This document shows positions 1 to 64,000 of a stretch of 64,000 nucleotides of DNA, one piece after another. The notes under the pieces are model-generated. The model did not search any database. It was not told the DNA's origin and saw only the letters and a program-made list of their open reading frames with translations. The stretch is taken from positions 19,273 through 83,272 of the forward strand of contig CAJKQX010000001.1 in assembly GCA_905202125.1 (NCBI GenBank), read 5' to 3'. This DNA comes from an uncultured Prevotella sp. (GTDB taxonomy: Bacteria; Bacteroidota; Bacteroidia; Bacteroidales; Bacteroidaceae). The translations under genes were made by a program, and so were the position numbers. Each line of letters opens with the position of its first letter. Position 1 is the stretch's first letter.

Positions 1-2588
1 AAATTGAGTTTAAGGACCTTGCTCACAAATGGGAACGAACGTGAAGCACGAAGGTTGCATTCAATCACGAGGATATCATTGTCACGGGCCATAAACTGGA
101 TGTTGAACGGTCCTGAGATATGCAACTCTTTGGCTATCTGGCGGCTGACACGCTTGATACGGCGCATAGTTTCCACATAGAGTTTCTGCGGAGGGAACTG
201 TATTGTGGCGTCTCCCGAGTGCACTCCAGCAAACTCGATATGCTCCGAGATGGCGTAAGCCAATATCTCACCTTTGTTTGCAACGGCATCCATCTCTATT
301 TCTTTGGCATGCTCGATAAAGCGGCTCACAACCACAGGATGGTCTTCGGAGACGTTGGCTGCAAGTTTGAGGAATCGTTCAAGCTCGTCACGGTTGGAGC
401 AGACATTCATTGCAGCACCTGACAACACATACGAAGGACGCACCAGAACGGGGAATCCCACCTTATCGATGAATTTGTTGATGTCTTCCATAGAGGTAAG
501 AGCGCTCCACTCCGGCTGGTTGATGCCATTGCGTGTGAGCATGGACGAGAATTTGGCACGATCTTCAGCATTATCAATATCTTTGGCAGAGGTACCGAGA
601 ATAGGCACATTCTCAGCGTCCAATTTCATAGCAAGATTGTTTGGAATCTGTCCTCCGGTAGATACAATGACACCGTGAGGCGTTTCCAATTCGATGATAT
701 CCATCACACGTTCGAATGTGAGTTCATCGAAATAAAGTCGGTCGCACATATCATAATCAGTGGATACTGTCTCCGGATTGTAATTGATCATAACCGAGCG
801 ATAGCCTTCCTTACGTATCGTATTGAGAGCTTGAACTCCACACCAGTCAAACTCAACCGAACTACCAATGCGATAAGCTCCAGATCCAAGTACGATTATC
901 GAACGCTTGTCATTGGTATAATTGATATCGTGGGCAACACCGGAATAAGTGACATAAAGATAATTGGTATGCGCAGGATATTCGGCAGCGAGCGTATCAA
1001 TCTGCTTGACAACAGGCAGAATGCCATAATTCTTGCGCAACTGTCGTATCGTGAGCATGGCTTTATGCATATTGCCAATCTCGCTCTCCAATCCCACAGC
1101 ACGTGCAATCTGGAAATCAGTGAAACCATATATCTTGGCTGTACGCAACAGTTCCTTATCAAGATTGTTGACACTGTTGAGTTTTTTCATCTGCTCATCG
1201 ATATCGATGATATGTTTGAGTTTCTCGAGGAACCATTTGTCGATCTTCGTAAGATCATGAATCTGATCTATGGTGTAGCCTTTGTGCATGGCCTTCGAGA
1301 TAATGAACACACGCTTATCTGTCGGTTCTTTCAATGCTGCATCGATATCGGGTATTTCGAGTTCTTTATTCTCCACAAAACCGTGCATACTCTGACCGAT
1401 CATACGCAGACCTTTTTGTATGGCCTCCTCAAAATTACGACCGATGGCCATAACCTCGCCCACCGATTTCATTGAAGAACCGATTTCCTTGTCTACACCG
1501 CGGAATTTGCTCAAGTCCCAGCGCGGTATCTTACATACAACGTAATCAAGGGCAGGTTCGAAGAACACACTTGTGGTTTTTGTTATCGAATTTTTGAGTT
1601 CGAACAATCCATAACCCATACCCAACTTTGCTGCAACAAATGCGAGAGGATATCCGGTAGCCTTTGACGCAAGTGCCGATGAACGGCTCAAACGCGCATT
1701 TACCTCAATCACTCGATAATCCTCACTGTTGGGATCCAAAGCATATTGAACGTTACATTCACCAACGATACCAATGTGACGTATGATTCGGATAGCCAAC
1801 GAACGCAGTTTCTGGCTTTCTGAATTAGTCAGTGTCTGTGTCGGTGCCACAACAATACTTTCACCGGTGTGGATACCTAATGGATCGAAATTCTCCATGT
1901 TACATACGGTGATGCAGTTATCGTAACGGTCACGCACCACTTCGTACTCGATTTCTTTCCATCCTTTGAGACTTTTTTCCACCAACACCTGAGGTGAGAA
2001 TGAGAATGCTTTTTCTGCCAAACGATTCAACTCTTCCTCGTTGTCACAGAATCCGCTGCCCAATCCGCCCAAAGCATAAGCAGCACGCAGAATCACGGGA
2101 TAACCCAGTTCGGCGGCAGCTTTACGTGCTTGCTCTATTGACTCACAGGCTTCACTACTGATTGTCTTTACATTGATTTCGTTGAGTTTTTCAACGAACA
2201 ACTCACGGTCTTCAGTATCCATAATCGCCTGAACCGACGTACCGAGCACCTGTACTCCGTATTTCTCCAGTACGCCACTCTTGTAGAGTGCTACTCCGCA
2301 ATTCAATGCGGTCTGTCCACCAAATGCAAGCAAAATGCCATCTGGGCGTTCCTTCTGTATAACACGCTCAACAAAATATGGCTGAACCGGGAGGAAATAA
2401 ATCTGATCGGCAACACCCTCGGATGTCTGGACGGTTGCAATATTCGGGTTGATAAGCACTGTTTCCACACCTTCTTCGCGCAGAGCCTTCAATGCTTGTG
2501 AACCGGAATAATCGAACTCTCCGGCTTCACCAATCTTAAGAGCGCCGGAACCCAACAGTAATACTTTTTTTATATTGTCGTATTTCAT
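1..2588 (-). CDS. carB: carbamoyl-phosphate synthase large subunit (partial, continues past window start)
   Basis: Reverse-strand translation from the ATG at 2588-2586 reads [32 protein letters not shown]... and stays open to base 1 across the ATP-grasp and oligomerisation regions. It is missing from the ORF track because it runs off the edge. The + strand ORFs at 120-1475 are its antisense shadows. It lies 8 nt downstream of carA. Confidence 0.92.
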
Positions 2589-2596
2589 TTCGTAAA

Positions 2597-3673
2597 TTAT
2601 TTTAATGAGGCAACATATTTGTCAAACATAAACATAGTGTCCAATGTACCCGAACATGCCTCGGGGTGGAACTGACAAGAGAACCACGGATTGGTCTTGT
2701 GTTTGATACCTTCGTTAGAACCATCGTTCATATTAACAAACAGTTCTTCCCAATCGGCTCCTAAAGTTTTTCCATCGACAGCATAACCATGATTCTGTGT
2801 GGTTATGAAACAATCGGTGCTACCAATCATACGTACCGGCTGATTATGAGAGCGATGACCGTATTTCAGTTTATACGTTCTTGCCCCACTGGCTTTTGCA
2901 AGAAGTTGATTACCCATGCAGATACCACAAATAGGTTTACGAGACATACTTATCTGTTTGCGAATGATTTCCACTGCATCATTACACATATCCGGATCTC
3001 CTGGGCCGTTGGCCAAGAATAGTCCGTCAAATTCCATATCCGTGTAATCATAATTCCACGGTACGCGAATGAGCTCCACTCCACGTCCTATAAGAGATCT
3101 TATAATATTGGCTTTTACGCCACAGTCTACAAGAACGACTTTCTTTCCGGCTCCCTCATTATAACGTATAATTTCCTTACAGCTAACTTGCTCAACGAAA
3201 TTTACACCTTCATAATGAGAGTCAGGTATATTTTCCGTGTCATCATCAAACAGAATCTTACCCATCATGACTCCGTTTTCACGCAATACTTTTGTCAACT
3301 CTCTCGTGTCAACACCTGTAATTCCGGGAACATGTTCGCGTTTCAACCAATCGGCAAGGCTCTCTTTCGCATTCCAATGAGAATATTCTTCACTATAATC
3401 CGTGACAATTATCGCCGTTGTATAGATCTTATCACTCTCCATGAACAACGGCAATCCATTATCCGAATGTTCGAATGAAGGAACGCCATAATTGCCTACC
3501 AAAGGATAGGTTAACACCATCAACTGTCCAGCATAAGACGGATCGGTCAACGCTTCAGGATAACCGACCATTGCTGTATTGAAGACGACTTCGCCGGATA
3601 CCGGACATTCGTATCCAAATGACTTTCCATGGAATTTTGTTCCATTCTCCAAAACTAAAGTTACATTTCTCAT
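2597..3673 (-). CDS. carA: carbamoyl-phosphate synthase small subunit (glutamine amidotransferase)
   Basis: 358 aa. Class I GATase C-terminus with the GICMGNQLL Cys motif and the HNHGY..QFHPE catalytic motifs. Adjacent to carB. Confidence 0.93.
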
Positions 3674-3682
3674 TTTATATTC

Positions 3683-5578
3683 TTAGAATTTCTGTTCTTG
3701 ATGATAATAATTCTCTATATAATTCACAAATGCCAGATTGCACAACTTTGTTCCACCTGGCGTGGGATATTTACCGGTAAAGTACCAGTCGCCTTTATGC
3801 TTGGGTATGGCTTTGTGCAAGCCGTCAATCGACTGAAACACGAGTTCAATGGGAGTTGTCACATCATCCGGACGTAACATCTCTACAATCTTGCGGTTGA
3901 TTTCTTCGACTGAGAACGATTTATACAAATCGCGTACACAGTTGCGCATTTCTTCTTTGGGCTTAAGAAGTTCTTCCTTACATGCCCTATATATTTTTTC
4001 AATCAAATCATGCAGGCCATGTTCCTTCATTAATTCGATAGTTGCCCTGAAAGCACAAAACTCTTCAAGACGCGGCATATCTATTCCGTAATAATCCGGA
4101 TAACGTATCTGCGGAGCACTGCTGACGATAATAATCTTTTTGGGATGAAGACGATCAAGAATGTGCAGAATGCTCTCTTTCAATGTCGTGCCACGCACGA
4201 TGCTGTCATCTATGACAACCAGATTGTCGACATCGCGTTCTATTCCATCGTATGTGATGTCATAGACGTGGGATGCCAGATCGTTTCTGGAATTGCCCTC
4301 GGTGATAAATGTCCTTAGCTTTATATCTTTCCATGCTATCTTCTCCGAGCGGACATAGTCATTGAGTATCGGCAAGAGTTCATCCTCCGTAGGTTTATGG
4401 CTTAAAGAGAGAATCTTTTCCACCTTACACTGGTTGACGTATCGCTTAAAACCGGTAAGCAAACCATAATAAGCCACTTCTGCCGTATTAGGAATAAATG
4501 AGAACACCGTGTGTTTCACGTCATAATCAATGGCTTTGAGAACGGGTTCGTTCAATAGTTCGCCAAGACATTTACGCTCTTTATAAATATCACGGTCGCT
4601 ACCACGGCTGAAATATATTCGTTCGAATGAACAGGCAGAATCACCACGTTGAGGAATCACTTCCTCTATACTGAAATCACCGTTGCGTCTCACAAACATT
4701 GCATGTCCGGGCATCAGTTCCTTGATATCCTCACATTCAAGATCGAACGTTGTCTGCAAGACTGGTCGTTCACTGGCAAGAGCCACAAACTCATCGTTTT
4801 TATAATAAAAAGCAGGACGTATACCCCACGGATCGCGCATGGAAAACATCTCGCCACTCCCCGTAAGACCACAAACCACATATCCACCATCAAAATCAGC
4901 CATAGAGCTTTTCAATACATTGCTCATTATGACATTATCATTAATATAATGTGTGATTTCGCGGTCTTTCAGTCCAAGTTCTTTAGCTCTCACAAAATTT
5001 CGTTCAACCTCTCTGTCCAAACGATGGCCCATGAGTTCAAGCATGATGTAAGCATCACTATAAATTCGCGGGCATTGGCCCTGAAGAGTCAATTTATCGA
5101 ATATTTCTTCGATATTCGTCATATTGAAATTGCCACACAGACACAGATTCTTCGCCTGCCAATTGTTTCGTCTCAAGAATGGATGCACGTAAGAAAGACC
5201 GCTTTTTCCGGTGGTAGAATAGCGAAGATGTCCCATATACAACTCACCGGCAAAAGGAAGATTTTTGTTTGCAAAATCCGCATCTCTGAGTTGTTCGGAT
5301 GTAAGATCTTTCAAACCACAGTGAGCATATCCGAAAATCTCTGTTATGGCATCTTTTCCCTCGGCACGTTCGCGAAACATATATTCCTGTCCCGGAGTGT
5401 CGTTCAATTTGACACAGGCGATACCGGCACCTTCCTGTCCGCGGTTGTGCTGTTTCTCCATCATCAGATAGAGTTTGTTCAAACCAAACATCCATGTACC
5501 ATATTTTTCTTGATAATATGTCAACGGTTTGAGCAATCTTATCATTGCTACGCCACACTCATGTTTTAACGGTTCCAC
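3683..5578 (-). CDS. purF: amidophosphoribosyltransferase, long Bacteroidetes-type form
   Basis: 631 aa. A propeptide precedes the N-terminal nucleophile Cys (MEPLKHECGVAMI), followed by an Ntn class II GATase domain and a PRTase-type C-terminal region. The long ~630-aa form is typical of Bacteroidetes. Confidence 0.8.
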   Translation of the reverse strand: MEPLKHECGVAMIRLLKPLTYYQEKYGTWMFGLNKLYLMMEKQHNRGQEGAGIACVKLNDTPGQEYMFRERAEGKDAITEIFGYAHCGLKDLTSEQLRDADFANKNLPFAGELYMGHLRYSTTGKSGLSYVHPFLRRNNWQAKNLCLCGNFNMTNIEEIFDKLTLQGQCPRIYSDAYIMLELMGHRLDREVERNFVRAKELGLKDREITHYINDNVIMSNVLKSSMADFDGGYVVCGLTGSGEMFSMRDPWGIRPAFYYKNDEFVALASERPVLQTTFDLECEDIKELMPGHAMFVRRNGDFSIEEVIPQRGDSACSFERIYFSRGSDRDIYKERKCLGELLNEPVLKAIDYDVKHTVFSFIPNTAEVAYYGLLTGFKRYVNQCKVEKILSLSHKPTEDELLPILNDYVRSEKIAWKDIKLRTFITEGNSRNDLASHVYDITYDGIERDVDNLVVIDDSIVRGTTLKESILHILDRLHPKKIIIVSSAPQIRYPDYYGIDMPRLEEFCAFRATIELMKEHGLHDLIEKIYRACKEELLKPKEEMRNCVRDLYKSFSVEEINRKIVEMLRPDDVTTPIELVFQSIDGLHKAIPKHKGDWYFTGKYPTPGGTKLCNLAFVNYIENYYHQEQKF

Positions 5579-5625
5579 AATCTTCGTGTTTTTATTTAAT
5601 TAATGAATATGTTCATCTTGAAAAA

Positions 5626-7470
5626 TCATTCAACGGTGACCGATTTGGCCAAGTTTCTGGGTTGATCTACATTCTTACCCTTGCATACGGCGACATGATA
5701 TGCCAATAATTGCAATGGGATAGTATATATGAGAGGTTCAAGACATTCGATAGTATCAGGCAGTTCAATCACTTCGTCCGCAATACGGCTGATAGTTTCA
5801 TCGCCATTGCTTACCAAAGCTATTACCTTGCCATGGCGGGCTTTGATTTCCTGAATATTACTCAGCACTTTCTCATACATTGCATTATGTGTTGCAATAA
5901 CGACAACCGGCATATCCGAATCGATGAGAGCTATCGGACCATGTTTCATCTCTGCTGCCGGATATCCTTCGGCGTGGATGTAACTTATTTCCTTGAGTTT
6001 CAACGCTCCTTCCAATGCGACCGGATAACCGTATCCACGGCCGAGATACAGGAAATTATGAGCATAGGTGAACATACGGCTGAGGTCGGCTATTCTATTA
6101 TTAAGTTTGAGTACCTCTTTCATCTTTTCCGGTATGCTGCACAATTCTTTTACGATGGTTGAGTAATTTTCAACACTGATTGTATTCTTAGCTTTTGCCA
6201 AAGCCAAAGCGAACATCACAAGAACAGTGACCTGACCTGTGAATGCCTTTGTCGATGCCACACCGATTTCCGGTCCTACATGGATGTAACTTCCCGTATT
6301 TGTAACACGAGGTATGCTTGAACCAACAGCGTTGCAAACACCATAGATGAATGCGCCTTTACTTTTGGCTATCTCCACAGCCGCCAATGTATCGGCCGTC
6401 TCACCACTTTGTGATATAGCAATCACGATATCATTGTCCGAAACCACAGGGTTGCTGTATCTGAACTCACTTGCATATTCCACCACAACCGGTATGCGAC
6501 AGAAATTCTCGATCAGATACTTACCTATCAATCCGGCATGCCATGAGGTGCCACATGCAACAATAATAATACGGTGGGCCTTGAGCAGACGGTCCTTGTT
6601 ATCGATGATGGCGCTCAATGTAACATCAAAATCATCCATACCCACACGTCCCCTCATACAATTGGATATACATTCGGGTTGTTCGAATATCTCCTTAAGC
6701 ATGAAATGCGGAAATCCGCCCTTTTCTATCTGACCGAGATTGAGATCCACCGTTTGTATTTCCGGACTGAGTTTACGGTTGTGAATATTGACCACTTCCA
6801 ATTCCCGACCGAGTTGCATCACTGCGATATTGCCATCTTCGAGATACACCACCTTGTCTGTATATTCAATCAGTGGAGATGCGTCCGAACCCAAAAAGAA
6901 TTCGTTATCGCCTATTCCTACAACAAGAGGACTTTGCTTTCTGGCTGCAATAATTCTGTCGGGATGGTTCTTATCCAGCAAAGCAATGGCGTAAGCTCCT
7001 ATTATCTGATGCAAAGATATTTGAAGGGCGGTGAGCAGGTCCAGATTTTTCTTTTTCTGTACATACTCGATCAACTGCACAAGCACCTCTGTGTCGGTAT
7101 CGGATGTAAAATGAACACCTTTTGCTATCAGATTGCGCTTGATGTCGCTATAATTCTCGATTATACCATTGTGGATTATTGCCAAGTTGTGTGATTCCGA
7201 ATAATGAGGATGTGCATTCCGCGATGAAGGTTCGCCATGGGTAGCCCATCGAGTATGGGCGATACCGATTGAGCCTGAGATATCTTTATCATTACAAAAT
7301 TCCTCAAGATCAGAAACCTTACCTTTAGTCTTGTAAACATTAAGAGATGATTGATTGTTCATCAACGCGACACCTGCACTATCGTATCCACGATATTCCA
7401 ACCTACGCAATCCGTTTATCAAAATCGGAAAAGCATCTTTATGTCCTAAATAACCGACAATACCACACAT
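5626..7470 (-). CDS. glmS: glutamine--fructose-6-phosphate aminotransferase (isomerizing)
   Basis: 614 aa starting MCGIVGY (N-terminal Cys nucleophile), two SIS domains, C-terminal ...VDQPRNLAKSVTVE. Confidence 0.95.
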   Translation of the reverse strand: MCGIVGYLGHKDAFPILINGLRRLEYRGYDSAGVALMNNQSSLNVYKTKGKVSDLEEFCNDKDISGSIGIAHTRWATHGEPSSRNAHPHYSESHNLAIIHNGIIENYSDIKRNLIAKGVHFTSDTDTEVLVQLIEYVQKKKNLDLLTALQISLHQIIGAYAIALLDKNHPDRIIAARKQSPLVVGIGDNEFFLGSDASPLIEYTDKVVYLEDGNIAVMQLGRELEVVNIHNRKLSPEIQTVDLNLGQIEKGGFPHFMLKEIFEQPECISNCMRGRVGMDDFDVTLSAIIDNKDRLLKAHRIIIVACGTSWHAGLIGKYLIENFCRIPVVVEYASEFRYSNPVVSDNDIVIAISQSGETADTLAAVEIAKSKGAFIYGVCNAVGSSIPRVTNTGSYIHVGPEIGVASTKAFTGQVTVLVMFALALAKAKNTISVENYSTIVKELCSIPEKMKEVLKLNNRIADLSRMFTYAHNFLYLGRGYGYPVALEGALKLKEISYIHAEGYPAAEMKHGPIALIDSDMPVVVIATHNAMYEKVLSNIQEIKARHGKVIALVSNGDETISRIADEVIELPDTIECLEPLIYTIPLQLLAYHVAVCKGKNVDQPRNLAKSVTVE

Positions 7471-7545
7471 ATTCTTTTAATTGTCTTAATATATAAAATT
7501 AAGCGTCAGACATAAAATAGAAATGCCCAACGCTTAGTAATGAAT

Positions 7546-8328
7546 TCATCGTACCAAATTGACAATCAGAGAGGTTAACGATGCCAATGCACTGACAGTA
7601 CTAACCCAGAATGTTGTTATTGTACTGACGGAAGATGTCGAAGCTTTCGCCTTGTTTGGCTCAACATACAGGACGTCATTCTGTTGTAAGTAATAATACG
7701 GAGAGTTGATCAATTCAGCATCCTTCAAATTCAAACGATGCATGACCTTTTGTCCGGACTGGTCTTCACGAATCAACAACACATTGTCACGTTTACCGTA
7801 GATGGTGAGGTCTCCGGCCTGAGCCAATGCTTCAAGCACACTCATCTTCTCGGATGTCACAGGAATAACGCTCGGACTTGCAACCTCGCCTAAAACAGTC
7901 ACACGGAAACTTGCCATTCTGACCGTCACCACTGGATTTTCGGTTGCCGACATGTTAGGCATGATCTTATCACGAATCAAATCCTCGCATTGTCCTTTGG
8001 TAAGTCCCGCAACATGAATACTACCTACAATTGGGAAATTTATATTACCATTATTGTCCACCAGATATCCTTGCCCCATACTGTTTGTGGCACCGCTTGC
8101 AGAACCTGTGTACAGATTGAACAACTTGGAAACATTCGGATCGATCGTATTGACTGTTATCGAAAGCATATCCTTTGGCATGATCTTGGCATCGTACAAG
8201 CCACGGGATGCTGTCAAATCAACATTGTCTACGTTTTGAAAATATGTTACATTCTTTGAACTTGAGCAACTGTCAAACAATGCTGCCAATATCAGAACAA
8301 TAATAAACGGGGAAATTAATTTCTTCAT
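7546..8328 (-). CDS. polysaccharide export outer-membrane protein (Wza/OPX family)
   Basis: 260 aa. Signal peptide with lipobox-like LFDSCSS. The central region matches the Poly_export / soluble-ligand-binding fold of Wza-BexD-CtrA proteins. Confidence 0.65.
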   Translation of the reverse strand: MKKLISPFIIVLILAALFDSCSSSKNVTYFQNVDNVDLTASRGLYDAKIMPKDMLSITVNTIDPNVSKLFNLYTGSASGATNSMGQGYLVDNNGNINFPIVGSIHVAGLTKGQCEDLIRDKIMPNMSATENPVVTVRMASFRVTVLGEVASPSVIPVTSEKMSVLEALAQAGDLTIYGKRDNVLLIREDQSGQKVMHRLNLKDAELINSPYYYLQQNDVLYVEPNKAKASTSSVSTITTFWVSTVSALASLTSLIVNLVR

Positions 8329-8503
8329 AAAAACACGAACTACTTTATTACATATTTAAATATTGTTGCAAAGTTAATACTATTTTTATAATTAACCAAG
8401 TTTTCAAGAATTTATTGATGCAGAACTGACTTTTTATTTTCCAACATTCCGATTACATTTTGATGAAGAAAAATGATTTTGCTAAAAATTTTTGTTTGTT
8501 GTT

Positions 8504-9655
8504 CTATTTCCAATAAGCTGATATTCTGTCATAGTATCTCAGTTTTCCTGTTTTTAATTCGGGATGTATGATTTGTATCAAATCTTTTAAGACATAATCC
8601 GGACGAAAAGACATTTCCTCAAAATATGGTTTGACCATACTGTTACAGCCAAAAACATTTCCTATACGATAAGCCTTGATATTGACATAGCCTCCGAATT
8701 CACTTATAAGATTCTGCCTCGAAACATCAGACGGTTTATTATACATAAACAACCACACACAGGCATCGCCCGCCTTGTCAAGCACATGCTCGGGTGACAA
8801 AGCCAGCGAACCGCTATGCTCATCGTCCGCAAACACGTAACGACCATTGGCATCGGCTATGAGTTTTGCAGTAGAACTGCGTCCGCCGGGACAATACCAC
8901 ACCGCTCCTGTTTTGCGTTCGGTGAGCACCGAACGTGTGGAAATAGCGTTACGGGCTATTGTCTTCAATGAGTTGTAACAACTGTCCACAACATGAAACA
9001 GTGAGTCGGCCTTGTGTTCGCAACCGAAAAGCATGCCATAAAATTTCATCCATTCCGCCCTACCCAATGCCGATGTTTCCATATAATCGGCACATGCCAC
9101 CACCTGAGTGCCATCATTGTGTGACAAGAGATCATTTTTGTTCTCATACGGAGACGAAAGGATGATTTGAGGATTGAGTTCCACAATTTTTTCTTTGTCC
9201 GGCATCATTCCATCGCCACAATCCATGATATTTCCGTCTGCCACATTCTTTTTAATATATGAGACGTTCATATATTTCAGGTCGCAAACACCTTTTATCT
9301 TTTCTTCGGCCCCAAACCATTGAAGTAGTTGGCAATGAGGAGATGTGAAAACGACACAACTCTGCACGGGAGTATAAATGACATGCCCTTGAGGTAAGGA
9401 TACTATTTTGGCAGAATCCTTTCTATCCACCAACACATAGGTGTCTAAGATTCGTCCATCGTGCCAGGGGTCGGAAAGAGTGACAACATTATAATCATGA
9501 TATCTTACGATCTCAATATTTTCCGCATACTTGAGATTCAAGGTATCACCTATCTCTTGTGACTGTTGATGGGCCACACCTCCACACGCCGTAAGAAACA
9601 GACAAAGCGTGAAAGCCAAAAAACAAACTATTTTCCCAATTGTCTCAGATAACAT
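8504..9655 (-). CDS. ABC-transporter periplasmic substrate-binding lipoprotein (iron-siderophore/cobalamin, TroA/FecB-like class)
   Basis: 383 aa. Lipoprotein signal (LFLTACGG). The size and overall pattern fit class III periplasmic-binding proteins, but the match is weak. Confidence 0.45.
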   Translation of the reverse strand: MLSETIGKIVCFLAFTLCLFLTACGGVAHQQSQEIGDTLNLKYAENIEIVRYHDYNVVTLSDPWHDGRILDTYVLVDRKDSAKIVSLPQGHVIYTPVQSCVVFTSPHCQLLQWFGAEEKIKGVCDLKYMNVSYIKKNVADGNIMDCGDGMMPDKEKIVELNPQIILSSPYENKNDLLSHNDGTQVVACADYMETSALGRAEWMKFYGMLFGCEHKADSLFHVVDSCYNSLKTIARNAISTRSVLTERKTGAVWYCPGGRSSTAKLIADANGRYVFADDEHSGSLALSPEHVLDKAGDACVWLFMYNKPSDVSRQNLISEFGGYVNIKAYRIGNVFGCNSMVKPYFEEMSFRPDYVLKDLIQIIHPELKTGKLRYYDRISAYWK

Positions 9656-9871
9656 CTCACATTATAATAATTGTCTCAAACAACAAACAATGGTACAAAA
9701 TTAGTACAATGCAAATATTTCACCAAACATTATCCAATAAAATATTAAAACAAAATTTTACTATTGTTGATTTGTTATTTTATAAATAAAACATAAAAAA
9801 TTTCACCCATAGATTTTTTTGATATATCTTTGTGACCGTTTTTCAAAACCTAATAAACAAATTAATTATAT

Positions 9872-11335
9872 ATGTCAACAGAAAAAAGATACACTCTTGA
9901 TGGTAGTTTCAGAATCAAGAAAGCTATCATGTTCGCCATTGCTGTTATTGCAATGGCAATAATTTGGTTTATGCCTGTCGATTCTTTCGGAATCGAAGGG
10001 CTTACAGTCATTCAAAAACGCATCATTTCGATTTTTGCTTTTGCTACCATACTGTGGGTGACCGAAGCCATATCACCTTGGGCCACATCCGTCTCACTGA
10101 TCAGCATTCTCCTAATCACGACCTCAGACAATGCTCTCAACTTTTTGATTTCAGACATTGACAAAAGCGAATTGTTGAATCACAAAGCACTCATGGCCAC
10201 CTTTGCCGACCCGATCATCATCCTGTTCCTGGGAGGTTTTGTCCTGGCCATTGCCGCGACGAAATCGGGACTCGACGTTCTATTGGCACGCACTTTGCTC
10301 AAACCGTTCGGTACAAAGAGTGAGAATGTGCTTTTGGGATTCATTCTTATAACAGGCGTATTCTCCATGTTCGTCAGCAACACGGCCACAGCAGCCATGA
10401 TGCTCACATTCCTCACACCTGTGTTCAAGGCATTGCCGCCCGAAGGCAAAGGACGTGTCGCTCTGACACTGTCCATACCCGTGGCTGCCAATATAGGCGG
10501 TATGGGCACCATCATCGGTACACCTCCCAATGCCATCGCACTGAAATACCTCAACGATCCCAACGGTCTGAACATGGGTCTCGGTTTTGGAGACTGGATG
10601 ATGTTTATGACCCCGCTTGCGCTGATTTTATTGTTAATTGGCTGGTTCCTTCTGAAATACATGTTCCCATTCAAGAAAAAGACCATAAATATTGAAATAG
10701 AAGGCAATGTACAACACAACTGGCGCACAGTGGTTGTGGCCGCTACATTCGTGCTGACTGTTCTGCTATGGATTCTCGACCGTTGGACCGGTGTGGGAGC
10801 CAATACCGTAGCCATGATTCCTATTGCGATATTTGCATTCACAGGTGTAATCAAAGCTAGAGACCTTCAGGAAATCAACTGGAGCGTAATCTGGATGGTT
10901 GCCGGAGGTTTTGCCCTCGGTCTCGCCCTCAATGAGTCGGGACTGGCAGAGAACGTAATCAAGAGCATACCGTTCAACACATGGTCGGCAGTAGCCATAC
11001 TCATCACCTCGGGTATCATCTGCTACATTCTTTCCAATTTCATCTCAAACACTGCCACGGCGGCCTTGCTCGTACCTATCCTCGCTGTTGTCTGCAAGGG
11101 TATGGGAACGTCACTCGACAAGATTGGTGGCACACCTACCGTCCTCATCGGTATCGCTATTGCAGCATCAGTGGCCATGACATTGCCGATAAGCACACCG
11201 CCAAACGCCATCGCTCATTCCACAGGACTGGTGAAACAGAACGAAATGATGAAAATAGGTCTGACAATGGGTGTGATAGGACTTGTCTTAGGTTATGTGA
11301 TGTTGTTCGTTCTTGGCATAACTCACATCATTTAA
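9872..11335 (+). CDS. DASS/SLC13-family anion:sodium symporter (citrate/sulfate-transporter type)
   Basis: 487 aa polytopic protein with the duplicated SNTATAAMM / SNTATAALLVPI permease motifs typical of DASS (ArsB/NhaD superfamily). Confidence 0.75.
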   Translation: MSTEKRYTLDGSFRIKKAIMFAIAVIAMAIIWFMPVDSFGIEGLTVIQKRIISIFAFATILWVTEAISPWATSVSLISILLITTSDNALNFLISDIDKSELLNHKALMATFADPIIILFLGGFVLAIAATKSGLDVLLARTLLKPFGTKSENVLLGFILITGVFSMFVSNTATAAMMLTFLTPVFKALPPEGKGRVALTLSIPVAANIGGMGTIIGTPPNAIALKYLNDPNGLNMGLGFGDWMMFMTPLALILLLIGWFLLKYMFPFKKKTINIEIEGNVQHNWRTVVVAATFVLTVLLWILDRWTGVGANTVAMIPIAIFAFTGVIKARDLQEINWSVIWMVAGGFALGLALNESGLAENVIKSIPFNTWSAVAILITSGIICYILSNFISNTATAALLVPILAVVCKGMGTSLDKIGGTPTVLIGIAIAASVAMTLPISTPPNAIAHSTGLVKQNEMMKIGLTMGVIGLVLGYVMLFVLGITHII

Positions 11336-11377
11336 CCCAAAACAGCCATGAGCTCTGATAACCGATTTGGGTTTAAC
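11331..11377. repeat. MITE/REP-like palindromic element, minimal form (copy D)
   Basis: TTTAACCCAAAACAGCCATGAGCTCTGATAACCGATTTGGGTTTAAC. AACCCAAA / TTTGGGTT inverted ends. It overlaps the stop codon of the DASS gene and is homologous to the right half of the copy at 39415-39612. Confidence 0.7.
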
Positions 11378-11422
11378 ATGAACTCGAAATTAGTAAATTG
11401 TACAAATATTAATTCATACGAA

Positions 11423-11458
11423 GGGTCGCAAACTGGTGCGGCCCTTTATTTTTATTTT
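11423..11458 (+). terminator. rho-independent terminator downstream of the DASS transporter
   Basis: GGGTCGCAAACTGGTGCGGCCC stem-loop followed by TTTATTTTTATTTT. Confidence 0.7.
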
Positions 11459-11770
11459 ATATAAAGAGATATTCAGGAAAAAGGCGGTGTAAGGAGGATG
11501 TCGCTGAAATCCATTTTTGTCTATACTTTCAAAAAGAGAGCGATTGGAAACCAATACATTGCAAAATTGATTCTTGAGATTTTGGAGGTTCTGCAACACC
11601 CTCCCAACATTCGTGGAATTTTTTTGGAATATAATTAATTACCTAAAACGCGAAAAAATGCATAAACATGCAATTCCAAAAGTAAAAAATTTTGACAAAA
11701 CAAAATCGCAAAATAGAAAAACGGAGGCTCCAAAATAGGTGTTATCACCCCACTGTAACACGTCGAATTT

Positions 11771-11872
11771 CCCAAAGTGGCCCTTTCATCATGCGAAAGG
11801 AATCCTTTCAGAATGCGAAAAGGCTCCTTTTGGAACCAAAGTTGGGCACTTTTGGAAGTCATTTTTGGCCCA
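11771..11872 (-). repeat. triple-hairpin AAAGGGCC-type intergenic element (copy 1, reverse orientation)
   Basis: Its reverse complement aligns with 39076-39163 and 59230-59316. It consists of three consecutive short hairpins with A/T-rich stems and GC-rich loops, for example CGAAAGGAATCCTTTCAG and CAAAGTGGCCCTTTC. Confidence 0.65.
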
Positions 11873-12043
11873 ATTTTGCCTAAATTAGGAAGAATTTTTG
11901 TTAAAATATGTTTACAATCAAGTCATTAGGCGCGATATATTATTGACTATCAGACAGATGTGCAAACCCTCTCAAAACTCGCGTATTTACAAAAAAGAAA
12001 TTCTTCGTGCGAAATGATGCGATTCTCAGAGAGTTTAGGAGAA

Positions 12044-12091
12044 AATTAATGCATAAATATGCAAAACGAATTGCATATTTATGCATTAATT
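12044..12091. promoter_or_regulatory. perfect 21-bp-arm palindrome (candidate operator or structured 3' end)
   Basis: AATTAATGCATAAATATGCAA-AACGAA-TTGCATATTTATGCATTAATT. A single half-site, AATGCATAAACATGCAA, recurs at 11657-11673. It lies 25 nt 3' of the pantothenate-kinase-like gene. Confidence 0.5.
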
Positions 12092-12115
12092 CAGGACCCA
12101 CCGATTTTACGAAAA

Positions 12116-12949
12116 TCAGTGAGACTTGTCGTTGATATAACACAGTGCTGCACCTATGGCCGTACAGAATTCGGAGTACTCGGGTATTCTGAATTTGACG
12201 CCGTAAAGTTTCTCGGTTGCAGGGAATACACGTTTGCATTGCGGCAAAAGCGTGAGATTGCCTATCATCACAAATTCCTTGATTCCACTTCCCAATGAAG
12301 ACAGAATAGATGCGCTGCAAATGGATTGTAACACCATCCATATCAGTCCGAGAGCTATGTCGTCTCGTGTGGCATCACTCTTGGCATTACCAAAAAGCGA
12401 AGCGATGGCGTCCATAGGCAATCCCGGCAACGGATTGGTACTGATGTCGCTTATCAACACATTGATGAGGGATATGTCGCCGTGTTCGGCCATAGATGCA
12501 ACCTGATTGATGTCATCCGTGTTGAGCAACAACCGGGAGAGGCCTTGCAGCGTTCCTCCTCCGATACCGATACCTCCGATATGGTCGATATGGTCGCCGT
12601 CGCACTTGACAATGGATGTACCCGTGCCCATGCTGACCACCATCATACGGTCGATGTTTGATTCATAACGAGCACCCAGACCGTTGGCGATAAACTCCTC
12701 CGCCTTGCCTGTGGGCAAGCCGTAAACAGGTGCATTGATGTAGGCACTACCAACACCGGTGAGCATAACCTTCTCTACGTTCTCCAAGTGTATCTTATTG
12801 TCATATAGATACTTGCCGAATGCTCCATAAAGTGAAGCTACGGGGTCGGTGGCACGGATTCTTATTGGCGAAAGAACCTTACCGTTTTCATTGATACCGA
12901 CAATCTTGGTCGTACTAATTCCAACATCTATTCCAATGACTATTCCCAT
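12116..12949 (-). CDS. type II (CoaW/Fumble-type) pantothenate kinase-like ASKHA ATPase
   Basis: 277 aa starting MGIVIGIDVGISTTK (ASKHA phosphate-1 motif), with GTGTSIV and GGIGIGGGTLQGLSRLL, then MAEHGD..NFG..GAAL. This collinear motif pattern matches staphylococcal CoaW-type PanK. Confidence 0.5.
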   Translation of the reverse strand: MGIVIGIDVGISTTKIVGINENGKVLSPIRIRATDPVASLYGAFGKYLYDNKIHLENVEKVMLTGVGSAYINAPVYGLPTGKAEEFIANGLGARYESNIDRMMVVSMGTGTSIVKCDGDHIDHIGGIGIGGGTLQGLSRLLLNTDDINQVASMAEHGDISLINVLISDISTNPLPGLPMDAIASLFGNAKSDATRDDIALGLIWMVLQSICSASILSSLGSGIKEFVMIGNLTLLPQCKRVFPATEKLYGVKFRIPEYSEFCTAIGAALCYINDKSH

Positions 12950-12955
12950 AATACG

Positions 12956-13636
12956 TTATTGTTTGTTGTCACATTTATAAATAAAATAACTTGCATCGTG
13001 CGCCTCGCAATAATCTTTGAGCATTCTCACAATATTGACAGCTGTCGTACGCACGGCATCCTCGTTGCCGTCATATCCATTGATCAATACCAACAGACGG
13101 CGAGTATGAATATTGATTTTGGTTCGTTCGTTATCACTTGTCGGTGTGCCTACCCCACCGATATTGTCACGATAGACCGGCAGTCGGGCAATATTGAGCA
13201 TGCCCCGACCAATGCCTTCGTAAGGTTCTCCCTCACGCCCGATACCCAATGTGAGCGTATCTCCGGATATCATATCCACATCGAAAGCGCCCAGACTATA
13301 TCCGCTGACCATACTGGCCAAATTGGTAATATCGACAATGGTGTCAACCTGATAGAGATCTTTACCCTGCAATACACGTCGCAACAGAGCCTCTGCTGCC
13401 GGACGGTAGCGCGAAGGGTCCTTGCCGCAAGTCTTGTAGACTCGGCGTGTGGCAAGTATAGCCGGAATATCTTTGAGCGTTTCGGTGGTATACATGTTCT
13501 TGAATTCATCACATCTCACCTTTATCTCGTCCCAAAGAGTTGTCGAATAAGGTGTATTGGTCACCGTTGCCTCAATGCAGGCTCCTACAAACGACTCACA
13601 GACCTGCTCTATTTCATGCGATACTACAATCTTCAT
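12956..13636 (-). CDS. B3/B4 tRNA-binding-domain protein (PheT B3/4-like)
   Basis: 226 aa. The size and motif pattern are consistent with stand-alone B3_4 domain proteins. Confidence 0.45.
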   Translation of the reverse strand: MKIVVSHEIEQVCESFVGACIEATVTNTPYSTTLWDEIKVRCDEFKNMYTTETLKDIPAILATRRVYKTCGKDPSRYRPAAEALLRRVLQGKDLYQVDTIVDITNLASMVSGYSLGAFDVDMISGDTLTLGIGREGEPYEGIGRGMLNIARLPVYRDNIGGVGTPTSDNERTKINIHTRRLLVLINGYDGNEDAVRTTAVNIVRMLKDYCEAHDASYFIYKCDNKQ

Positions 13637-13659
13637 GACGTTACCTTGTGTTAAAACAA

Positions 13660-15696
<2,037 letters not shown>

Positions 15697-16725
15697 TTAT
15701 TTCAGATTACCTCCGTTCAAACCTCTCATTATCACATATATAATGACAGGCGCACCAATAAGAGGGGTCATGGCATTGAGCGGTATGGCCCCACCGTCAT
15801 CCGGCAGGACACATAGCACGTTGCATGTCAAGGCAACAATACTCCCTAATAATATTGTTGTGGGTAGTAAAATCTTGAAATCATCGGTACGCATCATCAA
15901 ACGCGACATGTGAGGCACAGACAGTCCGATGAATGATATCGGTCCGCAAAAGGCGGTGGTGGTGGAAGTAAGCAATCCGGCCATAACAAGAACCACATTG
16001 CGAAGTCGCTTGGTGGCAACACCCAGATTGCGGGCATACCAATCTCCGAGCATGAATATATTGAACTGTTTGACCATCGCCAAAGAAACGACCGAACAGA
16101 CTACCACTATCAAAACAAAGACGGGTATGAGCATCATCGGTACGTTACCAAAATCACCCATACCCCATATTACGTATGACCGCACTCCATCACGAGATGC
16201 AAAAAAATTGAGCATGGTTATGATTGAAGACGTAACGTATCCTAAAATTATACCGATGACGATTAACAAGATGTTGCTTCCGACCTTCAATGAAACCAAG
16301 AAAATGATAAAGGTAACGACCATCGCTCCGGCAAACGCGGCCAAAAGCACCGTTAATGTCTCTGATAGTCCCAGCATGGAGGAGACAGCACTGCCACCGC
16401 CGCAAAGCATTACCAAAGCCACTCCCAATCCGGCGCCCCCGCTGATGCCGAAAACAGAAGGGTCGGCAAGAGGGTTGCGAAATACCGTCTGCAACAACAA
16501 TCCACACAAAGACAAGGCTCCTCCACACAGCAATGCGGCCATAGCTTTGGGCAAACGTGACTCCATGATGATGTATCTCCATCCGGACTTTGTATCATGA
16601 CCACCTGTCATGATATCGAAAATATCACGAAGAGGGATGTCAACAGCACCAATGACAATATTAAGCATAAAGAGCAATGCTACGCATAATATCAAAGCAA
16701 AACATGTGCGCGTGAAAACACTCAT
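15697..16725 (-). CDS. FecCD-family ABC permease (iron-siderophore/B12 type)
   Basis: 342 aa, about 9 TM segments, with BtuC/FecCD-family conserved segments including GLSVPHM and GAPVIIYVI. Confidence 0.8.
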   Translation of the reverse strand: MSVFTRTCFALILCVALLFMLNIVIGAVDIPLRDIFDIMTGGHDTKSGWRYIIMESRLPKAMAALLCGGALSLCGLLLQTVFRNPLADPSVFGISGGAGLGVALVMLCGGGSAVSSMLGLSETLTVLLAAFAGAMVVTFIIFLVSLKVGSNILLIVIGIILGYVTSSIITMLNFFASRDGVRSYVIWGMGDFGNVPMMLIPVFVLIVVVCSVVSLAMVKQFNIFMLGDWYARNLGVATKRLRNVVLVMAGLLTSTTTAFCGPISFIGLSVPHMSRLMMRTDDFKILLPTTILLGSIVALTCNVLCVLPDDGGAIPLNAMTPLIGAPVIIYVIMRGLNGGNLK

Positions 16726-16813
16726 CGGAATATTATTGCATAACTATTAAAACTCTTTGTCTGAAAATAGAATTCGAATACTTTTGGAAGAGTACTGCAT
16801 TATGATCTGAAAA

Positions 16814-17701
16814 TCAAATCTTCATTTCCTTCAGGATGGCTGTAATCTTCTGCAACGTTGTCAAACGTGTAGGAACGAGAGGCAAACGCAACACATTCTC
16901 GATAAAGCCCATCTCGTGAAGCAATGCTTTCACTCCGGCCGGATTGCCATCAACAAAGAGCAGGGAATACAACTCGGTGAAACCGTGGTGTATCCTACGC
17001 GCAGGTTCGTATTCGCCTCGGAACTCATAGCGTATCATACGGGAAAACTCTTTAGGCAAGGCGTTGCCAATGACAGATATGACTCCGGCCGCACCACTGG
17101 CAACCATTGAGAATGTGAGGGCGTCATCACCGCTGAGCACATCGAAATCCGAAGGTTTGTTCTTTATTATCTCATCTACCTGCTCAAGGCTTCCGGCTGC
17201 CTCCTTGATGGCGACAATATTGTCACAATCACGTGCGAGACGTACCGTGGTCTCGGGCTTCATATTGATTCCGGTTCGACCGGGGACATTATAAAGGACA
17301 ACAGGCAACGGACTGGCCTCGGCTATGGCTTTGAAATGACGATAAAGTCCTTCCTGAGACGGTTTGTTATAAAATGGGCAAACACTCAATATGCCATCTA
17401 TTCCACTCAAATCGATTTCCTTCAATTCTGCCACCACGGCCGCAGTATTGTTTCCACCACAGCCCATGAGAAGCGGGACACGTCCATTGTTGACATCTAC
17501 AATGAGCTCCTTAATAGCCTGTTTTTCTTCTTTGGAAAGACAGGGTGCCTCACTCGTAGTAGCCAGAATACACAAAAAGTCGGCTCCATTCTGAATCTGA
17601 TACTCTACAAGTCGTTTCAAATGACTGAAATCGACATCACCGTTGCTTGTAAAAGGTGTTATTAGAGCCACACCCATGCCTTTGAAGATATTACGTGCCA
17701 T
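16814..17701 (-). CDS. dapA: 4-hydroxy-tetrahydrodipicolinate synthase
   Basis: The ORF is open from 17737, but the DapA-like N-terminus MARNIFKGMGVALITPF begins at 17701. The class I aldolase lysine region is present (YNVPGRTG). Confidence 0.85.
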   Translation of the reverse strand: MARNIFKGMGVALITPFTSNGDVDFSHLKRLVEYQIQNGADFLCILATTSEAPCLSKEEKQAIKELIVDVNNGRVPLLMGCGGNNTAAVVAELKEIDLSGIDGILSVCPFYNKPSQEGLYRHFKAIAEASPLPVVLYNVPGRTGINMKPETTVRLARDCDNIVAIKEAAGSLEQVDEIIKNKPSDFDVLSGDDALTFSMVASGAAGVISVIGNALPKEFSRMIRYEFRGEYEPARRIHHGFTELYSLLFVDGNPAGVKALLHEMGFIENVLRLPLVPTRLTTLQKITAILKEMKI

Positions 17702-17918
17702 ATATGTTTTTACAATATAGTTTCTGCTTGTCTGCAAAGTTAATATATAAAAATGAAAAAGTGAAATTAGATTTTACAAAAAAACACTAATTAGTTTCGA
17801 TATTCATACATAATGACAAACAAAAAGTAATATTTTATAAAAACATATCAAATTCGACGAGAATTGCAAATCAAATGCATTCCTCGTAATCCGAAATTCA
17901 ATTTTGTCGGACTCAAGT

Positions 17919-18893
17919 CTAACTTATGCTGCCAAAATAAAGGAACAACATACTGATAATGACAAGGATGAGATCGATGGTCTTGTTTTTCAGATTCTTC
18001 TCATGGAAAACCATTGCCCCGAATATGAAACTGACAACAACACTACCTCGCCGTACCATCGACACGACGGAAATCATGGCATCGGGCAGACTGAGTGAAT
18101 AAAAATAAACAAAATCGGCCATTGTGAGAAACAAACTGATGAATATGATACTCCAACGCCATTGAAAACGCTTTCCCGTCTGTCTGCGTGACGGATACCA
18201 CATAATCATTAGCATCACACCCATCATCACACACTGGTAAAGATTGTACCAACTTTGCACAACCATGCGGCTCAGGCCTATTCCTCCAGCCAAAACAGAC
18301 GCCATGAGATACTTGTCGTACAATCCGCTGACAGCCCCAAACAATGCGGCGATTATGAGAAAATATATCCAACAATTATGACGGAAATCGTAACCCTCCT
18401 TCTTGCTGCTTTTATTCAATAATACAAACGAGACAATCGCGATAAGCACACCTATCCATTGATAAATATTGAGTTTCTCACCAAAGACAATCATCGCACC
18501 GATAAGAACCAGCACAGGACGTGTGGCATTGACAGGTCCGACAATCGTGATGGGAAGATTTTTCATAGCGAAATATCCGAAGAGCCATGAAAGCAACACA
18601 ATAATGCTTTTTAATAAAATATATTTGTGGCAAGACCAATCACAAACACTGACATATAATATGGTGTTGTCCAACCAATCGGTTTGCCATGACAACAATA
18701 TCAACGGAAGAAACAACAACGAGCATATCAAGGTGTTGAGAAACAAAACCGGAAGAACTGCATTGTCGACAAGAGCCTTTTTCTTGAATACATCATAAAA
18801 ACCGAGCAACGCTGCCGAAAGAAACGCCATTAAGAGCCACATGTGCAATATTATATTAAAAGCGATTGAACAATTTTGAATAATAATTATCAA
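17919..18893 (-). CDS. EamA/DMT-family transporter
   Basis: 10-TM protein with two EamA-like halves. The start may be the internal Met at 18842. The ATG at 18893 overlaps the truA stop by 4 nt. Confidence 0.55.
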   Translation of the reverse strand: MIIIIQNCSIAFNIILHMWLLMAFLSAALLGFYDVFKKKALVDNAVLPVLFLNTLICSLLFLPLILLSWQTDWLDNTILYVSVCDWSCHKYILLKSIIVLLSWLFGYFAMKNLPITIVGPVNATRPVLVLIGAMIVFGEKLNIYQWIGVLIAIVSFVLLNKSSKKEGYDFRHNCWIYFLIIAALFGAVSGLYDKYLMASVLAGGIGLSRMVVQSWYNLYQCVMMGVMLMIMWYPSRRQTGKRFQWRWSIIFISLFLTMADFVYFYSLSLPDAMISVVSMVRRGSVVVSFIFGAMVFHEKNLKNKTIDLILVIISMLFLYFGSIS

Positions 18894-19624
18894 TAATCCA
18901 CATTCTCTAAAAAGAGGGCATTGCCAGGCATACTCTCACCTGCAGCGCATCGATTGCGACCTGCAACAATATCATCAAATTCAGAGATGGTTATGCGATG
19001 ACGCCCCACTTCAATCAATGTACCGACAACAGCTCTTACCATATTTCTCAGAAACCGGTTTGCAGATATACGAAAATGCCAATTATACGGTCCGTCACAA
19101 ATCCAACGAGCCTCCGTGACGTGGCACAATGTGGTCTTTGCATCCGAATGACTTTTGCAGAAAGCTCCGAAATCATCAACTGCGAGAAGATGGCTTGCAG
19201 CTTCGTTCATGGCATCAAAATCAAGACTGTAATGTATTTGACATGAGTAAAAACGTTGAAATGGGTCTTTGCGAGTGTGGATGTAATAATGATATGTGCG
19301 CGAACAAGCACTGAAACGCGCATGTTGGTCATTATCCACAGGATAAATATCATAGACGGCAATGTCTTTCGGCAACAAGCGGTTGAGCTTATAAACGAGT
19401 TGCGGACAATCGACGATTTCCGAATGGTCGAAATGCGCTACCATCCGTCTTGCATGCACACCGGTGTCCGTACGGCCCGCACCCACGATGCCAATTTCAC
19501 ACCGGAGTATTGTTGACAATGCTTTCTGCAGTTCACCCTGTACCGAAATGCCGTTGGGCTGGATTTGCCAACCATGATACGACGTACCATCAAAACTCAA
19601 AAGAATAAAATAACGAAACATCAA
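18890..19624 (-). CDS. truA: tRNA pseudouridine(38-40) synthase
   Basis: 244 aa. FDGTSYHGWQIQPNG ... GAGRTDTGVHA catalytic Asp motif. Confidence 0.9.
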   Translation of the reverse strand: MMFRYFILLSFDGTSYHGWQIQPNGISVQGELQKALSTILRCEIGIVGAGRTDTGVHARRMVAHFDHSEIVDCPQLVYKLNRLLPKDIAVYDIYPVDNDQHARFSACSRTYHYYIHTRKDPFQRFYSCQIHYSLDFDAMNEAASHLLAVDDFGAFCKSHSDAKTTLCHVTEARWICDGPYNWHFRISANRFLRNMVRAVVGTLIEVGRHRITISEFDDIVAGRNRCAAGESMPGNALFLENVDY

Positions 19625-20055
19625 TTTCTTCTATCCTTTTTTGCAACACGTTTGAAAATCTGTCGATGGAATTTATCTTCCGAACGAATTATACGCAACA
19701 CTTTGGATGCAGGTAATATCTTTAAAAATTTTTCATGATACTCTTTTTGCATCTTCTTCACGTCCAAATCACGCTTGTCACGAAGTCTGATAGCCTCAGC
19801 ACACGCATTATCATCATCGATGTCGACATAACGATTGTGACGCTCATCGGCCATAAACATAAACTGTTTGCGTCTCATCTCGCGATAAAGTGGGAATATA
19901 CGTGACGCTTCCTGCGGAGTGAGACAAGCATCGATGGTAATGAATTGTTCGAGTTCAGCCTCAAATTGTTGCGGATTAAACCCTTTTTTCTTCTGAGCAT
20001 CAGCACTGATGAAACAAAAGAAAGATATGAATAAAATAAATAATTTTCTCAACAT
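19621..20055 (-). CDS. periplasmic LTXXQ-motif (Spy/CpxP-like) protein
   Basis: 144 aa. Signal peptide, LTPQE motif, helical charged repeats. Last gene of an ECF sigma operon. Confidence 0.35.
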   Translation of the reverse strand: MLRKLFILFISFFCFISADAQKKKGFNPQQFEAELEQFITIDACLTPQEASRIFPLYREMRRKQFMFMADERHNRYVDIDDDNACAEAIRLRDKRDLDVKKMQKEYHEKFLKILPASKVLRIIRSEDKFHRQIFKRVAKKDRRN

Positions 20056-20060
20056 ATAAT

Positions 20061-20423
20061 TTAATAATCTGACATCATCGCATAAATATCATTGTTGTCC
20101 ATCATCAAATAGTCCGCCACATCGTCAACGGAACTGTAAGACGTACTGCCGCAGATTGAATTGCTGCAAAACTGCTCTTCTGTGGAAGATTGTATACAGA
20201 ATCGGGTGATAACTCCGGTAACAAGCACACATACGCATGCTGCAATTGCGACTGCGTATCTGTATCTTCGCCAAAATGATTGTGGCGGAACAATGACACT
20301 TGCTTCCGCATCCGGCAATGCTTCCATCACACGCAACGGGAGATTTTCAAAATAGCCGTCAGGCACTTTGAAAGGACTTTTACGCCCAAATTTTTCCAAC
20401 AGGAATTTATCTTCTGAGTCCAT
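20061..20423 (-). CDS. putative anti-sigma factor (single-pass membrane protein)
   Basis: 120 aa. One TM segment (YAVAIAACVCVLVTGVI). Immediately downstream of the ECF sigma gene. Confidence 0.35.
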   Translation of the reverse strand: MDSEDKFLLEKFGRKSPFKVPDGYFENLPLRVMEALPDAEASVIVPPQSFWRRYRYAVAIAACVCVLVTGVITRFCIQSSTEEQFCSNSICGSTSYSSVDDVADYLMMDNNDIYAMMSDY

Positions 20424-20467
20424 ATATTCTTTATTTAATATATTTGACGTAAAATAATAGCAAAGGT

Positions 20468-21001
20468 TTAATCATAATTCTTCAAATATGCAGTAATTTT
20501 CTTTACTGCTATATGATAACTTGCTTTGAGTGCACCTTCGCTTGTATCAAGAAGTTTGCTCATATCTGAATATTTCATTTCTTCGTAGTATCTCAGATTG
20601 AATACGACGCGCTGTACATCAGGGAGTGTCGCAATAGCCTGCTGCAACAGGGCTGCCATCCTGTCACCATCAAAATATTCATCAGCCACAAGATGGTCTG
20701 CCAGTTCATAGTCGTGGTCTGTATTGACAGACAAAGAGATCTTTTGTTTTCTTATGAAATCCAACGACTCATTTATAGCAATGCGATAAAGCCATGTTGA
20801 AATTTTGGAATCATTACGAAATTCGTGAATATTGTTCCAGGCTTTTACAAAAACATTCTGTAATACATCGTTAGCATCTTCATGGCACAAAACAATATGA
20901 CGTATCTTCCAATACAGTGGTTCACTATATTGTTTCACAATGTCCGAGAATTTTTCTCTTGACATCTCACAGTTCATATTATTTGATTTGTGCGCACTCA
21001 T
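20468..21001 (-). CDS. ECF-type RNA polymerase sigma-70 factor
   Basis: 177 aa. Region 2 (ISTWLYRIAINESLDFIRK) and region 4 HTH. Confidence 0.85.
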   Translation of the reverse strand: MSAHKSNNMNCEMSREKFSDIVKQYSEPLYWKIRHIVLCHEDANDVLQNVFVKAWNNIHEFRNDSKISTWLYRIAINESLDFIRKQKISLSVNTDHDYELADHLVADEYFDGDRMAALLQQAIATLPDVQRVVFNLRYYEEMKYSDMSKLLDTSEGALKASYHIAVKKITAYLKNYD

Positions 21002-22563
21002 TACATAAACCGCGACAAGTGATCATATATCACAGGGTCGTAACCGTAAATATCTCCGTAATCACGCATAGCCCCATTCTTATCGGGATAAAGCGTGTAA
21101 TACGTGATAAAAACCGGAACGACAGACTCCAGTTTCAAATGTTTTATATATCGTTTTTTATCGAGTTTCGGTTTTTCGGCATCTTTATTTTTGTCAGAGA
21201 CAAACACATCTTTGTTAGAATATTGCTCCATCGTGTACTTAATCTTTTCGACTGTGTCCTCATCTTTATCGGAAAGCAGGAACAAAGCCAAGTCCAAGGG
21301 CTTTTCAACACGGATACACCCGTGAGAGACACAACGATTAGACCGGGAAAAGACATTACGGTTAGATGTGTCGTGCAAATAAATAGAGAAATTATTATCA
21401 AATCGGAAAATAACGCTACCCAAAGAATTGCCGGCCCCACCTTGTTGCAAAACCAAGATATCAGGATTCTTCAACATGTCATGAGTGAGGTCGGAAACAT
21501 CGATTGTTTCGCCCGTTTTCCGATTGAGTACATAATAATTGTTTCTTTTGAAATAATCGATATCGCCCACATGGCGGGATATATCAGTCCTTAGGATACT
21601 ACGGGGTATTATCCATTTGGGGTTGAAATCCAAACGTTTTATCTGACTTGTAAGCAACGGGGTTTTTGTTGCTGTCGCTCCACATCCGATGCGCATAGAC
21701 AATACGTCGTCTCCATCATAAGCCTCAAGGCTCTGTGAAGCGACATTCACCCATACATATTTCTTGTAAAGAAACGGATAATCGTTCAAATGCCAACGAC
21801 AACGTTCCATATTGATAAGGACTTTCTTTCTGGCGGCACGTGACAATGGCCTTTGCAAATATAAGGCAAATGTGCCATAAATCTTATTCGTGGGATACGA
21901 CTCACGCATAAATACAATCGTGCTATCATTGCGTATCTTGTCTATCACCGAAGAATAGAAACGGCGTCCGGGATGTTGCATGGCAATATCAAACAACCGA
22001 TGGTAATTGACGTGTATCGTATCATTCTTGTCAACATCGAGACGATTGAGGACATGTGCCGGATTAACAAAACCATAGCGCAAACCAGCGCAATATAGTG
22101 AATAAGCCTTTGTAAGATTATATTCAAGGCGTGCCAATACATTATTTATATTATTGTCCTTTTCGTCAAAATCAAGTTTGCGCAATCTCGACAAATCTTG
22201 TTTGATACGGTAATAACGAAATCTCTCAGGATTTAATCCTATTTCATTCGCACGCTCAATATATTTAAGCACACTATCTGCCTTGGAAGAGACTCCGGCA
22301 CGTGTAATCCATAAGTACGGATTATTATTGAGATAATATTTTTTGAAATAAATTTCAGATGAAAAAGTATTGGTATCAGCCGATACCAATTGGCTTATTA
22401 TTTTACGGACTTTTTCAGTCTGGATCATGTAATCATCAATTCGTAATTCGCTAAACGAGTCGATTGTCAACACAACAACACGTTTCTTTTCCCGGCAAGA
22501 AAACATGGTTATTGCCACAAAAAGAAAAATCACTATGTATCGAAATAGTTTCAAATGAATCAA
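21001..22563 (-). CDS. L,D-transpeptidase family protein (YkuD domain, YcbB-like)
   Basis: 520 aa. Signal peptide. Catalytic SHGCIRV motif near the C-terminus. The stop overlaps the ECF sigma start. Confidence 0.7.
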   Translation of the reverse strand: MIHLKLFRYIVIFLFVAITMFSCREKKRVVVLTIDSFSELRIDDYMIQTEKVRKIISQLVSADTNTFSSEIYFKKYYLNNNPYLWITRAGVSSKADSVLKYIERANEIGLNPERFRYYRIKQDLSRLRKLDFDEKDNNINNVLARLEYNLTKAYSLYCAGLRYGFVNPAHVLNRLDVDKNDTIHVNYHRLFDIAMQHPGRRFYSSVIDKIRNDSTIVFMRESYPTNKIYGTFALYLQRPLSRAARKKVLINMERCRWHLNDYPFLYKKYVWVNVASQSLEAYDGDDVLSMRIGCGATATKTPLLTSQIKRLDFNPKWIIPRSILRTDISRHVGDIDYFKRNNYYVLNRKTGETIDVSDLTHDMLKNPDILVLQQGGAGNSLGSVIFRFDNNFSIYLHDTSNRNVFSRSNRCVSHGCIRVEKPLDLALFLLSDKDEDTVEKIKYTMEQYSNKDVFVSDKNKDAEKPKLDKKRYIKHLKLESVVPVFITYYTLYPDKNGAMRDYGDIYGYDPVIYDHLSRFM

Positions 22564-22868
22564 CTGATTGATATCTTACGAACCAGTTTTCCGACTTTCA
22601 AGATATAACAACCTTTTGGTAAATCCAAATCATACTGTCTGTCAGGACCGTCCACCTTGATGGTCTTGATGCGCACACCTGTAACATTATACACAGACAG
22701 TGTCATTCCGGTTGCGCCCGAAACTCTGACGGTAGACTTTATTACTGTGACAGAGATATTTGGAATATCTGTTTCTATCATGTCTATGAGCGGAGATGAC
22801 ATTGCTGAAACAGGATTTCCAACCGTAATGAATAATATGAGTAATATTGAAAGTATAGATTTCATCAT
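22560..22868 (-). CDS. small secreted protein with T9SS C-terminal sorting-domain-like tail
   Basis: 102 aa. Signal peptide. C-terminal beta-strand pattern (KGCYILKVGKLVRKISIS). Confidence 0.35.
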   Translation of the reverse strand: MMKSILSILLILFITVGNPVSAMSSPLIDMIETDIPNISVTVIKSTVRVSGATGMTLSVYNVTGVRIKTIKVDGPDRQYDLDLPKGCYILKVGKLVRKISIS

Positions 22869-22958
22869 AAATTCCCAATTTTACTGCAAATATAATCTTT
22901 TTCAATGAGAAACGGAACCAAAGTTCTAAATTGCCACAAAACAATTAAACATATTTAA

Positions 22959-23873
22959 CTATACGTCCACAATAATTCCCTCATCACTCAAAATGGTATT
23001 CGGAAATATTTGTTTCGCTTCCGACAACAATTCCGATTCTATGCCATAACGAGTGCTATAATGCCCCAAAACGAGTTTTCCGACTCCCGCATCCGATGCC
23101 ACTGTTGCTGCTTGAGGAGCCGTACTGTGATAATATTTTCTCGCCATATCCTCATCGGAGCTTAAATATGTTGACTCGTGATAAAGAACATCTACATTCT
23201 TAATCCGTTCAGACAAATCGTGAATATATCTGGTATCACTGCAATAAGCATAACTACGGGGAGGATCTGCCGGTTTGGTGAGTCTGTGATTCGGTATCAT
23301 ATTGCCCTCGCCATCAACCCAATCGGCTCCGTTTTTGATATTATCAAATTGTGACACCGGAATGTTATAAAAGTCGGCCATATCTCGCTGTATATGAGGG
23401 AGCAGCGGTTTTTCCTTGAAGAGGAATCCGCAACACGGCACCCTATGAGATAACGGTATTGACTCAACCGTCAAACTTCTGTCTTCATATATCACAGCCT
23501 GATGCTCTGTGTTTACATCATGACATATCACCTCGTACTCAAGTCCATGACAGAAAAATTCAATCTGCATATCCAAAATACGCCTGAATCCGGCCGGCGC
23601 ATATATATGCAATGGCGCTATTCGTCCGAGCATACCGAAAGTAGAAATCATACCGATAAGTCCGAAACAATGATCTCCATGTAGATGGGATATGAAAACG
23701 GCACTGATTTTGGTGAATTTCAATTTCGAACGACGCAATTGCACCTGCGTACCTTCACCACAATCAACCATAAAATATTTGCCTCTGATCTCAACTACTT
23801 GTGAGGAGGAATTATGTCGCAATGTGGGAAGGGCGCTGCCACAACCAAGAATATGTACTCTGAAGGGTTCCAT
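22959..23873 (-). CDS. rnz: ribonuclease Z (tRNA 3' endonuclease, MBL fold)
   Basis: 304 aa. HxHxDH motif (SHLHGDHCFGL). Typical short-form RNase Z length. Confidence 0.88.
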   Translation of the reverse strand: MEPFRVHILGCGSALPTLRHNSSSQVVEIRGKYFMVDCGEGTQVQLRRSKLKFTKISAVFISHLHGDHCFGLIGMISTFGMLGRIAPLHIYAPAGFRRILDMQIEFFCHGLEYEVICHDVNTEHQAVIYEDRSLTVESIPLSHRVPCCGFLFKEKPLLPHIQRDMADFYNIPVSQFDNIKNGADWVDGEGNMIPNHRLTKPADPPRSYAYCSDTRYIHDLSERIKNVDVLYHESTYLSSDEDMARKYYHSTAPQAATVASDAGVGKLVLGHYSTRYGIESELLSEAKQIFPNTILSDEGIIVDV

Positions 23874-23881
23874 GACTGAAT

Positions 23882-24454
23882 TTATTTCAACTGTCTCTTA
23901 TACACAAAAATTCCGGTGTCGTTTTCAAGATAAAGAGAGTCAGCCCCCAAAGTGTTGACGATAAAAGTGTCTTTGTTGAGCAACAAACGTCCGTTGAGTA
24001 TTTTCCACGATGTCCAAGAATTGTTTTCGGCCTTCACGTTCGACTTGACCAACCCACCCTCTTGTATCTCGAAATTCTTGTCGATACTCGTCCACTTGCC
24101 CAAAAGTGTCGTAATATTGATTACAGTCGTGGCTATTCGGGTGTCCGAAACAGTCGTTCCCATCACAGCCATTCTGTCTCCGGCCATCAGTCCGCCCTGT
24201 ACATTGACAGGATTATCATCATTGTCGAGCAACGAGTATTCCAACGTATCCCCCAAATCGGTAATCAACTGAAGAGTGTTCATTGCCGTACCTTCTCCGC
24301 AAACGCCATATATAGTTGAGTCGGGAGTCTCGCATGTCGTTTCGGTATCGACATCCTCAATCTTTGCCTTTTTTGTTTCGTTGCAACTATACAAAAACGT
24401 CGACGAAATGACAATTGCCAATATTATTCTTATAAGTTTCATTGCCTTACTCAT
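23882..24454 (-). CDS. hypothetical lipoprotein (lipocalin-like)
   Basis: 190 aa. Lipobox LYSCNET. No clear family assignment. Confidence 0.3.
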   Translation of the reverse strand: MSKAMKLIRIILAIVISSTFLYSCNETKKAKIEDVDTETTCETPDSTIYGVCGEGTAMNTLQLITDLGDTLEYSLLDNDDNPVNVQGGLMAGDRMAVMGTTVSDTRIATTVINITTLLGKWTSIDKNFEIQEGGLVKSNVKAENNSWTSWKILNGRLLLNKDTFIVNTLGADSLYLENDTGIFVYKRQLK

Positions 24455-24515
24455 AAATTATCATTAATAACATTAATAAAATAATGAAAATGAAGAGGAC
24501 GAAACATCCGACACA

Positions 24516-25379
24516 TTATTCATTATGTTCTATTTCCAAAGTTTTGGCCTCATTCCACAGCTCATCCATTTCTCCGATAGTCATGTCTTTAAGCGATTTT
24601 CCGCTTTCGATACATTTATTCTCGATATAATTAAAACGATGGATAAACTTGCGATTGGCATATTCGAGAGCTGTATCCGGATTGAGGTTATACAATCTTC
24701 CGGCATTTATCAGGCTGAACAAGAAATCACCATATTCCTCCAAAGCCTTATCGTTGTCCTCCTTACGCAACTCTGTCTCCAATTCGACAAGTTCTTCATG
24801 CACTTTAGCCCATACATCATGCTTATCTTCCCAATCAAAGCCCACGTTGCGAGCCTTATCCTGTACACGATAGGCCTTTATCATCGATGGCAAGGCATCC
24901 GGCACACCTGACAATACGCTTTTGTTACCGTCTTTCTCCTTCAGCTTGATTTGTTCCCAATTCTCCAATACTTCTTTAGCTGTGGAAGCCTTCGACATAT
25001 CATCCGTTTCACCATTTTCTCCATATGGCAGAGGTTTTGGCTCGGGACATCCCACCTGAGACGGATGATAAACATGGGGATGACGGAATATGAGCTTATC
25101 TGTCAATTTATTGCACACATCGGCTATATCGAAATCGCCTTTTTCATCAGCAATTTTAGCATAAAAGCATATATGCAACAACACATCGCCGAGTTCCTTA
25201 CAGATATTCAGTTTATCGTCTTTGATGAGAGCGTCGCACAGTTCGTATGTTTCTTCGATAGTATTCGGTCGCAGACTTTCGTTTGTCTGTTTCTTATCCC
25301 AGGGGCATTTCTGGCGCAGGACGTCAAGAACATCCAACAAACGTCCGAAGGCCATCATTTTTTCTTCTTTTGAATACAT
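24516..25379 (-). CDS. mazG: nucleoside triphosphate pyrophosphohydrolase MazG
   Basis: Tandem MazG EExxE motifs (EETYELCDAL and LEEYGDFLFSL). The start was chosen at an internal Met; the ORF is open to 25400. Confidence 0.8.
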   Translation of the reverse strand: MYSKEEKMMAFGRLLDVLDVLRQKCPWDKKQTNESLRPNTIEETYELCDALIKDDKLNICKELGDVLLHICFYAKIADEKGDFDIADVCNKLTDKLIFRHPHVYHPSQVGCPEPKPLPYGENGETDDMSKASTAKEVLENWEQIKLKEKDGNKSVLSGVPDALPSMIKAYRVQDKARNVGFDWEDKHDVWAKVHEELVELETELRKEDNDKALEEYGDFLFSLINAGRLYNLNPDTALEYANRKFIHRFNYIENKCIESGKSLKDMTIGEMDELWNEAKTLEIEHNE

Positions 25380-25471
25380 AACAAATTTATTAATATGCAA
25401 ATGTACAACTTTTCCATGTATTTTTACTAATTTTGCACTGTTTTATATGGAAATAAATAATAATAATAAAT

Positions 25472-28186
25472 ATGGAATTAGCAAGCAAATACGATCCGCA
25501 GTCAGTTGAATCCAAATGGTATCAATACTGGCTTGACAACAAACTGTTCAGTAGCAAGCCTGATGGCAGAAAGCCATACACAATAGTCATCCCGCCGCCA
25601 AATGTGACAGGCGTCCTGCACATGGGGCACATGCTCAACAACACCATACAGGACATTCTCGTAAGACGGGCACGCATGGACGGCAAGAACGCATGTTGGG
25701 TACCCGGAACAGACCACGCCTCAATTGCAACCGAGGCAAAGGTCGTGAACAAGCTCGCTAAAGATGGTATTAAAAAGAGCGACCTCACACGTGATGAGTT
25801 TTTGAAACACGCCTGGGATTGGACTCACGAGCATGGAGGAATTATTCTCAAACAGTTGCGCCGGCTGGGAGCAAGTTGCGATTGGGACCGCACGGCTTTC
25901 ACTATGGACGAGAAACGATCGGAAAGCGTAATCAAGGTGTTTGTCGACCTTTACGACAAAGGATTGATATACCGCGGACTAAGAATGGTCAACTGGGACC
26001 CGAAAGCCCAGACAGCCTTGTCCAACGAGGAAGTAATATATCACGACGAGAAATCAAAACTCTATCACCTTAAATATTATCTTGCAGACCAACAGAATGT
26101 TGATACATCGGCCGAAGGCAATGTCGTGCACAAAGACGAAAAAGGCTATTACGCCGTTGTTGCCACCACTCGCCCCGAGACCATCATGGGCGACACAGCA
26201 ATGTGTATCAACCCCAAAGATGCAAAGAACCAATGGCTCAAAGGCCATCGCGTGATAGTTCCGCTTGTGGACCGCGAAATACCGGTCATCGAGGACCGCT
26301 ATGTGGACATCGAATTCGGTACGGGATGTCTGAAAGTGACTCCTGCTCACGACACCAACGACTACATGCTTGGCAAGAAGCACAATCTCAAGACCATCGA
26401 CATATTCAACCCCGACGCCACAATAAGTGAAGCGGCCGGAATGTATATCGGTATGGACCGCTTTGAGGTGCGCAAGCGAATAACCATCGATCTCCAACAA
26501 GCCGGTCTGATGGACCATGTAGAGGACTACAACAACAAAGTAGGATACTCGGAGCGCAACTCCGACACGGCCGTCGAACCACGTCTGTGCATGCAATGGT
26601 TTCTGAAGATGCAGCACTTTGCCGACATCGCACTGCCACCGGTAATGAACGATGAAATAAAGTTCCACCCTGCAAAATACAAAACGACATACAAGAATTG
26701 GCTCGAAAATATCCAGGACTGGTGCATAAGCCGTCAATTGTGGTGGGGCCATCGCATCCCGGCTTATTTTCTGCCAACATCCGACAGTCAGGACGAGAAA
26801 TATGTCGTAGCGCTCAATGCCGACGAAGCATTAGAGAAAGCTCATCTCATCCCGGGATACGAAAACATCACCAAAGACGAACTAAAACAAGACGAGGACG
26901 CCCTCGACACTTGGTTCTCGTCATGGTTGTGGCCCATATCATTGTTTGACGGCATAAACAATCCCGACAACAAAGAGATAAATTATTATTATCCCACCTC
27001 CGACCTTGTCACCGGACCGGACATCATCTTCTTCTGGGTTGCCCGCATGATTATGGCCGGATACGAATATCAAGGCAAGATGCCGTTCAAGAATGTTTAT
27101 TTCACGGGTATCGTACGCGACAAGCTCGGTCGAAAGATGTCCAAATCGCTCGGCAACTCGCCCGACCCCATCGAACTGATAGAGAAATATGGCGCAGACG
27201 GTGTGCGCATGGGTATGATGTTATCGGCTCCGGCGGGCAACGACATCCTGTTTGACGAAAGTCTGTGTGAACAGGGACGAAATTTCAACAACAAGATTTG
27301 GAATGCCTTCCGTCTGGTTAAAGGATGGACAGTGGCCGAGACAGAACAGCCATTGGAGAACAAGATCGCCACACAATGGTTTGACGCTAAGCTCCGTCTG
27401 GTGAACGCAGAGGTCAACGACCTGTTCGGCAAATACAGAATATCCGAGGCACTCATGGCTGTTTACCGTCTGTTCTGGGACGAGTTCTCCAGTTGGTATC
27501 TTGAAATGATAAAACCGGCATACATCAACGGCGAGGCTCAACCGATAGACAAGCAGACATACGACATGACTTTGGGATTCTTTGAAACATTGCTCAAGAT
27601 GCTCCATCCGTTCATGCCGTTCATCACCGAGGAACTGTGGCAGCACATCTACGACCGCAATGAGGGCGAATCGATAATGAGAGACAAACTCTCAATGGCC
27701 GCGGCTAAAGAAGATGACAACAAACTCACAGAATGCATTGAAATCGCGAAACAGATTGTCAGCAACGTGCGTATGGTACGCAATCAGAAGAATATCTCAC
27801 CCAAAGAGAAACTTGAGCTACAGACCATCGGTACCAATAATTATAAGCAGTACAACTGCGTGATAACAAAGATGGCCAACCTCAGTGCCATCACTACTGT
27901 GAACGAGAAAGATACATCTTCGGCCGTATTCATGATAGGTACCGATACATATGCCGTACCTCTCGGAAACATGATCGACATTGATGCTGAAATAGAGAAG
28001 CAAGAGGCTCAACTCAAACACCTTGAAGGATTCCTGGCAGGAGTTATGAAAAAACTCTCAAACGAGAAATTCGTTGCACATGCACCCGAGGCAGTAGTTA
28101 ACCTCGAACGCAAAAAGCAAAGCGACAGTGAGGAAAAAATTGCCGCGCTGAAAGCATCTATCGCCATGCTCAAAGGAAAAAAATAA
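25472..28186 (+). CDS. valS: valine--tRNA ligase
   Basis: 904 aa. HMGH ([12 protein letters not shown]) and KMSKS motifs, CP1 editing region, C-terminal coiled coil. Confidence 0.95.
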
Positions 28187-28264
28187 GATTCATGCTCAAT
28201 AGTGTAACAATCAGAGACAGTCATCATTCGTAGTATCAACGCGATGACAACATCAAACAACAAT

Positions 28265-28312
28265 AAAAAATTACCGCGTGAATGCAAATTTCATTCATGC
28301 GGTAATTTTTAC
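28265..28312. terminator. bidirectional rho-independent terminator between valS and the convergent OMP gene
   Basis: AAAAAATTACCGCGTGAATG...CATTCATGCGGTAATTTTT. A 15-bp stem flanked by an A run and a T run. Confidence 0.75.
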
Positions 28313-28347
28313 GTCTCATTCAATTGTGAAAAAACAATCAATAAGCG

Positions 28348-29643
28348 TCAGAACGAATATTTGAATCCCAAAGAAAATGTTTCCTTGAACTGCCAATAAG
28401 CATGGTGCTCGTCGCGTCTCACACCATCATCAAATCTAGGATAGAAATAGAGTTCGCAATTGATAAATTTGTTGACATTGAAATTAATCCAGTTTTCATT
28501 CTCAAAGAGGAAATACTCGTATGAAGTGGTACACCAGATACGCGTTCTCCAACTTATGTTTTTCATTATACGCCAACTCAAATTGGCATTGAATGAAGGA
28601 CCGAAATTATCTTCGATGTGTTTTCCTTGTTTCACTCCGTATCTCGAGACCAAAGCGTCACGTCCCACATAAGTGAAATGATAGCCCAAAGGTGCTAAGT
28701 GAGCCGAACCGGAAATCTTGCCTTTAAACCAATTGATATTATAATTCATACCAACTGTAAGCTCCAATTTCAAAGGCGATAAGAAATCAGTGGACACATT
28801 ATTACTATTGTTATCATATCGTCTCATCAGAGATGTAAAAGCAATGGTTTGGAACGAATAGCTCCAATTCTTGATGGCCTGATAATTGATGGTTCCCGTA
28901 TAGCGCAAATCGTTATTGCCGATTCTGAATTTATGTTCTTTCTCGCTCTCCACCTTGCTCAGCCCGAGAGACATATACAAATTATTGGAGAATGAAAATC
29001 TGCGTTTATTGTTATAATTGGCGTTAATATTGAGCGTATGAGTCATATTCAGCGAGTTTTCGCCTCCCTTAAACCAGTTGCCGGAATAAGTGTTTTGATT
29101 CAACTGAAGATTATACTCACCCGAGAATGACCAAAAATTAGGACGTTTCAATACAATACCCATCGACTCTACATCAAGATCGTCAGCCACAGGCGACACC
29201 TTTTCAATTATGTCTGTCTCGGGCGTAATCATCTCAGGTTCAGGCGTGATGATGGTTCCGGCTTGTTCCAGCATGCCCTGTGTTCCCCATACCAGATCGG
29301 GTCGATTGACATACACATCAAGCAATGTCTGTCCGACGCCATCAGGCACAGAGTCGGTGTCAAGTGCAAACAAATCATCCACAATGTCATAATAAAAAGT
29401 GAAAGGAGTAAACAGTCGGCTGTACTTGCCATCTATTTGGTGAACCACACCGAGTGAGTCGTCTCTAAGTCCTTGCAACATTTGATTCTCCCTGAATATT
29501 CTCAGCGAGTCAACATACATGTTTTTGATTGCTGAGACTGAATCCGGCTCTGCTATCTTGCCGGATTTGCGTATAGGAGTTTGCGCCACGGTCTCAATCA
29601 GCCCGAAACACAGGAAAAGCAATGATAAATATATAGTTTTCAT
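28348..29643 (-). CDS. putative outer-membrane beta-barrel protein (DUF3078-like)
   Basis: 431 aa. Signal peptide. Amphipathic beta-strand pattern with a C-terminal aromatic residue (...LGFKYSF). Confidence 0.4.
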   Translation of the reverse strand: MKTIYLSLLFLCFGLIETVAQTPIRKSGKIAEPDSVSAIKNMYVDSLRIFRENQMLQGLRDDSLGVVHQIDGKYSRLFTPFTFYYDIVDDLFALDTDSVPDGVGQTLLDVYVNRPDLVWGTQGMLEQAGTIITPEPEMITPETDIIEKVSPVADDLDVESMGIVLKRPNFWSFSGEYNLQLNQNTYSGNWFKGGENSLNMTHTLNINANYNNKRRFSFSNNLYMSLGLSKVESEKEHKFRIGNNDLRYTGTINYQAIKNWSYSFQTIAFTSLMRRYDNNSNNVSTDFLSPLKLELTVGMNYNINWFKGKISGSAHLAPLGYHFTYVGRDALVSRYGVKQGKHIEDNFGPSFNANLSWRIMKNISWRTRIWCTTSYEYFLFENENWINFNVNKFINCELYFYPRFDDGVRRDEHHAYWQFKETFSLGFKYSF

Positions 29644-29718
29644 GCAACATTCTTATTATTGGGCAAAGGTAAGAATAAAAATTAAAAGTTGCTTGTCTAA
29701 TTCGTATTTTTACACTAA

Positions 29719-31368
<1,650 letters not shown>

Positions 31369-31400
31369 ATTATCACCTATTATAATTAAGAATAATCAAA

Positions 31401-33296
31401 GTGGATAAAAATACTATTACAGGATTCATCCTGATAGCAGCCGTATTGATTGGATATGGTATTTGGTCACAGCCTTCCCAGGAGGAAAGAATAGCCATGA
31501 TGCGTCAGGATTCCATAAAAAATGTCGAGAGACAAAAAGCAGAGTTGTTACAAAAACAACAATCGGAAAGCAAAACAAACAGCAATGCGATGATGACAAC
31601 AGACTCCACCGCACTGTTTTATTCCGCACTCACAGGTAATGAGAAACGTATCACTTTAAAGAATAAAAAAGTTGAACTGACCCTCAATACCAAAGGTGGA
31701 ACCATTGAGAAGGCCGTTGTAAAGAATTTCACCGACCGTAACGGCAACCCGGATGTGACACTTTTTGATAAGAATGACCAAAATATGAGTTTCATGTTGC
31801 TCGCTAAAGAAAGCAATATCATAACATCCGACTTATATTTCACACCTTCGGAAATATCCGATTCAACCGTGACGATGACCGCGACATCGGGGCAAGGCCG
31901 TTCCATCAGCATGAAATACACTCTTGGAAAAGACTACATGCTGCACATGACCTTACAAACAACGGGTATGGCCGGACTCTTCTCACCCAATTACAACACA
32001 ATGGATGTGAATTGGAACGAGAAATGCCGTCAACAGGAGAAGGGATTTACATTTGAAAACCAGCACACATCACTAAGCTACCACAAAGTAGATGGCGGTA
32101 CAAAATATCTGAGCGAGACAAGCGAGGATAAAGACAAGACCATTGAGGATAGGATTAATTGGATTGCCTTCAAGAACCAGTTCTTCTCGGCAGTGATGAT
32201 TGCAAAGAATGATTTTGCCGAAAACTCGGTATTGACAAGCATTCCGCAAGAGAAAGGAACCGGATATCTGAAACAATACGAAGCAAAGCTCAAGACTTTC
32301 TTTGACCCCAGCGGCAAGCAACCTTCGGAATTCGATTTCTATTTCGGACCCAATGATTTCCGTCTGTTGAAACGCATCGAGAAAGAGGCCCAATATGACA
32401 GCGACCTCGAACTGGAACGCCTTGTGTATCTGGGATTGCCTCTGTTCAGAATCATCAACCGTTGGTTCACGATTTATGTATTCGATTTCCTCACAGGCAT
32501 GAACATCAACATGGGTATCGTCTTGATACTGATAACCATGCTTTTGAAATTCATCACCTATCCGCTGGTGAAGAAAAGCTATTTGAGTTCGGCCAAGATG
32601 AGAGTATTGAAACCCAAACTCGAGGAGGCAACAAAACAATTCAACAAGCCTGAAGACCAGATGCAGAAACAACAGGCAATGATGGCTGAATATTCAAAAT
32701 ACGGTGTCAGCCCACTGTCCGGATGTCTGCCTATGCTCATCCAACTGCCAATCTGGGTAGCGATGTTCAATTTCGTACCTAACGCCATACAGTTGCGCGG
32801 CGAGAAATTCCTTTGGATTGACGACTTGTCGACATACGACCCGATTATAGAATGGAACACCAACATCTGGCTTATCGGCGACCACCTATCTCTGACATGT
32901 ATACTTTTCTGTGTCTCCAACGTCATTTACTCCATCATGACTATGCGTCAGCAAAAAGACCAGATGGTAGGACAACAGGCCGAACAGATGAAAATGATGC
33001 AATGGATGATGTATCTCATGCCCGTGATGTTCTTCTTCATGTTCAACGATTACTCTTCGGGGTTGAATTTCTACTATTTCGTCAGTTTATTCTTCAGCGC
33101 AGCCATAATGTGGACATTGCGCAAGACAACCAACGATGAGAAATTGCTTGCAAAACTTGAAGCAAAGTATCAGGAGAACAAGAACAACCCGAAAAAGATG
33201 AGCGGACTTGCTGCCAGACTACAAGCCATGCAGGAACAGCAGCAGGAACTGCAACGCAAGAGAGAAGAACTGGAGCGCAGAAGAAAAGGATTTTAA
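31401..33296 (+). CDS. yidC: membrane protein insertase YidC (long Bacteroidetes form)
   Basis: 631 aa. N-terminal TM, large periplasmic domain, 5-TM 60-kDa-IMP core, C-terminal charged coiled region. Confidence 0.88.
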   Translation: MDKNTITGFILIAAVLIGYGIWSQPSQEERIAMMRQDSIKNVERQKAELLQKQQSESKTNSNAMMTTDSTALFYSALTGNEKRITLKNKKVELTLNTKGGTIEKAVVKNFTDRNGNPDVTLFDKNDQNMSFMLLAKESNIITSDLYFTPSEISDSTVTMTATSGQGRSISMKYTLGKDYMLHMTLQTTGMAGLFSPNYNTMDVNWNEKCRQQEKGFTFENQHTSLSYHKVDGGTKYLSETSEDKDKTIEDRINWIAFKNQFFSAVMIAKNDFAENSVLTSIPQEKGTGYLKQYEAKLKTFFDPSGKQPSEFDFYFGPNDFRLLKRIEKEAQYDSDLELERLVYLGLPLFRIINRWFTIYVFDFLTGMNINMGIVLILITMLLKFITYPLVKKSYLSSAKMRVLKPKLEEATKQFNKPEDQMQKQQAMMAEYSKYGVSPLSGCLPMLIQLPIWVAMFNFVPNAIQLRGEKFLWIDDLSTYDPIIEWNTNIWLIGDHLSLTCILFCVSNVIYSIMTMRQQKDQMVGQQAEQMKMMQWMMYLMPVMFFFMFNDYSSGLNFYYFVSLFFSAAIMWTLRKTTNDEKLLAKLEAKYQENKNNPKKMSGLAARLQAMQEQQQELQRKREELERRRKGF

Positions 33297-33305
33297 AAAT
33301 AATTA

Positions 33306-33357
33306 ATCAGCAGATTATGCCGACCGGATGCCCAACACATCCGTTAGCATAATCTGT
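33306..33357 (+). terminator. stem-loop terminator after yidC
   Basis: CAGCAGATTATGC...GCATAATCTGTTTTTG. Confidence 0.55.
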
Positions 33358-33377
33358 TTTTGTATTAAAAACTCAAC

Positions 33378-35537
33378 ATGAAAAAAACCACAAAATTGGC
33401 AATTGCTGCTATAATGGCAAGCACAAGCCTACAAGCTCAGCAAATGATAGATAAAAACAATATCCATCTTAATAGTAAAAACATGACGCCTGAAGCTCTT
33501 TGGGCTATGGGACGTCTTGGTGGAGCTCAGGCTTCACCCGATGGCAAGACCATCGTTTATCAGGTGGGATATTACAGTGTCAAAGAGAACAAAGGACGGC
33601 AGGTACTCTACACAATCAGTGCAGATGGCAAAACGCAGACAAAACTGACTACCGAGAACAAGAGTCAGAGCGATGCCGCTTGGATTGAAAACGGCAAACG
33701 AATAGCATATCTGCAAGACGGACAGATATGGGCGATGAATAGTGACGGCAGCAACAAGACACAGCTGTCCAACTCAAAAATAGATATTGAAGGATTCAAA
33801 TATTCCCCAGACGGCAAACATGTACTCCTCATCAAATCAATCAGTTATCATGAGAGTATAAAGAAGAATCCCGAGGACCTTCCGTTAGCAACCGGACGAC
33901 TGGTCACCGACCTCAATTATCGTCACTGGGATCATTATGTCGAATCCATTCCCCACACCTATCTCGCAGACATTAAGGACAACGGAACGATAACAGAAGG
34001 CACAGACATCATGGATGGAGAGCCCTACGAGTGTCCAATGGCGCCATTCGGAGGAATTGAACAACTGGCATGGAGCCCTGACTCAAAAATGATTGCATAC
34101 ACCTGTCGCAAGAAGACCGGCGTGAGCTATGCCATTTCCACCGATTCAGACATCTACCTTTATGATGTCACCACAGGCAAAACCACCAATCTGTGCAAGC
34201 CGGACAATTACAAGACAATGGATGTGAATCCGTCGAAAACGATGCGATATCAGGCAATAAACAAGCAGGCCGGCGATCTGAATATGGGATATGACGTAAA
34301 CCCGAAATTCTCTCCCGATGGCAAATACGTGGCTTGGCAAAGCATGGAACGTGACGGTTATGAGAGCGATCGCAACCGTCTTTGTATTTACACATTGGCA
34401 GACAAGTCAAAGAAATATGTCACTGAGCAATTCGACTCTAACGTGGACGACTACTGCTGGGGCAAAGACTCACGCACTCTTTATTTCATAGGTTGCTGGC
34501 ATGCTTGCGAAAATATGTATCAGACCGATCTCAAAGGCAATGTGAAACAATTGACTGACGACATCGCCGATTTCGGTTCGATATCATTAGCAAACAACGG
34601 CAATCAAATACTTGCAACCCGTCACAGTATGTCACAGGCTGATGAGCTTTACTTGGTGAATCCCGGTCGTGACATCAAGAAAACCGAAATCAAACAGATT
34701 ACGTTTGAAAACAAACACATATATGACCAGCTCGAAATGGGTCAGGTAAGAAAACAGTGGGTAAAAACGACAGACGGCAAAGACATGCTGTGCTGGATCA
34801 TTCTGCCGCCCGGCTTTGACGAAACAAAGAAATACCCCACCCTGCTCTATTGCGAAGGCGGCCCGCAGAGTCCTGTAAGCCAATTCTGGAGTTTCAGATG
34901 GAATTTCCAGATCATGGCCGCACACGGTTATGTCATCGTAGCGCCCAACCGCAGAGGTCTGCCCGGTTTCGGTTCTGAGTGGAACGAACAGATTAGCGGC
35001 GACTGGACAGGACAATGTATGAAGGATTATCTCAGTGCAATCGACTATGCAGCCAACAATTTCAGTTTTGTAGACAAAGACCGTATGGGAGCCGTTGGCG
35101 CCAGTTTCGGAGGATTCAGTGTGTACTATCTGGCCGGACATCACGACAAACGATTCAAGTGTTTCATCGCACATGACGGCGCATTCAACCTCGAATCGAT
35201 GTACACGGACACCGAGGAGACATGGTTCTCCAATTGGGAATATGACGACGCATATTGGAACAAAGACCTGACAGAGAATGCCAAGAGGACATACGAAAAT
35301 AGTCCTCATCGTTTTGTGGACCGCTGGGACACACCGATATTGTGCATTCACGGCGAAAAAGACTATCGCATCAATGCCAATCAAGGTTTCGGTGCGTTCA
35401 ACGCAGCACGTCTGAAAGGCATTCCGGCTGAATTGTTGATATTCCCTGACGAGAACCACTGGGTACTCAAACCACAAAACGGAATATTGTGGCAGCGCAC
35501 ATTCTTCGACTGGCTCGACCGTTGGCTGAAGAAATAA
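33378..35537 (+). CDS. S9-family serine peptidase (beta-propeller + alpha/beta hydrolase)
   Basis: 719 aa. Signal peptide. WD40-like propeller repeats. Nucleophile elbow GASFGG and His near the C-terminus. Confidence 0.8.
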   Translation: MKKTTKLAIAAIMASTSLQAQQMIDKNNIHLNSKNMTPEALWAMGRLGGAQASPDGKTIVYQVGYYSVKENKGRQVLYTISADGKTQTKLTTENKSQSDAAWIENGKRIAYLQDGQIWAMNSDGSNKTQLSNSKIDIEGFKYSPDGKHVLLIKSISYHESIKKNPEDLPLATGRLVTDLNYRHWDHYVESIPHTYLADIKDNGTITEGTDIMDGEPYECPMAPFGGIEQLAWSPDSKMIAYTCRKKTGVSYAISTDSDIYLYDVTTGKTTNLCKPDNYKTMDVNPSKTMRYQAINKQAGDLNMGYDVNPKFSPDGKYVAWQSMERDGYESDRNRLCIYTLADKSKKYVTEQFDSNVDDYCWGKDSRTLYFIGCWHACENMYQTDLKGNVKQLTDDIADFGSISLANNGNQILATRHSMSQADELYLVNPGRDIKKTEIKQITFENKHIYDQLEMGQVRKQWVKTTDGKDMLCWIILPPGFDETKKYPTLLYCEGGPQSPVSQFWSFRWNFQIMAAHGYVIVAPNRRGLPGFGSEWNEQISGDWTGQCMKDYLSAIDYAANNFSFVDKDRMGAVGASFGGFSVYYLAGHHDKRFKCFIAHDGAFNLESMYTDTEETWFSNWEYDDAYWNKDLTENAKRTYENSPHRFVDRWDTPILCIHGEKDYRINANQGFGAFNAARLKGIPAELLIFPDENHWVLKPQNGILWQRTFFDWLDRWLKK

Positions 35538-35571
35538 CTCAAGGAAATAAAATCAAAAACAAATAAAGACA

Positions 35572-37185
35572 ATGAATTCAACAAAAACATTACGCGATTC
35601 GGCAGCCCTTCGCTGGACAGCCCTATTGCTTTTGGCACTCGCGATGTTCTGTGCATACATCTTCATGGACATCCTCTCGCCAATCAAAGACTTGATGCAG
35701 TCGCAACGCGGTTGGGACTCTGACGCTTTCGGCACAATGCAAGGCGCAGAGACATTCCTCAACGTATTCGTGTTCTTCCTGATTTTCGCCGGTATAATCC
35801 TCGACAAAATGGGAGTACGTTTCACGGCCCTTCTCTCGGGAGCAGTAATGCTTGCCGGAGCATGTATCAAATGGTATGCCGTGAGCGACGGATTCATCGG
35901 CAGTTCGCTGGAAACCTGGTTCAACGAAAACCTCAACCACATTCCGATCTTCGAACAGCTCGGCGTATCACCATTCTATGAAGGAATGCCGGCCTCAGCC
36001 AAACTTGCGGCTCTGGGCTTTATGATCTTCGGATGTGGCGCAGAGATGGGTGGCATCACCGTAAGCCGTGGTATCGTGAAATGGTTCAAGGGCAGGGAGA
36101 TGGCACTTGCAATGGGATCTGAGATGGCACTTGCCCGTCTCGGCGTTGCTACATGTATGATATTCTCGCCATTCTTTGCCAAGTTAGGTGGTGAAGTGAG
36201 CGTATCACGTTCAGTGGCTTTTGGCGTTGTGCTATTGTGCATAGCCCTCATCATGCTCGTGGTCTATTTCTTCATGGACAAGAAACTCGACTCTCAGACC
36301 GGCGAGGCAGAAGAGAAAGACGATCCTTTCAAGATTTCGGATATCGGACAGATACTTTCATCAATGGGATTCTGGCTTGTTTCACTCCTTTGTGTGCTTT
36401 ATTACAGTGCCATATTCCCATTCCAGAAATATGCCGTAAACATGTTGCAGTGCAACCTCACATTCACCGAGGTGCCCGCCGATTCGTTCTGGGCATCACC
36501 ATCAGTGACAATCGTGCAGTACGTCATCATGCTTGTTGTGGCAGCCACTGCATTCATGTTCAATTTCATGAAGAAACCCGGACTGAAATACTCAATGTTC
36601 ACAGTATCCGTGATTGCACTCGTCACATATTGCTATATGGGCTACATGCGTCAGTCGGCCGAATCGATCTTTGCCGTATTCCCACTTTTGGCCGTAGGTA
36701 TCACTCCCGTTCTGGGCAACTACGTTGACCACAAAGGAAAGGCCGCTTCGATGCTCGTACTTGGTTCACTGCTTCTGATAGCATGCCACCTCACGTTTGC
36801 TTTCATCCTGCCAATGTTCAAAGGCAGTCAGGCCGGCGGTGTCATCATAGCCTACCTTACAATCCTTGTCCTGGGTGCATCGTTCTCGCTCGTTCCCGCA
36901 TCTTTGTGGCCGAGTGTACCAAAACTCGTTGATGCAAAAGTCATCGGTAGCGCATACGCACTGATTTTCTGGATTCAGAACATCGGTCTGTGGCTCTTCC
37001 CCTTGCTCATCGGTAAGGTGCTGACAGCAACCAATGAGGGAGTAACAGACCCCACACACCTCAACTACACCGCTCCACTGATCATGTTGGCATGTCTTGG
37101 AGTTGCAGCTCTTGTGATAGGACTGTTCCTCAAAGTCGTGGACAAGAAAAAGGGGCTTGGTCTGGAAGAACCGAATATCAAATAA
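35572..37185 (+). CDS. MFS transporter
   Basis: 537 aa, about 12-14 TM segments. Charged loop between TM6 and TM7. Confidence 0.7.
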   Translation: MNSTKTLRDSAALRWTALLLLALAMFCAYIFMDILSPIKDLMQSQRGWDSDAFGTMQGAETFLNVFVFFLIFAGIILDKMGVRFTALLSGAVMLAGACIKWYAVSDGFIGSSLETWFNENLNHIPIFEQLGVSPFYEGMPASAKLAALGFMIFGCGAEMGGITVSRGIVKWFKGREMALAMGSEMALARLGVATCMIFSPFFAKLGGEVSVSRSVAFGVVLLCIALIMLVVYFFMDKKLDSQTGEAEEKDDPFKISDIGQILSSMGFWLVSLLCVLYYSAIFPFQKYAVNMLQCNLTFTEVPADSFWASPSVTIVQYVIMLVVAATAFMFNFMKKPGLKYSMFTVSVIALVTYCYMGYMRQSAESIFAVFPLLAVGITPVLGNYVDHKGKAASMLVLGSLLLIACHLTFAFILPMFKGSQAGGVIIAYLTILVLGASFSLVPASLWPSVPKLVDAKVIGSAYALIFWIQNIGLWLFPLLIGKVLTATNEGVTDPTHLNYTAPLIMLACLGVAALVIGLFLKVVDKKKGLGLEEPNIK

Positions 37186-37231
37186 AACAACCGTAATCTA
37201 TCAACGGCATAATGGCCCATGTATAAATACA

Positions 37232-37272
37232 AAAGCAGAAACCAAACGGATATCTTCGATGGTTTCTGCTTT
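37232..37272 (+). terminator. perfect 12-bp-stem hairpin after the MFS gene
   Basis: AAAGCAGAAACC-N17-GGTTTCTGCTTT. It abuts the left end of MITE copy A. Confidence 0.5.
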
Positions 37273-37467
37273 AACCCAAATCGCATAAGACCGACAATGG
37301 GCATGAATGATGGTTATCGTATTGTCTGTTCACGTGTTTTGGGTTTCTATTTGTCGTCTTGCATCCCGTCTTGTCTCGCCATAGCCCGCTATGCCTTCGA
37401 CAAAACAGTCTGCAATCCGACAAATATAAAGACAAAACCGATTTGAAATCTAATGATTTGGGTTTAA
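37271..37467. repeat. MITE-like element, long form (copy A)
   Basis: TTAACCCAAATCG ... GATTTGGGTTTAA terminal inverted repeats. About 88% identical over ~150 bp to 39415-39565. It contains a repeat-borne 75-aa ORF. Confidence 0.75.
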
Positions 37468-37510
37468 TTATTCTTTTCTATGGAATATTGGATACTTTTG
37501 CACTCATATG

Positions 37511-38617
37511 CTACACCGAGAGGCTCGTATTCAACACATTTTCGTTTGTAGTACTGATACGCAAATGATATTTCCCGTCGTAGCGGATTGTCATCAGACG
37601 TTGAGGATCGGCCACACTGTTGTGCAAAGCAAGAGCCACATGCCCCATTGTCCGACGCAGATTGAGTTCGACACAAGGATGTATCAGGAATCTTTTTCGC
37701 GTATCATCCGCCACTATCATCAAGTCGATACCAAACGGACCGACGTATCTGCCATCAATGAAATATTGCATTCGATGGATGACACCATCACGAATTTTCG
37801 CGATAATCGTGGTATCAACATACCTTGACAATATTTCAAGCTTTTCCCGTTCCGATGCTATAATACTACCGGCGTAAGATCCATTCACCGTTTTGAATAT
37901 TGAAAGGCCCTTATATTCTACCCTCCCATTGGCAGTGGCAATAAACTCCATACCAAAATCTTCCACCTTATCATAATATGGTTCAACCATCAAGCCTCCT
38001 TGACGAGACAATATATTGCGGCACCATCCGATGAGCGGTTGCTCCAAAGTATGCTCTACATAACGAACGCCGCGACCGCTACAACTCCACGGGGCCTTTA
38101 CCACACTTTTTCCATTGGTCTCGATTTCGGAAATGACAGAATCGAGATTGTCAAGATAAACGGCACGACCCACAAACGAACTGTCGAGCGAACAGAGATA
38201 AGGAAGCAAATGTTCGGATGCAAAACGGCGGTTGCTCATCGTGCGAATATTGTCGACACTTGTCTTATCCTGAACCACCTGTACAAAAGTATTATTGGTA
38301 TGGACGAGCTGTCTTGTCAACATCATATCCCAGCCCCAGGGAGATACTTTCAATTGTCTTATGCTATCGGCATTGAGTAAACTGAGATCCGCCAATGTGA
38401 CGAAAACAACATCTGCCGCAAAAGACTTGACATGTCTGACCATCTCAAGTGCCGCCTCGGTATCATCGACCAATACCAAGTCGCCGTCTTCGGCCCAAAG
38501 AGCCGGAAGAAAGCCTAAATCCCTACGGAGATTTCGCGCCGCATGAGGTGGGGTAAACAAACCATCAGTCGAAACCAATGCCAAATCGTGCTCGGGATTG
38601 AATATATGTAATTTCAT
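37511..38617 (-). CDS. ATP-grasp-fold hypothetical protein
   Basis: 368 aa. KAPWSCSGRGV glycine-rich loop. E-L-N-L-R (ExN Mg-binding) motif near the C-terminus. No functional partners nearby. Confidence 0.45.
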   Translation of the reverse strand: MKLHIFNPEHDLALVSTDGLFTPPHAARNLRRDLGFLPALWAEDGDLVLVDDTEAALEMVRHVKSFAADVVFVTLADLSLLNADSIRQLKVSPWGWDMMLTRQLVHTNNTFVQVVQDKTSVDNIRTMSNRRFASEHLLPYLCSLDSSFVGRAVYLDNLDSVISEIETNGKSVVKAPWSCSGRGVRYVEHTLEQPLIGWCRNILSRQGGLMVEPYYDKVEDFGMEFIATANGRVEYKGLSIFKTVNGSYAGSIIASEREKLEILSRYVDTTIIAKIRDGVIHRMQYFIDGRYVGPFGIDLMIVADDTRKRFLIHPCVELNLRRTMGHVALALHNSVADPQRLMTIRYDGKYHLRISTTNENVLNTSLSV

Positions 38618-38818
38618 AATCGTGATACAATCTTCTGGAATAAAAAAATTTCTTGCAAACGATGATTACATAACTTATCATCTGTACCAATATTTATCGT
38701 CATGCAAAGTTAATGCAAAAATCTGTGGTTTGAAAATATCTTGTAACAATAATCATCAGGACTGAACCAAAATCAGGAATAATCAATCAAGCATAAAACA
38801 AGTTCCGGGAACAAACCT

Positions 38819-38893
38819 AAAACCCAAATCGTCATTAGACCGACAATGGGCGTAAATGTTAATTATCGTATTGTCTGTTCACGTGTTTTGGGC
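38819..38893. repeat. MITE-like element, short form (copy B)
   Basis: AACCCAAATCGTCATTAGACCGACAATGGGCGTAAATG...CACGTGTTTTGGGCT. Homologous to the left half of copies A and C. Confidence 0.7.
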
Positions 38894-39075
38894 TAAAAAA
38901 TCACCGCATTTGTCAAAAAAAATTACCATTTTTCCCCTCCATGCTTGCGATATTTTCAATCGAGATATCTGACGGTCATTTTATCGCAAAAATAACGCGT
39001 TCTATTAACACGCTGATTATCAATATATTATAGCCGAATAGTTATCCGACAGCACCCCAAAACCATCAAAATCGG

Positions 39076-39163
39076 CTTTCAAAAGAGCCCAACTTGGCAT
39101 GCAAAAGGGCCCATTTCGGCCTCCGAAAGGGTTCTTTTCACCATGCAAAAGGGCCTCTTTTGG
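39076..39163 (+). repeat. triple-hairpin AAAGGGCC-type element (copy 2)
   Basis: CAAAAGAGCCCAACTTGG / GCAAAAGGGCCCATTTCGG / CCGAAAGGGTTCTTTTC / GCAAAAGGGCCTCTTTTGG. Aligns with 59230-59316 and with the reverse complement of 11771-11872. Confidence 0.7.
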
Positions 39164-39414
39164 ATAAAGACATGGATTTACCACATCATTGAAACGATTT
39201 TTTCGTCAAAAAAGACGGTTTCAGCTTCCAGAATGGAAGAAAAAGCCAGAGGTATTTTGTAAAGATTTTTTACTATAAAGGAAGCCCTATTCCGAAGCCC
39301 CTCCTTCTCTCCAAATGGAGAGAGGGAGAAACAAAGATTGAGTTATGAGATGGAAGTGGACCTATGGCCCACTTATGGAGGAGAGTAACATACAATTTAC
39401 AAAATATCACAATA

Positions 39415-39612
39415 TTAAACCCAATCGCATTAGACCGACAATGGGTATGAATGATGGTTATCGTATTGTCTGTTCACGTGTTTTGGGTTTCTATTTGTCG
39501 TCTTGCTTCCCGTCTTGTCTCGCCATAGCCCGCTATGCCTTCGACAATACGGTCGCAATACAACAAATATAATCTCCAAAACAGCCATGAACACTAATGA
39601 CCGATTTGGGCT
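39415..39612. repeat. MITE-like element, long composite form (copy C)
   Basis: Left half like copy B, conserved middle, right half like copy D (CCAAAACAGCCATGAACACTAATGACCGATTTGGGCT). Confidence 0.75.
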
Positions 39613-39642
39613 AAAAAAAAGGAGGTAATCGCCTCCTTTTTT
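39613..39642. terminator. bidirectional rho-independent terminator
   Basis: A8-GGAGG-TAATCG-CCTCC-T6. Serves the convergent DUF1846 gene. Confidence 0.75.
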
Positions 39643-39669
39643 CATTATTTTTTTATTCTATTCTATTCT

Positions 39670-41166
39670 TTATTTCTTCTTCACCGGGTCACAGGTGAGA
39701 CCGATTCCGAGTTTCTTGAAAATCTTCCGGTCTACCTCAGAGAGCATCACTGTGGAATGGACCTGACAGCCACACAACTTAGGCAGTTGCTCAAGAGCCT
39801 TACGGCAGTTGTCGTCAGCCTCGCTAAGTACGGACAGCGCTACAAGTACCTCATCGGTATGCAGACGTGGGTTGTTTCCTGCGAGATACTCCACCTTTGT
39901 CTTCTGTATCGGCTCTATCATCCTCTGCGGTATCAGTTTCACCTTGTGGTCGATACCTGCAAGATGCTTTGTGGCATTGAGGAGCAAGGCGGCACTCGGA
40001 CCGAGCAGCTCCGATGTCTGAGCTGTTATCATTGTACCGTCTGCAAGCTCGATGGCTGCGGAAGGAGTACCCGACTCGTCACGGCGGCGCTTTGCCTCGA
40101 GGGTAACCTTTCTTGTCGCAGTGCTTATCTTCGCCTGATTGAAGAGCATCTGTATCTTCTGCACCTCGCTCTCGTTGTCGGCTCCGTTGGCGAATTTGTT
40201 TGTAGCGTCGTAGTAGCGGCGGATAATCTCGTCCTTAGAAGCATCGCAACATACCTTGTCATCGCTGATGCAGAAGCCAACCATGTTGACTCCCATATCC
40301 GTAGGCGACTTATACGGATTGGTGCCGTAGATGCCTTCGAAGAGAGCGTTGAGAACCGGGAAAATCTCGATGTCACGGTTGTAGTTGATGGCTATCTCGC
40401 CGTATGCCTCAAGATGAAACGGGTCTATCATGTTCACATCGTTAAGGTCGGCTGTCGCTGCCTCGTAGGCTATGTTCACAGGATGTTTCAACGGGAGGTT
40501 CCACACAGGGAAAGTCTCGAACTTGGCATATCCTGCCTCGATGCCATGCTTATTCTCATTATAGAGCTGGGAAAGACAGACAGCCATCTTGCCGGAACCG
40601 GGACCGGGAGCGGTGACAATGACGAGCGAACGCTCTGTCTGTACATAGTCGTTCTTGCCAAATCCCTCGTCGCTGGCTATAAGCTCCACATTATGCGGAT
40701 AGCCGTCGATGAGATAATGCACGTATGACTTGATGCCCATACGGTTGAGCCTCTGTCGGAAAGCGTCGGCGGCATGCTGCCCGTTGTAATGGGTTATCAC
40801 GACAGAGCCTACAAAGAAACCGCGGCTGCCGAACTCGTCACGAAGCCTCAGCACATCCTCATCGTAAGTGATGCCGAGGTCGGCACGCACCTTGTTCTTC
40901 TCGATATCCTCAGCGCTGACAACGATGACAATCTCTATCTGGTCGCTGATTTTCTGAAACATACGCAACTTTGAGTCAGGCTGGAAGCCCGGCAGAACAC
41001 GGCTGGCATGATGGTCGTCAAACAGTTTGCCGCCAAGCTCAAGATACAGTTTGCCGCTGAACTGCGCTATACGCTTCTTGATATTCTCCGACTGAATACT
41101 AAGGTACTTATCGTTATCAAAACCAATCTTCATCCCTGTTGTTGTGTTCATAATATAAAAGTTCAC
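39670..41166 (-). CDS. DUF1846 / UPF0371-family protein
   Basis: 498 aa. I call it by length and overall resemblance to UPF0371 proteins of Firmicutes and Bacteroidetes. Function unknown. Confidence 0.5.
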   Translation of the reverse strand: MNFYIMNTTTGMKIGFDNDKYLSIQSENIKKRIAQFSGKLYLELGGKLFDDHHASRVLPGFQPDSKLRMFQKISDQIEIVIVVSAEDIEKNKVRADLGITYDEDVLRLRDEFGSRGFFVGSVVITHYNGQHAADAFRQRLNRMGIKSYVHYLIDGYPHNVELIASDEGFGKNDYVQTERSLVIVTAPGPGSGKMAVCLSQLYNENKHGIEAGYAKFETFPVWNLPLKHPVNIAYEAATADLNDVNMIDPFHLEAYGEIAINYNRDIEIFPVLNALFEGIYGTNPYKSPTDMGVNMVGFCISDDKVCCDASKDEIIRRYYDATNKFANGADNESEVQKIQMLFNQAKISTATRKVTLEAKRRRDESGTPSAAIELADGTMITAQTSELLGPSAALLLNATKHLAGIDHKVKLIPQRMIEPIQKTKVEYLAGNNPRLHTDEVLVALSVLSEADDNCRKALEQLPKLCGCQVHSTVMLSEVDRKIFKKLGIGLTCDPVKKK

Positions 41167-41561
41167 TCCGAATTAAACTTCAAACATTAAGTCTCAGCCT
41201 CTGAATAGCAGGCCCTGACATTTTATATTCAGGGTGCAAAGTTACTTATTTTGGAGTAATTATGTGGTTGTTTATGTTCTTATTTTTTTATAACGAGGAT
41301 TTTTCTCTTTTTCAGAATCATATTGACAAAACTTATGTTCTTTTTTTTTGTTAATTCTCGCTTCTTGCGATAATCACAGTACTTTACGAGACGCTGACCT
41401 TATATTCCGGACATTCGGATTGACGTTTTTTTTTGCATCCGTCATGCAAGATTTTGGCCATTGGACAGTTCTTTATATAAAGAGGTGTGTGGCTGATTGA
41501 TTTACTGTGAGAAATTACGCCCTCACATAGAGAAGACAAATAAAGGAAAAAAAGACTGACG

Positions 41562-42098
41562 TTGAGAACCGACAAGCAGCTTGTCAATGACATTATGAAG
41601 GGCGACGGTATCGCCATGCGCGAACTGTACGACCGCTATTCGGGATATGCTATGGCCGTGTGCCGGAGATATATCCCGGATATGGACGATGTGAAGGATG
41701 TCATGCAGGAGAGCTTTGTCAAGGTATTTTCTTCTCTCTCCAGGTACGAATATCGTGGCGAGGGTTCGCTCAAGTCGTGGATTTCACGCATTGTCTCCAA
41801 CGAGGCTCTCGACCACATGCGTCGCAACGGTCGTGTGTCTTTTGTAGAAATGATACCCGATTTGCCTGATGAACCCGAGCCGGATATCGAGGATATCAGC
41901 GATGAGACGCTCACCGCCCTTATAGCCCGGCTTCCCGCCGGCTACCGCATGGTGCTCAATATGTATGTCTTTGAGCAGCTGAGCCACAAGGAGATAGCCG
42001 CCCGGCTCGGCATCTCGCCCGCCACATCCGCCTCACAATATTTTCACGCCAAAAAGATGTTGGCCAAAATGATTAACGACTATAAAAAACATAACTGA
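41562..42098 (+). CDS. ECF-type RNA polymerase sigma-70 factor
   Basis: 178 aa. Regions 2 and 4. The start may be an upstream TTG. Confidence 0.85.
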   Translation: MRTDKQLVNDIMKGDGIAMRELYDRYSGYAMAVCRRYIPDMDDVKDVMQESFVKVFSSLSRYEYRGEGSLKSWISRIVSNEALDHMRRNGRVSFVEMIPDLPDEPEPDIEDISDETLTALIARLPAGYRMVLNMYVFEQLSHKEIAARLGISPATSASQYFHAKKMLAKMINDYKKHN

Positions 42099-42099
42099 C

Positions 42100-43308
42100 A
42101 TGAAACAAAGGGACTGGACCAAACAGATGCGCGACAGACTTATCGATTATAAGGCTGACGTACCCGACAATCTGTGGCCGGACATCGAGAATGCCCTGCA
42201 ACGCAAGCGCCACCGCACACTCGTCATGAGACGCTACGCGCTGAGTGCGGCTGCCGTCGTGGCTGCGTTTGTGATTGTCGGTACTGCTTATATGCTCCAT
42301 CGTGGAAACCCGGACGGCTTGACAGCCTCTCATACGGATGTTCAGACAAACCATCCGTCCGCCATCTCTCAGACGGCATCGACCATCGTGGACGCCGACA
42401 AACCGTTCATTGCTGCCTTATCCGCCCCGCGGCATACGGCCCATGTAGCGGCAAGAGATATTGACCCGATCGGCAAGGTTAGTGCTGTCACTGCCGTTGA
42501 GACTCAGACGCAAGGTGTCATTTCCGGCCTTAACGACTCTCATAAGACGGAAGATATCGTTGCCATCGACCCCGCCGACAATCGAAGACCGTCTGCCGAG
42601 CGTGAACATTCCGCCCATAATGCGAATCGAAACGTGAACAGGTCCACACAGATGCCTGTTCATTATCGCGGTGGCAATATCACCATTGAGGCTTATTCGT
42701 CTAACATGATGAGCGGCAATAAGGATATGCAGGGTGCGGGCAACGTTAATCTGATGTCCGACTATGCCATGACGTCCAATATGCTTAAGGCCAAACCGAT
42801 GGGCACACCCGATGTTACTGAGAAAAAGAAACATTATATGCCGCTGACCTTCGGTGTGTCGGTGGGCTATGCCTTGAATGATCGTGTTGCGCTGTCTTCG
42901 GGTTTGGTGTATACACGCACGGTAGCCGATTTCACCAGCATTTCTGTTTCCAAGCGACAAACCGAGCGTCAGACGTTGCACTATGTGGGAATACCGCTCA
43001 ATGTGTATTATCGTGTGTGGAGCACAAAGGGGCTCAAGGTGTATGCCACGGCAGGTGTACAGGCCGATGTCAACGTGAGTGCCTCAAGCAAGAAGGACGG
43101 ACGCAAGAGCGACATCGACACGGACCGCATGCAATGGTCGGTTGGTGCTGCGGCAGGAGTGGAATATGATTTCGTACCGAAATTGGGCGTTTACGTCGAG
43201 CCGGGAGTGAAATACTACATCGACAACGGCAGCAGCATTGATAATGTTTTCAAGGACAAGCCATGCAATTTCAGTTTGCAGATAGGTTTGAGATACAATC
43301 TGAAATAG
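42100..43308 (+). CDS. anti-sigma-like N-terminal domain + TM + low-complexity linker + C-terminal outer-membrane beta-barrel (PorT/OMP_b-brl_2-like) fusion protein
   Basis: 402 aa. It starts 2 nt after the sigma stop. Cytoplasmic N-terminus, one TM (YALSAAAVVAAFVIVGTAYML), a Ser/Thr/Ala/Asn-rich linker, and a C-terminal ~170 aa of alternating-hydrophobic beta strands (VGAAAGVEYDF, LGVYVEPGVKYYI, SLQIGLRYNLK). Confidence 0.5.
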   Translation: MKQRDWTKQMRDRLIDYKADVPDNLWPDIENALQRKRHRTLVMRRYALSAAAVVAAFVIVGTAYMLHRGNPDGLTASHTDVQTNHPSAISQTASTIVDADKPFIAALSAPRHTAHVAARDIDPIGKVSAVTAVETQTQGVISGLNDSHKTEDIVAIDPADNRRPSAEREHSAHNANRNVNRSTQMPVHYRGGNITIEAYSSNMMSGNKDMQGAGNVNLMSDYAMTSNMLKAKPMGTPDVTEKKKHYMPLTFGVSVGYALNDRVALSSGLVYTRTVADFTSISVSKRQTERQTLHYVGIPLNVYYRVWSTKGLKVYATAGVQADVNVSASSKKDGRKSDIDTDRMQWSVGAAAGVEYDFVPKLGVYVEPGVKYYIDNGSSIDNVFKDKPCNFSLQIGLRYNLK

Positions 43309-43341
43309 CGGACGCAATCTTTTCTGCGTCCGATGGAAAAA

Positions 43342-44988
43342 TCATTTGTCCGTCGGACCTTCCAATATATATCGTCCGTCGCTCCATATCTCGGTGAATT
43401 TGCCGATGCTGTGGAGATATTGTCTTACAAGGATGTCCTTCCCGCTCATGTCTTGCGTGTCCAGCAGAAGGTAGGGCAGGCGTCCCGTGTGCTTGTAGGC
43501 CGTGTCGATATATCGATTGTTCATCGTCGCAGTTGTGAAAAGGGTGCTGAACACGGCATACGGTTTGCTGTCGAGCAATGAAATCATCGGTATCGAGAAA
43601 TTGCAAACCATGTAGCTCCCCTCGGGCAACATGGGCTTGAGCGTATGTATCAGTTGGTTGTACATGTCGGCATTTTCTTTGGTCGTGAGTATGCCCTGTG
43701 TCAACTCGCTGTCTATCGTGTAACGGCATTGCAGGCGATTGCCATCTTCCATCATCGGTCGTTTCACGTTGGTGTAAACCATCGCTGCGCACACCATCAC
43801 AAAACCAAGCCTGAGCGACCGTCCCACCGCCGCTTGATATTTCTCTTTTATCCGTTTTATACCTTCTGCCATCATGCCCACGGCCAATGGCAATGTGAGA
43901 TGACAGATGTCCTTGCCATAGAATTCCGGACCGGCATTGCTGCCTATGGGAAAGACGACAGGGATGAACAGTGACAATAAGAACAGCGATGCCGTATCGG
44001 TCCGCATGTCCTTGCACAGGAATACCACGGGCAATGCCGCCAGACATATTCCGACGGTGATATTGGCCGGTGCCTCCCACAGATAGATGTTCACGATGAT
44101 GAGGATGGACAGGGCTGCGTTGGCGACGAAGCGTCTCGCTCCTCGCAGATGGATGTTGCCAAGCGTAATCAGAACTGTCAGCAGTAAGACGGGAGCAATG
44201 CCTTGAATGACGCCCTTGTACAGAGTGTAGGCACTGATGATGATTGTCGGCAGACTGTGGCAGTCGTCCGCGCCGCCCGTTATCCGTGTTATGTCCATGA
44301 CGGTGAGCCGTAGTACGTCCTGCATGTTGCCGGCGTAGACTATGCTAAGGGCCAAAGCCAGTCCGAGAAAGGCTCCCGTGAAGAAAGCGAAACATATCTT
44401 CCGTGTGCCGATGGCCATCAGTCGGCGCAGCGATACGAGCCATATCATCACCGGAAGGGCAAGAAACGTGAGATTGACAATCCTGAACAATATCGCAAAA
44501 CCGGCAAATGCGCCGCTCAACATGATAGCAAAGGCACGGCTGCGGGTCATGCCGTGATGGGCCGCGAGAATGCTCAGGGTGAGCAGAAATATGGAATAGT
44601 CGTTGTAGTTTATCTCTGTGTAACTGCCGAAATGGGCCAGAGTGGCCAGTGTCAGTCCTGCGATGATATGGCGCGGGCGGACATATTGCCGCAGATAAAA
44701 GTATATGACGGTTTGCGAGAGTATTGTCAGTGCGAGGTGCAAGAGGCGGATACCCAAGAATGTTTTTATAGTAAGAGCTTTGCAAATGAGCGATGACAGT
44801 TGATAGGTGAGCAACCATTGACCCAAATAATATGTTGTGTGCGGCTCGTTACTGAAATGCTGATAGCCCGACATATAGATGCCGATGTCGAGAAAAGAGA
44901 AACCTTGAAACATCTGCATGCCTAAATATATCGTGGCAAAGATGATGTAGATGATGAACGCGCGGTGGTCGCTGATAGTCTTGAACAT
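43342..44988 (-). CDS. polytopic membrane protein, candidate glycosyltransferase or polymerase
   Basis: 548 aa. At least 11 predicted TM segments, then a ~150-aa soluble C-terminal domain. Last gene of the deoxy-aminosugar operon. No family assignment. Confidence 0.3.
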   Translation of the reverse strand: MFKTISDHRAFIIYIIFATIYLGMQMFQGFSFLDIGIYMSGYQHFSNEPHTTYYLGQWLLTYQLSSLICKALTIKTFLGIRLLHLALTILSQTVIYFYLRQYVRPRHIIAGLTLATLAHFGSYTEINYNDYSIFLLTLSILAAHHGMTRSRAFAIMLSGAFAGFAILFRIVNLTFLALPVMIWLVSLRRLMAIGTRKICFAFFTGAFLGLALALSIVYAGNMQDVLRLTVMDITRITGGADDCHSLPTIIISAYTLYKGVIQGIAPVLLLTVLITLGNIHLRGARRFVANAALSILIIVNIYLWEAPANITVGICLAALPVVFLCKDMRTDTASLFLLSLFIPVVFPIGSNAGPEFYGKDICHLTLPLAVGMMAEGIKRIKEKYQAAVGRSLRLGFVMVCAAMVYTNVKRPMMEDGNRLQCRYTIDSELTQGILTTKENADMYNQLIHTLKPMLPEGSYMVCNFSIPMISLLDSKPYAVFSTLFTTATMNNRYIDTAYKHTGRLPYLLLDTQDMSGKDILVRQYLHSIGKFTEIWSDGRYILEGPTDK

Positions 44989-45079
44989 ACAGTCTGAATG
45001 GTCTTTTATGATAGTTTGGTCGGGCTGATGGGTTGGTTTTTATGATTTAAACGAGCAGGCAGATAGCGGTGTGTGGGGG

Positions 45080-46003
45080 TTACAGCTCGAACGAACACTT
45101 GGTCGAAGCCCCGCATCCGATGCTCTCCTTGAAGTTGCACAGCCCGTAGTTGGGCACACCGCCTTCGGTAGAAGGCCCGATATCGAGAATGTGTGCTCCC
45201 TTCTTGTTGTAAAAGTCGAATACGTGATAGACCAGACGGTTCATAGGACGCAGGTCGGAGTAGCGACGTATATCGCCCCAGTAGATCACCTGATAAATGT
45301 CTTCGGCCGTCTGAAACACCTGAGCCGCAGCCGCACCCGTGCCTTCGTGACTTAGGATGAAGAAATCGGCTGGAATAAGCCGGGTCGTTTTCATGACATC
45401 TTCGAGCGTCATACGTAGCGGATAACTGTGCTCCTCGCGGTTGCGGCGTATGATGTCGTAAGCCTCGGCCATGCCTTTCGGGTCGTCGGTACCGATATGC
45501 CGGAACTCAAAATCCTCGTTCATGGCCCGCTTGAGATTCTTTTTCGCATTGCGCTCGATTATCTCGTCATAGCGCTCTATGAGGCTTAAGTCGAAATGAT
45601 AGTTTATCTCCACATGGCGCAATGTGGCTCTTCGCGACAGCACGTTGATAGTGTGTGTGGTGAGACGCGGGTCGTACAGCGATGGCGGGAGGGTGATCAC
45701 GATTCTCTTGCCGTGCGTCCGACCATACTCTTTCAGCTCGGCCACGGCCTCGTCAAGATATTCGAGCCTCTGATTTTTTATCGGAGAGAAACCGCCGAAC
45801 GGAGCCGAGAAAGGAGAGAAAAATGCCGTATCCTTCTCGCCGAGTATAATGCCGAATCGCGTTTTCGTGTCTTCGAACAACAGATAACGCACATGAGCAA
45901 CCTTTTGCCGGTTTAGTTCGGCAAATCCGGTTGTATTATATATGTGTGGATGACGTGCCAGACAACCTTTGTATTCCTCTGCGGATACTTCCCTGATATA
46001 CAT
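45080..46003 (-). CDS. FemAB-like / BioF2-like (Acetyltransf_6) GNAT-fold acyltransferase
   Basis: 307 aa. Weak resemblance to FemAB-family / Acetyltransf_6 proteins found in polysaccharide loci. The call rests mainly on size, context and fold-level similarity. Confidence 0.35.
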   Translation of the reverse strand: MYIREVSAEEYKGCLARHPHIYNTTGFAELNRQKVAHVRYLLFEDTKTRFGIILGEKDTAFFSPFSAPFGGFSPIKNQRLEYLDEAVAELKEYGRTHGKRIVITLPPSLYDPRLTTHTINVLSRRATLRHVEINYHFDLSLIERYDEIIERNAKKNLKRAMNEDFEFRHIGTDDPKGMAEAYDIIRRNREEHSYPLRMTLEDVMKTTRLIPADFFILSHEGTGAAAAQVFQTAEDIYQVIYWGDIRRYSDLRPMNRLVYHVFDFYNKKGAHILDIGPSTEGGVPNYGLCNFKESIGCGASTKCSFEL

Positions 46004-46006
46004 TTT

Positions 46007-47107
46007 CTATTTGAAATTATTGAGCAGTTCCACCACGGTGCGGCGTTCCTCCTCTTTAAGGATGGGGCTCACCGGGATGCTCAGTTCCTCTCGGTGTATC
46101 TTCTCGCTTATAGGCAACGACAGACGACAGTATTGTTTGTAGCATTCCTGTTTGTGTGGCGGGATAGGGTAATGGATGTCCGTCTGCACACCGTTGTCGG
46201 CGAGATATTGTTTCAGTCGGTCTCTTTCTTCGCACAATATCGGGAAAATATGAAAGACGTTGTTTTCCAGATAGTCCATTGTCGGCACTTTTATGCGCTC
46301 GTTGCGAATGTTGCGAATGTAGTGAAGGGCATTGTCTCGGCGCATGCCGTTGTCCCTTTCAAGATACGGGAGTTTGGCATTGAGTATGGCGGCCTGCACC
46401 TCGTCTATGCGACTGTTTATCCCCACATGCGTGAAAACGTATTTCTTCGCGCTGCCATAGTTGGCTATTCCCCTCACCAGACGTGCCAATTCGTCATCAT
46501 TGGTGGTCACTGCACCGGCATCACCAAGTGCTCCGAGATTTTTTGTGGGATAAAAACTGTGGCCCGCCGCATCGCCTATCGCGCCTGTCATCGTGTCCTT
46601 GTATCGGCAGCCATGAGCCTGCGCGTTGTCCTCTATCAGTTTCAGACCATGCCGCCGGCATATCTCCCCGATGTTGTCCGAGTAGGCGCATTTGCCGTAA
46701 AGATGCACTATCATGATGCCTTTTGTGCGCCGTGTGATAGCCTCTTCTATGCGCCGGTCGTCTATCTGCAGCGTCTTTATGTCAGGCTCCACAAATACCG
46801 GATGCAGCTTGTTCCATGTCACGGCCAGTATCGAGGCGATGTATGTGTTGGCCGGAACGATGATTTCATCCCCTTCGCTCATCACTCCCATCTCGATGTA
46901 CGCCCTCAGTATGAGCGTCAAGGCATCCAGACCGTTGCCGCAAGCCACGCAATGAGAGCTCCCGATGTAGTCGGCATAAGCACTCTCGAAGGCTGCGGTC
47001 TCCTCTCCGCGGAGATACCATCCGCTGTCGCATACGCGGCGCATGGCTTCGTGAATGTCGTCGGCGTATCTTGATGTGAGTTGGGATAGATCGGTGAGAT
47101 ATATCAT
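46007..47107 (-). CDS. DegT/DnrJ/EryC1/StrS-family PLP sugar aminotransferase (FdtB/QdtB-like)
   Basis: 366 aa. Conserved [17 protein letters not shown] lysine region. Overlaps fdtA by 4 nt. Confidence 0.8.
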
Positions 47108-47514
47108 TTGATGTATTCGAGATAATCTTCGTAATGGCGGATGTAGTCGTTCTCGTCAAATTCTTGGGATGCCAAAACAAGGCATACGGCACCCGACGAG
47201 AAATCGTCGAGTGTCCGCCATACGCCCGTTTCTATAATCAGGCCTTCGTAAGGACGATTCAGAAGAAACGTTTTTTTCTCCGTGCTGTTGTCGAGAGTGA
47301 CCGTGAACGATCCGCTCACGGCTATTATTATCTCGCGACACTGCTTGTGGGCATGTCCGCCGCGGCTCTCTCCGGCCGGCACATCATACAACCAGTACAC
47401 CCGTCGGATATCGAACGGTATGTTGTCGAGACTCTGTGCCACGGTGAGATTGCCTCGTGGGTCCGTAATCTTGGACAGACCGATTATTCTTCCTTCCGAA
47501 TCATCCATCGCCAT
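47104..47514 (-). CDS. WxcM-like cupin, dTDP-4-keto-6-deoxyglucose 3,4-ketoisomerase (FdtA/QdtA-like)
   Basis: 136 aa. Motifs DPRGNL...[20 protein letters not shown] characteristic of FdtA-type isomerases. Confidence 0.7.
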
Positions 47515-47515
47515 A

Positions 47516-48676
47516 TCATTTAATTACCGTTGCGGCCAGACGTTTGGCCTTGTCCCTCAGTGCGTCGGTGCTGCTGTCGGTATCGCCGTAGCACAGCACC
47601 ACACCCATGCGGCGGTTGACGTGTTGCTGCTGTTTGCCGAAGATGCGGATGCGAGTGTGATCCTCTTTCAGCGCGTCGAGCAGATTGTATTGCGGTTCGT
47701 GGTCAGCCTCTTCTTTGGCCAGTACCACTGCGCTTGCACCTGCATGTTCGAGGTGAATGCCCGGAATGGGTAGTCCCATAACGGTGCGGAAATGAAGCTC
47801 AAACTCGTTGAGGTTGAGCGTATGACCCAATGTCACCATGCCCGTGTCGTGTGGACGGGGAGACAACTCGGAGAATATCACGCCCTTGTCGCGGCTCAGG
47901 AAGAACTCCACTCCCCATATGCCTGCACCCGTGAGGGCTGCTGTCACGGCGCCTGCCATAGCCTGTGCCTCTTTCAGGTCGCTCTCGCTGATGGCGAATG
48001 GTTGCCAGCTCTCGCGATAGTCGCCGCTGATCTGTACGTGACCGATGGGCGGACAGAAGAGTGTCGGACCATCTTTCTGTGTCACGGTGAGCAGTGTGAA
48101 CTCGCTGTCAAAGTGAATGAATTCCTCGATGATGATTTCCTTCACGTCTCCGCGGCTGCCTTCCATCGCATCGTTGAAGGCCTTCTCGAGGTCCTCCTCT
48201 TTCTTCACGATGCTCTGACCGTGGCCCGATGACGACATGAGAGGTTTGATAACGCACGGGAAACCAATCTCTTTGGAGTGCTCGCGGAGCTGCTCCAACG
48301 TTGTGGCATAGAAATATTTGGCAGTCTTGAGTCCCAACTCTTTGGCAGCAAGGTCGCGTATGGCCTTACGGTTCATGGTGTAGTTCACGGCTTTGGCGCT
48401 CGGAACCACCTGTATGCCCTGCTTCTCGAAGTCGAAGAGACGCTCGGTACGGATGGCCTCAATCTCCGGGACGATGATGTCGGGCTGATGCTTACGTACC
48501 ACCTCTTCCAGTTTGTCACCATCGAGCATGCTGAATACCTCGCATTCGTCAGCTACCTGCATGGCTGGCGCACCGGCATATCTGTCGCATGCTATGACGT
48601 ATTGTCCGGCGCGTTTGGCCGCGATTACGAATTCCTTGCCGAGCTCTCCGGAACCCAATAATAGTATTTTCTTCAT
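47516..48676 (-). CDS. purT: PurT-type ATP-grasp formate-dependent formyltransferase (phosphoribosylglycinamide formyltransferase 2 homologue)
   Basis: 386 aa. Full-length collinear match to PurT: [54 protein letters not shown]. The stop lies 1 nt from the fdtA start. Confidence 0.8.
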
Positions 48677-48686
48677 ATTATGATTA

Positions 48687-48980
48687 TTATATTGTTTGTT
48701 TTATCATTTGCCATTCGGGTGTGACGGCCAGTTTTCTTATCCCGCTCGTGATGATGCCGTCCGCCTCGTCTGTGGTCAGTCCGTGTCTATCGGCAATCTT
48801 CTGCGTTGAGAGTCTGTCCGTTCCCGGGAGTCCGAAAAATTCCTTCACCATCGTCTCCTGTTCCGCCGGGAGCAGTCGGAGGATGTGTTCCATGTAGTGG
48901 GCTGTCTTCTTGTCTACGCTGTCCGGATTGGTTCCCAACCGTGATAAGAACGCTTTCAGCTCCTCGGAGATTATGTCCAT
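48687..48980 (-). CDS. small sigma-70 region-4-like HTH protein
   Basis: 97 aa. [28 protein letters not shown] resembles sigma region 4.2. It sits between rmlB and purT. Confidence 0.35.
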
Positions 48981-48981
48981 C

Positions 48982-50130
48982 TTATCTTCCGGCGTACATT
49001 TGTTCGTAATATTTCTGATAGTCGCCGCTTGTCACCTCTTTTATCCATTGCTGGTTCTCGAGGTTCCAGTGAATTGTCTTTACTATGCCGTCGGCAAACT
49101 TGGTCTCGGGATACCATCCCAACTCGTTCTTTATCTTTGTGGGATCGATGGCGTAGCGCTGGTCATGACCCAGTCTGTCGGCCACGAAGGTGATGAGATC
49201 CTCGTTTATCCAGTCGATGGCAATGTCTCCGTTGGCGTCGGTCACCTGTTTCTTGAGCACCTTTCTCATCTCCTTGTTTTCAGCCATGATGTCGTGGATG
49301 GTCTTTATGGTGAGCTTCACGATGTCGATATTCTTCATCTCGTTGTGTCCGCCCACGTTGTACACCTGTCCGTCGCGACCCTCTCGCACCACCATGTCGA
49401 TGGCCTTGCAGTGATCCTCTACGTACAGCCAGTCGCGCACGTTCTCACCCTTGCCGTACACCGGCAGCTTCTTGCCTTCGAGAATATTGTTTATGATCAG
49501 CGGAATGAGTTTCTCGGGAAAATGATACGGACCGTAGTTGTTGGAGCATCGGGTGATGGTCACGGGCATGTGGTAAGTGTCATGATAAGCCATCACGATG
49601 AGGTCGGCGCTCGTTTTGGATGCGCTGTACGGGCTATGCGGGCACAGCGGAGTCTCTTCGGTGAAATAGCCAGTCTCGCCCAGCGATCCGTACACCTCGT
49701 CGGTGGCCACCTGATGGAATCTCTTGCCCGCCTTCCATGTGGGATATCCGGTGTCGTCCTTGCCTGTCACCCACGCCCGACGGGCCGCGTCGAGCAGGTT
49801 TTGGGTGCCGAGGATGTTGACCGAGAGAAACAGTTGCGGGTCCTCGATGCTGCGGTCCACGTGGCTTTCGGCTGCGAAATTCACCACATAGTCGATATCG
49901 TTCTCTTCGAATATCTTGTCTGCCAGGGCACGGTCTCTGATGTCGCCGCGAATGAAGAAGCAACGCTTGTCGTCGATGTCGTCCTTTATTGTTCCCAGAT
50001 TGCCTGCGTATGTGAGCAAGTCAAGGATGATAATCTTGATATCTTCGTCTTTGTATTTCTTGTAGAGAAGATATTTGATGAAATTAGCTCCGATAAAACC
50101 GGCTGCTCCGGTCACTAAGTACGTTTTCAT
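48982..50130 (-). CDS. rfbB: dTDP-glucose 4,6-dehydratase
   Basis: 382 aa. GAAGFIGANF Rossmann motif, YSASK catalytic motif, extended SDR. Confidence 0.93.
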   Translation of the reverse strand: MKTYLVTGAAGFIGANFIKYLLYKKYKDEDIKIIILDLLTYAGNLGTIKDDIDDKRCFFIRGDIRDRALADKIFEENDIDYVVNFAAESHVDRSIEDPQLFLSVNILGTQNLLDAARRAWVTGKDDTGYPTWKAGKRFHQVATDEVYGSLGETGYFTEETPLCPHSPYSASKTSADLIVMAYHDTYHMPVTITRCSNNYGPYHFPEKLIPLIINNILEGKKLPVYGKGENVRDWLYVEDHCKAIDMVVREGRDGQVYNVGGHNEMKNIDIVKLTIKTIHDIMAENKEMRKVLKKQVTDANGDIAIDWINEDLITFVADRLGHDQRYAIDPTKIKNELGWYPETKFADGIVKTIHWNLENQQWIKEVTSGDYQKYYEQMYAGR

Positions 50131-50208
50131 ATTGTTTGTTTTTTATAAGTTTTCGATTAATCCCCTGTGTGGGCTTTTATGAGCTATATGATTTTTATAT
50201 TACACATA

Positions 50209-50718
50209 TTATAAATTATCCTTGCGCGGGTCGTGCAGCGTGACCACCTCGCAATCGCTCATCTTGCTGCCGTCGATGGTTAGTCGGACGATGGTACGGT
50301 CCTTGTGCCATCCTTGCAATCCGGCGGCTCCGGGGTTGATGTGGAGCAGTCCGAGCGACTTGTCGTATTGCACTTTGAGTATGTGTGAGTGTCCGCTGAC
50401 AAACAGTTGGGGTGGCGAGGCATATATCCGTCGGCGTATGCTCGGGTCGTAGTTGCCCGGATAACCGCCGATATGCTTCATGAGCACATCCACGTCCTCG
50501 CACTTGAATCTCAGTATTTCAGGATACATCAGTCTCAGGTCGCCTCCGTCGCAGTTGCCGCAGACGGCTCTGAACGTGCGGAATGCTGCCAGACGTTCGG
50601 CCAGTTCGGTCGAGCAGATATCCCCTGCATGCCATATCTCGTCGCATTCTTCGAAATATTTCAGATAACGGTCGTCCCAGTATGAGTGCGTGTCGCTTAT
50701 TATGCCTATTCTTTTCAT
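50209..50718 (-). CDS. metallophosphoesterase (YfcE-like MPP family)
   Basis: 169 aa. ISDTHS ... GDI ... GNCD ... GHSH motifs. Confidence 0.7.
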   Translation of the reverse strand: MKRIGIISDTHSYWDDRYLKYFEECDEIWHAGDICSTELAERLAAFRTFRAVCGNCDGGDLRLMYPEILRFKCEDVDVLMKHIGGYPGNYDPSIRRRIYASPPQLFVSGHSHILKVQYDKSLGLLHINPGAAGLQGWHKDRTIVRLTIDGSKMSDCEVVTLHDPRKDNL

Positions 50719-50855
50719 TGTGTCGGGCTCGCCCCGGATGCGTATTGAAATGTGTGATATGTCACGTCAAATTAGCGTGTCAATTCCGAGGTGCAGATTG
50801 CATTGCAAAGATACTGCAATTATTTAGATTGTGCAAAAATACGATGAAAATAACC

Positions 50856-50883
50856 CCAAGAGATAGTTGCGTATTCTTAATTA
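50856..50883. repeat. 28-bp element, inverted partner of 59037-59064, with shared promoter-like flank
   Basis: GAGATAGTTGCGTATTCTTAATTATCTC is the exact reverse complement of 59037-59064. A shared AAATGTTAATTTTG (TAnnTTTG-like) motif lies 15 nt upstream of each copy. Confidence 0.8.
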
Positions 50884-51113
50884 TCTCACAGTATTCGGGT
50901 GCCAAAATTAACATTTCGCTCCAAATTTCATAAATGTCAAAAATGAAATCGTCCAATCGGATGTAGGGCTGAAGGCCCGAAAAGCGCTCAGCCCGGGGCA
51001 AAGCGAAACGAAGTGGAGCGACGCACCGGGCTTGAATGAATTGAGAAGATTGCGCGTTGAAGGCGCAAAAGCGTTAATAACAACATGTCACAGTCATTGA
51101 GCAAAATCTATGT

Positions 51114-51734
51114 TCATCCCAATTTCTTCTTTATAAACATCTTGATTATCTCCGCCGTGTCCTCCATTCCCAAGCGGCTCGAGTTGATGCAGAGGTCGTA
51201 CGACGCGGAGTGTCCCCATTTCTTGCCGGTGTAATAATTGTAATAGTTGGCGCGCTCGTTTTCTCTCGTTGTGATGATTCTGATGGCCGTTTCCTTGTCG
51301 CATCCGCGCTCGTCGGCTATTCTGGCGGCGCGCTCGTCGATATCGGCGGAGATGAAGATGCTCACCATGCGCGGGTTGTCACGCAGCACGTAGTCGGCAC
51401 ATCTGCCCACAAAGACGCACGAGCGCTCCTCGGCAGCCTTGCGTATGGCGTCGCTCTGAAACTGGAACAGACTCTCTTGCGAAAGTTTGTTATTATAGAA
51501 ACTTGAACTTGAGAGAAAGGGCATGTGGGTGTACACCGTGGATTTGAAGAATCCTTTCTGCTCATCGTTCTCTTTGAAAAAAGACTCGCAGAATCCACTC
51601 TCCTTAGCCGCGAGATTAAGGAGTTCCTTGTCATACAGCTTGCATCCGAACGCTTCGGCCAGTATCGCCGCGATGACATGGCCTCCGCAACCCAATTGTC
51701 TGCCCACGCTGATTATAATGTTATTGTTGTCCAT
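51114..51734 (-). CDS. cytidylate-kinase-like family P-loop protein
   Basis: The ORF is open to 52067, but the conserved N-terminus MDNNNIIISVGRQLGCGGHVIA (P-loop) starts at 51734. The upstream extension overlaps the MATE gene and I treat it as non-coding. Confidence 0.55.
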   Translation of the reverse strand: MDNNNIIISVGRQLGCGGHVIAAILAEAFGCKLYDKELLNLAAKESGFCESFFKENDEQKGFFKSTVYTHMPFLSSSSFYNNKLSQESLFQFQSDAIRKAAEERSCVFVGRCADYVLRDNPRMVSIFISADIDERAARIADERGCDKETAIRIITTRENERANYYNYYTGKKWGHSASYDLCINSSRLGMEDTAEIIKMFIKKKLG

Positions 51735-51745
51735 TGGTGATTTCT

Positions 51746-53097
51746 CTATGTTGTTTTTTTGAATTTTTTCATATATACAGCCATTATCCACGCTGCGACG
51801 ATGGCTGCAATGGCATCGGATGCCGGCATGGCTCCCCACACGCCGTCCACTCCGAAGAAGTGGGGCAGAATGGCGAGCAACGGCAAGAGAAACAGCAGTT
51901 GGCGCGACAGCGAGAGGAAAATGCTTATCTTCGCTTTGCCGATACTCTGAAAGAAATTGGTGATGACCATCTGATAGCCTACCAGAGGGAATGTCACCAT
52001 GATGATCCTTATGCCTTTTACCGACAGCGAGATGAGTGTTTCGTCTGTGGTGAAGAGCCGTGCACATACGTCAGGGATAGCCATTGCGATGACGAATCCC
52101 GTGGTCATGATGGCTGTGGCGGCTATCATCGCCAGTTTGAGTACGCGCATCAGGCGGTCGAAATGTTGTGCACCGTAATTATAGCCCGCTATGGGCTGCA
52201 TGCCCTGATTGACTCCCATGTTTATCATCACGAAAATGAATGCCACCCTGTTGGCTATGCCGAAAGCACCCACGGCGAGGTCGCCGCTGTACTCCACGAG
52301 ACTGTTGTTGATGAAGATCACGATGATGCAGGCGCACACGTTCATCGAGAAGGGTGACAGGCCGATGGAAATAATGTTCCTCACGATGTTGTCATCCAAT
52401 CGGTATATGCCCCGTTTGAGATGCAGCGGTTCGCGCTTGTCGCTCATGATACGCAGTTGCCACACGAGTGCCAATGTCTGCGACAGTATGGTGGCGTAGG
52501 CTGCTCCGCGTATGCCGAGGTCAAGCCCCCAGATGAAAAGGGGGTCGAGTACGGAGTTCATCACCACCGTAAAGATGGTCATATACATGGCGTTGCGCGG
52601 TTTGCCCACCGCCCTGAGTATGGCGTTCATGCCAAAGAACATGTGGGTTATCACGTTGCCCGTTAGTATTATGACCATATAGTCGCGGGCGTAAGGGATG
52701 GTCTGGTCGCTCGCACCGAAAAATCTGAGTATCTCATCGAGAAACATCAGAGGAATGAATCCCACGCACAGACCGATGATGATGTTCAGGGTCATACAGT
52801 TGCCCAGGATGTGTTGTGCCGTTTTATAGTCTTTCTGACCCAGTTTGACCGACAGATATGTGGATGCGCCCACACCTATCGCTGCGCCGAATGCAGCCGT
52901 GAGGTTCATGAACGGGAACGTGATGGCCAGGCCGGATATGGCCATCGGGCCTACTCCTTGTCCTATAAATATGCTATCCACCATGTTGTAGAGCGATGCC
53001 GCGGTCATGGCGATGATGGCCGGTATGGCGTATTGCATGAGCAGACGGCCTACCGGTTTGGTTCCTAATTCGAGTGTTGCTTGTCTGTTATCCATAA
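51746..53097 (-). CDS. MATE-family efflux transporter
   Basis: 12 TM segments. Start chosen at MDNRQATLELGTKPVGRLLMQYAIPAI; the ORF is open to 53173. Confidence 0.85.
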
Positions 53098-53207
53098 TGT
53101 TCTGATTCGTTGCAAAGTTACTCCAAATAGTAAACATGGCAAAGCGACGGCTGTCCTTTTTTTTGTATCCCATCGCCTTGACATGACAGGACGGTCAGCC
53201 TCGGCCA

Positions 53208-54182
53208 TTATGCCAGCCTTATTATATAATAACCTACAAACACAACCAACAGGGCGGTGCCTTCCCAGCGCTGTATGGTGTACTTGGTGAACGAGAAAAG
53301 CCACAGCAGTATCATCGACAACACCATCACCGAGAAATCCGTCATCCAGATGCCCTCCATCTGCATGGGGCAGATGGCGCCCGTGGCGCCGAGCACGAGG
53401 AGTATGTTGAACACATTAGACCCCAACACATTGCCTATGGCTATGCCGCTGTTGCCCTTGTGGGCGGCCACCACGCTTGTGGCAAGTTCGGGTAGCGATG
53501 TGCCCATAGCCACTATGGTGAGACCGATCACGGCCTCGCTCACTCCGAAAGAGCCGGCCACGTAGGTCGCTCCCTCCACAAAGATGTTGCTGCCCACGAT
53601 GAGACACACCAGTCCGAGGGGTATCAGTATCAGCGGCGACTGAGGATGGAACAGGGCATGGAGCTTGCTTTTGGGTTTCTCGATTGCGGCTTGTGTTGTC
53701 TCGGTCTGAACGGCGCCGACAGTTGTCGGGGCCTCTTGCTTGGCTCCGGTGAGAGTGATATACATGAACGCCGCAAACATCACGAGCAGCACCGCCGCAT
53801 CCACGCGCGACAGATTGCCGTCGTAGCACAGCATCATCAGCAGGGCCGAGGCCATCATGGCAAACGGTATGTCTTTTCTCACCGCGGTGTGGAGTATGGT
53901 TATCGGTGCCACCATGGCAGCGGCACCAACAATGACGAGCGTATTGAATATGTTGCTGCCCACGATGTTGCCCACTGCAAGGTCGGACGTACCCTTTACG
54001 GCCGACACCAAGCTCACGCAAAACTCCGGCATCGACGTGCCTATGGCAACTATCGTCAGCCCTATCACTATCTGCGGTACCTTCAACCGTTCGGCCACCG
54101 TCACGGCTCCTTCGGTCAGTCGGTCGGCTCCCCACAACACCAAAACTATTCCTGCAATGATAAACGAAATATTCAAAAACAT
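53208..54182 (-). CDS. Ca2+/Na+ antiporter (CaCA / YrbG family)
   Basis: 324 aa. Two alpha-repeat regions with GNIVGSNIFN and GNVLGSNVFN motifs. Confidence 0.8.
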   Translation of the reverse strand: MFLNISFIIAGIVLVLWGADRLTEGAVTVAERLKVPQIVIGLTIVAIGTSMPEFCVSLVSAVKGTSDLAVGNIVGSNIFNTLVIVGAAAMVAPITILHTAVRKDIPFAMMASALLMMLCYDGNLSRVDAAVLLVMFAAFMYITLTGAKQEAPTTVGAVQTETTQAAIEKPKSKLHALFHPQSPLILIPLGLVCLIVGSNIFVEGATYVAGSFGVSEAVIGLTIVAMGTSLPELATSVVAAHKGNSGIAIGNVLGSNVFNILLVLGATGAICPMQMEGIWMTDFSVMVLSMILLWLFSFTKYTIQRWEGTALLVVFVGYYIIRLA

Positions 54183-54343
54183 ACCTTATTATATTATATA
54201 TAAATGAAAAATTTTACTGCGAAAATATTGTTTTCTATCCGCCGCATACCATTGCGGCAAACTTTGGAAATGTAAAAGTACAAAATATTCATCACAATTC
54301 TGTGTGCGCTAATCATTATTTTTCTTACTTTTGCACAAACAAT

Positions 54344-55651
54344 ATGCCGAAGATGCAAAAATCCCTGACACTTTACGAACTCAACAATCTCGTTGCGGAG
54401 GTTGTCCGCACCACCATGCCCGATGAGTATTGGGTGGAGGCCGAGATATCCGAGCTGCGTGAGGTGCGCGGTCATTGCTACATGGAACTGGTGCAGAAGG
54501 ACCTCATGGGCGTCACGCCTGTGGCGCGGGCCTCGGCCAAGTGCTGGCGCACCACGTGGCTGAAGGTGCGCGACGAGTTTGAACGCGTGACGCGTAGCAC
54601 GTTGCATCGCGGCATGAAGGTGATGCTGTGCGTGTATGCAGATTTTCACGAGGCATACGGTTTTTCATGGATAGTGACCGATATCAATCCCGAATACACG
54701 ATGGGCGACATGGCCCGCCGACGTCAGGAAACCATCAACAGACTGAAGGCTGAGGGCGTTTTTAATTTGCAACGCGAACTCACACTGCCCCTCTTTGCCC
54801 AGCGCGTGGCCGTGGTGTCGAGCGAGAAAGCGGCCGGCTATGGTGATTTCTGTCGTCATCTGGCGGACAATAGTTATGGGTTCGCTTTCGATGTGCATCT
54901 TTTTCAGGCCGCCATGCAAGGCGAGTCGGTAGGTCCGGCGATAATCGCGGCCCTCGAGCATATCTATTGCAGCATGGACGACTACGATGTGGTGGTGATA
55001 ATAAGGGGTGGAGGCGCCACGAGCGATCTGTCGGGATTTGACTCGTTCGAGTTGGCAGAGAATGTTGCCAATTTTCCTCTTCCGGTGGTTACGGGGGTGG
55101 GACATGACCGTGACGAGACGGTGCTCGACCTCGTGTCGGCTGTCAGTGTGAAGACGCCGACGGCCGCCGCCGCTTATCTTATCGACCGTCTGGCTGCGGT
55201 GTCGGCCCGTATCGATGACGCCGCGGAGTGCGTATCGAGGTGTGCTCAGCGCCGTATGGAGTATGAGCGTATGCGTCTGGGGCGTCTGGCTGATGTGCTG
55301 CCCGGTCTGTTCTCGCTCACGAAGAGCCGCGAGACGGCGCGTCTCGACCGTCTCCATGACACCATTGCTTCCGCCTCCGCGCAACGCATTGTCTCAGCCC
55401 GACATTCCACCGACACGATGGCGGAGCGCATACACACCGCGGCCCGCAGTATGATGGCGGAGCAAAACCATCGTGTCGATCTTCTCAGCCATCGCATCAA
55501 GGCGGCCGACCCGTACTTGCTGCTCAAACGCGGATACAGTATCACGCTGCACAACGGCCGCGCCGTGTATGACGCATCGCAGCTTGGCGATGGTGACACA
55601 TTAGAGACCATAGTGAACAAGGGTAGGGTGAAATCGGTGGTAAGGAAATGA
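54344..55651 (+). CDS. xseA: exodeoxyribonuclease VII large subunit
   Basis: OB-fold N-terminus (LTLYELNNLVAEVV), catalytic core, coiled C-terminal region. The ORF is open from the GTG at 54302; ATG at 54344 preferred. Confidence 0.85.
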   Translation: MPKMQKSLTLYELNNLVAEVVRTTMPDEYWVEAEISELREVRGHCYMELVQKDLMGVTPVARASAKCWRTTWLKVRDEFERVTRSTLHRGMKVMLCVYADFHEAYGFSWIVTDINPEYTMGDMARRRQETINRLKAEGVFNLQRELTLPLFAQRVAVVSSEKAAGYGDFCRHLADNSYGFAFDVHLFQAAMQGESVGPAIIAALEHIYCSMDDYDVVVIIRGGGATSDLSGFDSFELAENVANFPLPVVTGVGHDRDETVLDLVSAVSVKTPTAAAAYLIDRLAAVSARIDDAAECVSRCAQRRMEYERMRLGRLADVLPGLFSLTKSRETARLDRLHDTIASASAQRIVSARHSTDTMAERIHTAARSMMAEQNHRVDLLSHRIKAADPYLLLKRGYSITLHNGRAVYDASQLGDGDTLETIVNKGRVKSVVRK

Positions 55652-55672
55652 TTTTACACATTATATTATATT

Positions 55673-55867
55673 ATGGCAAAAGAAAACATCAGATACGAAG
55701 AGGCTGTGAGCCGACTGGAGGAGATAGCCGACAAGATGGAGAGTGGAAAGATGGATATCGACACTCTGTGTGCCGAGCTTAAAACGGCACAGAAACTGAT
55801 AAAGATGTGCAGGGACAAACTGACCCGCACCGACGTGGAAATCAAGAAGATACTTGACGATAAATGA
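55673..55867 (+). CDS. xseB: exodeoxyribonuclease VII small subunit
   Basis: 64 aa. YEEAVSRLEEIADKMESG motif. Immediately follows xseA. Confidence 0.85.
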   Translation: MAKENIRYEEAVSRLEEIADKMESGKMDIDTLCAELKTAQKLIKMCRDKLTRTDVEIKKILDDK

Positions 55868-56134
55868 ACGGCACATATTGGCCCGTGGCGGCCCGGCGAT
55901 AATGACTATTTGTATGTGATTGGCATGCAAATAGTGTTAATATGTTGATATGTATCATTTATTTAAATAATTTTTGAAAATAAAGGGGATTTGTTTGTAA
56001 CTATGCTTAATTTGTTTTAAATTTGCAATTACTAAACTTATCGCTCTGCCGACGATATGAAAATGATGACTCGTCGTAGTATCATTTTTTGAGCTTATTT
56101 TTTTGATAAAAAGTAGTTCTTAATAACATTTTTA

Positions 56135-56142
56135 CCCCCCCC
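56135..56142. repeat. C8 homopolymeric tract
   Basis: TTTACCCCCCCCATTTTTTGGG, about 80 bp upstream of the small acidic ORF and about 320 bp upstream of the 806-aa T9SS protein. Confidence 0.9.
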
Positions 56143-56218
56143 ATTTTTTGGGAGTGGTGATTATAAGGGGAGGGTGAGGTAAAATGGAATTTATTATTAA
56201 CTTATTAGGGGAGTAAAT

Positions 56219-56392
56219 ATGAAAAAAGAAGCTTATGCAAAACCGTGCATAGATGTAGTCATCATGCACGTAGAGAATTTTATGATGCTTTCGACGTATG
56301 ATAATGGCGGTGGCACAAAGATTCTTATCCAACACCAAAATCCTACCGACGACGGTATTTATGACGATGAATATGGTGATTACGATGATTAA
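56219..56392 (+). CDS. small hypothetical ORF with acidic Tyr/Asp-rich tail
   Basis: 57 aa, MKKEAYAKPCIDVVIMHVENFMMLSTYDNGGGTKILIQHQNPTDDGIYDDEYGDYDD. Below the track cutoff. Preceded by GGGGAG. Upstream of the T9SS protein. Confidence 0.15.
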   Translation: MKKEAYAKPCIDVVIMHVENFMMLSTYDNGGGTKILIQHQNPTDDGIYDDEYGDYDD

Positions 56393-56464
56393 AGAGAATT
56401 AAAGTCTAAATTCACAACATTCAAAAACAATTTTTTTTCTAACTATACATTATCTTATCTTATT

Positions 56465-58885
56465 ATGAAATCAAAGATATTTTATATAATGGCTTTGTGC
56501 CTTTTCGCGTTTATGCAGACTGTAAACGCACAGAAATTGGATGAGGTTGTTTGGTTCAATTATTCAAAACCGGTAGAGCAATTAGTTACAAAAGAAGGGA
56601 AAGAACCTATCCGTGTATTGATTTTCAACCGAAGTGCGGCTATTGGCAACGACGCAGGCACACGTCCGGGTTTGGGGCGTACAAAAGCATTCTTGACTAA
56701 TGGCGGCGGCTATGGAATGCAAGGTGTTCTGTCGGATTTCGGAACTCGCTTCTATATCACAAGATCGAAAGATTATGATTCGGACAAGGATGTTTACAAT
56801 ATCCATTCTTACCTTACCAATAAGGTGGTGGTAGGCTTGGGCAACTGCTTGTCTTATTCATGGAGCATCTATATGGACAGAGGTGATAGGAAATCAGACG
56901 GCGGTGACAGATCTTACCCTAATTGGTATTTTGAAAAAACAAATACTGAAAATTCGGGAAATACTGATAATTGCGGATATTATTTGAAGAATATGGAAAC
57001 ATTTGACGACATGAAGCAACCATATCTTTATTATAAAAACCACACAACAAGTACCGGAAATGATATTAACACAGTCCAAGTAACTGCCGACGGGTCTTTG
57101 AAAGACGAGTGGTGTTTCATCACCGAGGAAGATTACCGTAAGGCCATGACCGGTTTCTCAAGCAATTTCTATATCGAGGCCTCAGGCTTGATTCACGATG
57201 CGAGTTTCAACAGATTCAATGATTATCAGACTGAATGGAAACCATCTCTCGCCGAGGACGGATATACAGTTTTCCCGATGAAAGAACCATTGGGTGATGG
57301 CCAAACATTGCCGGAAGGTAAAGCTCCGATAGATTATTACGGTTACGAGATTCCTGCAACTACTTATAATCTTCCTTTGAACGAGACTTATCTCAATGCT
57401 CATATCGAAGATGACACTTATGAAGCGATGAAGAATCTTCTGACATACAAGACTCACGTGATGGGTGCATCACAGATGGACCGAGATGTTACAGTAGCCG
57501 TCGAAGCGTCCACCAGTGACGATATGACATTGCCGGGTGATAGTTATTTATTTATGGAAAAATATGGCAAGGACTATTGTGCCGGTATTTATGCCGACGG
57601 TAAATATGAGCAGACTATCAAAGGTGTGCCCGCTGGTACTTATCGCATTACGTGTACGGCAGTAAACACGGGTACAAACGAGTTTAACGGTTCGCTGTTG
57701 GTCAATGGACACAAGGTGAATCTGCCGTTGCTGGCCGAAAAGGACAGTGAATTCCAGAAAATAAAGAAAGAGGTGATAGACGATGCGAAAGCTCGTCGTG
57801 CTCTGCACATCGATGATTATTATTATCAGGGCCTTGATGTATTGGCCGCATCCCGACTGCTTGAGAAAAACAAGGAGAGATTCACCGTAAACTATTACAT
57901 CACAGTGGAAGAAGGTGAAGATATCACCATCGGATTCTCCAATAACAACAAGGATGACAAGGATGCCCTCAACCATCCTGTATTCGCCGACAATTTTCGA
58001 ATGTATCTCATGCAAATGGATTTCCAGGCCTACATCTCTGCCAACAATGTCACTGCTGCGAACTTGGACAAGTTCGACTACAAGCAACCTGTGGATCTCT
58101 ATGTACGCCGCGCATTCACTGAAGGCTGGAATCCCATCGTGTTGCCGTATGACATCACTCTCGGCGGTGCACAATCCGGTATCGGAGAAGGTGTCAATCT
58201 GAGCAAACTCATCGGTATCAATCCTGATGATCCGAAAGAGGTCCTCTTTGAATTTACCAATCAGCTTAAGGCCGGCGAGTGCGGACTGATCTACATCCCC
58301 AAGAAGACTGATACAACACCATCTTCTGAAAAGGCCCTGAAAATTCTGAATGCACCGTTTAACTTGGGTGCTAATGAGGCGGCACATACTGTCGATAAGA
58401 CCATCCACGGTCCTTACTACTGCATCAACGGTGCATTGAGATCGGGCGATGAGAATGGATATTATTATACAGAAGACGCTGATACCGAGGTGGACAAAAC
58501 TTACGAGACAGGTGATAACAATGAATACAAACTCCATTTCCACGGATATTATTACAAACCCGAAAACACAGCATGGCCGGCCGGTTCGTATGTCATGGAA
58601 AATGGCACAATGTATCAGCTCCAAAGCGATTGGGGCAGGGTGTATGGCACAATGTGGTATCTGACCGAACCGGAAAGCGCACTGCAATCGGCCCCCAAAG
58701 TGTTCAACATCAACGGTGTGGTGGACGGAGACGTGACCTCTATCAGTGGTGTCGGCGTGGAAAGCGAGACATATAGTAACAAGGTGTACAATCTCAACGG
58801 ACAGTATGTGGGTACAGCAGCCGACATCGACCGTCTGCCAAAGGGAATGTATATCACCAACGGCAAGAAGATGGTCGTGAAATAA
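56465..58885 (+). CDS. large secreted hypothetical protein with T9SS C-terminal sorting domain
   Basis: 806 aa. Signal peptide. C-terminal ~80 aa (KVYNLNGQYVG...LPKGMYITNGKKMVVK) matches the Por secretion sorting domain. No catalytic motifs recognised. Confidence 0.6.
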   Translation: MKSKIFYIMALCLFAFMQTVNAQKLDEVVWFNYSKPVEQLVTKEGKEPIRVLIFNRSAAIGNDAGTRPGLGRTKAFLTNGGGYGMQGVLSDFGTRFYITRSKDYDSDKDVYNIHSYLTNKVVVGLGNCLSYSWSIYMDRGDRKSDGGDRSYPNWYFEKTNTENSGNTDNCGYYLKNMETFDDMKQPYLYYKNHTTSTGNDINTVQVTADGSLKDEWCFITEEDYRKAMTGFSSNFYIEASGLIHDASFNRFNDYQTEWKPSLAEDGYTVFPMKEPLGDGQTLPEGKAPIDYYGYEIPATTYNLPLNETYLNAHIEDDTYEAMKNLLTYKTHVMGASQMDRDVTVAVEASTSDDMTLPGDSYLFMEKYGKDYCAGIYADGKYEQTIKGVPAGTYRITCTAVNTGTNEFNGSLLVNGHKVNLPLLAEKDSEFQKIKKEVIDDAKARRALHIDDYYYQGLDVLAASRLLEKNKERFTVNYYITVEEGEDITIGFSNNNKDDKDALNHPVFADNFRMYLMQMDFQAYISANNVTAANLDKFDYKQPVDLYVRRAFTEGWNPIVLPYDITLGGAQSGIGEGVNLSKLIGINPDDPKEVLFEFTNQLKAGECGLIYIPKKTDTTPSSEKALKILNAPFNLGANEAAHTVDKTIHGPYYCINGALRSGDENGYYYTEDADTEVDKTYETGDNNEYKLHFHGYYYKPENTAWPAGSYVMENGTMYQLQSDWGRVYGTMWYLTEPESALQSAPKVFNINGVVDGDVTSISGVGVESETYSNKVYNLNGQYVGTAADIDRLPKGMYITNGKKMVVK

Positions 58886-59036
58886 CACATTATCATACTA
58901 TCGGTCGGATGACCTACAAAAAACTACGACGGTGTGGCAAGAAGCAATTGCCACACCGTCGTTGCTTTGTAGGTGTAAACATTATTTTGTATTGGAAAAA
59001 TGTTAATTTTGTGTCCCGCTTACGTCGAGATAATTA

Positions 59037-59064
59037 AGAATACGCAACTATCTCAGGAGATAAC
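59037..59064. repeat. 28-bp element, inverted partner of 50856-50883
   Basis: GAGATAATTAAGAATACGCAACTATCTC, preceded by AAAATGTTAATTTTG-N15. Confidence 0.8.
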
Positions 59065-59229
59065 TGTTAAAATTGCGTCCCATTTTTGCGATATTTCCGA
59101 GAGAGGTGATTGCTCGGCCGAAATACGCCAAATTTCGCCGCTTTGCGTAAATCGGTGTGTATCAATCTGATATGCGATACGCACATTTCCAGGGACATCA
59201 AAAGACATTCAAAAATCACGAAAATGTCC

Positions 59230-59316
59230 CCAAAAAGAGCCCGACTTGGGTTCCGAAAGGGCCTCTTTCGCCTCCCGAAAGGGTTCCTTTCGCACTATAA
59301 AAGGGCCTCTTTCACA
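59230..59316 (+). repeat. triple-hairpin AAAGGGCC-type element (copy 3)
   Basis: CAAAAAGAGCCCGACTTGGG / CCGAAAGGGCCTCTTTCG / CCGAAAGGGTTCCTTTCG / AAAAGGGCCTCTTTC. Confidence 0.7.
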
Positions 59317-59518
59317 AATCAAGTGTATAAAAATCGGGAAATCGGATGGTTTTTCACGTTCCGGAATACGATTTTTCCCATTTCCCGGCTTCGTATCTTT
59401 CTAAAATGAAAGTAAATCCTGCAAAAACGAAATGTTAAAAATTTGGATTTGCATGCGCGACATTTAGGCATCAAAAGTAGGGTCTCACCTGTTGCGGCCC
59501 TACACCGAAGTACATTGA

Positions 59519-59562
59519 TTAACCCAAATCGTCATTAGAGTTCATGACCGATTTGGGTTAAA
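59519..59562. repeat. MITE/REP-like palindromic element, minimal form (copy E)
   Basis: TTAACCCAAATCG-TCATTAGAGTTCATGAC-CGATTTGGGTTAAA. Perfect 11-bp inverted arms. Confidence 0.75.
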
Positions 59563-59653
59563 TTTGGATATTTTGACAAAAATAGTTGCAACACACTGTT
59601 TTTATTATTACTTTTGTCAGTAATTACAATATTTGGATATTAATTTGTAAATT

Positions 59654-60676
59654 ATGAAGGATATAGATTGGGCTGGGCTGTCGTTCGGCTATATGCCCAC
59701 AGATTACAACGTGCGTTGTAACTATCGCAACGGTAAATGGGGCGAAATAGAAGTATGCTCCGATGAGTATTTGAAACTGCACATGGCAGCCACTTGTCTG
59801 CATTACGGACAGGAAGCTTTTGAGGGATTGAAGGCTTATCGTTGTCCCGACGGCAAAGTGAGAGTATTTCGTATGAAGGATAACGCAGAACGACTGCAGG
59901 GTACATGCCGCGGCATCATGATGCCCGAGTTGCCCACAGAGCTGTTTTGCGAGATGGTGGAAAAAGTGGTGCGTCTCAATCAGGAATACATCCCGACATA
60001 CGAGAGCGGTGCCACACTCTACATCCGCCCATTGCTTATCGGTACGAGCGCACAAGTGGGTGTGCATCCCGCAGATGAGTATATGTTCCTTATCTTCGTG
60101 ACACCCGTGGGACCGTATTTCAAAGGCGGTTTTTCAACAAATCCATACGTCATCATTCGCGATTACGACCGTTCGGCACCGCTCGGCACAGGTATGTTCA
60201 AGGTGGGCGGCAACTATGCCGCATCGCTCAAGGCCAACAGTATAGCACATGAGAAGGGATATGCCTGCGAGTTTTATCTCGACGCCAAAGAAAAGAAATA
60301 TATGGATGAGTGTGGGGCCGCCAATTTCTTCGGAATAAAGGACAATACATACATCACCCCGAAATCAACGTCGATACTACCGAGTATCACCAACCGCAGT
60401 CTCATGCAGCTGGCCGAGGACTACGGCATGAAGGTGGAGCGTCGACAGATACCCGAGGAAGAGCTCGAGACATTCGAGGAGGCCGGTGCTTGCGGTACGG
60501 CTGCCGTAATCAGTCCGATATCCTACATCGACGATCTGGACACAGGCAAACGCTATACATTCAGCGCCGACGGCAAACCCGGACCGATATCCAAGAAACT
60601 GTACGACCATCTGCGCGCCATACAATATGGAGTGGAGGAAGACAAGCACGGATGGACAACGGTGGTGATAGGCTGA
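59654..60676 (+). CDS. ilvE: branched-chain-amino-acid aminotransferase
   Basis: 340 aa. Fold-type IV PLP enzyme with EAFEGLKAY, GTGMFKVGGNYAASL and EAGACGTAAV motifs. Confidence 0.88.
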   Translation: MKDIDWAGLSFGYMPTDYNVRCNYRNGKWGEIEVCSDEYLKLHMAATCLHYGQEAFEGLKAYRCPDGKVRVFRMKDNAERLQGTCRGIMMPELPTELFCEMVEKVVRLNQEYIPTYESGATLYIRPLLIGTSAQVGVHPADEYMFLIFVTPVGPYFKGGFSTNPYVIIRDYDRSAPLGTGMFKVGGNYAASLKANSIAHEKGYACEFYLDAKEKKYMDECGAANFFGIKDNTYITPKSTSILPSITNRSLMQLAEDYGMKVERRQIPEEELETFEEAGACGTAAVISPISYIDDLDTGKRYTFSADGKPGPISKKLYDHLRAIQYGVEEDKHGWTTVVIG

Positions 60677-60744
60677 AAAAGCTATTCCATATAAATCAGA
60701 GACAATCGGAAAACATTTATTAACACACAAAAAACAGATCAATT

Positions 60745-61263
60745 ATGTTGAACAAGAAAGTAGAAGAGGCTCTTAATGCCCAAATCAATGCGGAAATGTG
60801 GTCGGCTTATCTATATCTGTCGATGGCCGCATTCTGCCATTCACAAGGTAATTCCGGATTGGGAAAATGGTTTGAAGTACAGTTCCAGGAGGAGCAGGAC
60901 CATGCGAAGATATTATACAATTATATCATCTCACGTGGCGGCAATGTGACCCTGACTGCGATAGAAAGTGTTCCGACAACATGGAACTCGATACTCGAGG
61001 TGTTCGAGTCTACACTTGAGCACGAGCAGAAAGTGACATCACTCATCAATAATCTGTTTGCCCTGACAACAGCCGAGAATGACTATGCCACACAGAGCAT
61101 GCTCAAATGGTTTATCGACGAGCAGGTGGAGGAAGAGGAGACCGCCCAGACCATCATCGACAACCTGAAGATGATCAAGGACAACGGATACGGTCTGTAT
61201 ATGCTCGACAAAGAACTCGGAGCACGTACATACACACAGGCATCGCCGCTGGCAGGCAAGTAA
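60745..61263 (+). CDS. ftnA: non-heme ferritin
   Basis: 172 aa. Ferroxidase-centre residues in EMWSAYLYLSMAA ... QEEQDHA ... LEHEQ. Confidence 0.88.
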   Translation: MLNKKVEEALNAQINAEMWSAYLYLSMAAFCHSQGNSGLGKWFEVQFQEEQDHAKILYNYIISRGGNVTLTAIESVPTTWNSILEVFESTLEHEQKVTSLINNLFALTTAENDYATQSMLKWFIDEQVEEEETAQTIIDNLKMIKDNGYGLYMLDKELGARTYTQASPLAGK

Positions 61264-61288
61264 TGTAATAAGTGCACCTTATTATATA

Positions 61289-61327
61289 TTAAACCCAAAT
61301 GGGGCTAATGACCGATTTGGGTTAAAC
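61289..61327. repeat. MITE/REP-like palindromic element, minimal form (copy F)
   Basis: TTAAACCCAAATGGGGCTAATGACCGATTTGGGTTAAAC, 26 nt after the ferritin stop. Confidence 0.7.
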
Positions 61328-61430
61328 AACAAAAAGCGTATCGACAATATACCGATACGTTTTTTGCCTTATATGAATTATGCGTGATGCTTTATGAGCG
61401 GATATGATACAGCAAGCCAATGTATAATAC

Positions 61431-62444
61431 TTACATGTCCATGTTCAGAATTTGCTGTATGCTGTCAACCGATTTGCCTGTGGCAAGAGCAATGTCTTCA
61501 ATGCCTATTCCTTTTTTAAGCATGCTTGTCGCCATTTTTCTTAGCAACTTGTTCTGTTCTGTTATTATGTTGTTCTGTTCGGAAATCTTGTTGTTCTGTT
61601 CGGAAATCTTGTTGTTCTGTTCGGAAATCTTGTTGCTCTGTTCGTTCAACAAAGAGTCTTGCTCTTTTATCTTTTTGTCACGAGCCATAATGGCTGTGTC
61701 ACGATTTTCTATCGCAGAGAAAAACTCATCCTCCACATTCATGTCGTGCCTGAGTTTGGTGTCCGATGCTGCGGCGAGCAAGCGTCTCAGTAAGTAAACC
61801 ATATCGTTGTCGTCAGAATATATATCCTCGTCAAGTGTGAGCACCTGACGGTTGGAACCCTCTTTCAGATGTTGGTCAAATACACTCAGCACCTTGTCGA
61901 GTTTGTTGTTAATCTGTCCGTGCAACAATGGAATCTGCACAATAATGCTGTCATGTACAAGACTGTCGACAAAAGGATTGGGCAAACCCTTGACAACCTC
62001 CTTGCCTTGATAGCTGAAAGCCTTATGGTTGACGTAAAGTACAGGTTCCTCTATGTCACCTACACGATGTCCAAGCAAGTAAACCGTTACCATTGGAATG
62101 GCATAGCCCTCGGGATTGTTCTCCTGAAGAATGTTCTCTGGGTTGGCATAATGGGCGCCGAGATATTGACGGAAACGCAAAGTCTCGGTCTCGAGCCATG
62201 TCTTCTGCAGTTCTATCAAAATGAGTTGCAAACTACCGTCCTCTTTGCGAATCTGGGCACCAAAATCTATTCTGAACATTGATACCTTGTCACGTGTGCC
62301 ATTAGTATATTCGTTGCGGCGCACTTTTACATCCACTACCTCTTTCTTGAGCAAGGCCGACAATATAATCTTGGCAATACGCTCGTCTTCCATGAGATAT
62401 TTGAACACCGAGTCGTAAATTGGATTGGCTATATGAATCATCAT
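61431..62444 (-). CDS. PD-(D/E)XK nuclease-family (Rpn/YhgA-like) putative transposase with heptad-repeat C-terminus
   Basis: 337 aa. N-terminal IANPIYDSVFKYLMEDERIAKIILSALL and LILIELQKT motifs typical of the PDDEXK_2 family. The C-terminus carries SEQNNKI heptad repeats. Confidence 0.65.
   Translation of the reverse strand: MMIHIANPIYDSVFKYLMEDERIAKIILSALLKKEVVDVKVRRNEYTNGTRDKVSMFRIDFGAQIRKEDGSLQLILIELQKTWLETETLRFRQYLGAHYANPENILQENNPEGYAIPMVTVYLLGHRVGDIEEPVLYVNHKAFSYQGKEVVKGLPNPFVDSLVHDSIIVQIPLLHGQINNKLDKVLSVFDQHLKEGSNRQVLTLDEDIYSDDNDMVYLLRRLLAAASDTKLRHDMNVEDEFFSAIENRDTAIMARDKKIKEQDSLLNEQSNKISEQNNKISEQNNKISEQNNIITEQNKLLRKMATSMLKKGIGIEDIALATGKSVDSIQQILNMDM
61548..61650. repeat. 21-bp tandem repeat (three perfect units plus degenerate flanks) inside the coding sequence
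   Basis: TTGTTCTGTTCGGAAATCTTG x3 at 61570-61632. It encodes the (EQNNKIS)n stretch on the minus strand. Confidence 0.85.
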
Positions 62445-62649
62445 GTGGCTTAAATGTTTTTATATTTATCAGACTTTGCAAATATAAGAAAAAAACTTAA
62501 ATTACGAATCTAATCAACCGAAAAACAATAGACTCATATTTTTTCTTTCAGTCGGATTCCAAATATACATTTATCTCATTTAATAATATAAATGAATTTG
62601 CATTCTCTTCACTTAATCGAATTTTTGCACTATCTTTGCAAGACATTAA

Positions 62650-63435
62650 ATGTATATATTGACAATGAGCAAAGGAAAATTAGCAAAGTTTGCCGATATG
62701 GCACGCTATGAGAACGTGTTTCAATATCCATACTCCGTAGTCGAGCAAGTACCTTTCGAAATGAAAGGCCATTGGCATGATCAATATTTCAAGAACGATA
62801 ATCCCATAGTGTTGGAGTTGGGATGCGGCAGGGGTGAATACACCGTGGAACTGGCCCGGATGTTTCCCGACGTCAATTTCATTGGTGTGGACATCAAGGG
62901 TGCACGTATGTGGTCGGGAGCTACACAGGCCTTGAACGACAAACTGGGGAATGTGGCTTTTCTGCGTACCAATATCGAAATCATCGACCGATTCTTCGCT
63001 CCCGATGAGGTGCAGGAGATATGGCTCACCTTCAGCGACCCGCAGATGAAGAATGTGCGCAAACGTCTGACAAGTACATGCTTCATGGAGCGCTACCGTA
63101 AATTCCTGACCGATGGCGGCATCATACATGTGAAGACGGACTCCAATTTTCTCTTCACCTACACCACGTATATGGTTGAGAATAATGCGCTGCCGCTCAT
63201 ATTCCGCACCGAAGACCTGTATCATACCGACGGACTTGACCCGCAGACCCAAGAGATACTCGGCATCAAGACCTATTATGAAAGTCAGTGGATAGAACGA
63301 GGACTGAACATCAAATACATGAAATATCGTCTGCCTCACAATGTGGAGTTGCACGAACCGGACGTGGAGATACCGCTCGACGACTACCGCAGCTACAAAC
63401 GTACGAAACGCAGTTCGCTCGAAAAGGCCAAATAA
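62650..63435 (+). CDS. trmB: tRNA (guanine46-N7)-methyltransferase
   Basis: SAM-binding motif [10 protein letters not shown]. The start may be the Met at 62665 (MSKGKLAKF). Confidence 0.88.
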
Positions 63436-63553
63436 TGGCCTGTAATGTATAAAACGTAAAATATATTTTAAACTAAGTTAAATTTTTGACTTTTCAGTGT
63501 ACAAAATCGGTTTATGATTGTATTACCTTAAAATAGCCCAAACGATAAACCAA

Positions 63554-64000
63554 ATGAATATGAAAACAAAACTATTGCTAATTTCATCATTGTTGAGCGT
63601 GACAACATTCTCGTTGACTCAGGCTCAACAGAAGAAATCTCCGGTATCGTATGTCAATCCGATGATTGGCACAAGTGGTATGGGGCACACATTCCCGGGA
63701 GCCTGCGCTCCGTTCGGAATAGTACAGTTGAGTCCCGAGACCGACACCATTCCCCAGAACATAGATGGCCGATATCAAGGCAAGGTGTATGCCTATTGCG
63801 CCGGATATCAGTATGACGACCCGACAATCGTGGGATTCAGCCATACCCATCTGAGCGGTACAGGTCATTCAGATCTGGGCGACATCATGATAATGCCGCA
63901 GGTGGGAGTGCTCCGACTCAATCCCGGCACAGCCGACAATCCCGACGCCGGATACCGCTCGCGCTACTCGCACTCGACGGAGACAGCCACACCGGGATAT
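63554..64000 (+). CDS. glycoside hydrolase family 92 alpha-mannosidase (partial, N-terminal 149 aa)
   Basis: Signal peptide, then VNPMIGTSGMGHTFPGACAPFGIVQLSPETD, the GH92 N-terminal signature. It runs off the 3' edge of the window and is therefore absent from the ORF track. Confidence 0.75.
   Translation, partial: MNMKTKLLLISSLLSVTTFSLTQAQQKKSPVSYVNPMIGTSGMGHTFPGACAPFGIVQLSPETDTIPQNIDGRYQGKVYAYCAGYQYDDPTIVGFSHTHLSGTGHSDLGDIMIMPQVGVLRLNPGTADNPDAGYRSRYSHSTETATPGY

Follow-up and report, generated by a model that had tools for sequence, protein, structure and literature searches.

A MITE family with the ends of an IS1380-family element

The six palindromic elements of the window (the whole stretch of DNA analysed, 64,000 nucleotides from an uncultured Prevotella sp.) are very probably worn members of a MITE family that has the ends of an IS1380-family IS. 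As shown below, the MITE ends are identical to those of the IS. The original prediction of a non-autonomous element is borne out by the presence of terminal inverted repeats (TIRs), target site duplications (TSDs), a small, gene-less size and an autonomous partner. It also correctly located all six intergenic copies in the 64-kb window (hereinafter c1 to c6), with the ends CCCAAATCG...CGATTTGGG. The repetitive character of these copies is confirmed by the motif AACCCAAATCG, which, with at most 1 mismatch, has 11 matches in the window compared to 1.99 expected, a number that is reached in 0 of 100 shuffles.

The consensus TIR is 17 bp long (CCCAAATCGGTCATTAG...CTAATGACCGATTTGGG; 80 end pairs collected), and helix 1 of the family alignment, which represents the terminal repeats, is almost invariant. 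The 80 end pairs come in discrete sizes, namely 42–50, 70, 166–167, 184–188 and 194–199 nt, plus three of 1434–1471 nt; the elements that they bound measure ~40, 66, 166, 187 and 197 nt and, in three cases, 1.43–1.47 kb. The gene-less members range from 28 to 278 nt and contain no transposase gene. The family is found in gut, oral and rumen Bacteroidales. The 19-mer AACCCAAATCGGTCATTAG is present as an exact match in at least 120 genome loci from many genera of this order, the carriers including Prevotella, Hallella, Leyella, Alloprevotella, Bacteroides, Phocaeicola, Parabacteroides, Muribaculaceae, Paludibacteraceae and others. A looser pattern, AACCCAAATCGN{0,2}CATTAG, identifies 30 IMG/VR contigs, of which ~22 have the exact end and the remainder are likely chance matches. 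A search of Rfam 15 yields no match at the gathering score anywhere in the window, and scans by E-value, covering the MITE regions of the window and one typical MITE (L120), detect chance-level matches only. In agreement with the original remark that the element was not recognised as a described Bacteroidales repeat, the end sequence is absent from the literature searched and no published description of the family was found. MITEs as such are an ordinary kind of mobile DNA.

Anatomy and gene surroundings of the window copies

Here, the element limits are drawn from CCC to GGG, and the flanks outside these limits are counted as target DNA. Two copies on the plus strand, c2 (37275–37462, 188 nt) and c4 (39420–39610, 191 nt), represent the ~190-nt class in its full length, with 95% identity to each other across 140 nt. 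An nhmmer search with a profile made from elements of other genomes only detects both copies over the full length, c2 with E=1.3e-25 (model positions 1–191) and c4 with E=1.8e-26. The left end of c2 has lost 2 nt and carries one substitution, and its right end has a 4-nt deletion; in c4, the right end is intact (17/17 consensus positions) and the left end contains three 1-nt deletions. A perfect 5-bp duplication, TTTAA, flanks c2 (37270–37274 and 37463–37467), and the flanks of c4, TTAAA (39415–39419) and CTAAA (39611–39615), are mismatched. The only ORFs that gene callers place over c2 and c4 are spurious ones of 75 aa. The long forms had been interpreted as composites of three modules, but each of them is one member of a pan-Bacteroidales ~190-nt element.

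The copy c3 (38823–38892, 70 nt, plus strand) is a sub-element located between 6-bp direct repeats, CTAAAA (38817–38822 and 38893–38898). It is the counterpart of the ~190-nt MITE's left third (nhmmer model positions 1–65, E=1.1e-4), is 90% identical to the respective part of c2, and is terminated by an internal end-like motif, GTGTTTTGGG.

The copies c1, c5 and c6, to which no strand is assigned, consist of little more than two ends and are recovered by the profile as end fragments. In c1 (11336–11371, 36 nt), which is flanked by a perfect 5-bp duplication, TTTAA (11331–11335 and 11372–11376), the right end agrees with the consensus in 15 of 17 positions and the left end is formed by the end-like motif CCCAAAAC. 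The end matches of c1 to the family profile are weak (E=0.03–0.04), and this copy shares homology with c5 as well as with the right arm of c4. The copy c5 (59523–59557, 35 nt, within the region 59518–59562) is made up of a left end minus 1 nt, a 9-nt spacer and the outer portion of a right end. Over its first 25 nt it agrees completely with the right arm of c4 in the form present in contigs L245, L247 and L248, and its flanks, ATTAA and TTAAA, have only the 4 bp TTAA in common. In c6 (61294–61321, 28 nt; nhmmer E=4.8e-5), with a perfect 5-bp duplication, TTAAA (61289–61293 and 61322–61326), the right end is intact (17/17) and the left end is cut off after CCCAAAT. The profile search of the window reveals no copies beyond these six. 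The modularity that had been noticed in the window copies is real, and is better explained by sub-elements that have internal end-like motifs (CCCAAAAC / GTTTTGGG) as their limits and by recombination between copies.

The details of the gene context were also described correctly for c1, c2 and c6. The stop codon TAA (11333–11335) of the DASS/CitMHS transporter gene (9872–11335) is located within the left duplicate of c1. The copy c2 lies between the converging genes for an MFS protein (35572–37185) and a 368-aa protein (37511–38617, minus strand), and adjoins a terminator hairpin downstream of the MFS gene; the terminator of the DUF1846 gene (39670–41133, minus strand) comes after c4. The copy c5 precedes the branched-chain aminotransferase gene (59654–60676) by 96 nt, and c6 is found 26 nt past the ferritin gene (60745–61263), just ahead of a bidirectional terminator hairpin.

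Target site duplication and insertion polymorphism

The ‘TTAA’ that adjoins CCC...GGG on the outer side represents a TSD of 5 bp at TTWAA. Accordingly, the originally proposed ends (AACCC...GGGTT, or TTAA) are not those of the element: only CCC...GGG belongs to it, and TT-W-AA outside is duplicated target. The 5-mers outside CCC...GGG are identical in 46 of the 75 pairs, compared to a mean of 13.8 and a maximum of 25 in 2000 shuffled controls, and the identical pairs include the atypical ATGAA, ATTAT, TTGAA, TTCAA and GTAAA. The flank profile is T-T-W-A-A and becomes random past 5 nt, the left-flank statistics being partly biased because the search pattern had AA before CCC.

Searches for empty sites, successful in one of five cases, identified a filled/empty pair: contig L031 carries a 150-nt MITE with duplicated ATAAA, and L240 is empty, with a difference of 155 bp and 100% identical flanks. 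With respect to insertion polymorphism, which had been suggested as a check, the family thus provides this one pair, but none was seen for the six window copies among the conspecific contigs. All such contigs that reach a window copy have it (some reach c4 only partly), and c6 is unchanged in L001 and L002. The view of the window copies as active or recently active thus finds no support: the conspecific contigs carry them, none of the six has two intact ends, and the 64-kb window encodes no transposase of the IS1380 partner family. Given the last two observations, they resemble relics more than active elements.

Among the conspecific contigs, which diverge on either side of c4, this copy marks a junction that stems from structural variation or else from assembly breaks. 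It might have joined recombination between copies at a later stage or, alternatively, might confuse assemblers.

The autonomous partner

The three long elements with the family ends, 1430–1467 bp in size, are located in contigs L133, L071 and L118. In L133, from Hallella bergensis DSM 17361, the element (2594–4060, 1467 bp) encodes a DDE transposase of the IS1380 family that is intact, reaches 239.9 bits with the NCBIfam IS1380 model NF033539 (cut-off 180) and also matches Pfam DDE_Tnp_1_4 (PF13701) with 143.7 bits. The L071 copy is 98% identical to the L133 element and has an intact transposase as well, and the L118 copy is frameshifted. The parent IS has CCC...GGG ends, with the duplications TTAAA (L133) and ATAAA (L071). 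IS200/IS605 TnpA/TnpB had been proposed as the partner; instead, the MITE ends are common to the IS that encodes the IS1380-family DDE transposase. The 66-nt class is shown to be a deletion derivative of an IS1380-family element: these MITEs consist of IS nucleotides 1–51, at 100% identity, and the opposite end. The ~190-nt class has only the 17-bp ends in common with the IS copies found. Relatives of the transposase group into 3664 protein clusters at E<=1e-40, and many of these are on ~1.5-kb contigs. Elements of the IS1380 family generally have ends that start with CC and a direct repeat of 4–5 bp; IS942 and IS1186 of Bacteroides also belong to this family. Relaxed end recognition has been described for the IS1380 family (ISEcp1, ISPme1) (PMC9330008), and IS1380-family insertions are active in gut Bacteroidia (PMC10592638).

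Under the most plausible scenario, the DDE transposase produced from a full-length IS elsewhere in the cell would bind both ends of a MITE, cut at the CCC/GGG boundaries and insert the element at TTWAA with a 5-bp stagger, so that TTWAA would be duplicated on both sides; the MITEs would be mobilized in trans by the IS transposase. The short forms might have originated by internal deletion or through acceptance of internal end-like motifs by the transposase. The placement at gene 3' ends probably reflects the A/T-rich target, found in the surroundings of stop codons and terminators, together with the loss of harmful insertions.

Alternative explanations and the fold of the ~190-nt form

The short copies are hairpins, c4 and c2 are readable as unit, spacer and inverted unit, and all copies are extragenic, many of them close to 3' ends, as would be the case for REP/BIME/REPIN-like hairpins spread on ssDNA by a RAYT/IS200-IS605-type Y1 transposase, with the long forms being inverted pairs of ~35-nt units. 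However, REPs are not known to generate target duplications, and their recognition is via a hairpin with a 5' GTAG-type guide, not via terminal repeats, whereas the present family has 5-bp target duplications, a precise filled/empty pair and true TIRs that are common to a DDE-transposase IS, and no Y1 transposase is found among the 20 window proteins scanned. The REP/BIME label of the original prediction is contradicted by the target duplications and by the DDE transposase as the partner, and we consider this origin highly improbable. There is equally little to be said for the ~190-bp segments being invertons that are flipped by a site-specific recombinase and switch the neighbour genes. The size of ~190 bp and the 17-bp inverted repeats may resemble those of Bacteroidales invertons, but the target duplications, the filled/empty pair and the cognate transposase account for the repeats. 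Furthermore, the 28–70-nt forms cannot serve as invertible promoters, the conspecific contigs show c2, c3 and c4 in an unchanged orientation, and no recombinase is encoded nearby (20 window proteins scanned).

The predicted fold of c4 is rod-like and has a single side branch (-60.2 kcal/mol, z -5.3). Contrary to the description of the short forms as perfect hairpins, the hairpin of c5 has one bulge (-9.8 kcal/mol, z -5.6), c6 forms a short hairpin (z -4.2), and in c1 the pairing extends over just 6 bp (z -1.2). Across 46 elements from many genera, and with shuffles that ignore phylogeny, the central stem-loop has 86% of the cells paired vs 62% in shuffled data and 31–43% with slid partners, a covariation score of 0.616 vs 0.211 and double changes in 15 of 16 pairs; the respective values for pairing in the whole rod are 68.5%, 59% and 36–44%. 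Covariation in the interior of the ~190-nt form is not predicted by a purely selfish DDE-transposon model.

It appears doubtful, albeit compatible with the MITE origin, to which it would add, that the ~190-nt form, spread by transposition, is kept for a working rod hairpin. Such a hairpin could function as RNA (3'-UTR stabiliser, RNase target or terminator helper), as a DNA cruciform or as a protein-binding site. The strong covariation, the z of the c4 fold and the presence of 16 of 48 elements in convergent spacers, which make up 57 of the 365 spacers by count, i.e., a two-fold excess, argue for host use. Against it, there is no orientation bias with respect to the neighbour genes (11 vs 12 at 3' ends, 11 vs 16 at 5' ends), and by a hand tally of the pair table G-U cells (~41) are about as common as the A-C cells of the opposite strand (~37), so no single RNA strand is favoured. 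The Rfam scans of the window MITE regions and L120 gave chance-level hits only, arm-to-arm repair of the palindrome could also keep the pairing, and c2, c4 and c6 are unneeded for termination because ordinary terminator hairpins adjoin them.

A broader proposal, in our assessment rather unlikely to hold as a whole, combines selection of the ~190-nt rod itself, as a transposase substrate or in host use, with a model clade that follows the piggyBac rule and with a smallest unit of 28–38 nt. The rod, with its conserved tip CrTAG-CCCG-CTAyG, may be under selection across Bacteroidales families, and the ~190-nt class would then not be just a passive deletion derivative; an IS1380-type (piggyBac-related) transposase could need a folded or cruciform substrate to join the ends; and mobility may require no more than a 28–38-nt pair of ends. 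If true, a clade with CCC...GGG ends and a TTAA-like target could model the origin of piggyBac target choice.

Comparison with known systems

The partner resembles the IS1380 family (ISEcp1, ISPme1) in that it passes the NCBIfam cut-off, contains one ORF, has ends beginning with CC and duplicates 5 bp (sometimes 4) at A/T-rich targets; the known use of end-like sequences by this family (PMC9330008) fits the sub-elements c1 and c3. The differences are that the window contains gene-less derivatives only and that the parent IS, with 1467 bp, is among the smaller members of the family. IS1380-derived MITE families are not mentioned in a 2024 review of prokaryotic MITEs (PMC10969869).

The eukaryotic piggyBac and its MITEs also have 5'-CCC...GGG-3' ends and a TTAA-like target (TTAA in piggyBac, TTWAA here), but the piggyBac duplication is 4 bp, compared to the usual 5 bp here. 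In piggyBac trees, IS1380 transposases provide the outgroup from prokaryotes (PMC10813416). A search of PDB with the IS1380 transposase, both as a single sequence and as a profile, detects no match to solved structures, piggyBac included, and the AlphaFold model of the transposase (pLDDT 46) is too low in confidence for a fold search; the resemblance in ends and target can be taken as a tentative lead.

REP/BIME/REPIN elements with RAYT are similar in being extragenic palindromes, often near 3' ends and sometimes in inverted pairs, but the present family has target duplications and the terminal repeats of a DDE-type IS, with no RAYT involved. Correia/NEMIS of Neisseria, ERIC of enterobacteria and BrickBuilt/MITE239 of Porphyromonas gingivalis are likewise short, non-coding, intergenic, multi-copy elements with TIRs, target duplications and long hairpins, often located beside genes. 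Compared to these, the family described here has other ends, another target (TTWAA, 5 bp) and another parent family, its minimal forms are 28–38 nt long, and it spans many genera and families of Bacteroidales, as well as IMG/VR contigs, with an invariant 17-bp end.

Repeat copies in the window

The six palindromic copies of the original prediction are confirmed in place (c1, 11336-11371; c2, 37275-37462; c3, 38823-38892; c4, 39420-39610; c5, 59523-59557; c6, 61294-61321). The end motif AACCCAAATCG, with at most one mismatch, has 11 matches in the window against 1.99 expected, a number reached in 0 of 100 shuffles. A repeat finder aligns c2 with c4 (95% identity across 140 nt) and c3 with the left part of c2 (90% identity), and likewise recovers the right ends common to the copies. 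An ORF map combined with Pfam scans bears out the intergenic position of all copies: c1 lies 3' of a DASS/CitMHS transporter gene, c2 between two convergent genes, one for an MFS protein and one for a 368-aa product, c3 and c4 both within the 1-kb spacer ahead of a DUF1846 gene (called start, ATG at 41133), c5 96 nt 5' of a branched-chain aminotransferase gene, and c6 26 nt 3' of the ferritin gene. The 5-bp target duplications of c1, c2 and c6 are perfect, and the predicted overlap of c1 with the transporter stop codon is real, because the left duplicate supplies the TAA.

A family profile built from 59 elements, all of other genomes, matches c4 (E=1.8e-26) and c2 (E=1.3e-25) over its full length, c3 over model positions 1-65 only, and c1, c5 and c6 as end fragments, with no further match in the window. 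The family possesses internal end-like motifs, CCCAAAAC and GTTTTGGG; c1 starts with CCCAAAAC and c3 terminates at an internal GTGTTTTGGG, both of which resemble the true end. Given that enzymes of the IS1380 family accept end-like sequences (PMC9330008), we infer that c1 and c3 would be sub-elements moved from alternative ends; possibly, they were shaped by deletion in place instead. None of the six copies has two intact ends, no transposase of an IS1380-type partner is encoded in the window, and c1, c2, c3, c5 and c6 are unchanged in those retrieved conspecific contigs that reach them. The window copies look old. Family ends are absent from 463 kb of other Prevotellaceae loci, so that the genome of the window is comparatively rich in them. 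The window derives from an uncultured member of Prevotellaceae; matches to its proteins come only from MAGs and metagenome contigs (DNA identity, 99.3-100%), and the best named relatives of the aminotransferase next to c5 come from Xylanibacter and Prevotella.

Target duplication and the parental insertion sequence

Of 75 pairs, 46 have identical 5-mers on the two sides of CCC...GGG, compared to a mean of 13.8 and a maximum of 25 when the right flanks are shuffled among elements (2000 shuffles); no comparable excess is seen at lengths 3, 4, 6 and 7. The flank profile reads T, T, A-or-T, A, A (two of the left-flank positions being biased by the search pattern) and is random past position five. 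Several identical pairs are atypical (ATGAA, ATTAT, TTGAA, TTCAA, GTAAA, ATAAA), which marks the flanking 5-mers as duplications that lie outside the inverted repeat; the TTAA originally assigned to the element ends is, in fact, duplicated target DNA. An empty site is provided by locus L240, which matches the IMG/VR contig L031 perfectly on both flanks and is devoid of the 150-nt element and one ATAAA copy; four of five IMG/VR empty-site searches were without result. For the window copies, a metagenome scan with the 368-aa neighbor of c2 yielded only relatives of at most 57% identity, with loci free of any family ends, and in the syntenic relative L238, the element after ferritin is absent but the spacer is unalignable. 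The terminal inverted repeats, the 5-bp duplication and the empty site define a MITE family that an IS1380-family transposase would mobilize. The ends of IS1380-family elements, as classified in ISfinder, start with CC and are bordered by a 4-5-bp repeat, features that fit those found here.

A search for AACCCAAATCGGTCATTAG in which every species was represented by a single genome identifies at least 120 loci, nearly all in Bacteroidales; the matches listed include Prevotella, Hallella, Leyella, Alloprevotella, Bacteroides, Phocaeicola, Parabacteroides, Muribaculaceae, Sodaliphilus and Paludibacteraceae. When each end is matched to the inverted end that follows it, 80 elements of discrete sizes result (42-50, 70, 166-167, 184-188 and 194-199 nt, the last class being the commonest), three of them spanning 1434-1471 nt. 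The long element of Hallella bergensis DSM 17361 (L133; 1467 bp, NZ_GG704780.1, about 658594-660060) contains a single ORF, whose score against the NCBIfam IS1380 model is 239.9 bits (cut-off, 180) and which also matches Pfam DDE_Tnp_1_4; locus L071 carries an IS copy 98% identical to it, and L118 a copy with a frameshift. The 66-nt elements consist of IS nucleotides 1-51 (100% identity) joined to the opposite end and are, therefore, direct deletion derivatives of the IS.

In IMG/VR, 30 contigs match a looser pattern and about 22 contain the exact end. Both MITEs and full-IS ends occur on viral-classed contigs (L009, L010, L014, L017, L023-L025, L012, L015, L020, L031), and one insertion is common to seven related contigs of one data set. 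This presence suggests a route of spread, with phages or prophages as carriers of the family between hosts; the IS has no DNA match among the GenBank phage or PLSDB plasmid collections. Outside Bacteroidales, complete MITEs of ~185 nt are found on a 3.2-kb contig of an Oscillibacter MAG (L058) and at the end of a 75-kb contig of a Wujia chipingensis bin (L100), and one end alone in a Chloroherpetonaceae MAG (L065). Binning contamination is the likely source of the two complete MITEs, with real transfer as a possible alternative, and the single end in L065 could be a chance match, given that a collection of this size would yield ~4 random 19-mer matches.

Junctions at c4

The conspecific contig L241 (junction region 1380-1760) is 99.87% identical to the window until the last ~35 nt of c4 and then continues into other genes; its copy of c4 has a perfect TTAAA/TTAAA duplication, whereas the window has TTAAA/CTAAA. 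From the DUF1846 side, two other contigs, L245 (junction region 3690-4444) and L246, follow the window through c4 and diverge at the opposite end of the copy, beyond which they contain a region with 80% similarity to window 59015-59499, in which the MITE occupies the position of c5. The interior of c4 is also the contig end of L242, L247 and L248. Among contigs with 99.3-99.9% identity elsewhere, c4 has three different junction partners. These junctions reflect either recombination between MITE copies or assembly chimeras joined at the repeat, and the window's own join at c4, with its mismatched flanks, could be one of these products.

Internal structure

The predicted fold of c4 (-60.2 kcal/mol, z -5.3) is a rod bearing a single side branch. 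In the RNAalifold prediction for 46 members of the ~190-nt class, a central stem-loop ends in the tip CrTAG-CCCG-CTAyG, and compensatory changes occur at 15 of 16 pairs. In this stem-loop, 86% of the cells are paired, compared to 62% in shuffled alignments and 31-43% with slid partners, and the covariation score is 0.616, against 0.211 and 0.064-0.145, respectively. The whole rod, taken from c4, has 68.5% of the cells paired (59% shuffled; 36-44% slid partners). The conservation of the internal structure is unexpectedly strong. The elements show no preferred orientation with respect to the neighboring genes (11 vs 12; 11 vs 16), a hand tally of the pair table gives similar numbers of G-U cells and of A-C cells, their equivalents on the opposite strand (41 vs 37), and the Rfam search proposed in the original prediction matched no family, at either the gathering score or E-value thresholds. 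These results argue against a strand-specific RNA role, so that the constraint seems to act on the palindrome itself. Convergent spacers harbor 16 of 48 elements, a twofold excess over the 57 of 365 expected by count, a pattern that the loss of insertions close to promoters would produce.

A reading in which the long forms are pairs of a ~35-nt unit "U" in inverted arrangement, in the manner of BIME or REPIN, was dropped on account of the order-wide ~190-nt family and the target duplications. Integron attC sites, considered because of the GTTRRRY-like ends, were dismissed, the genes being dispersed housekeeping ones rather than cassettes. A tRNA-derived origin, mentioned in the original prediction, was rejected, as the window has no tRNA genes.

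Other repeats in the window

A second repeat family of ~100 nt (11767-11865, minus strand; 39059-39160 and 59211-59319, plus strand; with a related region at L245 3968-4433) consists of ~22-nt units, each a small GAAAGG...CCTTTC hairpin (AAAAGAGCCCAACTTGG..CCGAAAGGGTTCCTTTCGC..AAAAGGGCCTCTTT). All three window copies lie 200-450 nt from a MITE copy, on a constant relative side. A strict two-unit motif, which also missed the 59-kb window copy, has 0 matches in ~245 fetched loci, and Rfam gives no match for this family. A ~560-nt paralogue of the 59-kb spacer in a conspecific contig contains a full MITE exactly at the c5 site.

A 57-nt inverted repeat (50860-50916 and 58998-59054; 86% complementary), containing a small GAGATA...TATCTC hairpin, brackets an 8-kb block (about 50917-58997) that belongs to a region of altered gene order and orientation compared to related species (L233, L238); contig L245 terminates in a 98% copy of the arm at 50860. 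Four 21-nt units (TTGTTCTGTTCGGAAATCTTG; 61549-61653) are repeated in tandem within the ORF 61431-62444 (minus strand). An alignment of the conspecific locus L001 to the window contains 21 gap positions across 6.2 kb, which may correspond to one unit of this array. Just 3' of a Fumble-domain gene (12116-12949, minus strand), there is a perfect palindrome pair of 21 nt, AATTAATGCATAAATATGCAA / TTGCATATTTATGCATTAATT, 6 nt apart (12044-12091), with a related half-site about 390 nt off (11652-11676); the pair looks like a hairpin or a putative protein-binding site.

Implications and comparison with known systems

The family affects annotation, where it is called as 75-aa "hypothetical proteins", and metagenome assemblies, which are broken at its copies; masking it would improve Bacteroidales MAGs. 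Public 75-aa gene calls across MITEs (e.g., ...NPNRIRPTMGMNDGYRIVCSHVLGFYLSSC...) include L241 1546-1773 and 3672-3899 and L242 2122-2349 (corresponding to window c4 and c2). These ORFs are almost certainly spurious and will seed hypothetical-protein clusters. The family is also a marker of insertion and recombination sites in abundant gut, oral and rumen bacteria, with cultured carriers such as Hallella bergensis DSM 17361, Prevotella pectinovora P4-76, Phocaeicola coprophilus and Prevotella falsenii.

Neither the end sequence nor any description of IS1380-derived MITEs of Bacteroidales was found in the literature, ISfinder and Dfam being outside this comparison. A MITE family with an IS parent is a well-known kind of element, and no major concept is altered; what is gained is a MITE family with many members for IS1380, a family that has been little studied. 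The nearest comparisons are the IS1380 family itself, bacterial MITEs (Correia, ERIC and the Porphyromonas elements) and piggyBac. As a test of the piggyBac link, the IS transposase was searched against PDB, with no sequence match, and its AlphaFold model (pLDDT 46) was left unused. The likeness to piggyBac consists of the CCC...GGG ends and the TTAA-like target, and IS1380 serves as the outgroup in piggyBac trees (PMC10813416); by this analogy, a link between the two would be a lead only.

Follow-up and report, generated by a model that had tools for sequence, protein, structure and literature searches.

A Prevotella gene cassette proposed to make an acylated, probably aminoacylated, 3-amino-3,6-dideoxy sugar, with purT as a likely passenger

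Genes for a deoxy-aminosugar and a purine gene, purT, lie in tandem in the genome of an uncultured gut Prevotella, and the question is what such a unit makes and whether PurT takes part in making it. The stretch of DNA analysed, 64,000 nucleotides long, is called the window below. The first-pass annotation described seven packed minus-strand genes, all of which are present at their positions as open reading frames (Table 1). The spacing of 1-4 nt given for them holds at most junctions: by coordinates, rmlB is separated by 1 nt from a 97-aa ORF, which is followed after 10 nt by purT and after 1 nt more by fdtA; fdtA overlaps the DegT aminotransferase gene by 4 nt, and 3 nt lie between the latter and the gene for a 307-aa protein. 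It fails at the 10-nt gap and at the 91 nt that precede the terminal gene, for a 548-aa protein. An eighth co-oriented gene in the same span, initially unlisted, encodes a YfcE-type metallophosphoesterase 78 nt upstream of rmlB. Most related loci have it upstream of rmlB too, with 76-86% identity. A motif scan between 43.3 and 51 kb found TAnnTTTG on the minus strand only at 50806, 50834 and 50903, and these three matches are a candidate promoter of the whole eight-gene unit; sigma-70 and terminator scans did no better than chance.

Table 1. Features of the cassette region, in window coordinates
Feature	Position	Strand	Basis
Candidate promoter: three TAnnTTTG (Bacteroidetes -7 motif) matches	50806-50910	-	Upstream of first gene
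YfcE-type metallophosphoesterase, 169 aa, first co-oriented gene	50209-50718	-	PF12850 E 8e-29; TIGR00040 62 bits
RmlB, dTDP-glucose 4,6-dehydratase	48982-50130	-	TIGR01181 437.5 bits, cutoff 365.1; PF16363 E 1e-89
97-aa ORF, family without assignment	48687-48980	-	Conserved ORF between rmlB and purT
PurT, formate-dependent GAR transformylase	47516-48676	-	NF006766 536 bits, cutoff 339; PF21244 PurT_C
FdtA/QdtA-type isomerase	47104-47514	-	PF05523 E 6e-52
DegT PLP-dependent sugar 3-aminotransferase, FdtB/QdtB/WlaRG type	46007-47107	-	PF01041 E 1e-102
Fem-like double-GNAT transferase, 307 aa	45080-46003	-	AlphaFold fold, family PF13480
GT-C fold membrane glycosyltransferase, 548 aa, C-terminal periplasmic domain	43342-44988	-	

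The sugar-nucleotide core is well defined by its solved relatives, and the view that RmlB, FdtA/QdtA and FdtB/QdtB form a module for dTDP-3-amino-3,6-dideoxyhexose is borne out by them. The closest to the isomerase are FdtA (2pa7, E 7.5e-31) and QdtA (4zu7), and its H54-A-H56 aligns with the H-A-H of FdtA. The aminotransferase is best matched by WlaRG (5u1z, E 3e-118), 7n63 and QdtB (3frk, E 7e-101), and has an intact SFYPxK motif with K189. RmlB would produce dTDP-4-keto-6-deoxyglucose and the isomerase would relocate its keto group to C3, after which the aminotransferase would turn the product into dTDP-3-amino-3,6-dideoxyhexose. Among the window ORFs covered by family scans, neither rmlA nor purN turned up, nor a formyltransferase (Formyl_trans_N), an LbH acetyltransferase or Wzx/Wzy. 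For these ORFs the first reading was thus correct that rmlA and Wzx/Wzy are missing, as are a classical FdtC/QdtC and a folate-dependent formyltransferase; the remaining scanned ORFs are housekeeping genes, a setting in keeping with its view that this is not an O-antigen locus.

The first-pass annotation had given PurT a part in the last step, in which it would N-formylate the dTDP-3-amino sugar, or an aminoacyl group on it, with formate and ATP. The 1-nt distance from purT to fdtA speaks for this model, and so do the lack in the window of both a folate-dependent formyltransferase and an LbH acetyltransferase and the recurrence of the arrangement, as FdtA, a Fem-like gene and DegT lie downstream of purT in about three quarters (some 40 of about 52) of the Prevotellaceae-like PurT-anchored metagenome loci. 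The protein itself, however, looks like an ordinary PurT. It scores as an equivalog (NF006766), matches the E. coli enzyme (1kj8) with E 9e-101, and has E71, D277, K348, R355 and R356 in place of the GAR-binding E82, D286, K355, R362 and R363 of the latter. These five residues are invariant in 123 PurT proteins, 93 of them cassette-adjacent and 30 cassette-free. The conservation of PurT is similar to that of the housekeeping neighbours and higher than that of the sugar genes. Neighbourhood comparison, which had been suggested as a check on whether purT always adjoins fdtA and fdtB, indicates that each occurs without the other: PurT orthologues at 73-88% identity, that of Bacteroides (73%) among them, have no sugar genes around them, and the cassette is found without PurT in loci L030 (beside dnaA), L015, L033, L042 and L045, in loci outside Prevotellaceae, and in Prevotella intermedia, where the locus tags of RmlB and FdtA are adjacent, with no purT between them. 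Because the GAR-binding residues are invariant, the conservation is like that of housekeeping genes, and orthologues stand without the cassette, PurT is most likely an ordinary housekeeping purine gene, a passenger of the operon with no part in the sugar chemistry. This is close to the situation that the formylation model had itself named as contrary to it, and we regard sugar formylation by PurT as highly improbable.

The 97-aa ORF is probably likewise outside the sugar chemistry. It had been labelled sigma-region-4-like, a label without support from Pfam (no match even at E<=10), NCBIfam or any meaningful PDB sequence match. Many loci of gut Prevotellaceae have the ORF, at 41-47% identity, in the interval from rmlB to purT; it is missing from the oral-taxon loci L170-L173, and none of the P. 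intermedia locus tags corresponds to it.

From gene order, what constantly accompanies FdtA and the aminotransferase appears to be a Fem-like enzyme and not PurT, a further point against formylation. In genome loci anchored on the GNAT gene, the Fem-like gene is flanked by FdtA, and usually by DegT too. Whether it lies between fdtA and the aminotransferase gene or behind them, the slot is filled either by the window type or by a second class, of 312 aa, which PF13480 matches as well; the two are highly divergent but homologous (hhalign 81%, E 1e-5), and have in common the motifs DxGxSTE...NxGLxx[F/H]K. Outside Prevotellaceae, the FdtA/DegT/Fem-like trio is found inside polysaccharide loci with Wzx, GT2 and GT4 genes. 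On this comparison RmlB, FdtA, the DegT aminotransferase and the Fem-like transferase appear to be a conserved cassette within a housekeeping-embedded operon. About 15 of 80 loci, in Muribaculaceae and a few Prevotella, have the Fem-like gene without FdtA or DegT within 10 kb, so its acceptor need not always be the 3-amino-3,6-dideoxy sugar. The homologues in Muribaculaceae and some Prevotella have only housekeeping genes for neighbours, for example those for dUTPase, Sua5 and a B3_4 protein, and known Fem and MprF relatives use peptidoglycan precursors and lipids, both of which would suit an enzyme acting on such a non-sugar acceptor, its adjacency to fdtA and the aminotransferase gene being synteny without a shared pathway. 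Occupation of the same slot by two so divergent classes and recurrence of the trio in polysaccharide loci of distant Bacteroidota argue against this, as does the lack of any other N-acyltransferase for the pathway among the window ORFs, and we consider it quite improbable.

What group would the Fem-like enzyme transfer? Pfam gives no match for the copy in the window; the original label, Fem/GNAT-like, is upheld indirectly, by PF13480 (Acetyltransf_6) in 32 of 40 relatives and by the Fem-type double-GNAT fold of an AlphaFold model (pLDDT 96). In Foldseek the best matches of the model are Sba18/Sbb17 (E 2e-14, TM 0.72-0.78), FemX, FemA and the synthase domain of MprF. Each of the best 24 is either a transferase that depends on aminoacyl-tRNA or a domain of that family, and their E-values and TM-scores are better than those of acyl-CoA enzymes. 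Residues K34, Y241, W242, F291 and K292 are invariant. K292 lies in a C-terminal F-K motif with Y241 51 residues upstream, and FemX has K305 and Y254; because a profile of the K292-bearing family (A1) finds no PDB sequence, the correspondence of K292 with K305 is by position and motif, not by residue-level structural alignment. A catalytic role has been described for FemX K305 and for the W284/F328/K329 set of DhpH-C (PMC12945691). We propose that the Fem-like enzyme N-acylates the 3-amino group of the dTDP-sugar, and probably aminoacylates it; we infer its acceptor, its donor (aminoacyl-tRNA or acyl-CoA), the amino acid and the glycan that finally takes up the sugar. A possible, though doubtful, alternative is an ordinary N-acetyl or other acyl-CoA-derived 3-amino-3,6-dideoxyhexose, with the Fem-like protein a tandem GNAT in place of FdtC/QdtC and the sugar destined for O-antigen, capsule or O-glycan. 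Family members are publicly annotated as 'GNAT family N-acetyltransferase', PF13480 is a GNAT family, acyl-CoA tandem GNATs (clavulanate tandem GNAT, VipF, GlcN N-acetyltransferase) do appear further down among the Foldseek matches, with E 1e-9 to 1e-7, and the polysaccharide loci that hold the trio outside Prevotellaceae are typical Wzx/GT loci. The identity of the best 24 fold matches and the invariant C-terminal Lys in the F-K motif, as in Fem enzymes, point the other way, and so does the presence, in a Prevotella species with a syntenic locus, of an N-alanyl amino-dideoxyhexose of unknown origin.

That species is P. intermedia, in which type IX secretion cargo is amide-linked to an N-alanyl amino-dideoxyhexose, as N-alanyl-dHex-HexNAc. 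The biosynthesis of this linking sugar has been stated as unknown. The masses of Ala (71.037), an amino-dideoxyhexose residue (145.074) and HexNAc (203.079) add up to 419.190, and the reported value is 419.198. Consecutive locus tags in the proteome table are BWX39_04720 (MatE), 04715 (cytidylate kinase), 04710 (phosphoesterase, the counterpart of the YfcE-type gene), 04705 (RmlB), 04700 (FdtA), 04695 (GNAT, 36.0 kDa) and 04690 (aminotransferase, 41.7 kDa); all of these products were detected. Flanking order and sizes agree with the window, for example 43.9 kDa for this RmlB and 43.85 kDa for that of the window, and annotation, size and synteny point to BWX39_04695 as one of the Fem-like classes. 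P. intermedia has, in a polysaccharide locus, another such pair of a GNAT and an aminotransferase, BWX39_05755 and 05750. Whether the linking sugars of P. gingivalis and T. forsythia carry Ser or Gly is decided by VimA, whose annotation is that of a putative N-acetyltransferase; P. intermedia has neither VimA nor VimE. The route had been called undescribed for sugar nucleotides, which is right in part: VimA, FemX, whose substrate is UDP-MurNAc-pentapeptide, and Orf11/Sba18, which aminoacylates an amino sugar, are precedents that count against it.

The 548-aa terminal protein, which the first reading took for a transferase or polymerase, is a glycosyltransferase, of GT-C fold. Homologues carry PF13231. 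The Arn pathway, too, has both an aminotransferase of DegT type and a GT-C transferase, and a sugar with a free alpha-amino group would bring in positive charge, so that a cationic aminoacyl sugar could be passed to undecaprenyl phosphate and on, by the periplasmic GT-C protein, to lipid A, LPS core or another envelope glycan, as an ArnT-like charge modification rather than a type IX anchor. We think this unlikely: about three quarters of the related cassettes lack the GT-C gene, which therefore cannot define their core function; the window scans detected neither an ArnC-like GT2 nor a flippase or deacylase; and the acceptor cannot be read from a GT-C fold. By its distribution the GT-C protein appears to be an accessory member of the cassette, and in some lineages may serve as an accessory periplasmic transferase acting on a lipid-linked intermediate.

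Most likely, then, the operon makes a 3-amino-3,6-dideoxy sugar acylated by a Fem-type enzyme, probably with an amino acid. The Fem-like double GNAT would stand in for the usual FdtC/QdtC acetyltransferase and acylate the 3-amine, most probably with an amino acid from aminoacyl-tRNA, while PurT and the 97-aa ORF would be co-transcribed as passengers. The resulting dTDP-3-(aminoacyl)amino-3,6-dideoxyhexose would go into a cell-surface glycan. Our first candidate for this is the linking sugar, an N-alanyl amino-dideoxyhexose, through which type IX secretion cargo is amide-bonded to LPS in Prevotella. Supply of the sugar nucleotide for this cargo linkage is our leading hypothesis. To the reading as a whole, an aminoacyl-aminosugar cassette with a passenger PurT and a candidate role in the type IX linking sugar, we give a probability of roughly 55%. 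What the analysis shows directly is the gene identities, the folds, the synteny pattern and the conservation of the PurT active site. If the reading is true, the N-alanyl sugar by which Prevotella anchors its type IX secreted proteins could come from this pathway.

Eight genes of the minus strand, all in the same orientation, occupy positions 43342-50718 of the window (see the table of features). From rmlB to the gene of the 307-aa protein the spacing is 1, 10, 1, -4 and 3 nt; 78 nt follow the phosphoesterase gene, and 91 nt separate the 307-aa gene from that of the polytopic membrane protein. On the minus strand between 43.3 and 51 kb, the Bacteroidetes -7 promoter motif TAnnTTTG occurs three times, each time upstream of the phosphoesterase gene, an arrangement that makes it plausible, as far as sequence goes, that the whole unit is read as a single long transcript; scans for sigma-70 promoters and terminators gave no signal above chance. 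The remainder of the window is of housekeeping type (carA, glmS, ligA, dapA, valS, pyrG, yidC and others), and scans of the whole 64 kb (1-64000) found neither tRNA genes nor Rfam families at the gathering threshold.

Features of the eight-gene unit and of its surroundings (window positions)
Feature	Position	Strand	Assignment
YfcE-type metallophosphoesterase	50209-50718	-	PF12850
RmlB	48982-50130	-	TIGR01181, 437.5 bits, above cutoff (365.1)
97-aa ORF	48687-48980	-	without family
PurT	47516-48676	-	NF006766, 536 bits vs 339; ATP-grasp and PurT_C
FdtA-family cupin	47104-47514	-	PF05523
DegT aminotransferase	46007-47107	-	PF01041
307-aa protein	45080-46003	-	window copy without Pfam match of its own
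548-aa polytopic membrane protein	43342-44988	-	window copy without Pfam match of its own
TAnnTTTG sites (three)	50806-50910	-	Bacteroidetes -7 promoter motif
MatE	51746-53173
ECF sigma factor (178 aa) and adjoining 402-aa gene	41562-43308	+
368-aa ORF	37511-38617	-	no Pfam match at E<=1e-4
806-aa ORF	56465-58885	+	no Pfam match at E<=1e-4
266-aa ORF	675-1475	+	no Pfam match at E<=1e-4

The ECF sigma factor gene and its 402-aa neighbor converge on the end of the operon; the pair is kept in same-species contigs, where counterparts of the 402-aa gene have Pfam domains of outer membrane β-barrels. Within the operon, the 97-aa ORF between rmlB and purT had been read at first as a sigma-region-4-like protein. 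This was not confirmed, as the ORF has no match in Pfam (even at E<=10), NCBIfam or PDB. It recurs with 41-47% identity in many loci of gut Prevotellaceae and with 25-36% in some, is missing from the oral-taxon loci L170-L173, and P. intermedia lists no locus tag for it.

Related loci came from a genome scan anchored on the 307-aa family (L010-L089) and from a metagenome scan anchored on PurT (L090-L169), and the eight window proteins were mapped onto the loci of both scans for identity and presence. Identity across Prevotellaceae is 76-92% for the phosphoesterase, RmlB and PurT, and the other proteins are much more divergent (FdtA, 46-76%; aminotransferase, 50-70%; 307-aa protein, 41-58%; membrane protein, 40-56%).

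Three of the genes make up an aminosugar module. RmlB satisfies its equivalog model and has the extended SDR fold (PF16363, E 1e-89). The FdtA-like protein contains a WxcM-like cupin domain (E 6e-52) with the catalytic His-x-His pair kept, H54-A-H56 being aligned to H-A-H in FdtA (PDB structure: 2pa7); it matches FdtA (E 7.5e-31) and QdtA (4zu7, E 2.5e-27) with similar scores, and the gluco (QdtA) or galacto (FdtA) configuration of the product cannot be called from such similarity. The aminotransferase (PF01041, E 1e-102) reaches no NCBIfam equivalog cutoff; its best PDB matches are the 3-aminotransferases 5u1z, 7n63 and QdtB 3frk, and the PLP lysine, K189, is found within the kept SFYPxK motif. 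On the logic of the known pathways, RmlB, the 3,4-ketoisomerase and the 3-aminotransferase would together produce dTDP-3-amino-3,6-dideoxyhexose. HMM scores, catalytic motifs and solved relatives thus bear out a module of the RmlB, FdtA/QdtA and FdtB/QdtB type, as first proposed. The slot upstream of purT is occupied in Prevotellaceae by one of two very different RmlB alleles: identity to the window copy is 81-92% for most loci and 47-49% for eight (L014, L016, L018, L021, L038, L073, L123 and L128), a pattern suggestive of one allele having replaced the other at a constant position. In a metagenome assembly of the same species (L002:932-2031), two ORFs, of 210 and 156 aa, stand in place of an intact aminotransferase gene, owing to a frameshift or an assembly error.

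The same three enzyme families open the known Fdt/Qdt pathways to dTDP-Fuc3NAc and dTDP-Qui3NAc (Aneurinibacillus and Thermoanaerobacterium; WlaRA/WlaRG in Campylobacter). There, the end step is performed by the left-handed β-helix (LbH) proteins FdtC/QdtC or by a folate-dependent formyltransferase, and the genes belong to an S-layer or O-antigen cluster, whereas the window locus lies among housekeeping genes and has the 307-aa Fem-like protein instead. The ORFs scanned in the window include no rmlA, purN, formyltransferase, LbH acetyltransferase or Wzx/Wzy. The first-pass annotation was therefore right about the absence of rmlA and Wzx/Wzy and of FdtC or a folate-dependent formyltransferase at the locus, and a hidden FdtC or formyltransferase nearby is rejected for the ORFs scanned.

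The same annotation had proposed N-formylation of the dTDP-3-amino sugar by PurT. The protein scores 535.9 bits with NF006766 (cutoff 339) and 496 bits with TIGR01142, slightly below the cutoff of 502, has the complete domain order (PF22660, pre-ATP-grasp; PF02222, ATP-grasp; PF21244, PurT_C), and can be aligned over its full length with E. coli PurT (E 9e-101). The GAR-binding residues of the latter, which we take from the structures of Thoden et al. to be E82, D286, K355, R362 and R363, agree with the 1kj8 sequence. Their window counterparts, E71, D277, K348, R355 and R356, are identical, and all five are invariant both in the 93 PurTs followed by the FdtA cassette (FdtA, the aminotransferase and the Fem-like gene) and in the 30 cassette-free PurTs, those with at least 3 kb of downstream sequence without a cassette. 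By identity to the window copy, cassette-free PurTs interleave with the rest (L094, 88%; L118, 82%; L124/125, 79%; L131/132, 76%), and a cassette-free Bacteroides orthologue (73%) is named 'formate-dependent phosphoribosylglycinamide formyltransferase [Bacteroides]'. The reverse, a cassette lacking PurT, is seen in L030, a complete MAG locus where it follows dnaA, as well as in L015, L033, L042 and L045, in Imperialibacter, Saccharicrinis and Carboxylicivirga, and in other Bacteroidales. Given the conserved GAR site, the orthologues without cassette and the cassettes without PurT, a role of PurT as sugar formylase, tempting as the inference was, is rejected: purT here is a housekeeping purine gene, and its product is, by its sequence features, a putative formate-dependent GAR transformylase, a passenger in the operon. 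This comes close to the outcome that the first-pass annotation had itself named as refuting its PurT proposal.

The constant acylating partner of FdtA and the aminotransferase is a Fem-like enzyme, with the activity predicted largely from structure. The AlphaFold model of the 307-aa protein (pLDDT 96) has a double GNAT fold, in line with the initial Fem/GNAT-like reading. Among solved structures, the best Foldseek matches are Sba18/Sbb17 in complex with streptothrisamine, an amino sugar compound (E 2e-14, TM 0.72-0.78), and other top matches are FemX, FemA and the aminoacyl-phosphatidylglycerol synthase domains of MprF (E 2e-14 to 1e-10 over the top matches). All of these are aminoacyl-tRNA-dependent, and acyl-CoA-using tandem GNATs rank below them. 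In sequence searches, PF13480 (Acetyltransf_6) is matched by 32 of 40 family members (best E 5.9e-8), the window copy not being among them, and PF02388 (FemAB) by one of 40, at E 0.046, and not by the window protein. A PDB profile search with the Fem-like family returned no sequence at E<=10; therefore, there is no residue-level alignment with FemX, and residue correspondence is positional only.

With this limit, five residues are invariant in the 307-aa family, K34, Y241, W242, F291 and K292, of which K34, Y241, F291 and K292 are close in position, and in position only, to K36, Y254, F304 and K305 of FemX from Weissella viridescens. The spacing from Y241 to K292, 51 residues, equals that from Y254 to K305, a correspondence by position and motif, and PDB titles list FemX K36 and Y254 as mutated residues. 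K305 is the catalytic lysine of FemX, and the related requirement in DhpH-C is for W284, F328 and K329 (PMC12945691). The double-GNAT architecture is common to the 307-aa protein and FemX/FemABX (Foldseek E 1e-12 to 1e-13), with 13-15% identity and without the FemA coiled-coil insertion. FemX_Wv transfers alanine from Ala-tRNA to a soluble nucleotide-linked acceptor, UDP-MurNAc-pentapeptide; the acceptor is a peptide lysine for FemX/FemABX, as against the sugar amine presumed for the 307-aa protein. The closest solved structures, Orf11/Sba18/Sbb17 of the BD-12/glycylthricin pathway (15% identity), form an amide between the amino acid of an aminoacyl-tRNA (Gly-tRNA) and the amino-sugar amine of streptothrisamine. 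Theirs is an actinomycete antibiotic route with a free streptothrisamine scaffold as acceptor, whereas a dTDP-sugar is proposed for the window protein.

In PurT-anchored loci without a detectable 307-aa homologue, the slot between fdtA and the aminotransferase gene contains a 312-aa protein that matches PF13480 (E 8e-10); this class includes a protein of Prevotella sp. oral taxon 376. The 307-aa and 312-aa classes are remotely related (hhalign 81%, E 1e-5), with common motifs (SPFSAPFGG / SHxGLTYGG and DxGxSTE...NxGLxx[F/H]K-E) and a common invariant lysine (K292 / K295). Possibly, the class of Fem-like enzyme decides which amino acid or which epimer of the acceptor is used.

Outside Prevotellaceae, the trio is found with a tandem FdtA duplicate within Wzx/GT2/GT4 polysaccharide loci; in L079, L083-L085 and L088, two tandem FdtA-family genes precede the Fem-like gene. 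In about 15 loci, mostly from Muribaculaceae, only housekeeping genes surround the Fem-like gene, which is the main internal caveat. A formyltransferase-methyltransferase fusion follows the Fem-like gene inside a Wzx/GT locus of a distant member of Bacteroidales (L083:11854-13554) and was seen there only. Among variable extras of the cassette are a GT-C gene and a membrane O-acyltransferase: Acyl_transf_3 or MBOAT genes lie between purT and fdtA in many loci (e.g., L020:7330-8397, L098:9209-10300, L015:7147-8592), and in L107:11546-13099 Acyl_transf_3 is fused to FdtA in a single 517-aa ORF. The presence of such genes suggests that in some lineages the sugar is O-acylated as well. A gene resembling that of the type IX secretion component PorE (PD40 β-propeller and OmpA, faint TPR match) accompanies the cassette, at a distance of up to about 10 kb, in 30 related loci, upstream in some and downstream in others (e.g., L020:12966-15254, L170:13657-15816); the window has no PorE-like homologue, and the proximity may be regional synteny only. 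Prevotella-type loci also occur on 'cleanbin' and other contigs labelled Akkermansia, Oscillibacter, Lachnospiraceae, Flexilinea, Alistipes, Barnesiella or Staphylococcus (L019, L031, L034, L039, L046, L056, L063, L072, L078 and L087); the core genes are 73-86% identical to those of the window, which suggests mis-binning.

The model of the 548-aa protein (pLDDT 89) has a GT-C membrane fold. Many homologues carry PF13231 and one is annotated GT87, and D34, in the FLDIG motif of the first loop (loop topology being that of the model), is nearly invariant. Taken together, these features point to a periplasm-facing transferase, predicted to use a polyprenyl-phosphate-linked donor. Of the initial description as 'transferase or polymerase', the former part stands, and a Wzy-type polymerase is ruled out by the GT-C fold. 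The gene is present in only about one quarter of cassettes and is therefore accessory. A GT-C protein and a DegT aminotransferase are also the only Arn-type components present; the two systems differ in nucleotide and sugar, not every cassette has the GT-C gene, and the ORFs scanned in the window include no ArnA-type Formyl_trans_N, ArnC GT2, ArnD deformylase/polysaccharide deacetylase or ArnE/F flippase.

In Prevotella species, proteases, adhesins and enzymes that degrade glycans are fixed to the cell surface by way of the type IX secretion system. The anchor, or linking sugar, of P. intermedia is an N-alanyl amino-dideoxyhexose whose biosynthesis Ye et al. stated to be unknown, and WbpB, WbpD, VimA and VimE were reported absent from this species. 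The sum of Ala (71.037), an amino-dideoxyhexose residue (145.074) and HexNAc (203.079) is 419.190, compared to 419.198 reported; the two remaining hydroxyls drawn by Ye et al. are as compatible with a 2- or 4-amino isomer as with a 3-amino-3,6-dideoxyhexose. In the P. intermedia ATCC 25611 proteome table from the same group (PMC10897501 supplement), the cassette is listed under consecutive locus tags, every product having been detected and assigned to a compartment.

Consecutive locus tags at the cassette of P. intermedia ATCC 25611 (PMC10897501)
Locus tag	Annotation	Mass	Compartment
BWX39_04720	MepA/MatE		inner membrane
BWX39_04715	cytidylate kinase
BWX39_04710	phosphoesterase	19.6 kDa	cytoplasmic
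BWX39_04705	dTDP-glucose 4,6-dehydratase	43.9 kDa	cytoplasmic
BWX39_04700	FdtA domain protein	15.6 kDa	cytoplasmic
BWX39_04695	GNAT family N-acetyltransferase	36.0 kDa	cytoplasmic
BWX39_04690	aminotransferase	41.7 kDa	cytoplasmic

The order is that of the window (MatE, cytidylate kinase, phosphoesterase, RmlB, ..., FdtA, ...), and the window masses of 19.4, 43.9, 15.5, 35.5 and 41.6 kDa match the P. intermedia counterparts. Nothing lies between RmlB and FdtA, hence there is neither PurT nor the 97-aa ORF at this place; purN is present in the proteome table and the string purT is absent from it. The cassette is thus a candidate for the linking-sugar pathway of Prevotella. P. intermedia has a second GNAT-aminotransferase pair, BWX39_05755 and BWX39_05750, which is an alternative candidate for the linking-sugar genes in place of the cassette.

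Porphyromonas gingivalis and Tannerella forsythia rely on the Wbp/Vim genes (VimA, VimE, VimF, WbpA/B/D/E), whose product is likewise an amino sugar with an N-linked amino acid, the free amine of which takes the C-terminus of the cargo. In both species the choice of Ser or Gly on the linking sugar is made by VimA, annotated only as a putative N-acetyltransferase, and this serves as the precedent in function for the role proposed here; a literature search found no statement of its protein family. The Wbp/Vim scaffold is a UDP-2,3-diamino uronic acid, as opposed to the dTDP-3-amino-3,6-dideoxyhexose proposed here, and no CE4 deacetylase, WbpB-type oxidoreductase, WbpD LbH acetyltransferase or VimE equivalent was found among the window ORFs scanned. 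The cassette can only be a proposed functional analogue of Wbp/Vim. The literature search found no later paper assigning the Prevotella linking-sugar pathway and no described pathway to N-alanyl deoxy-aminosugars.

Most likely, the cassette product is an N-acylated, probably N-aminoacylated, dTDP-3-amino-3,6-dideoxyhexose. A tentative extension, to which we give about one chance in three, is that RmlB and the cassette are the missing linking-sugar route of Prevotellaceae. The Fem-type enzyme would take alanine, or another amino acid depending on the Fem-like class, from aminoacyl-tRNA and place it on the 3-amino group of dTDP-3-amino-3,6-dideoxyhexose; in LPS, the free α-amine of that residue would be the nucleophile for the PorU sortase as it attaches secreted proteins. 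Such an activity could, beyond this case, account for N-aminoacyl deoxy-aminosugars of O-antigens, as other Bacteroidota have the trio within polysaccharide loci.

The finding extends known kinds, namely Fdt/Qdt pathways and Fem-type transferases, and adds no new category. If the linking-sugar reading is true, the cassette would offer the first example of a deoxysugar nucleotide aminoacylated from tRNA, and a second, independently evolved answer to the Wbp/Vim task of Porphyromonas; if the Fem-like enzyme does use aminoacyl-tRNA on a dTDP-sugar, amide formation that depends on tRNA, known from peptidoglycan, lipids and antibiotics, would reach into nucleotide-sugar metabolism. For Prevotella, a short, conserved and expressed gene set plausibly makes a sugar of the linking type, and a question explicitly left open becomes testable.
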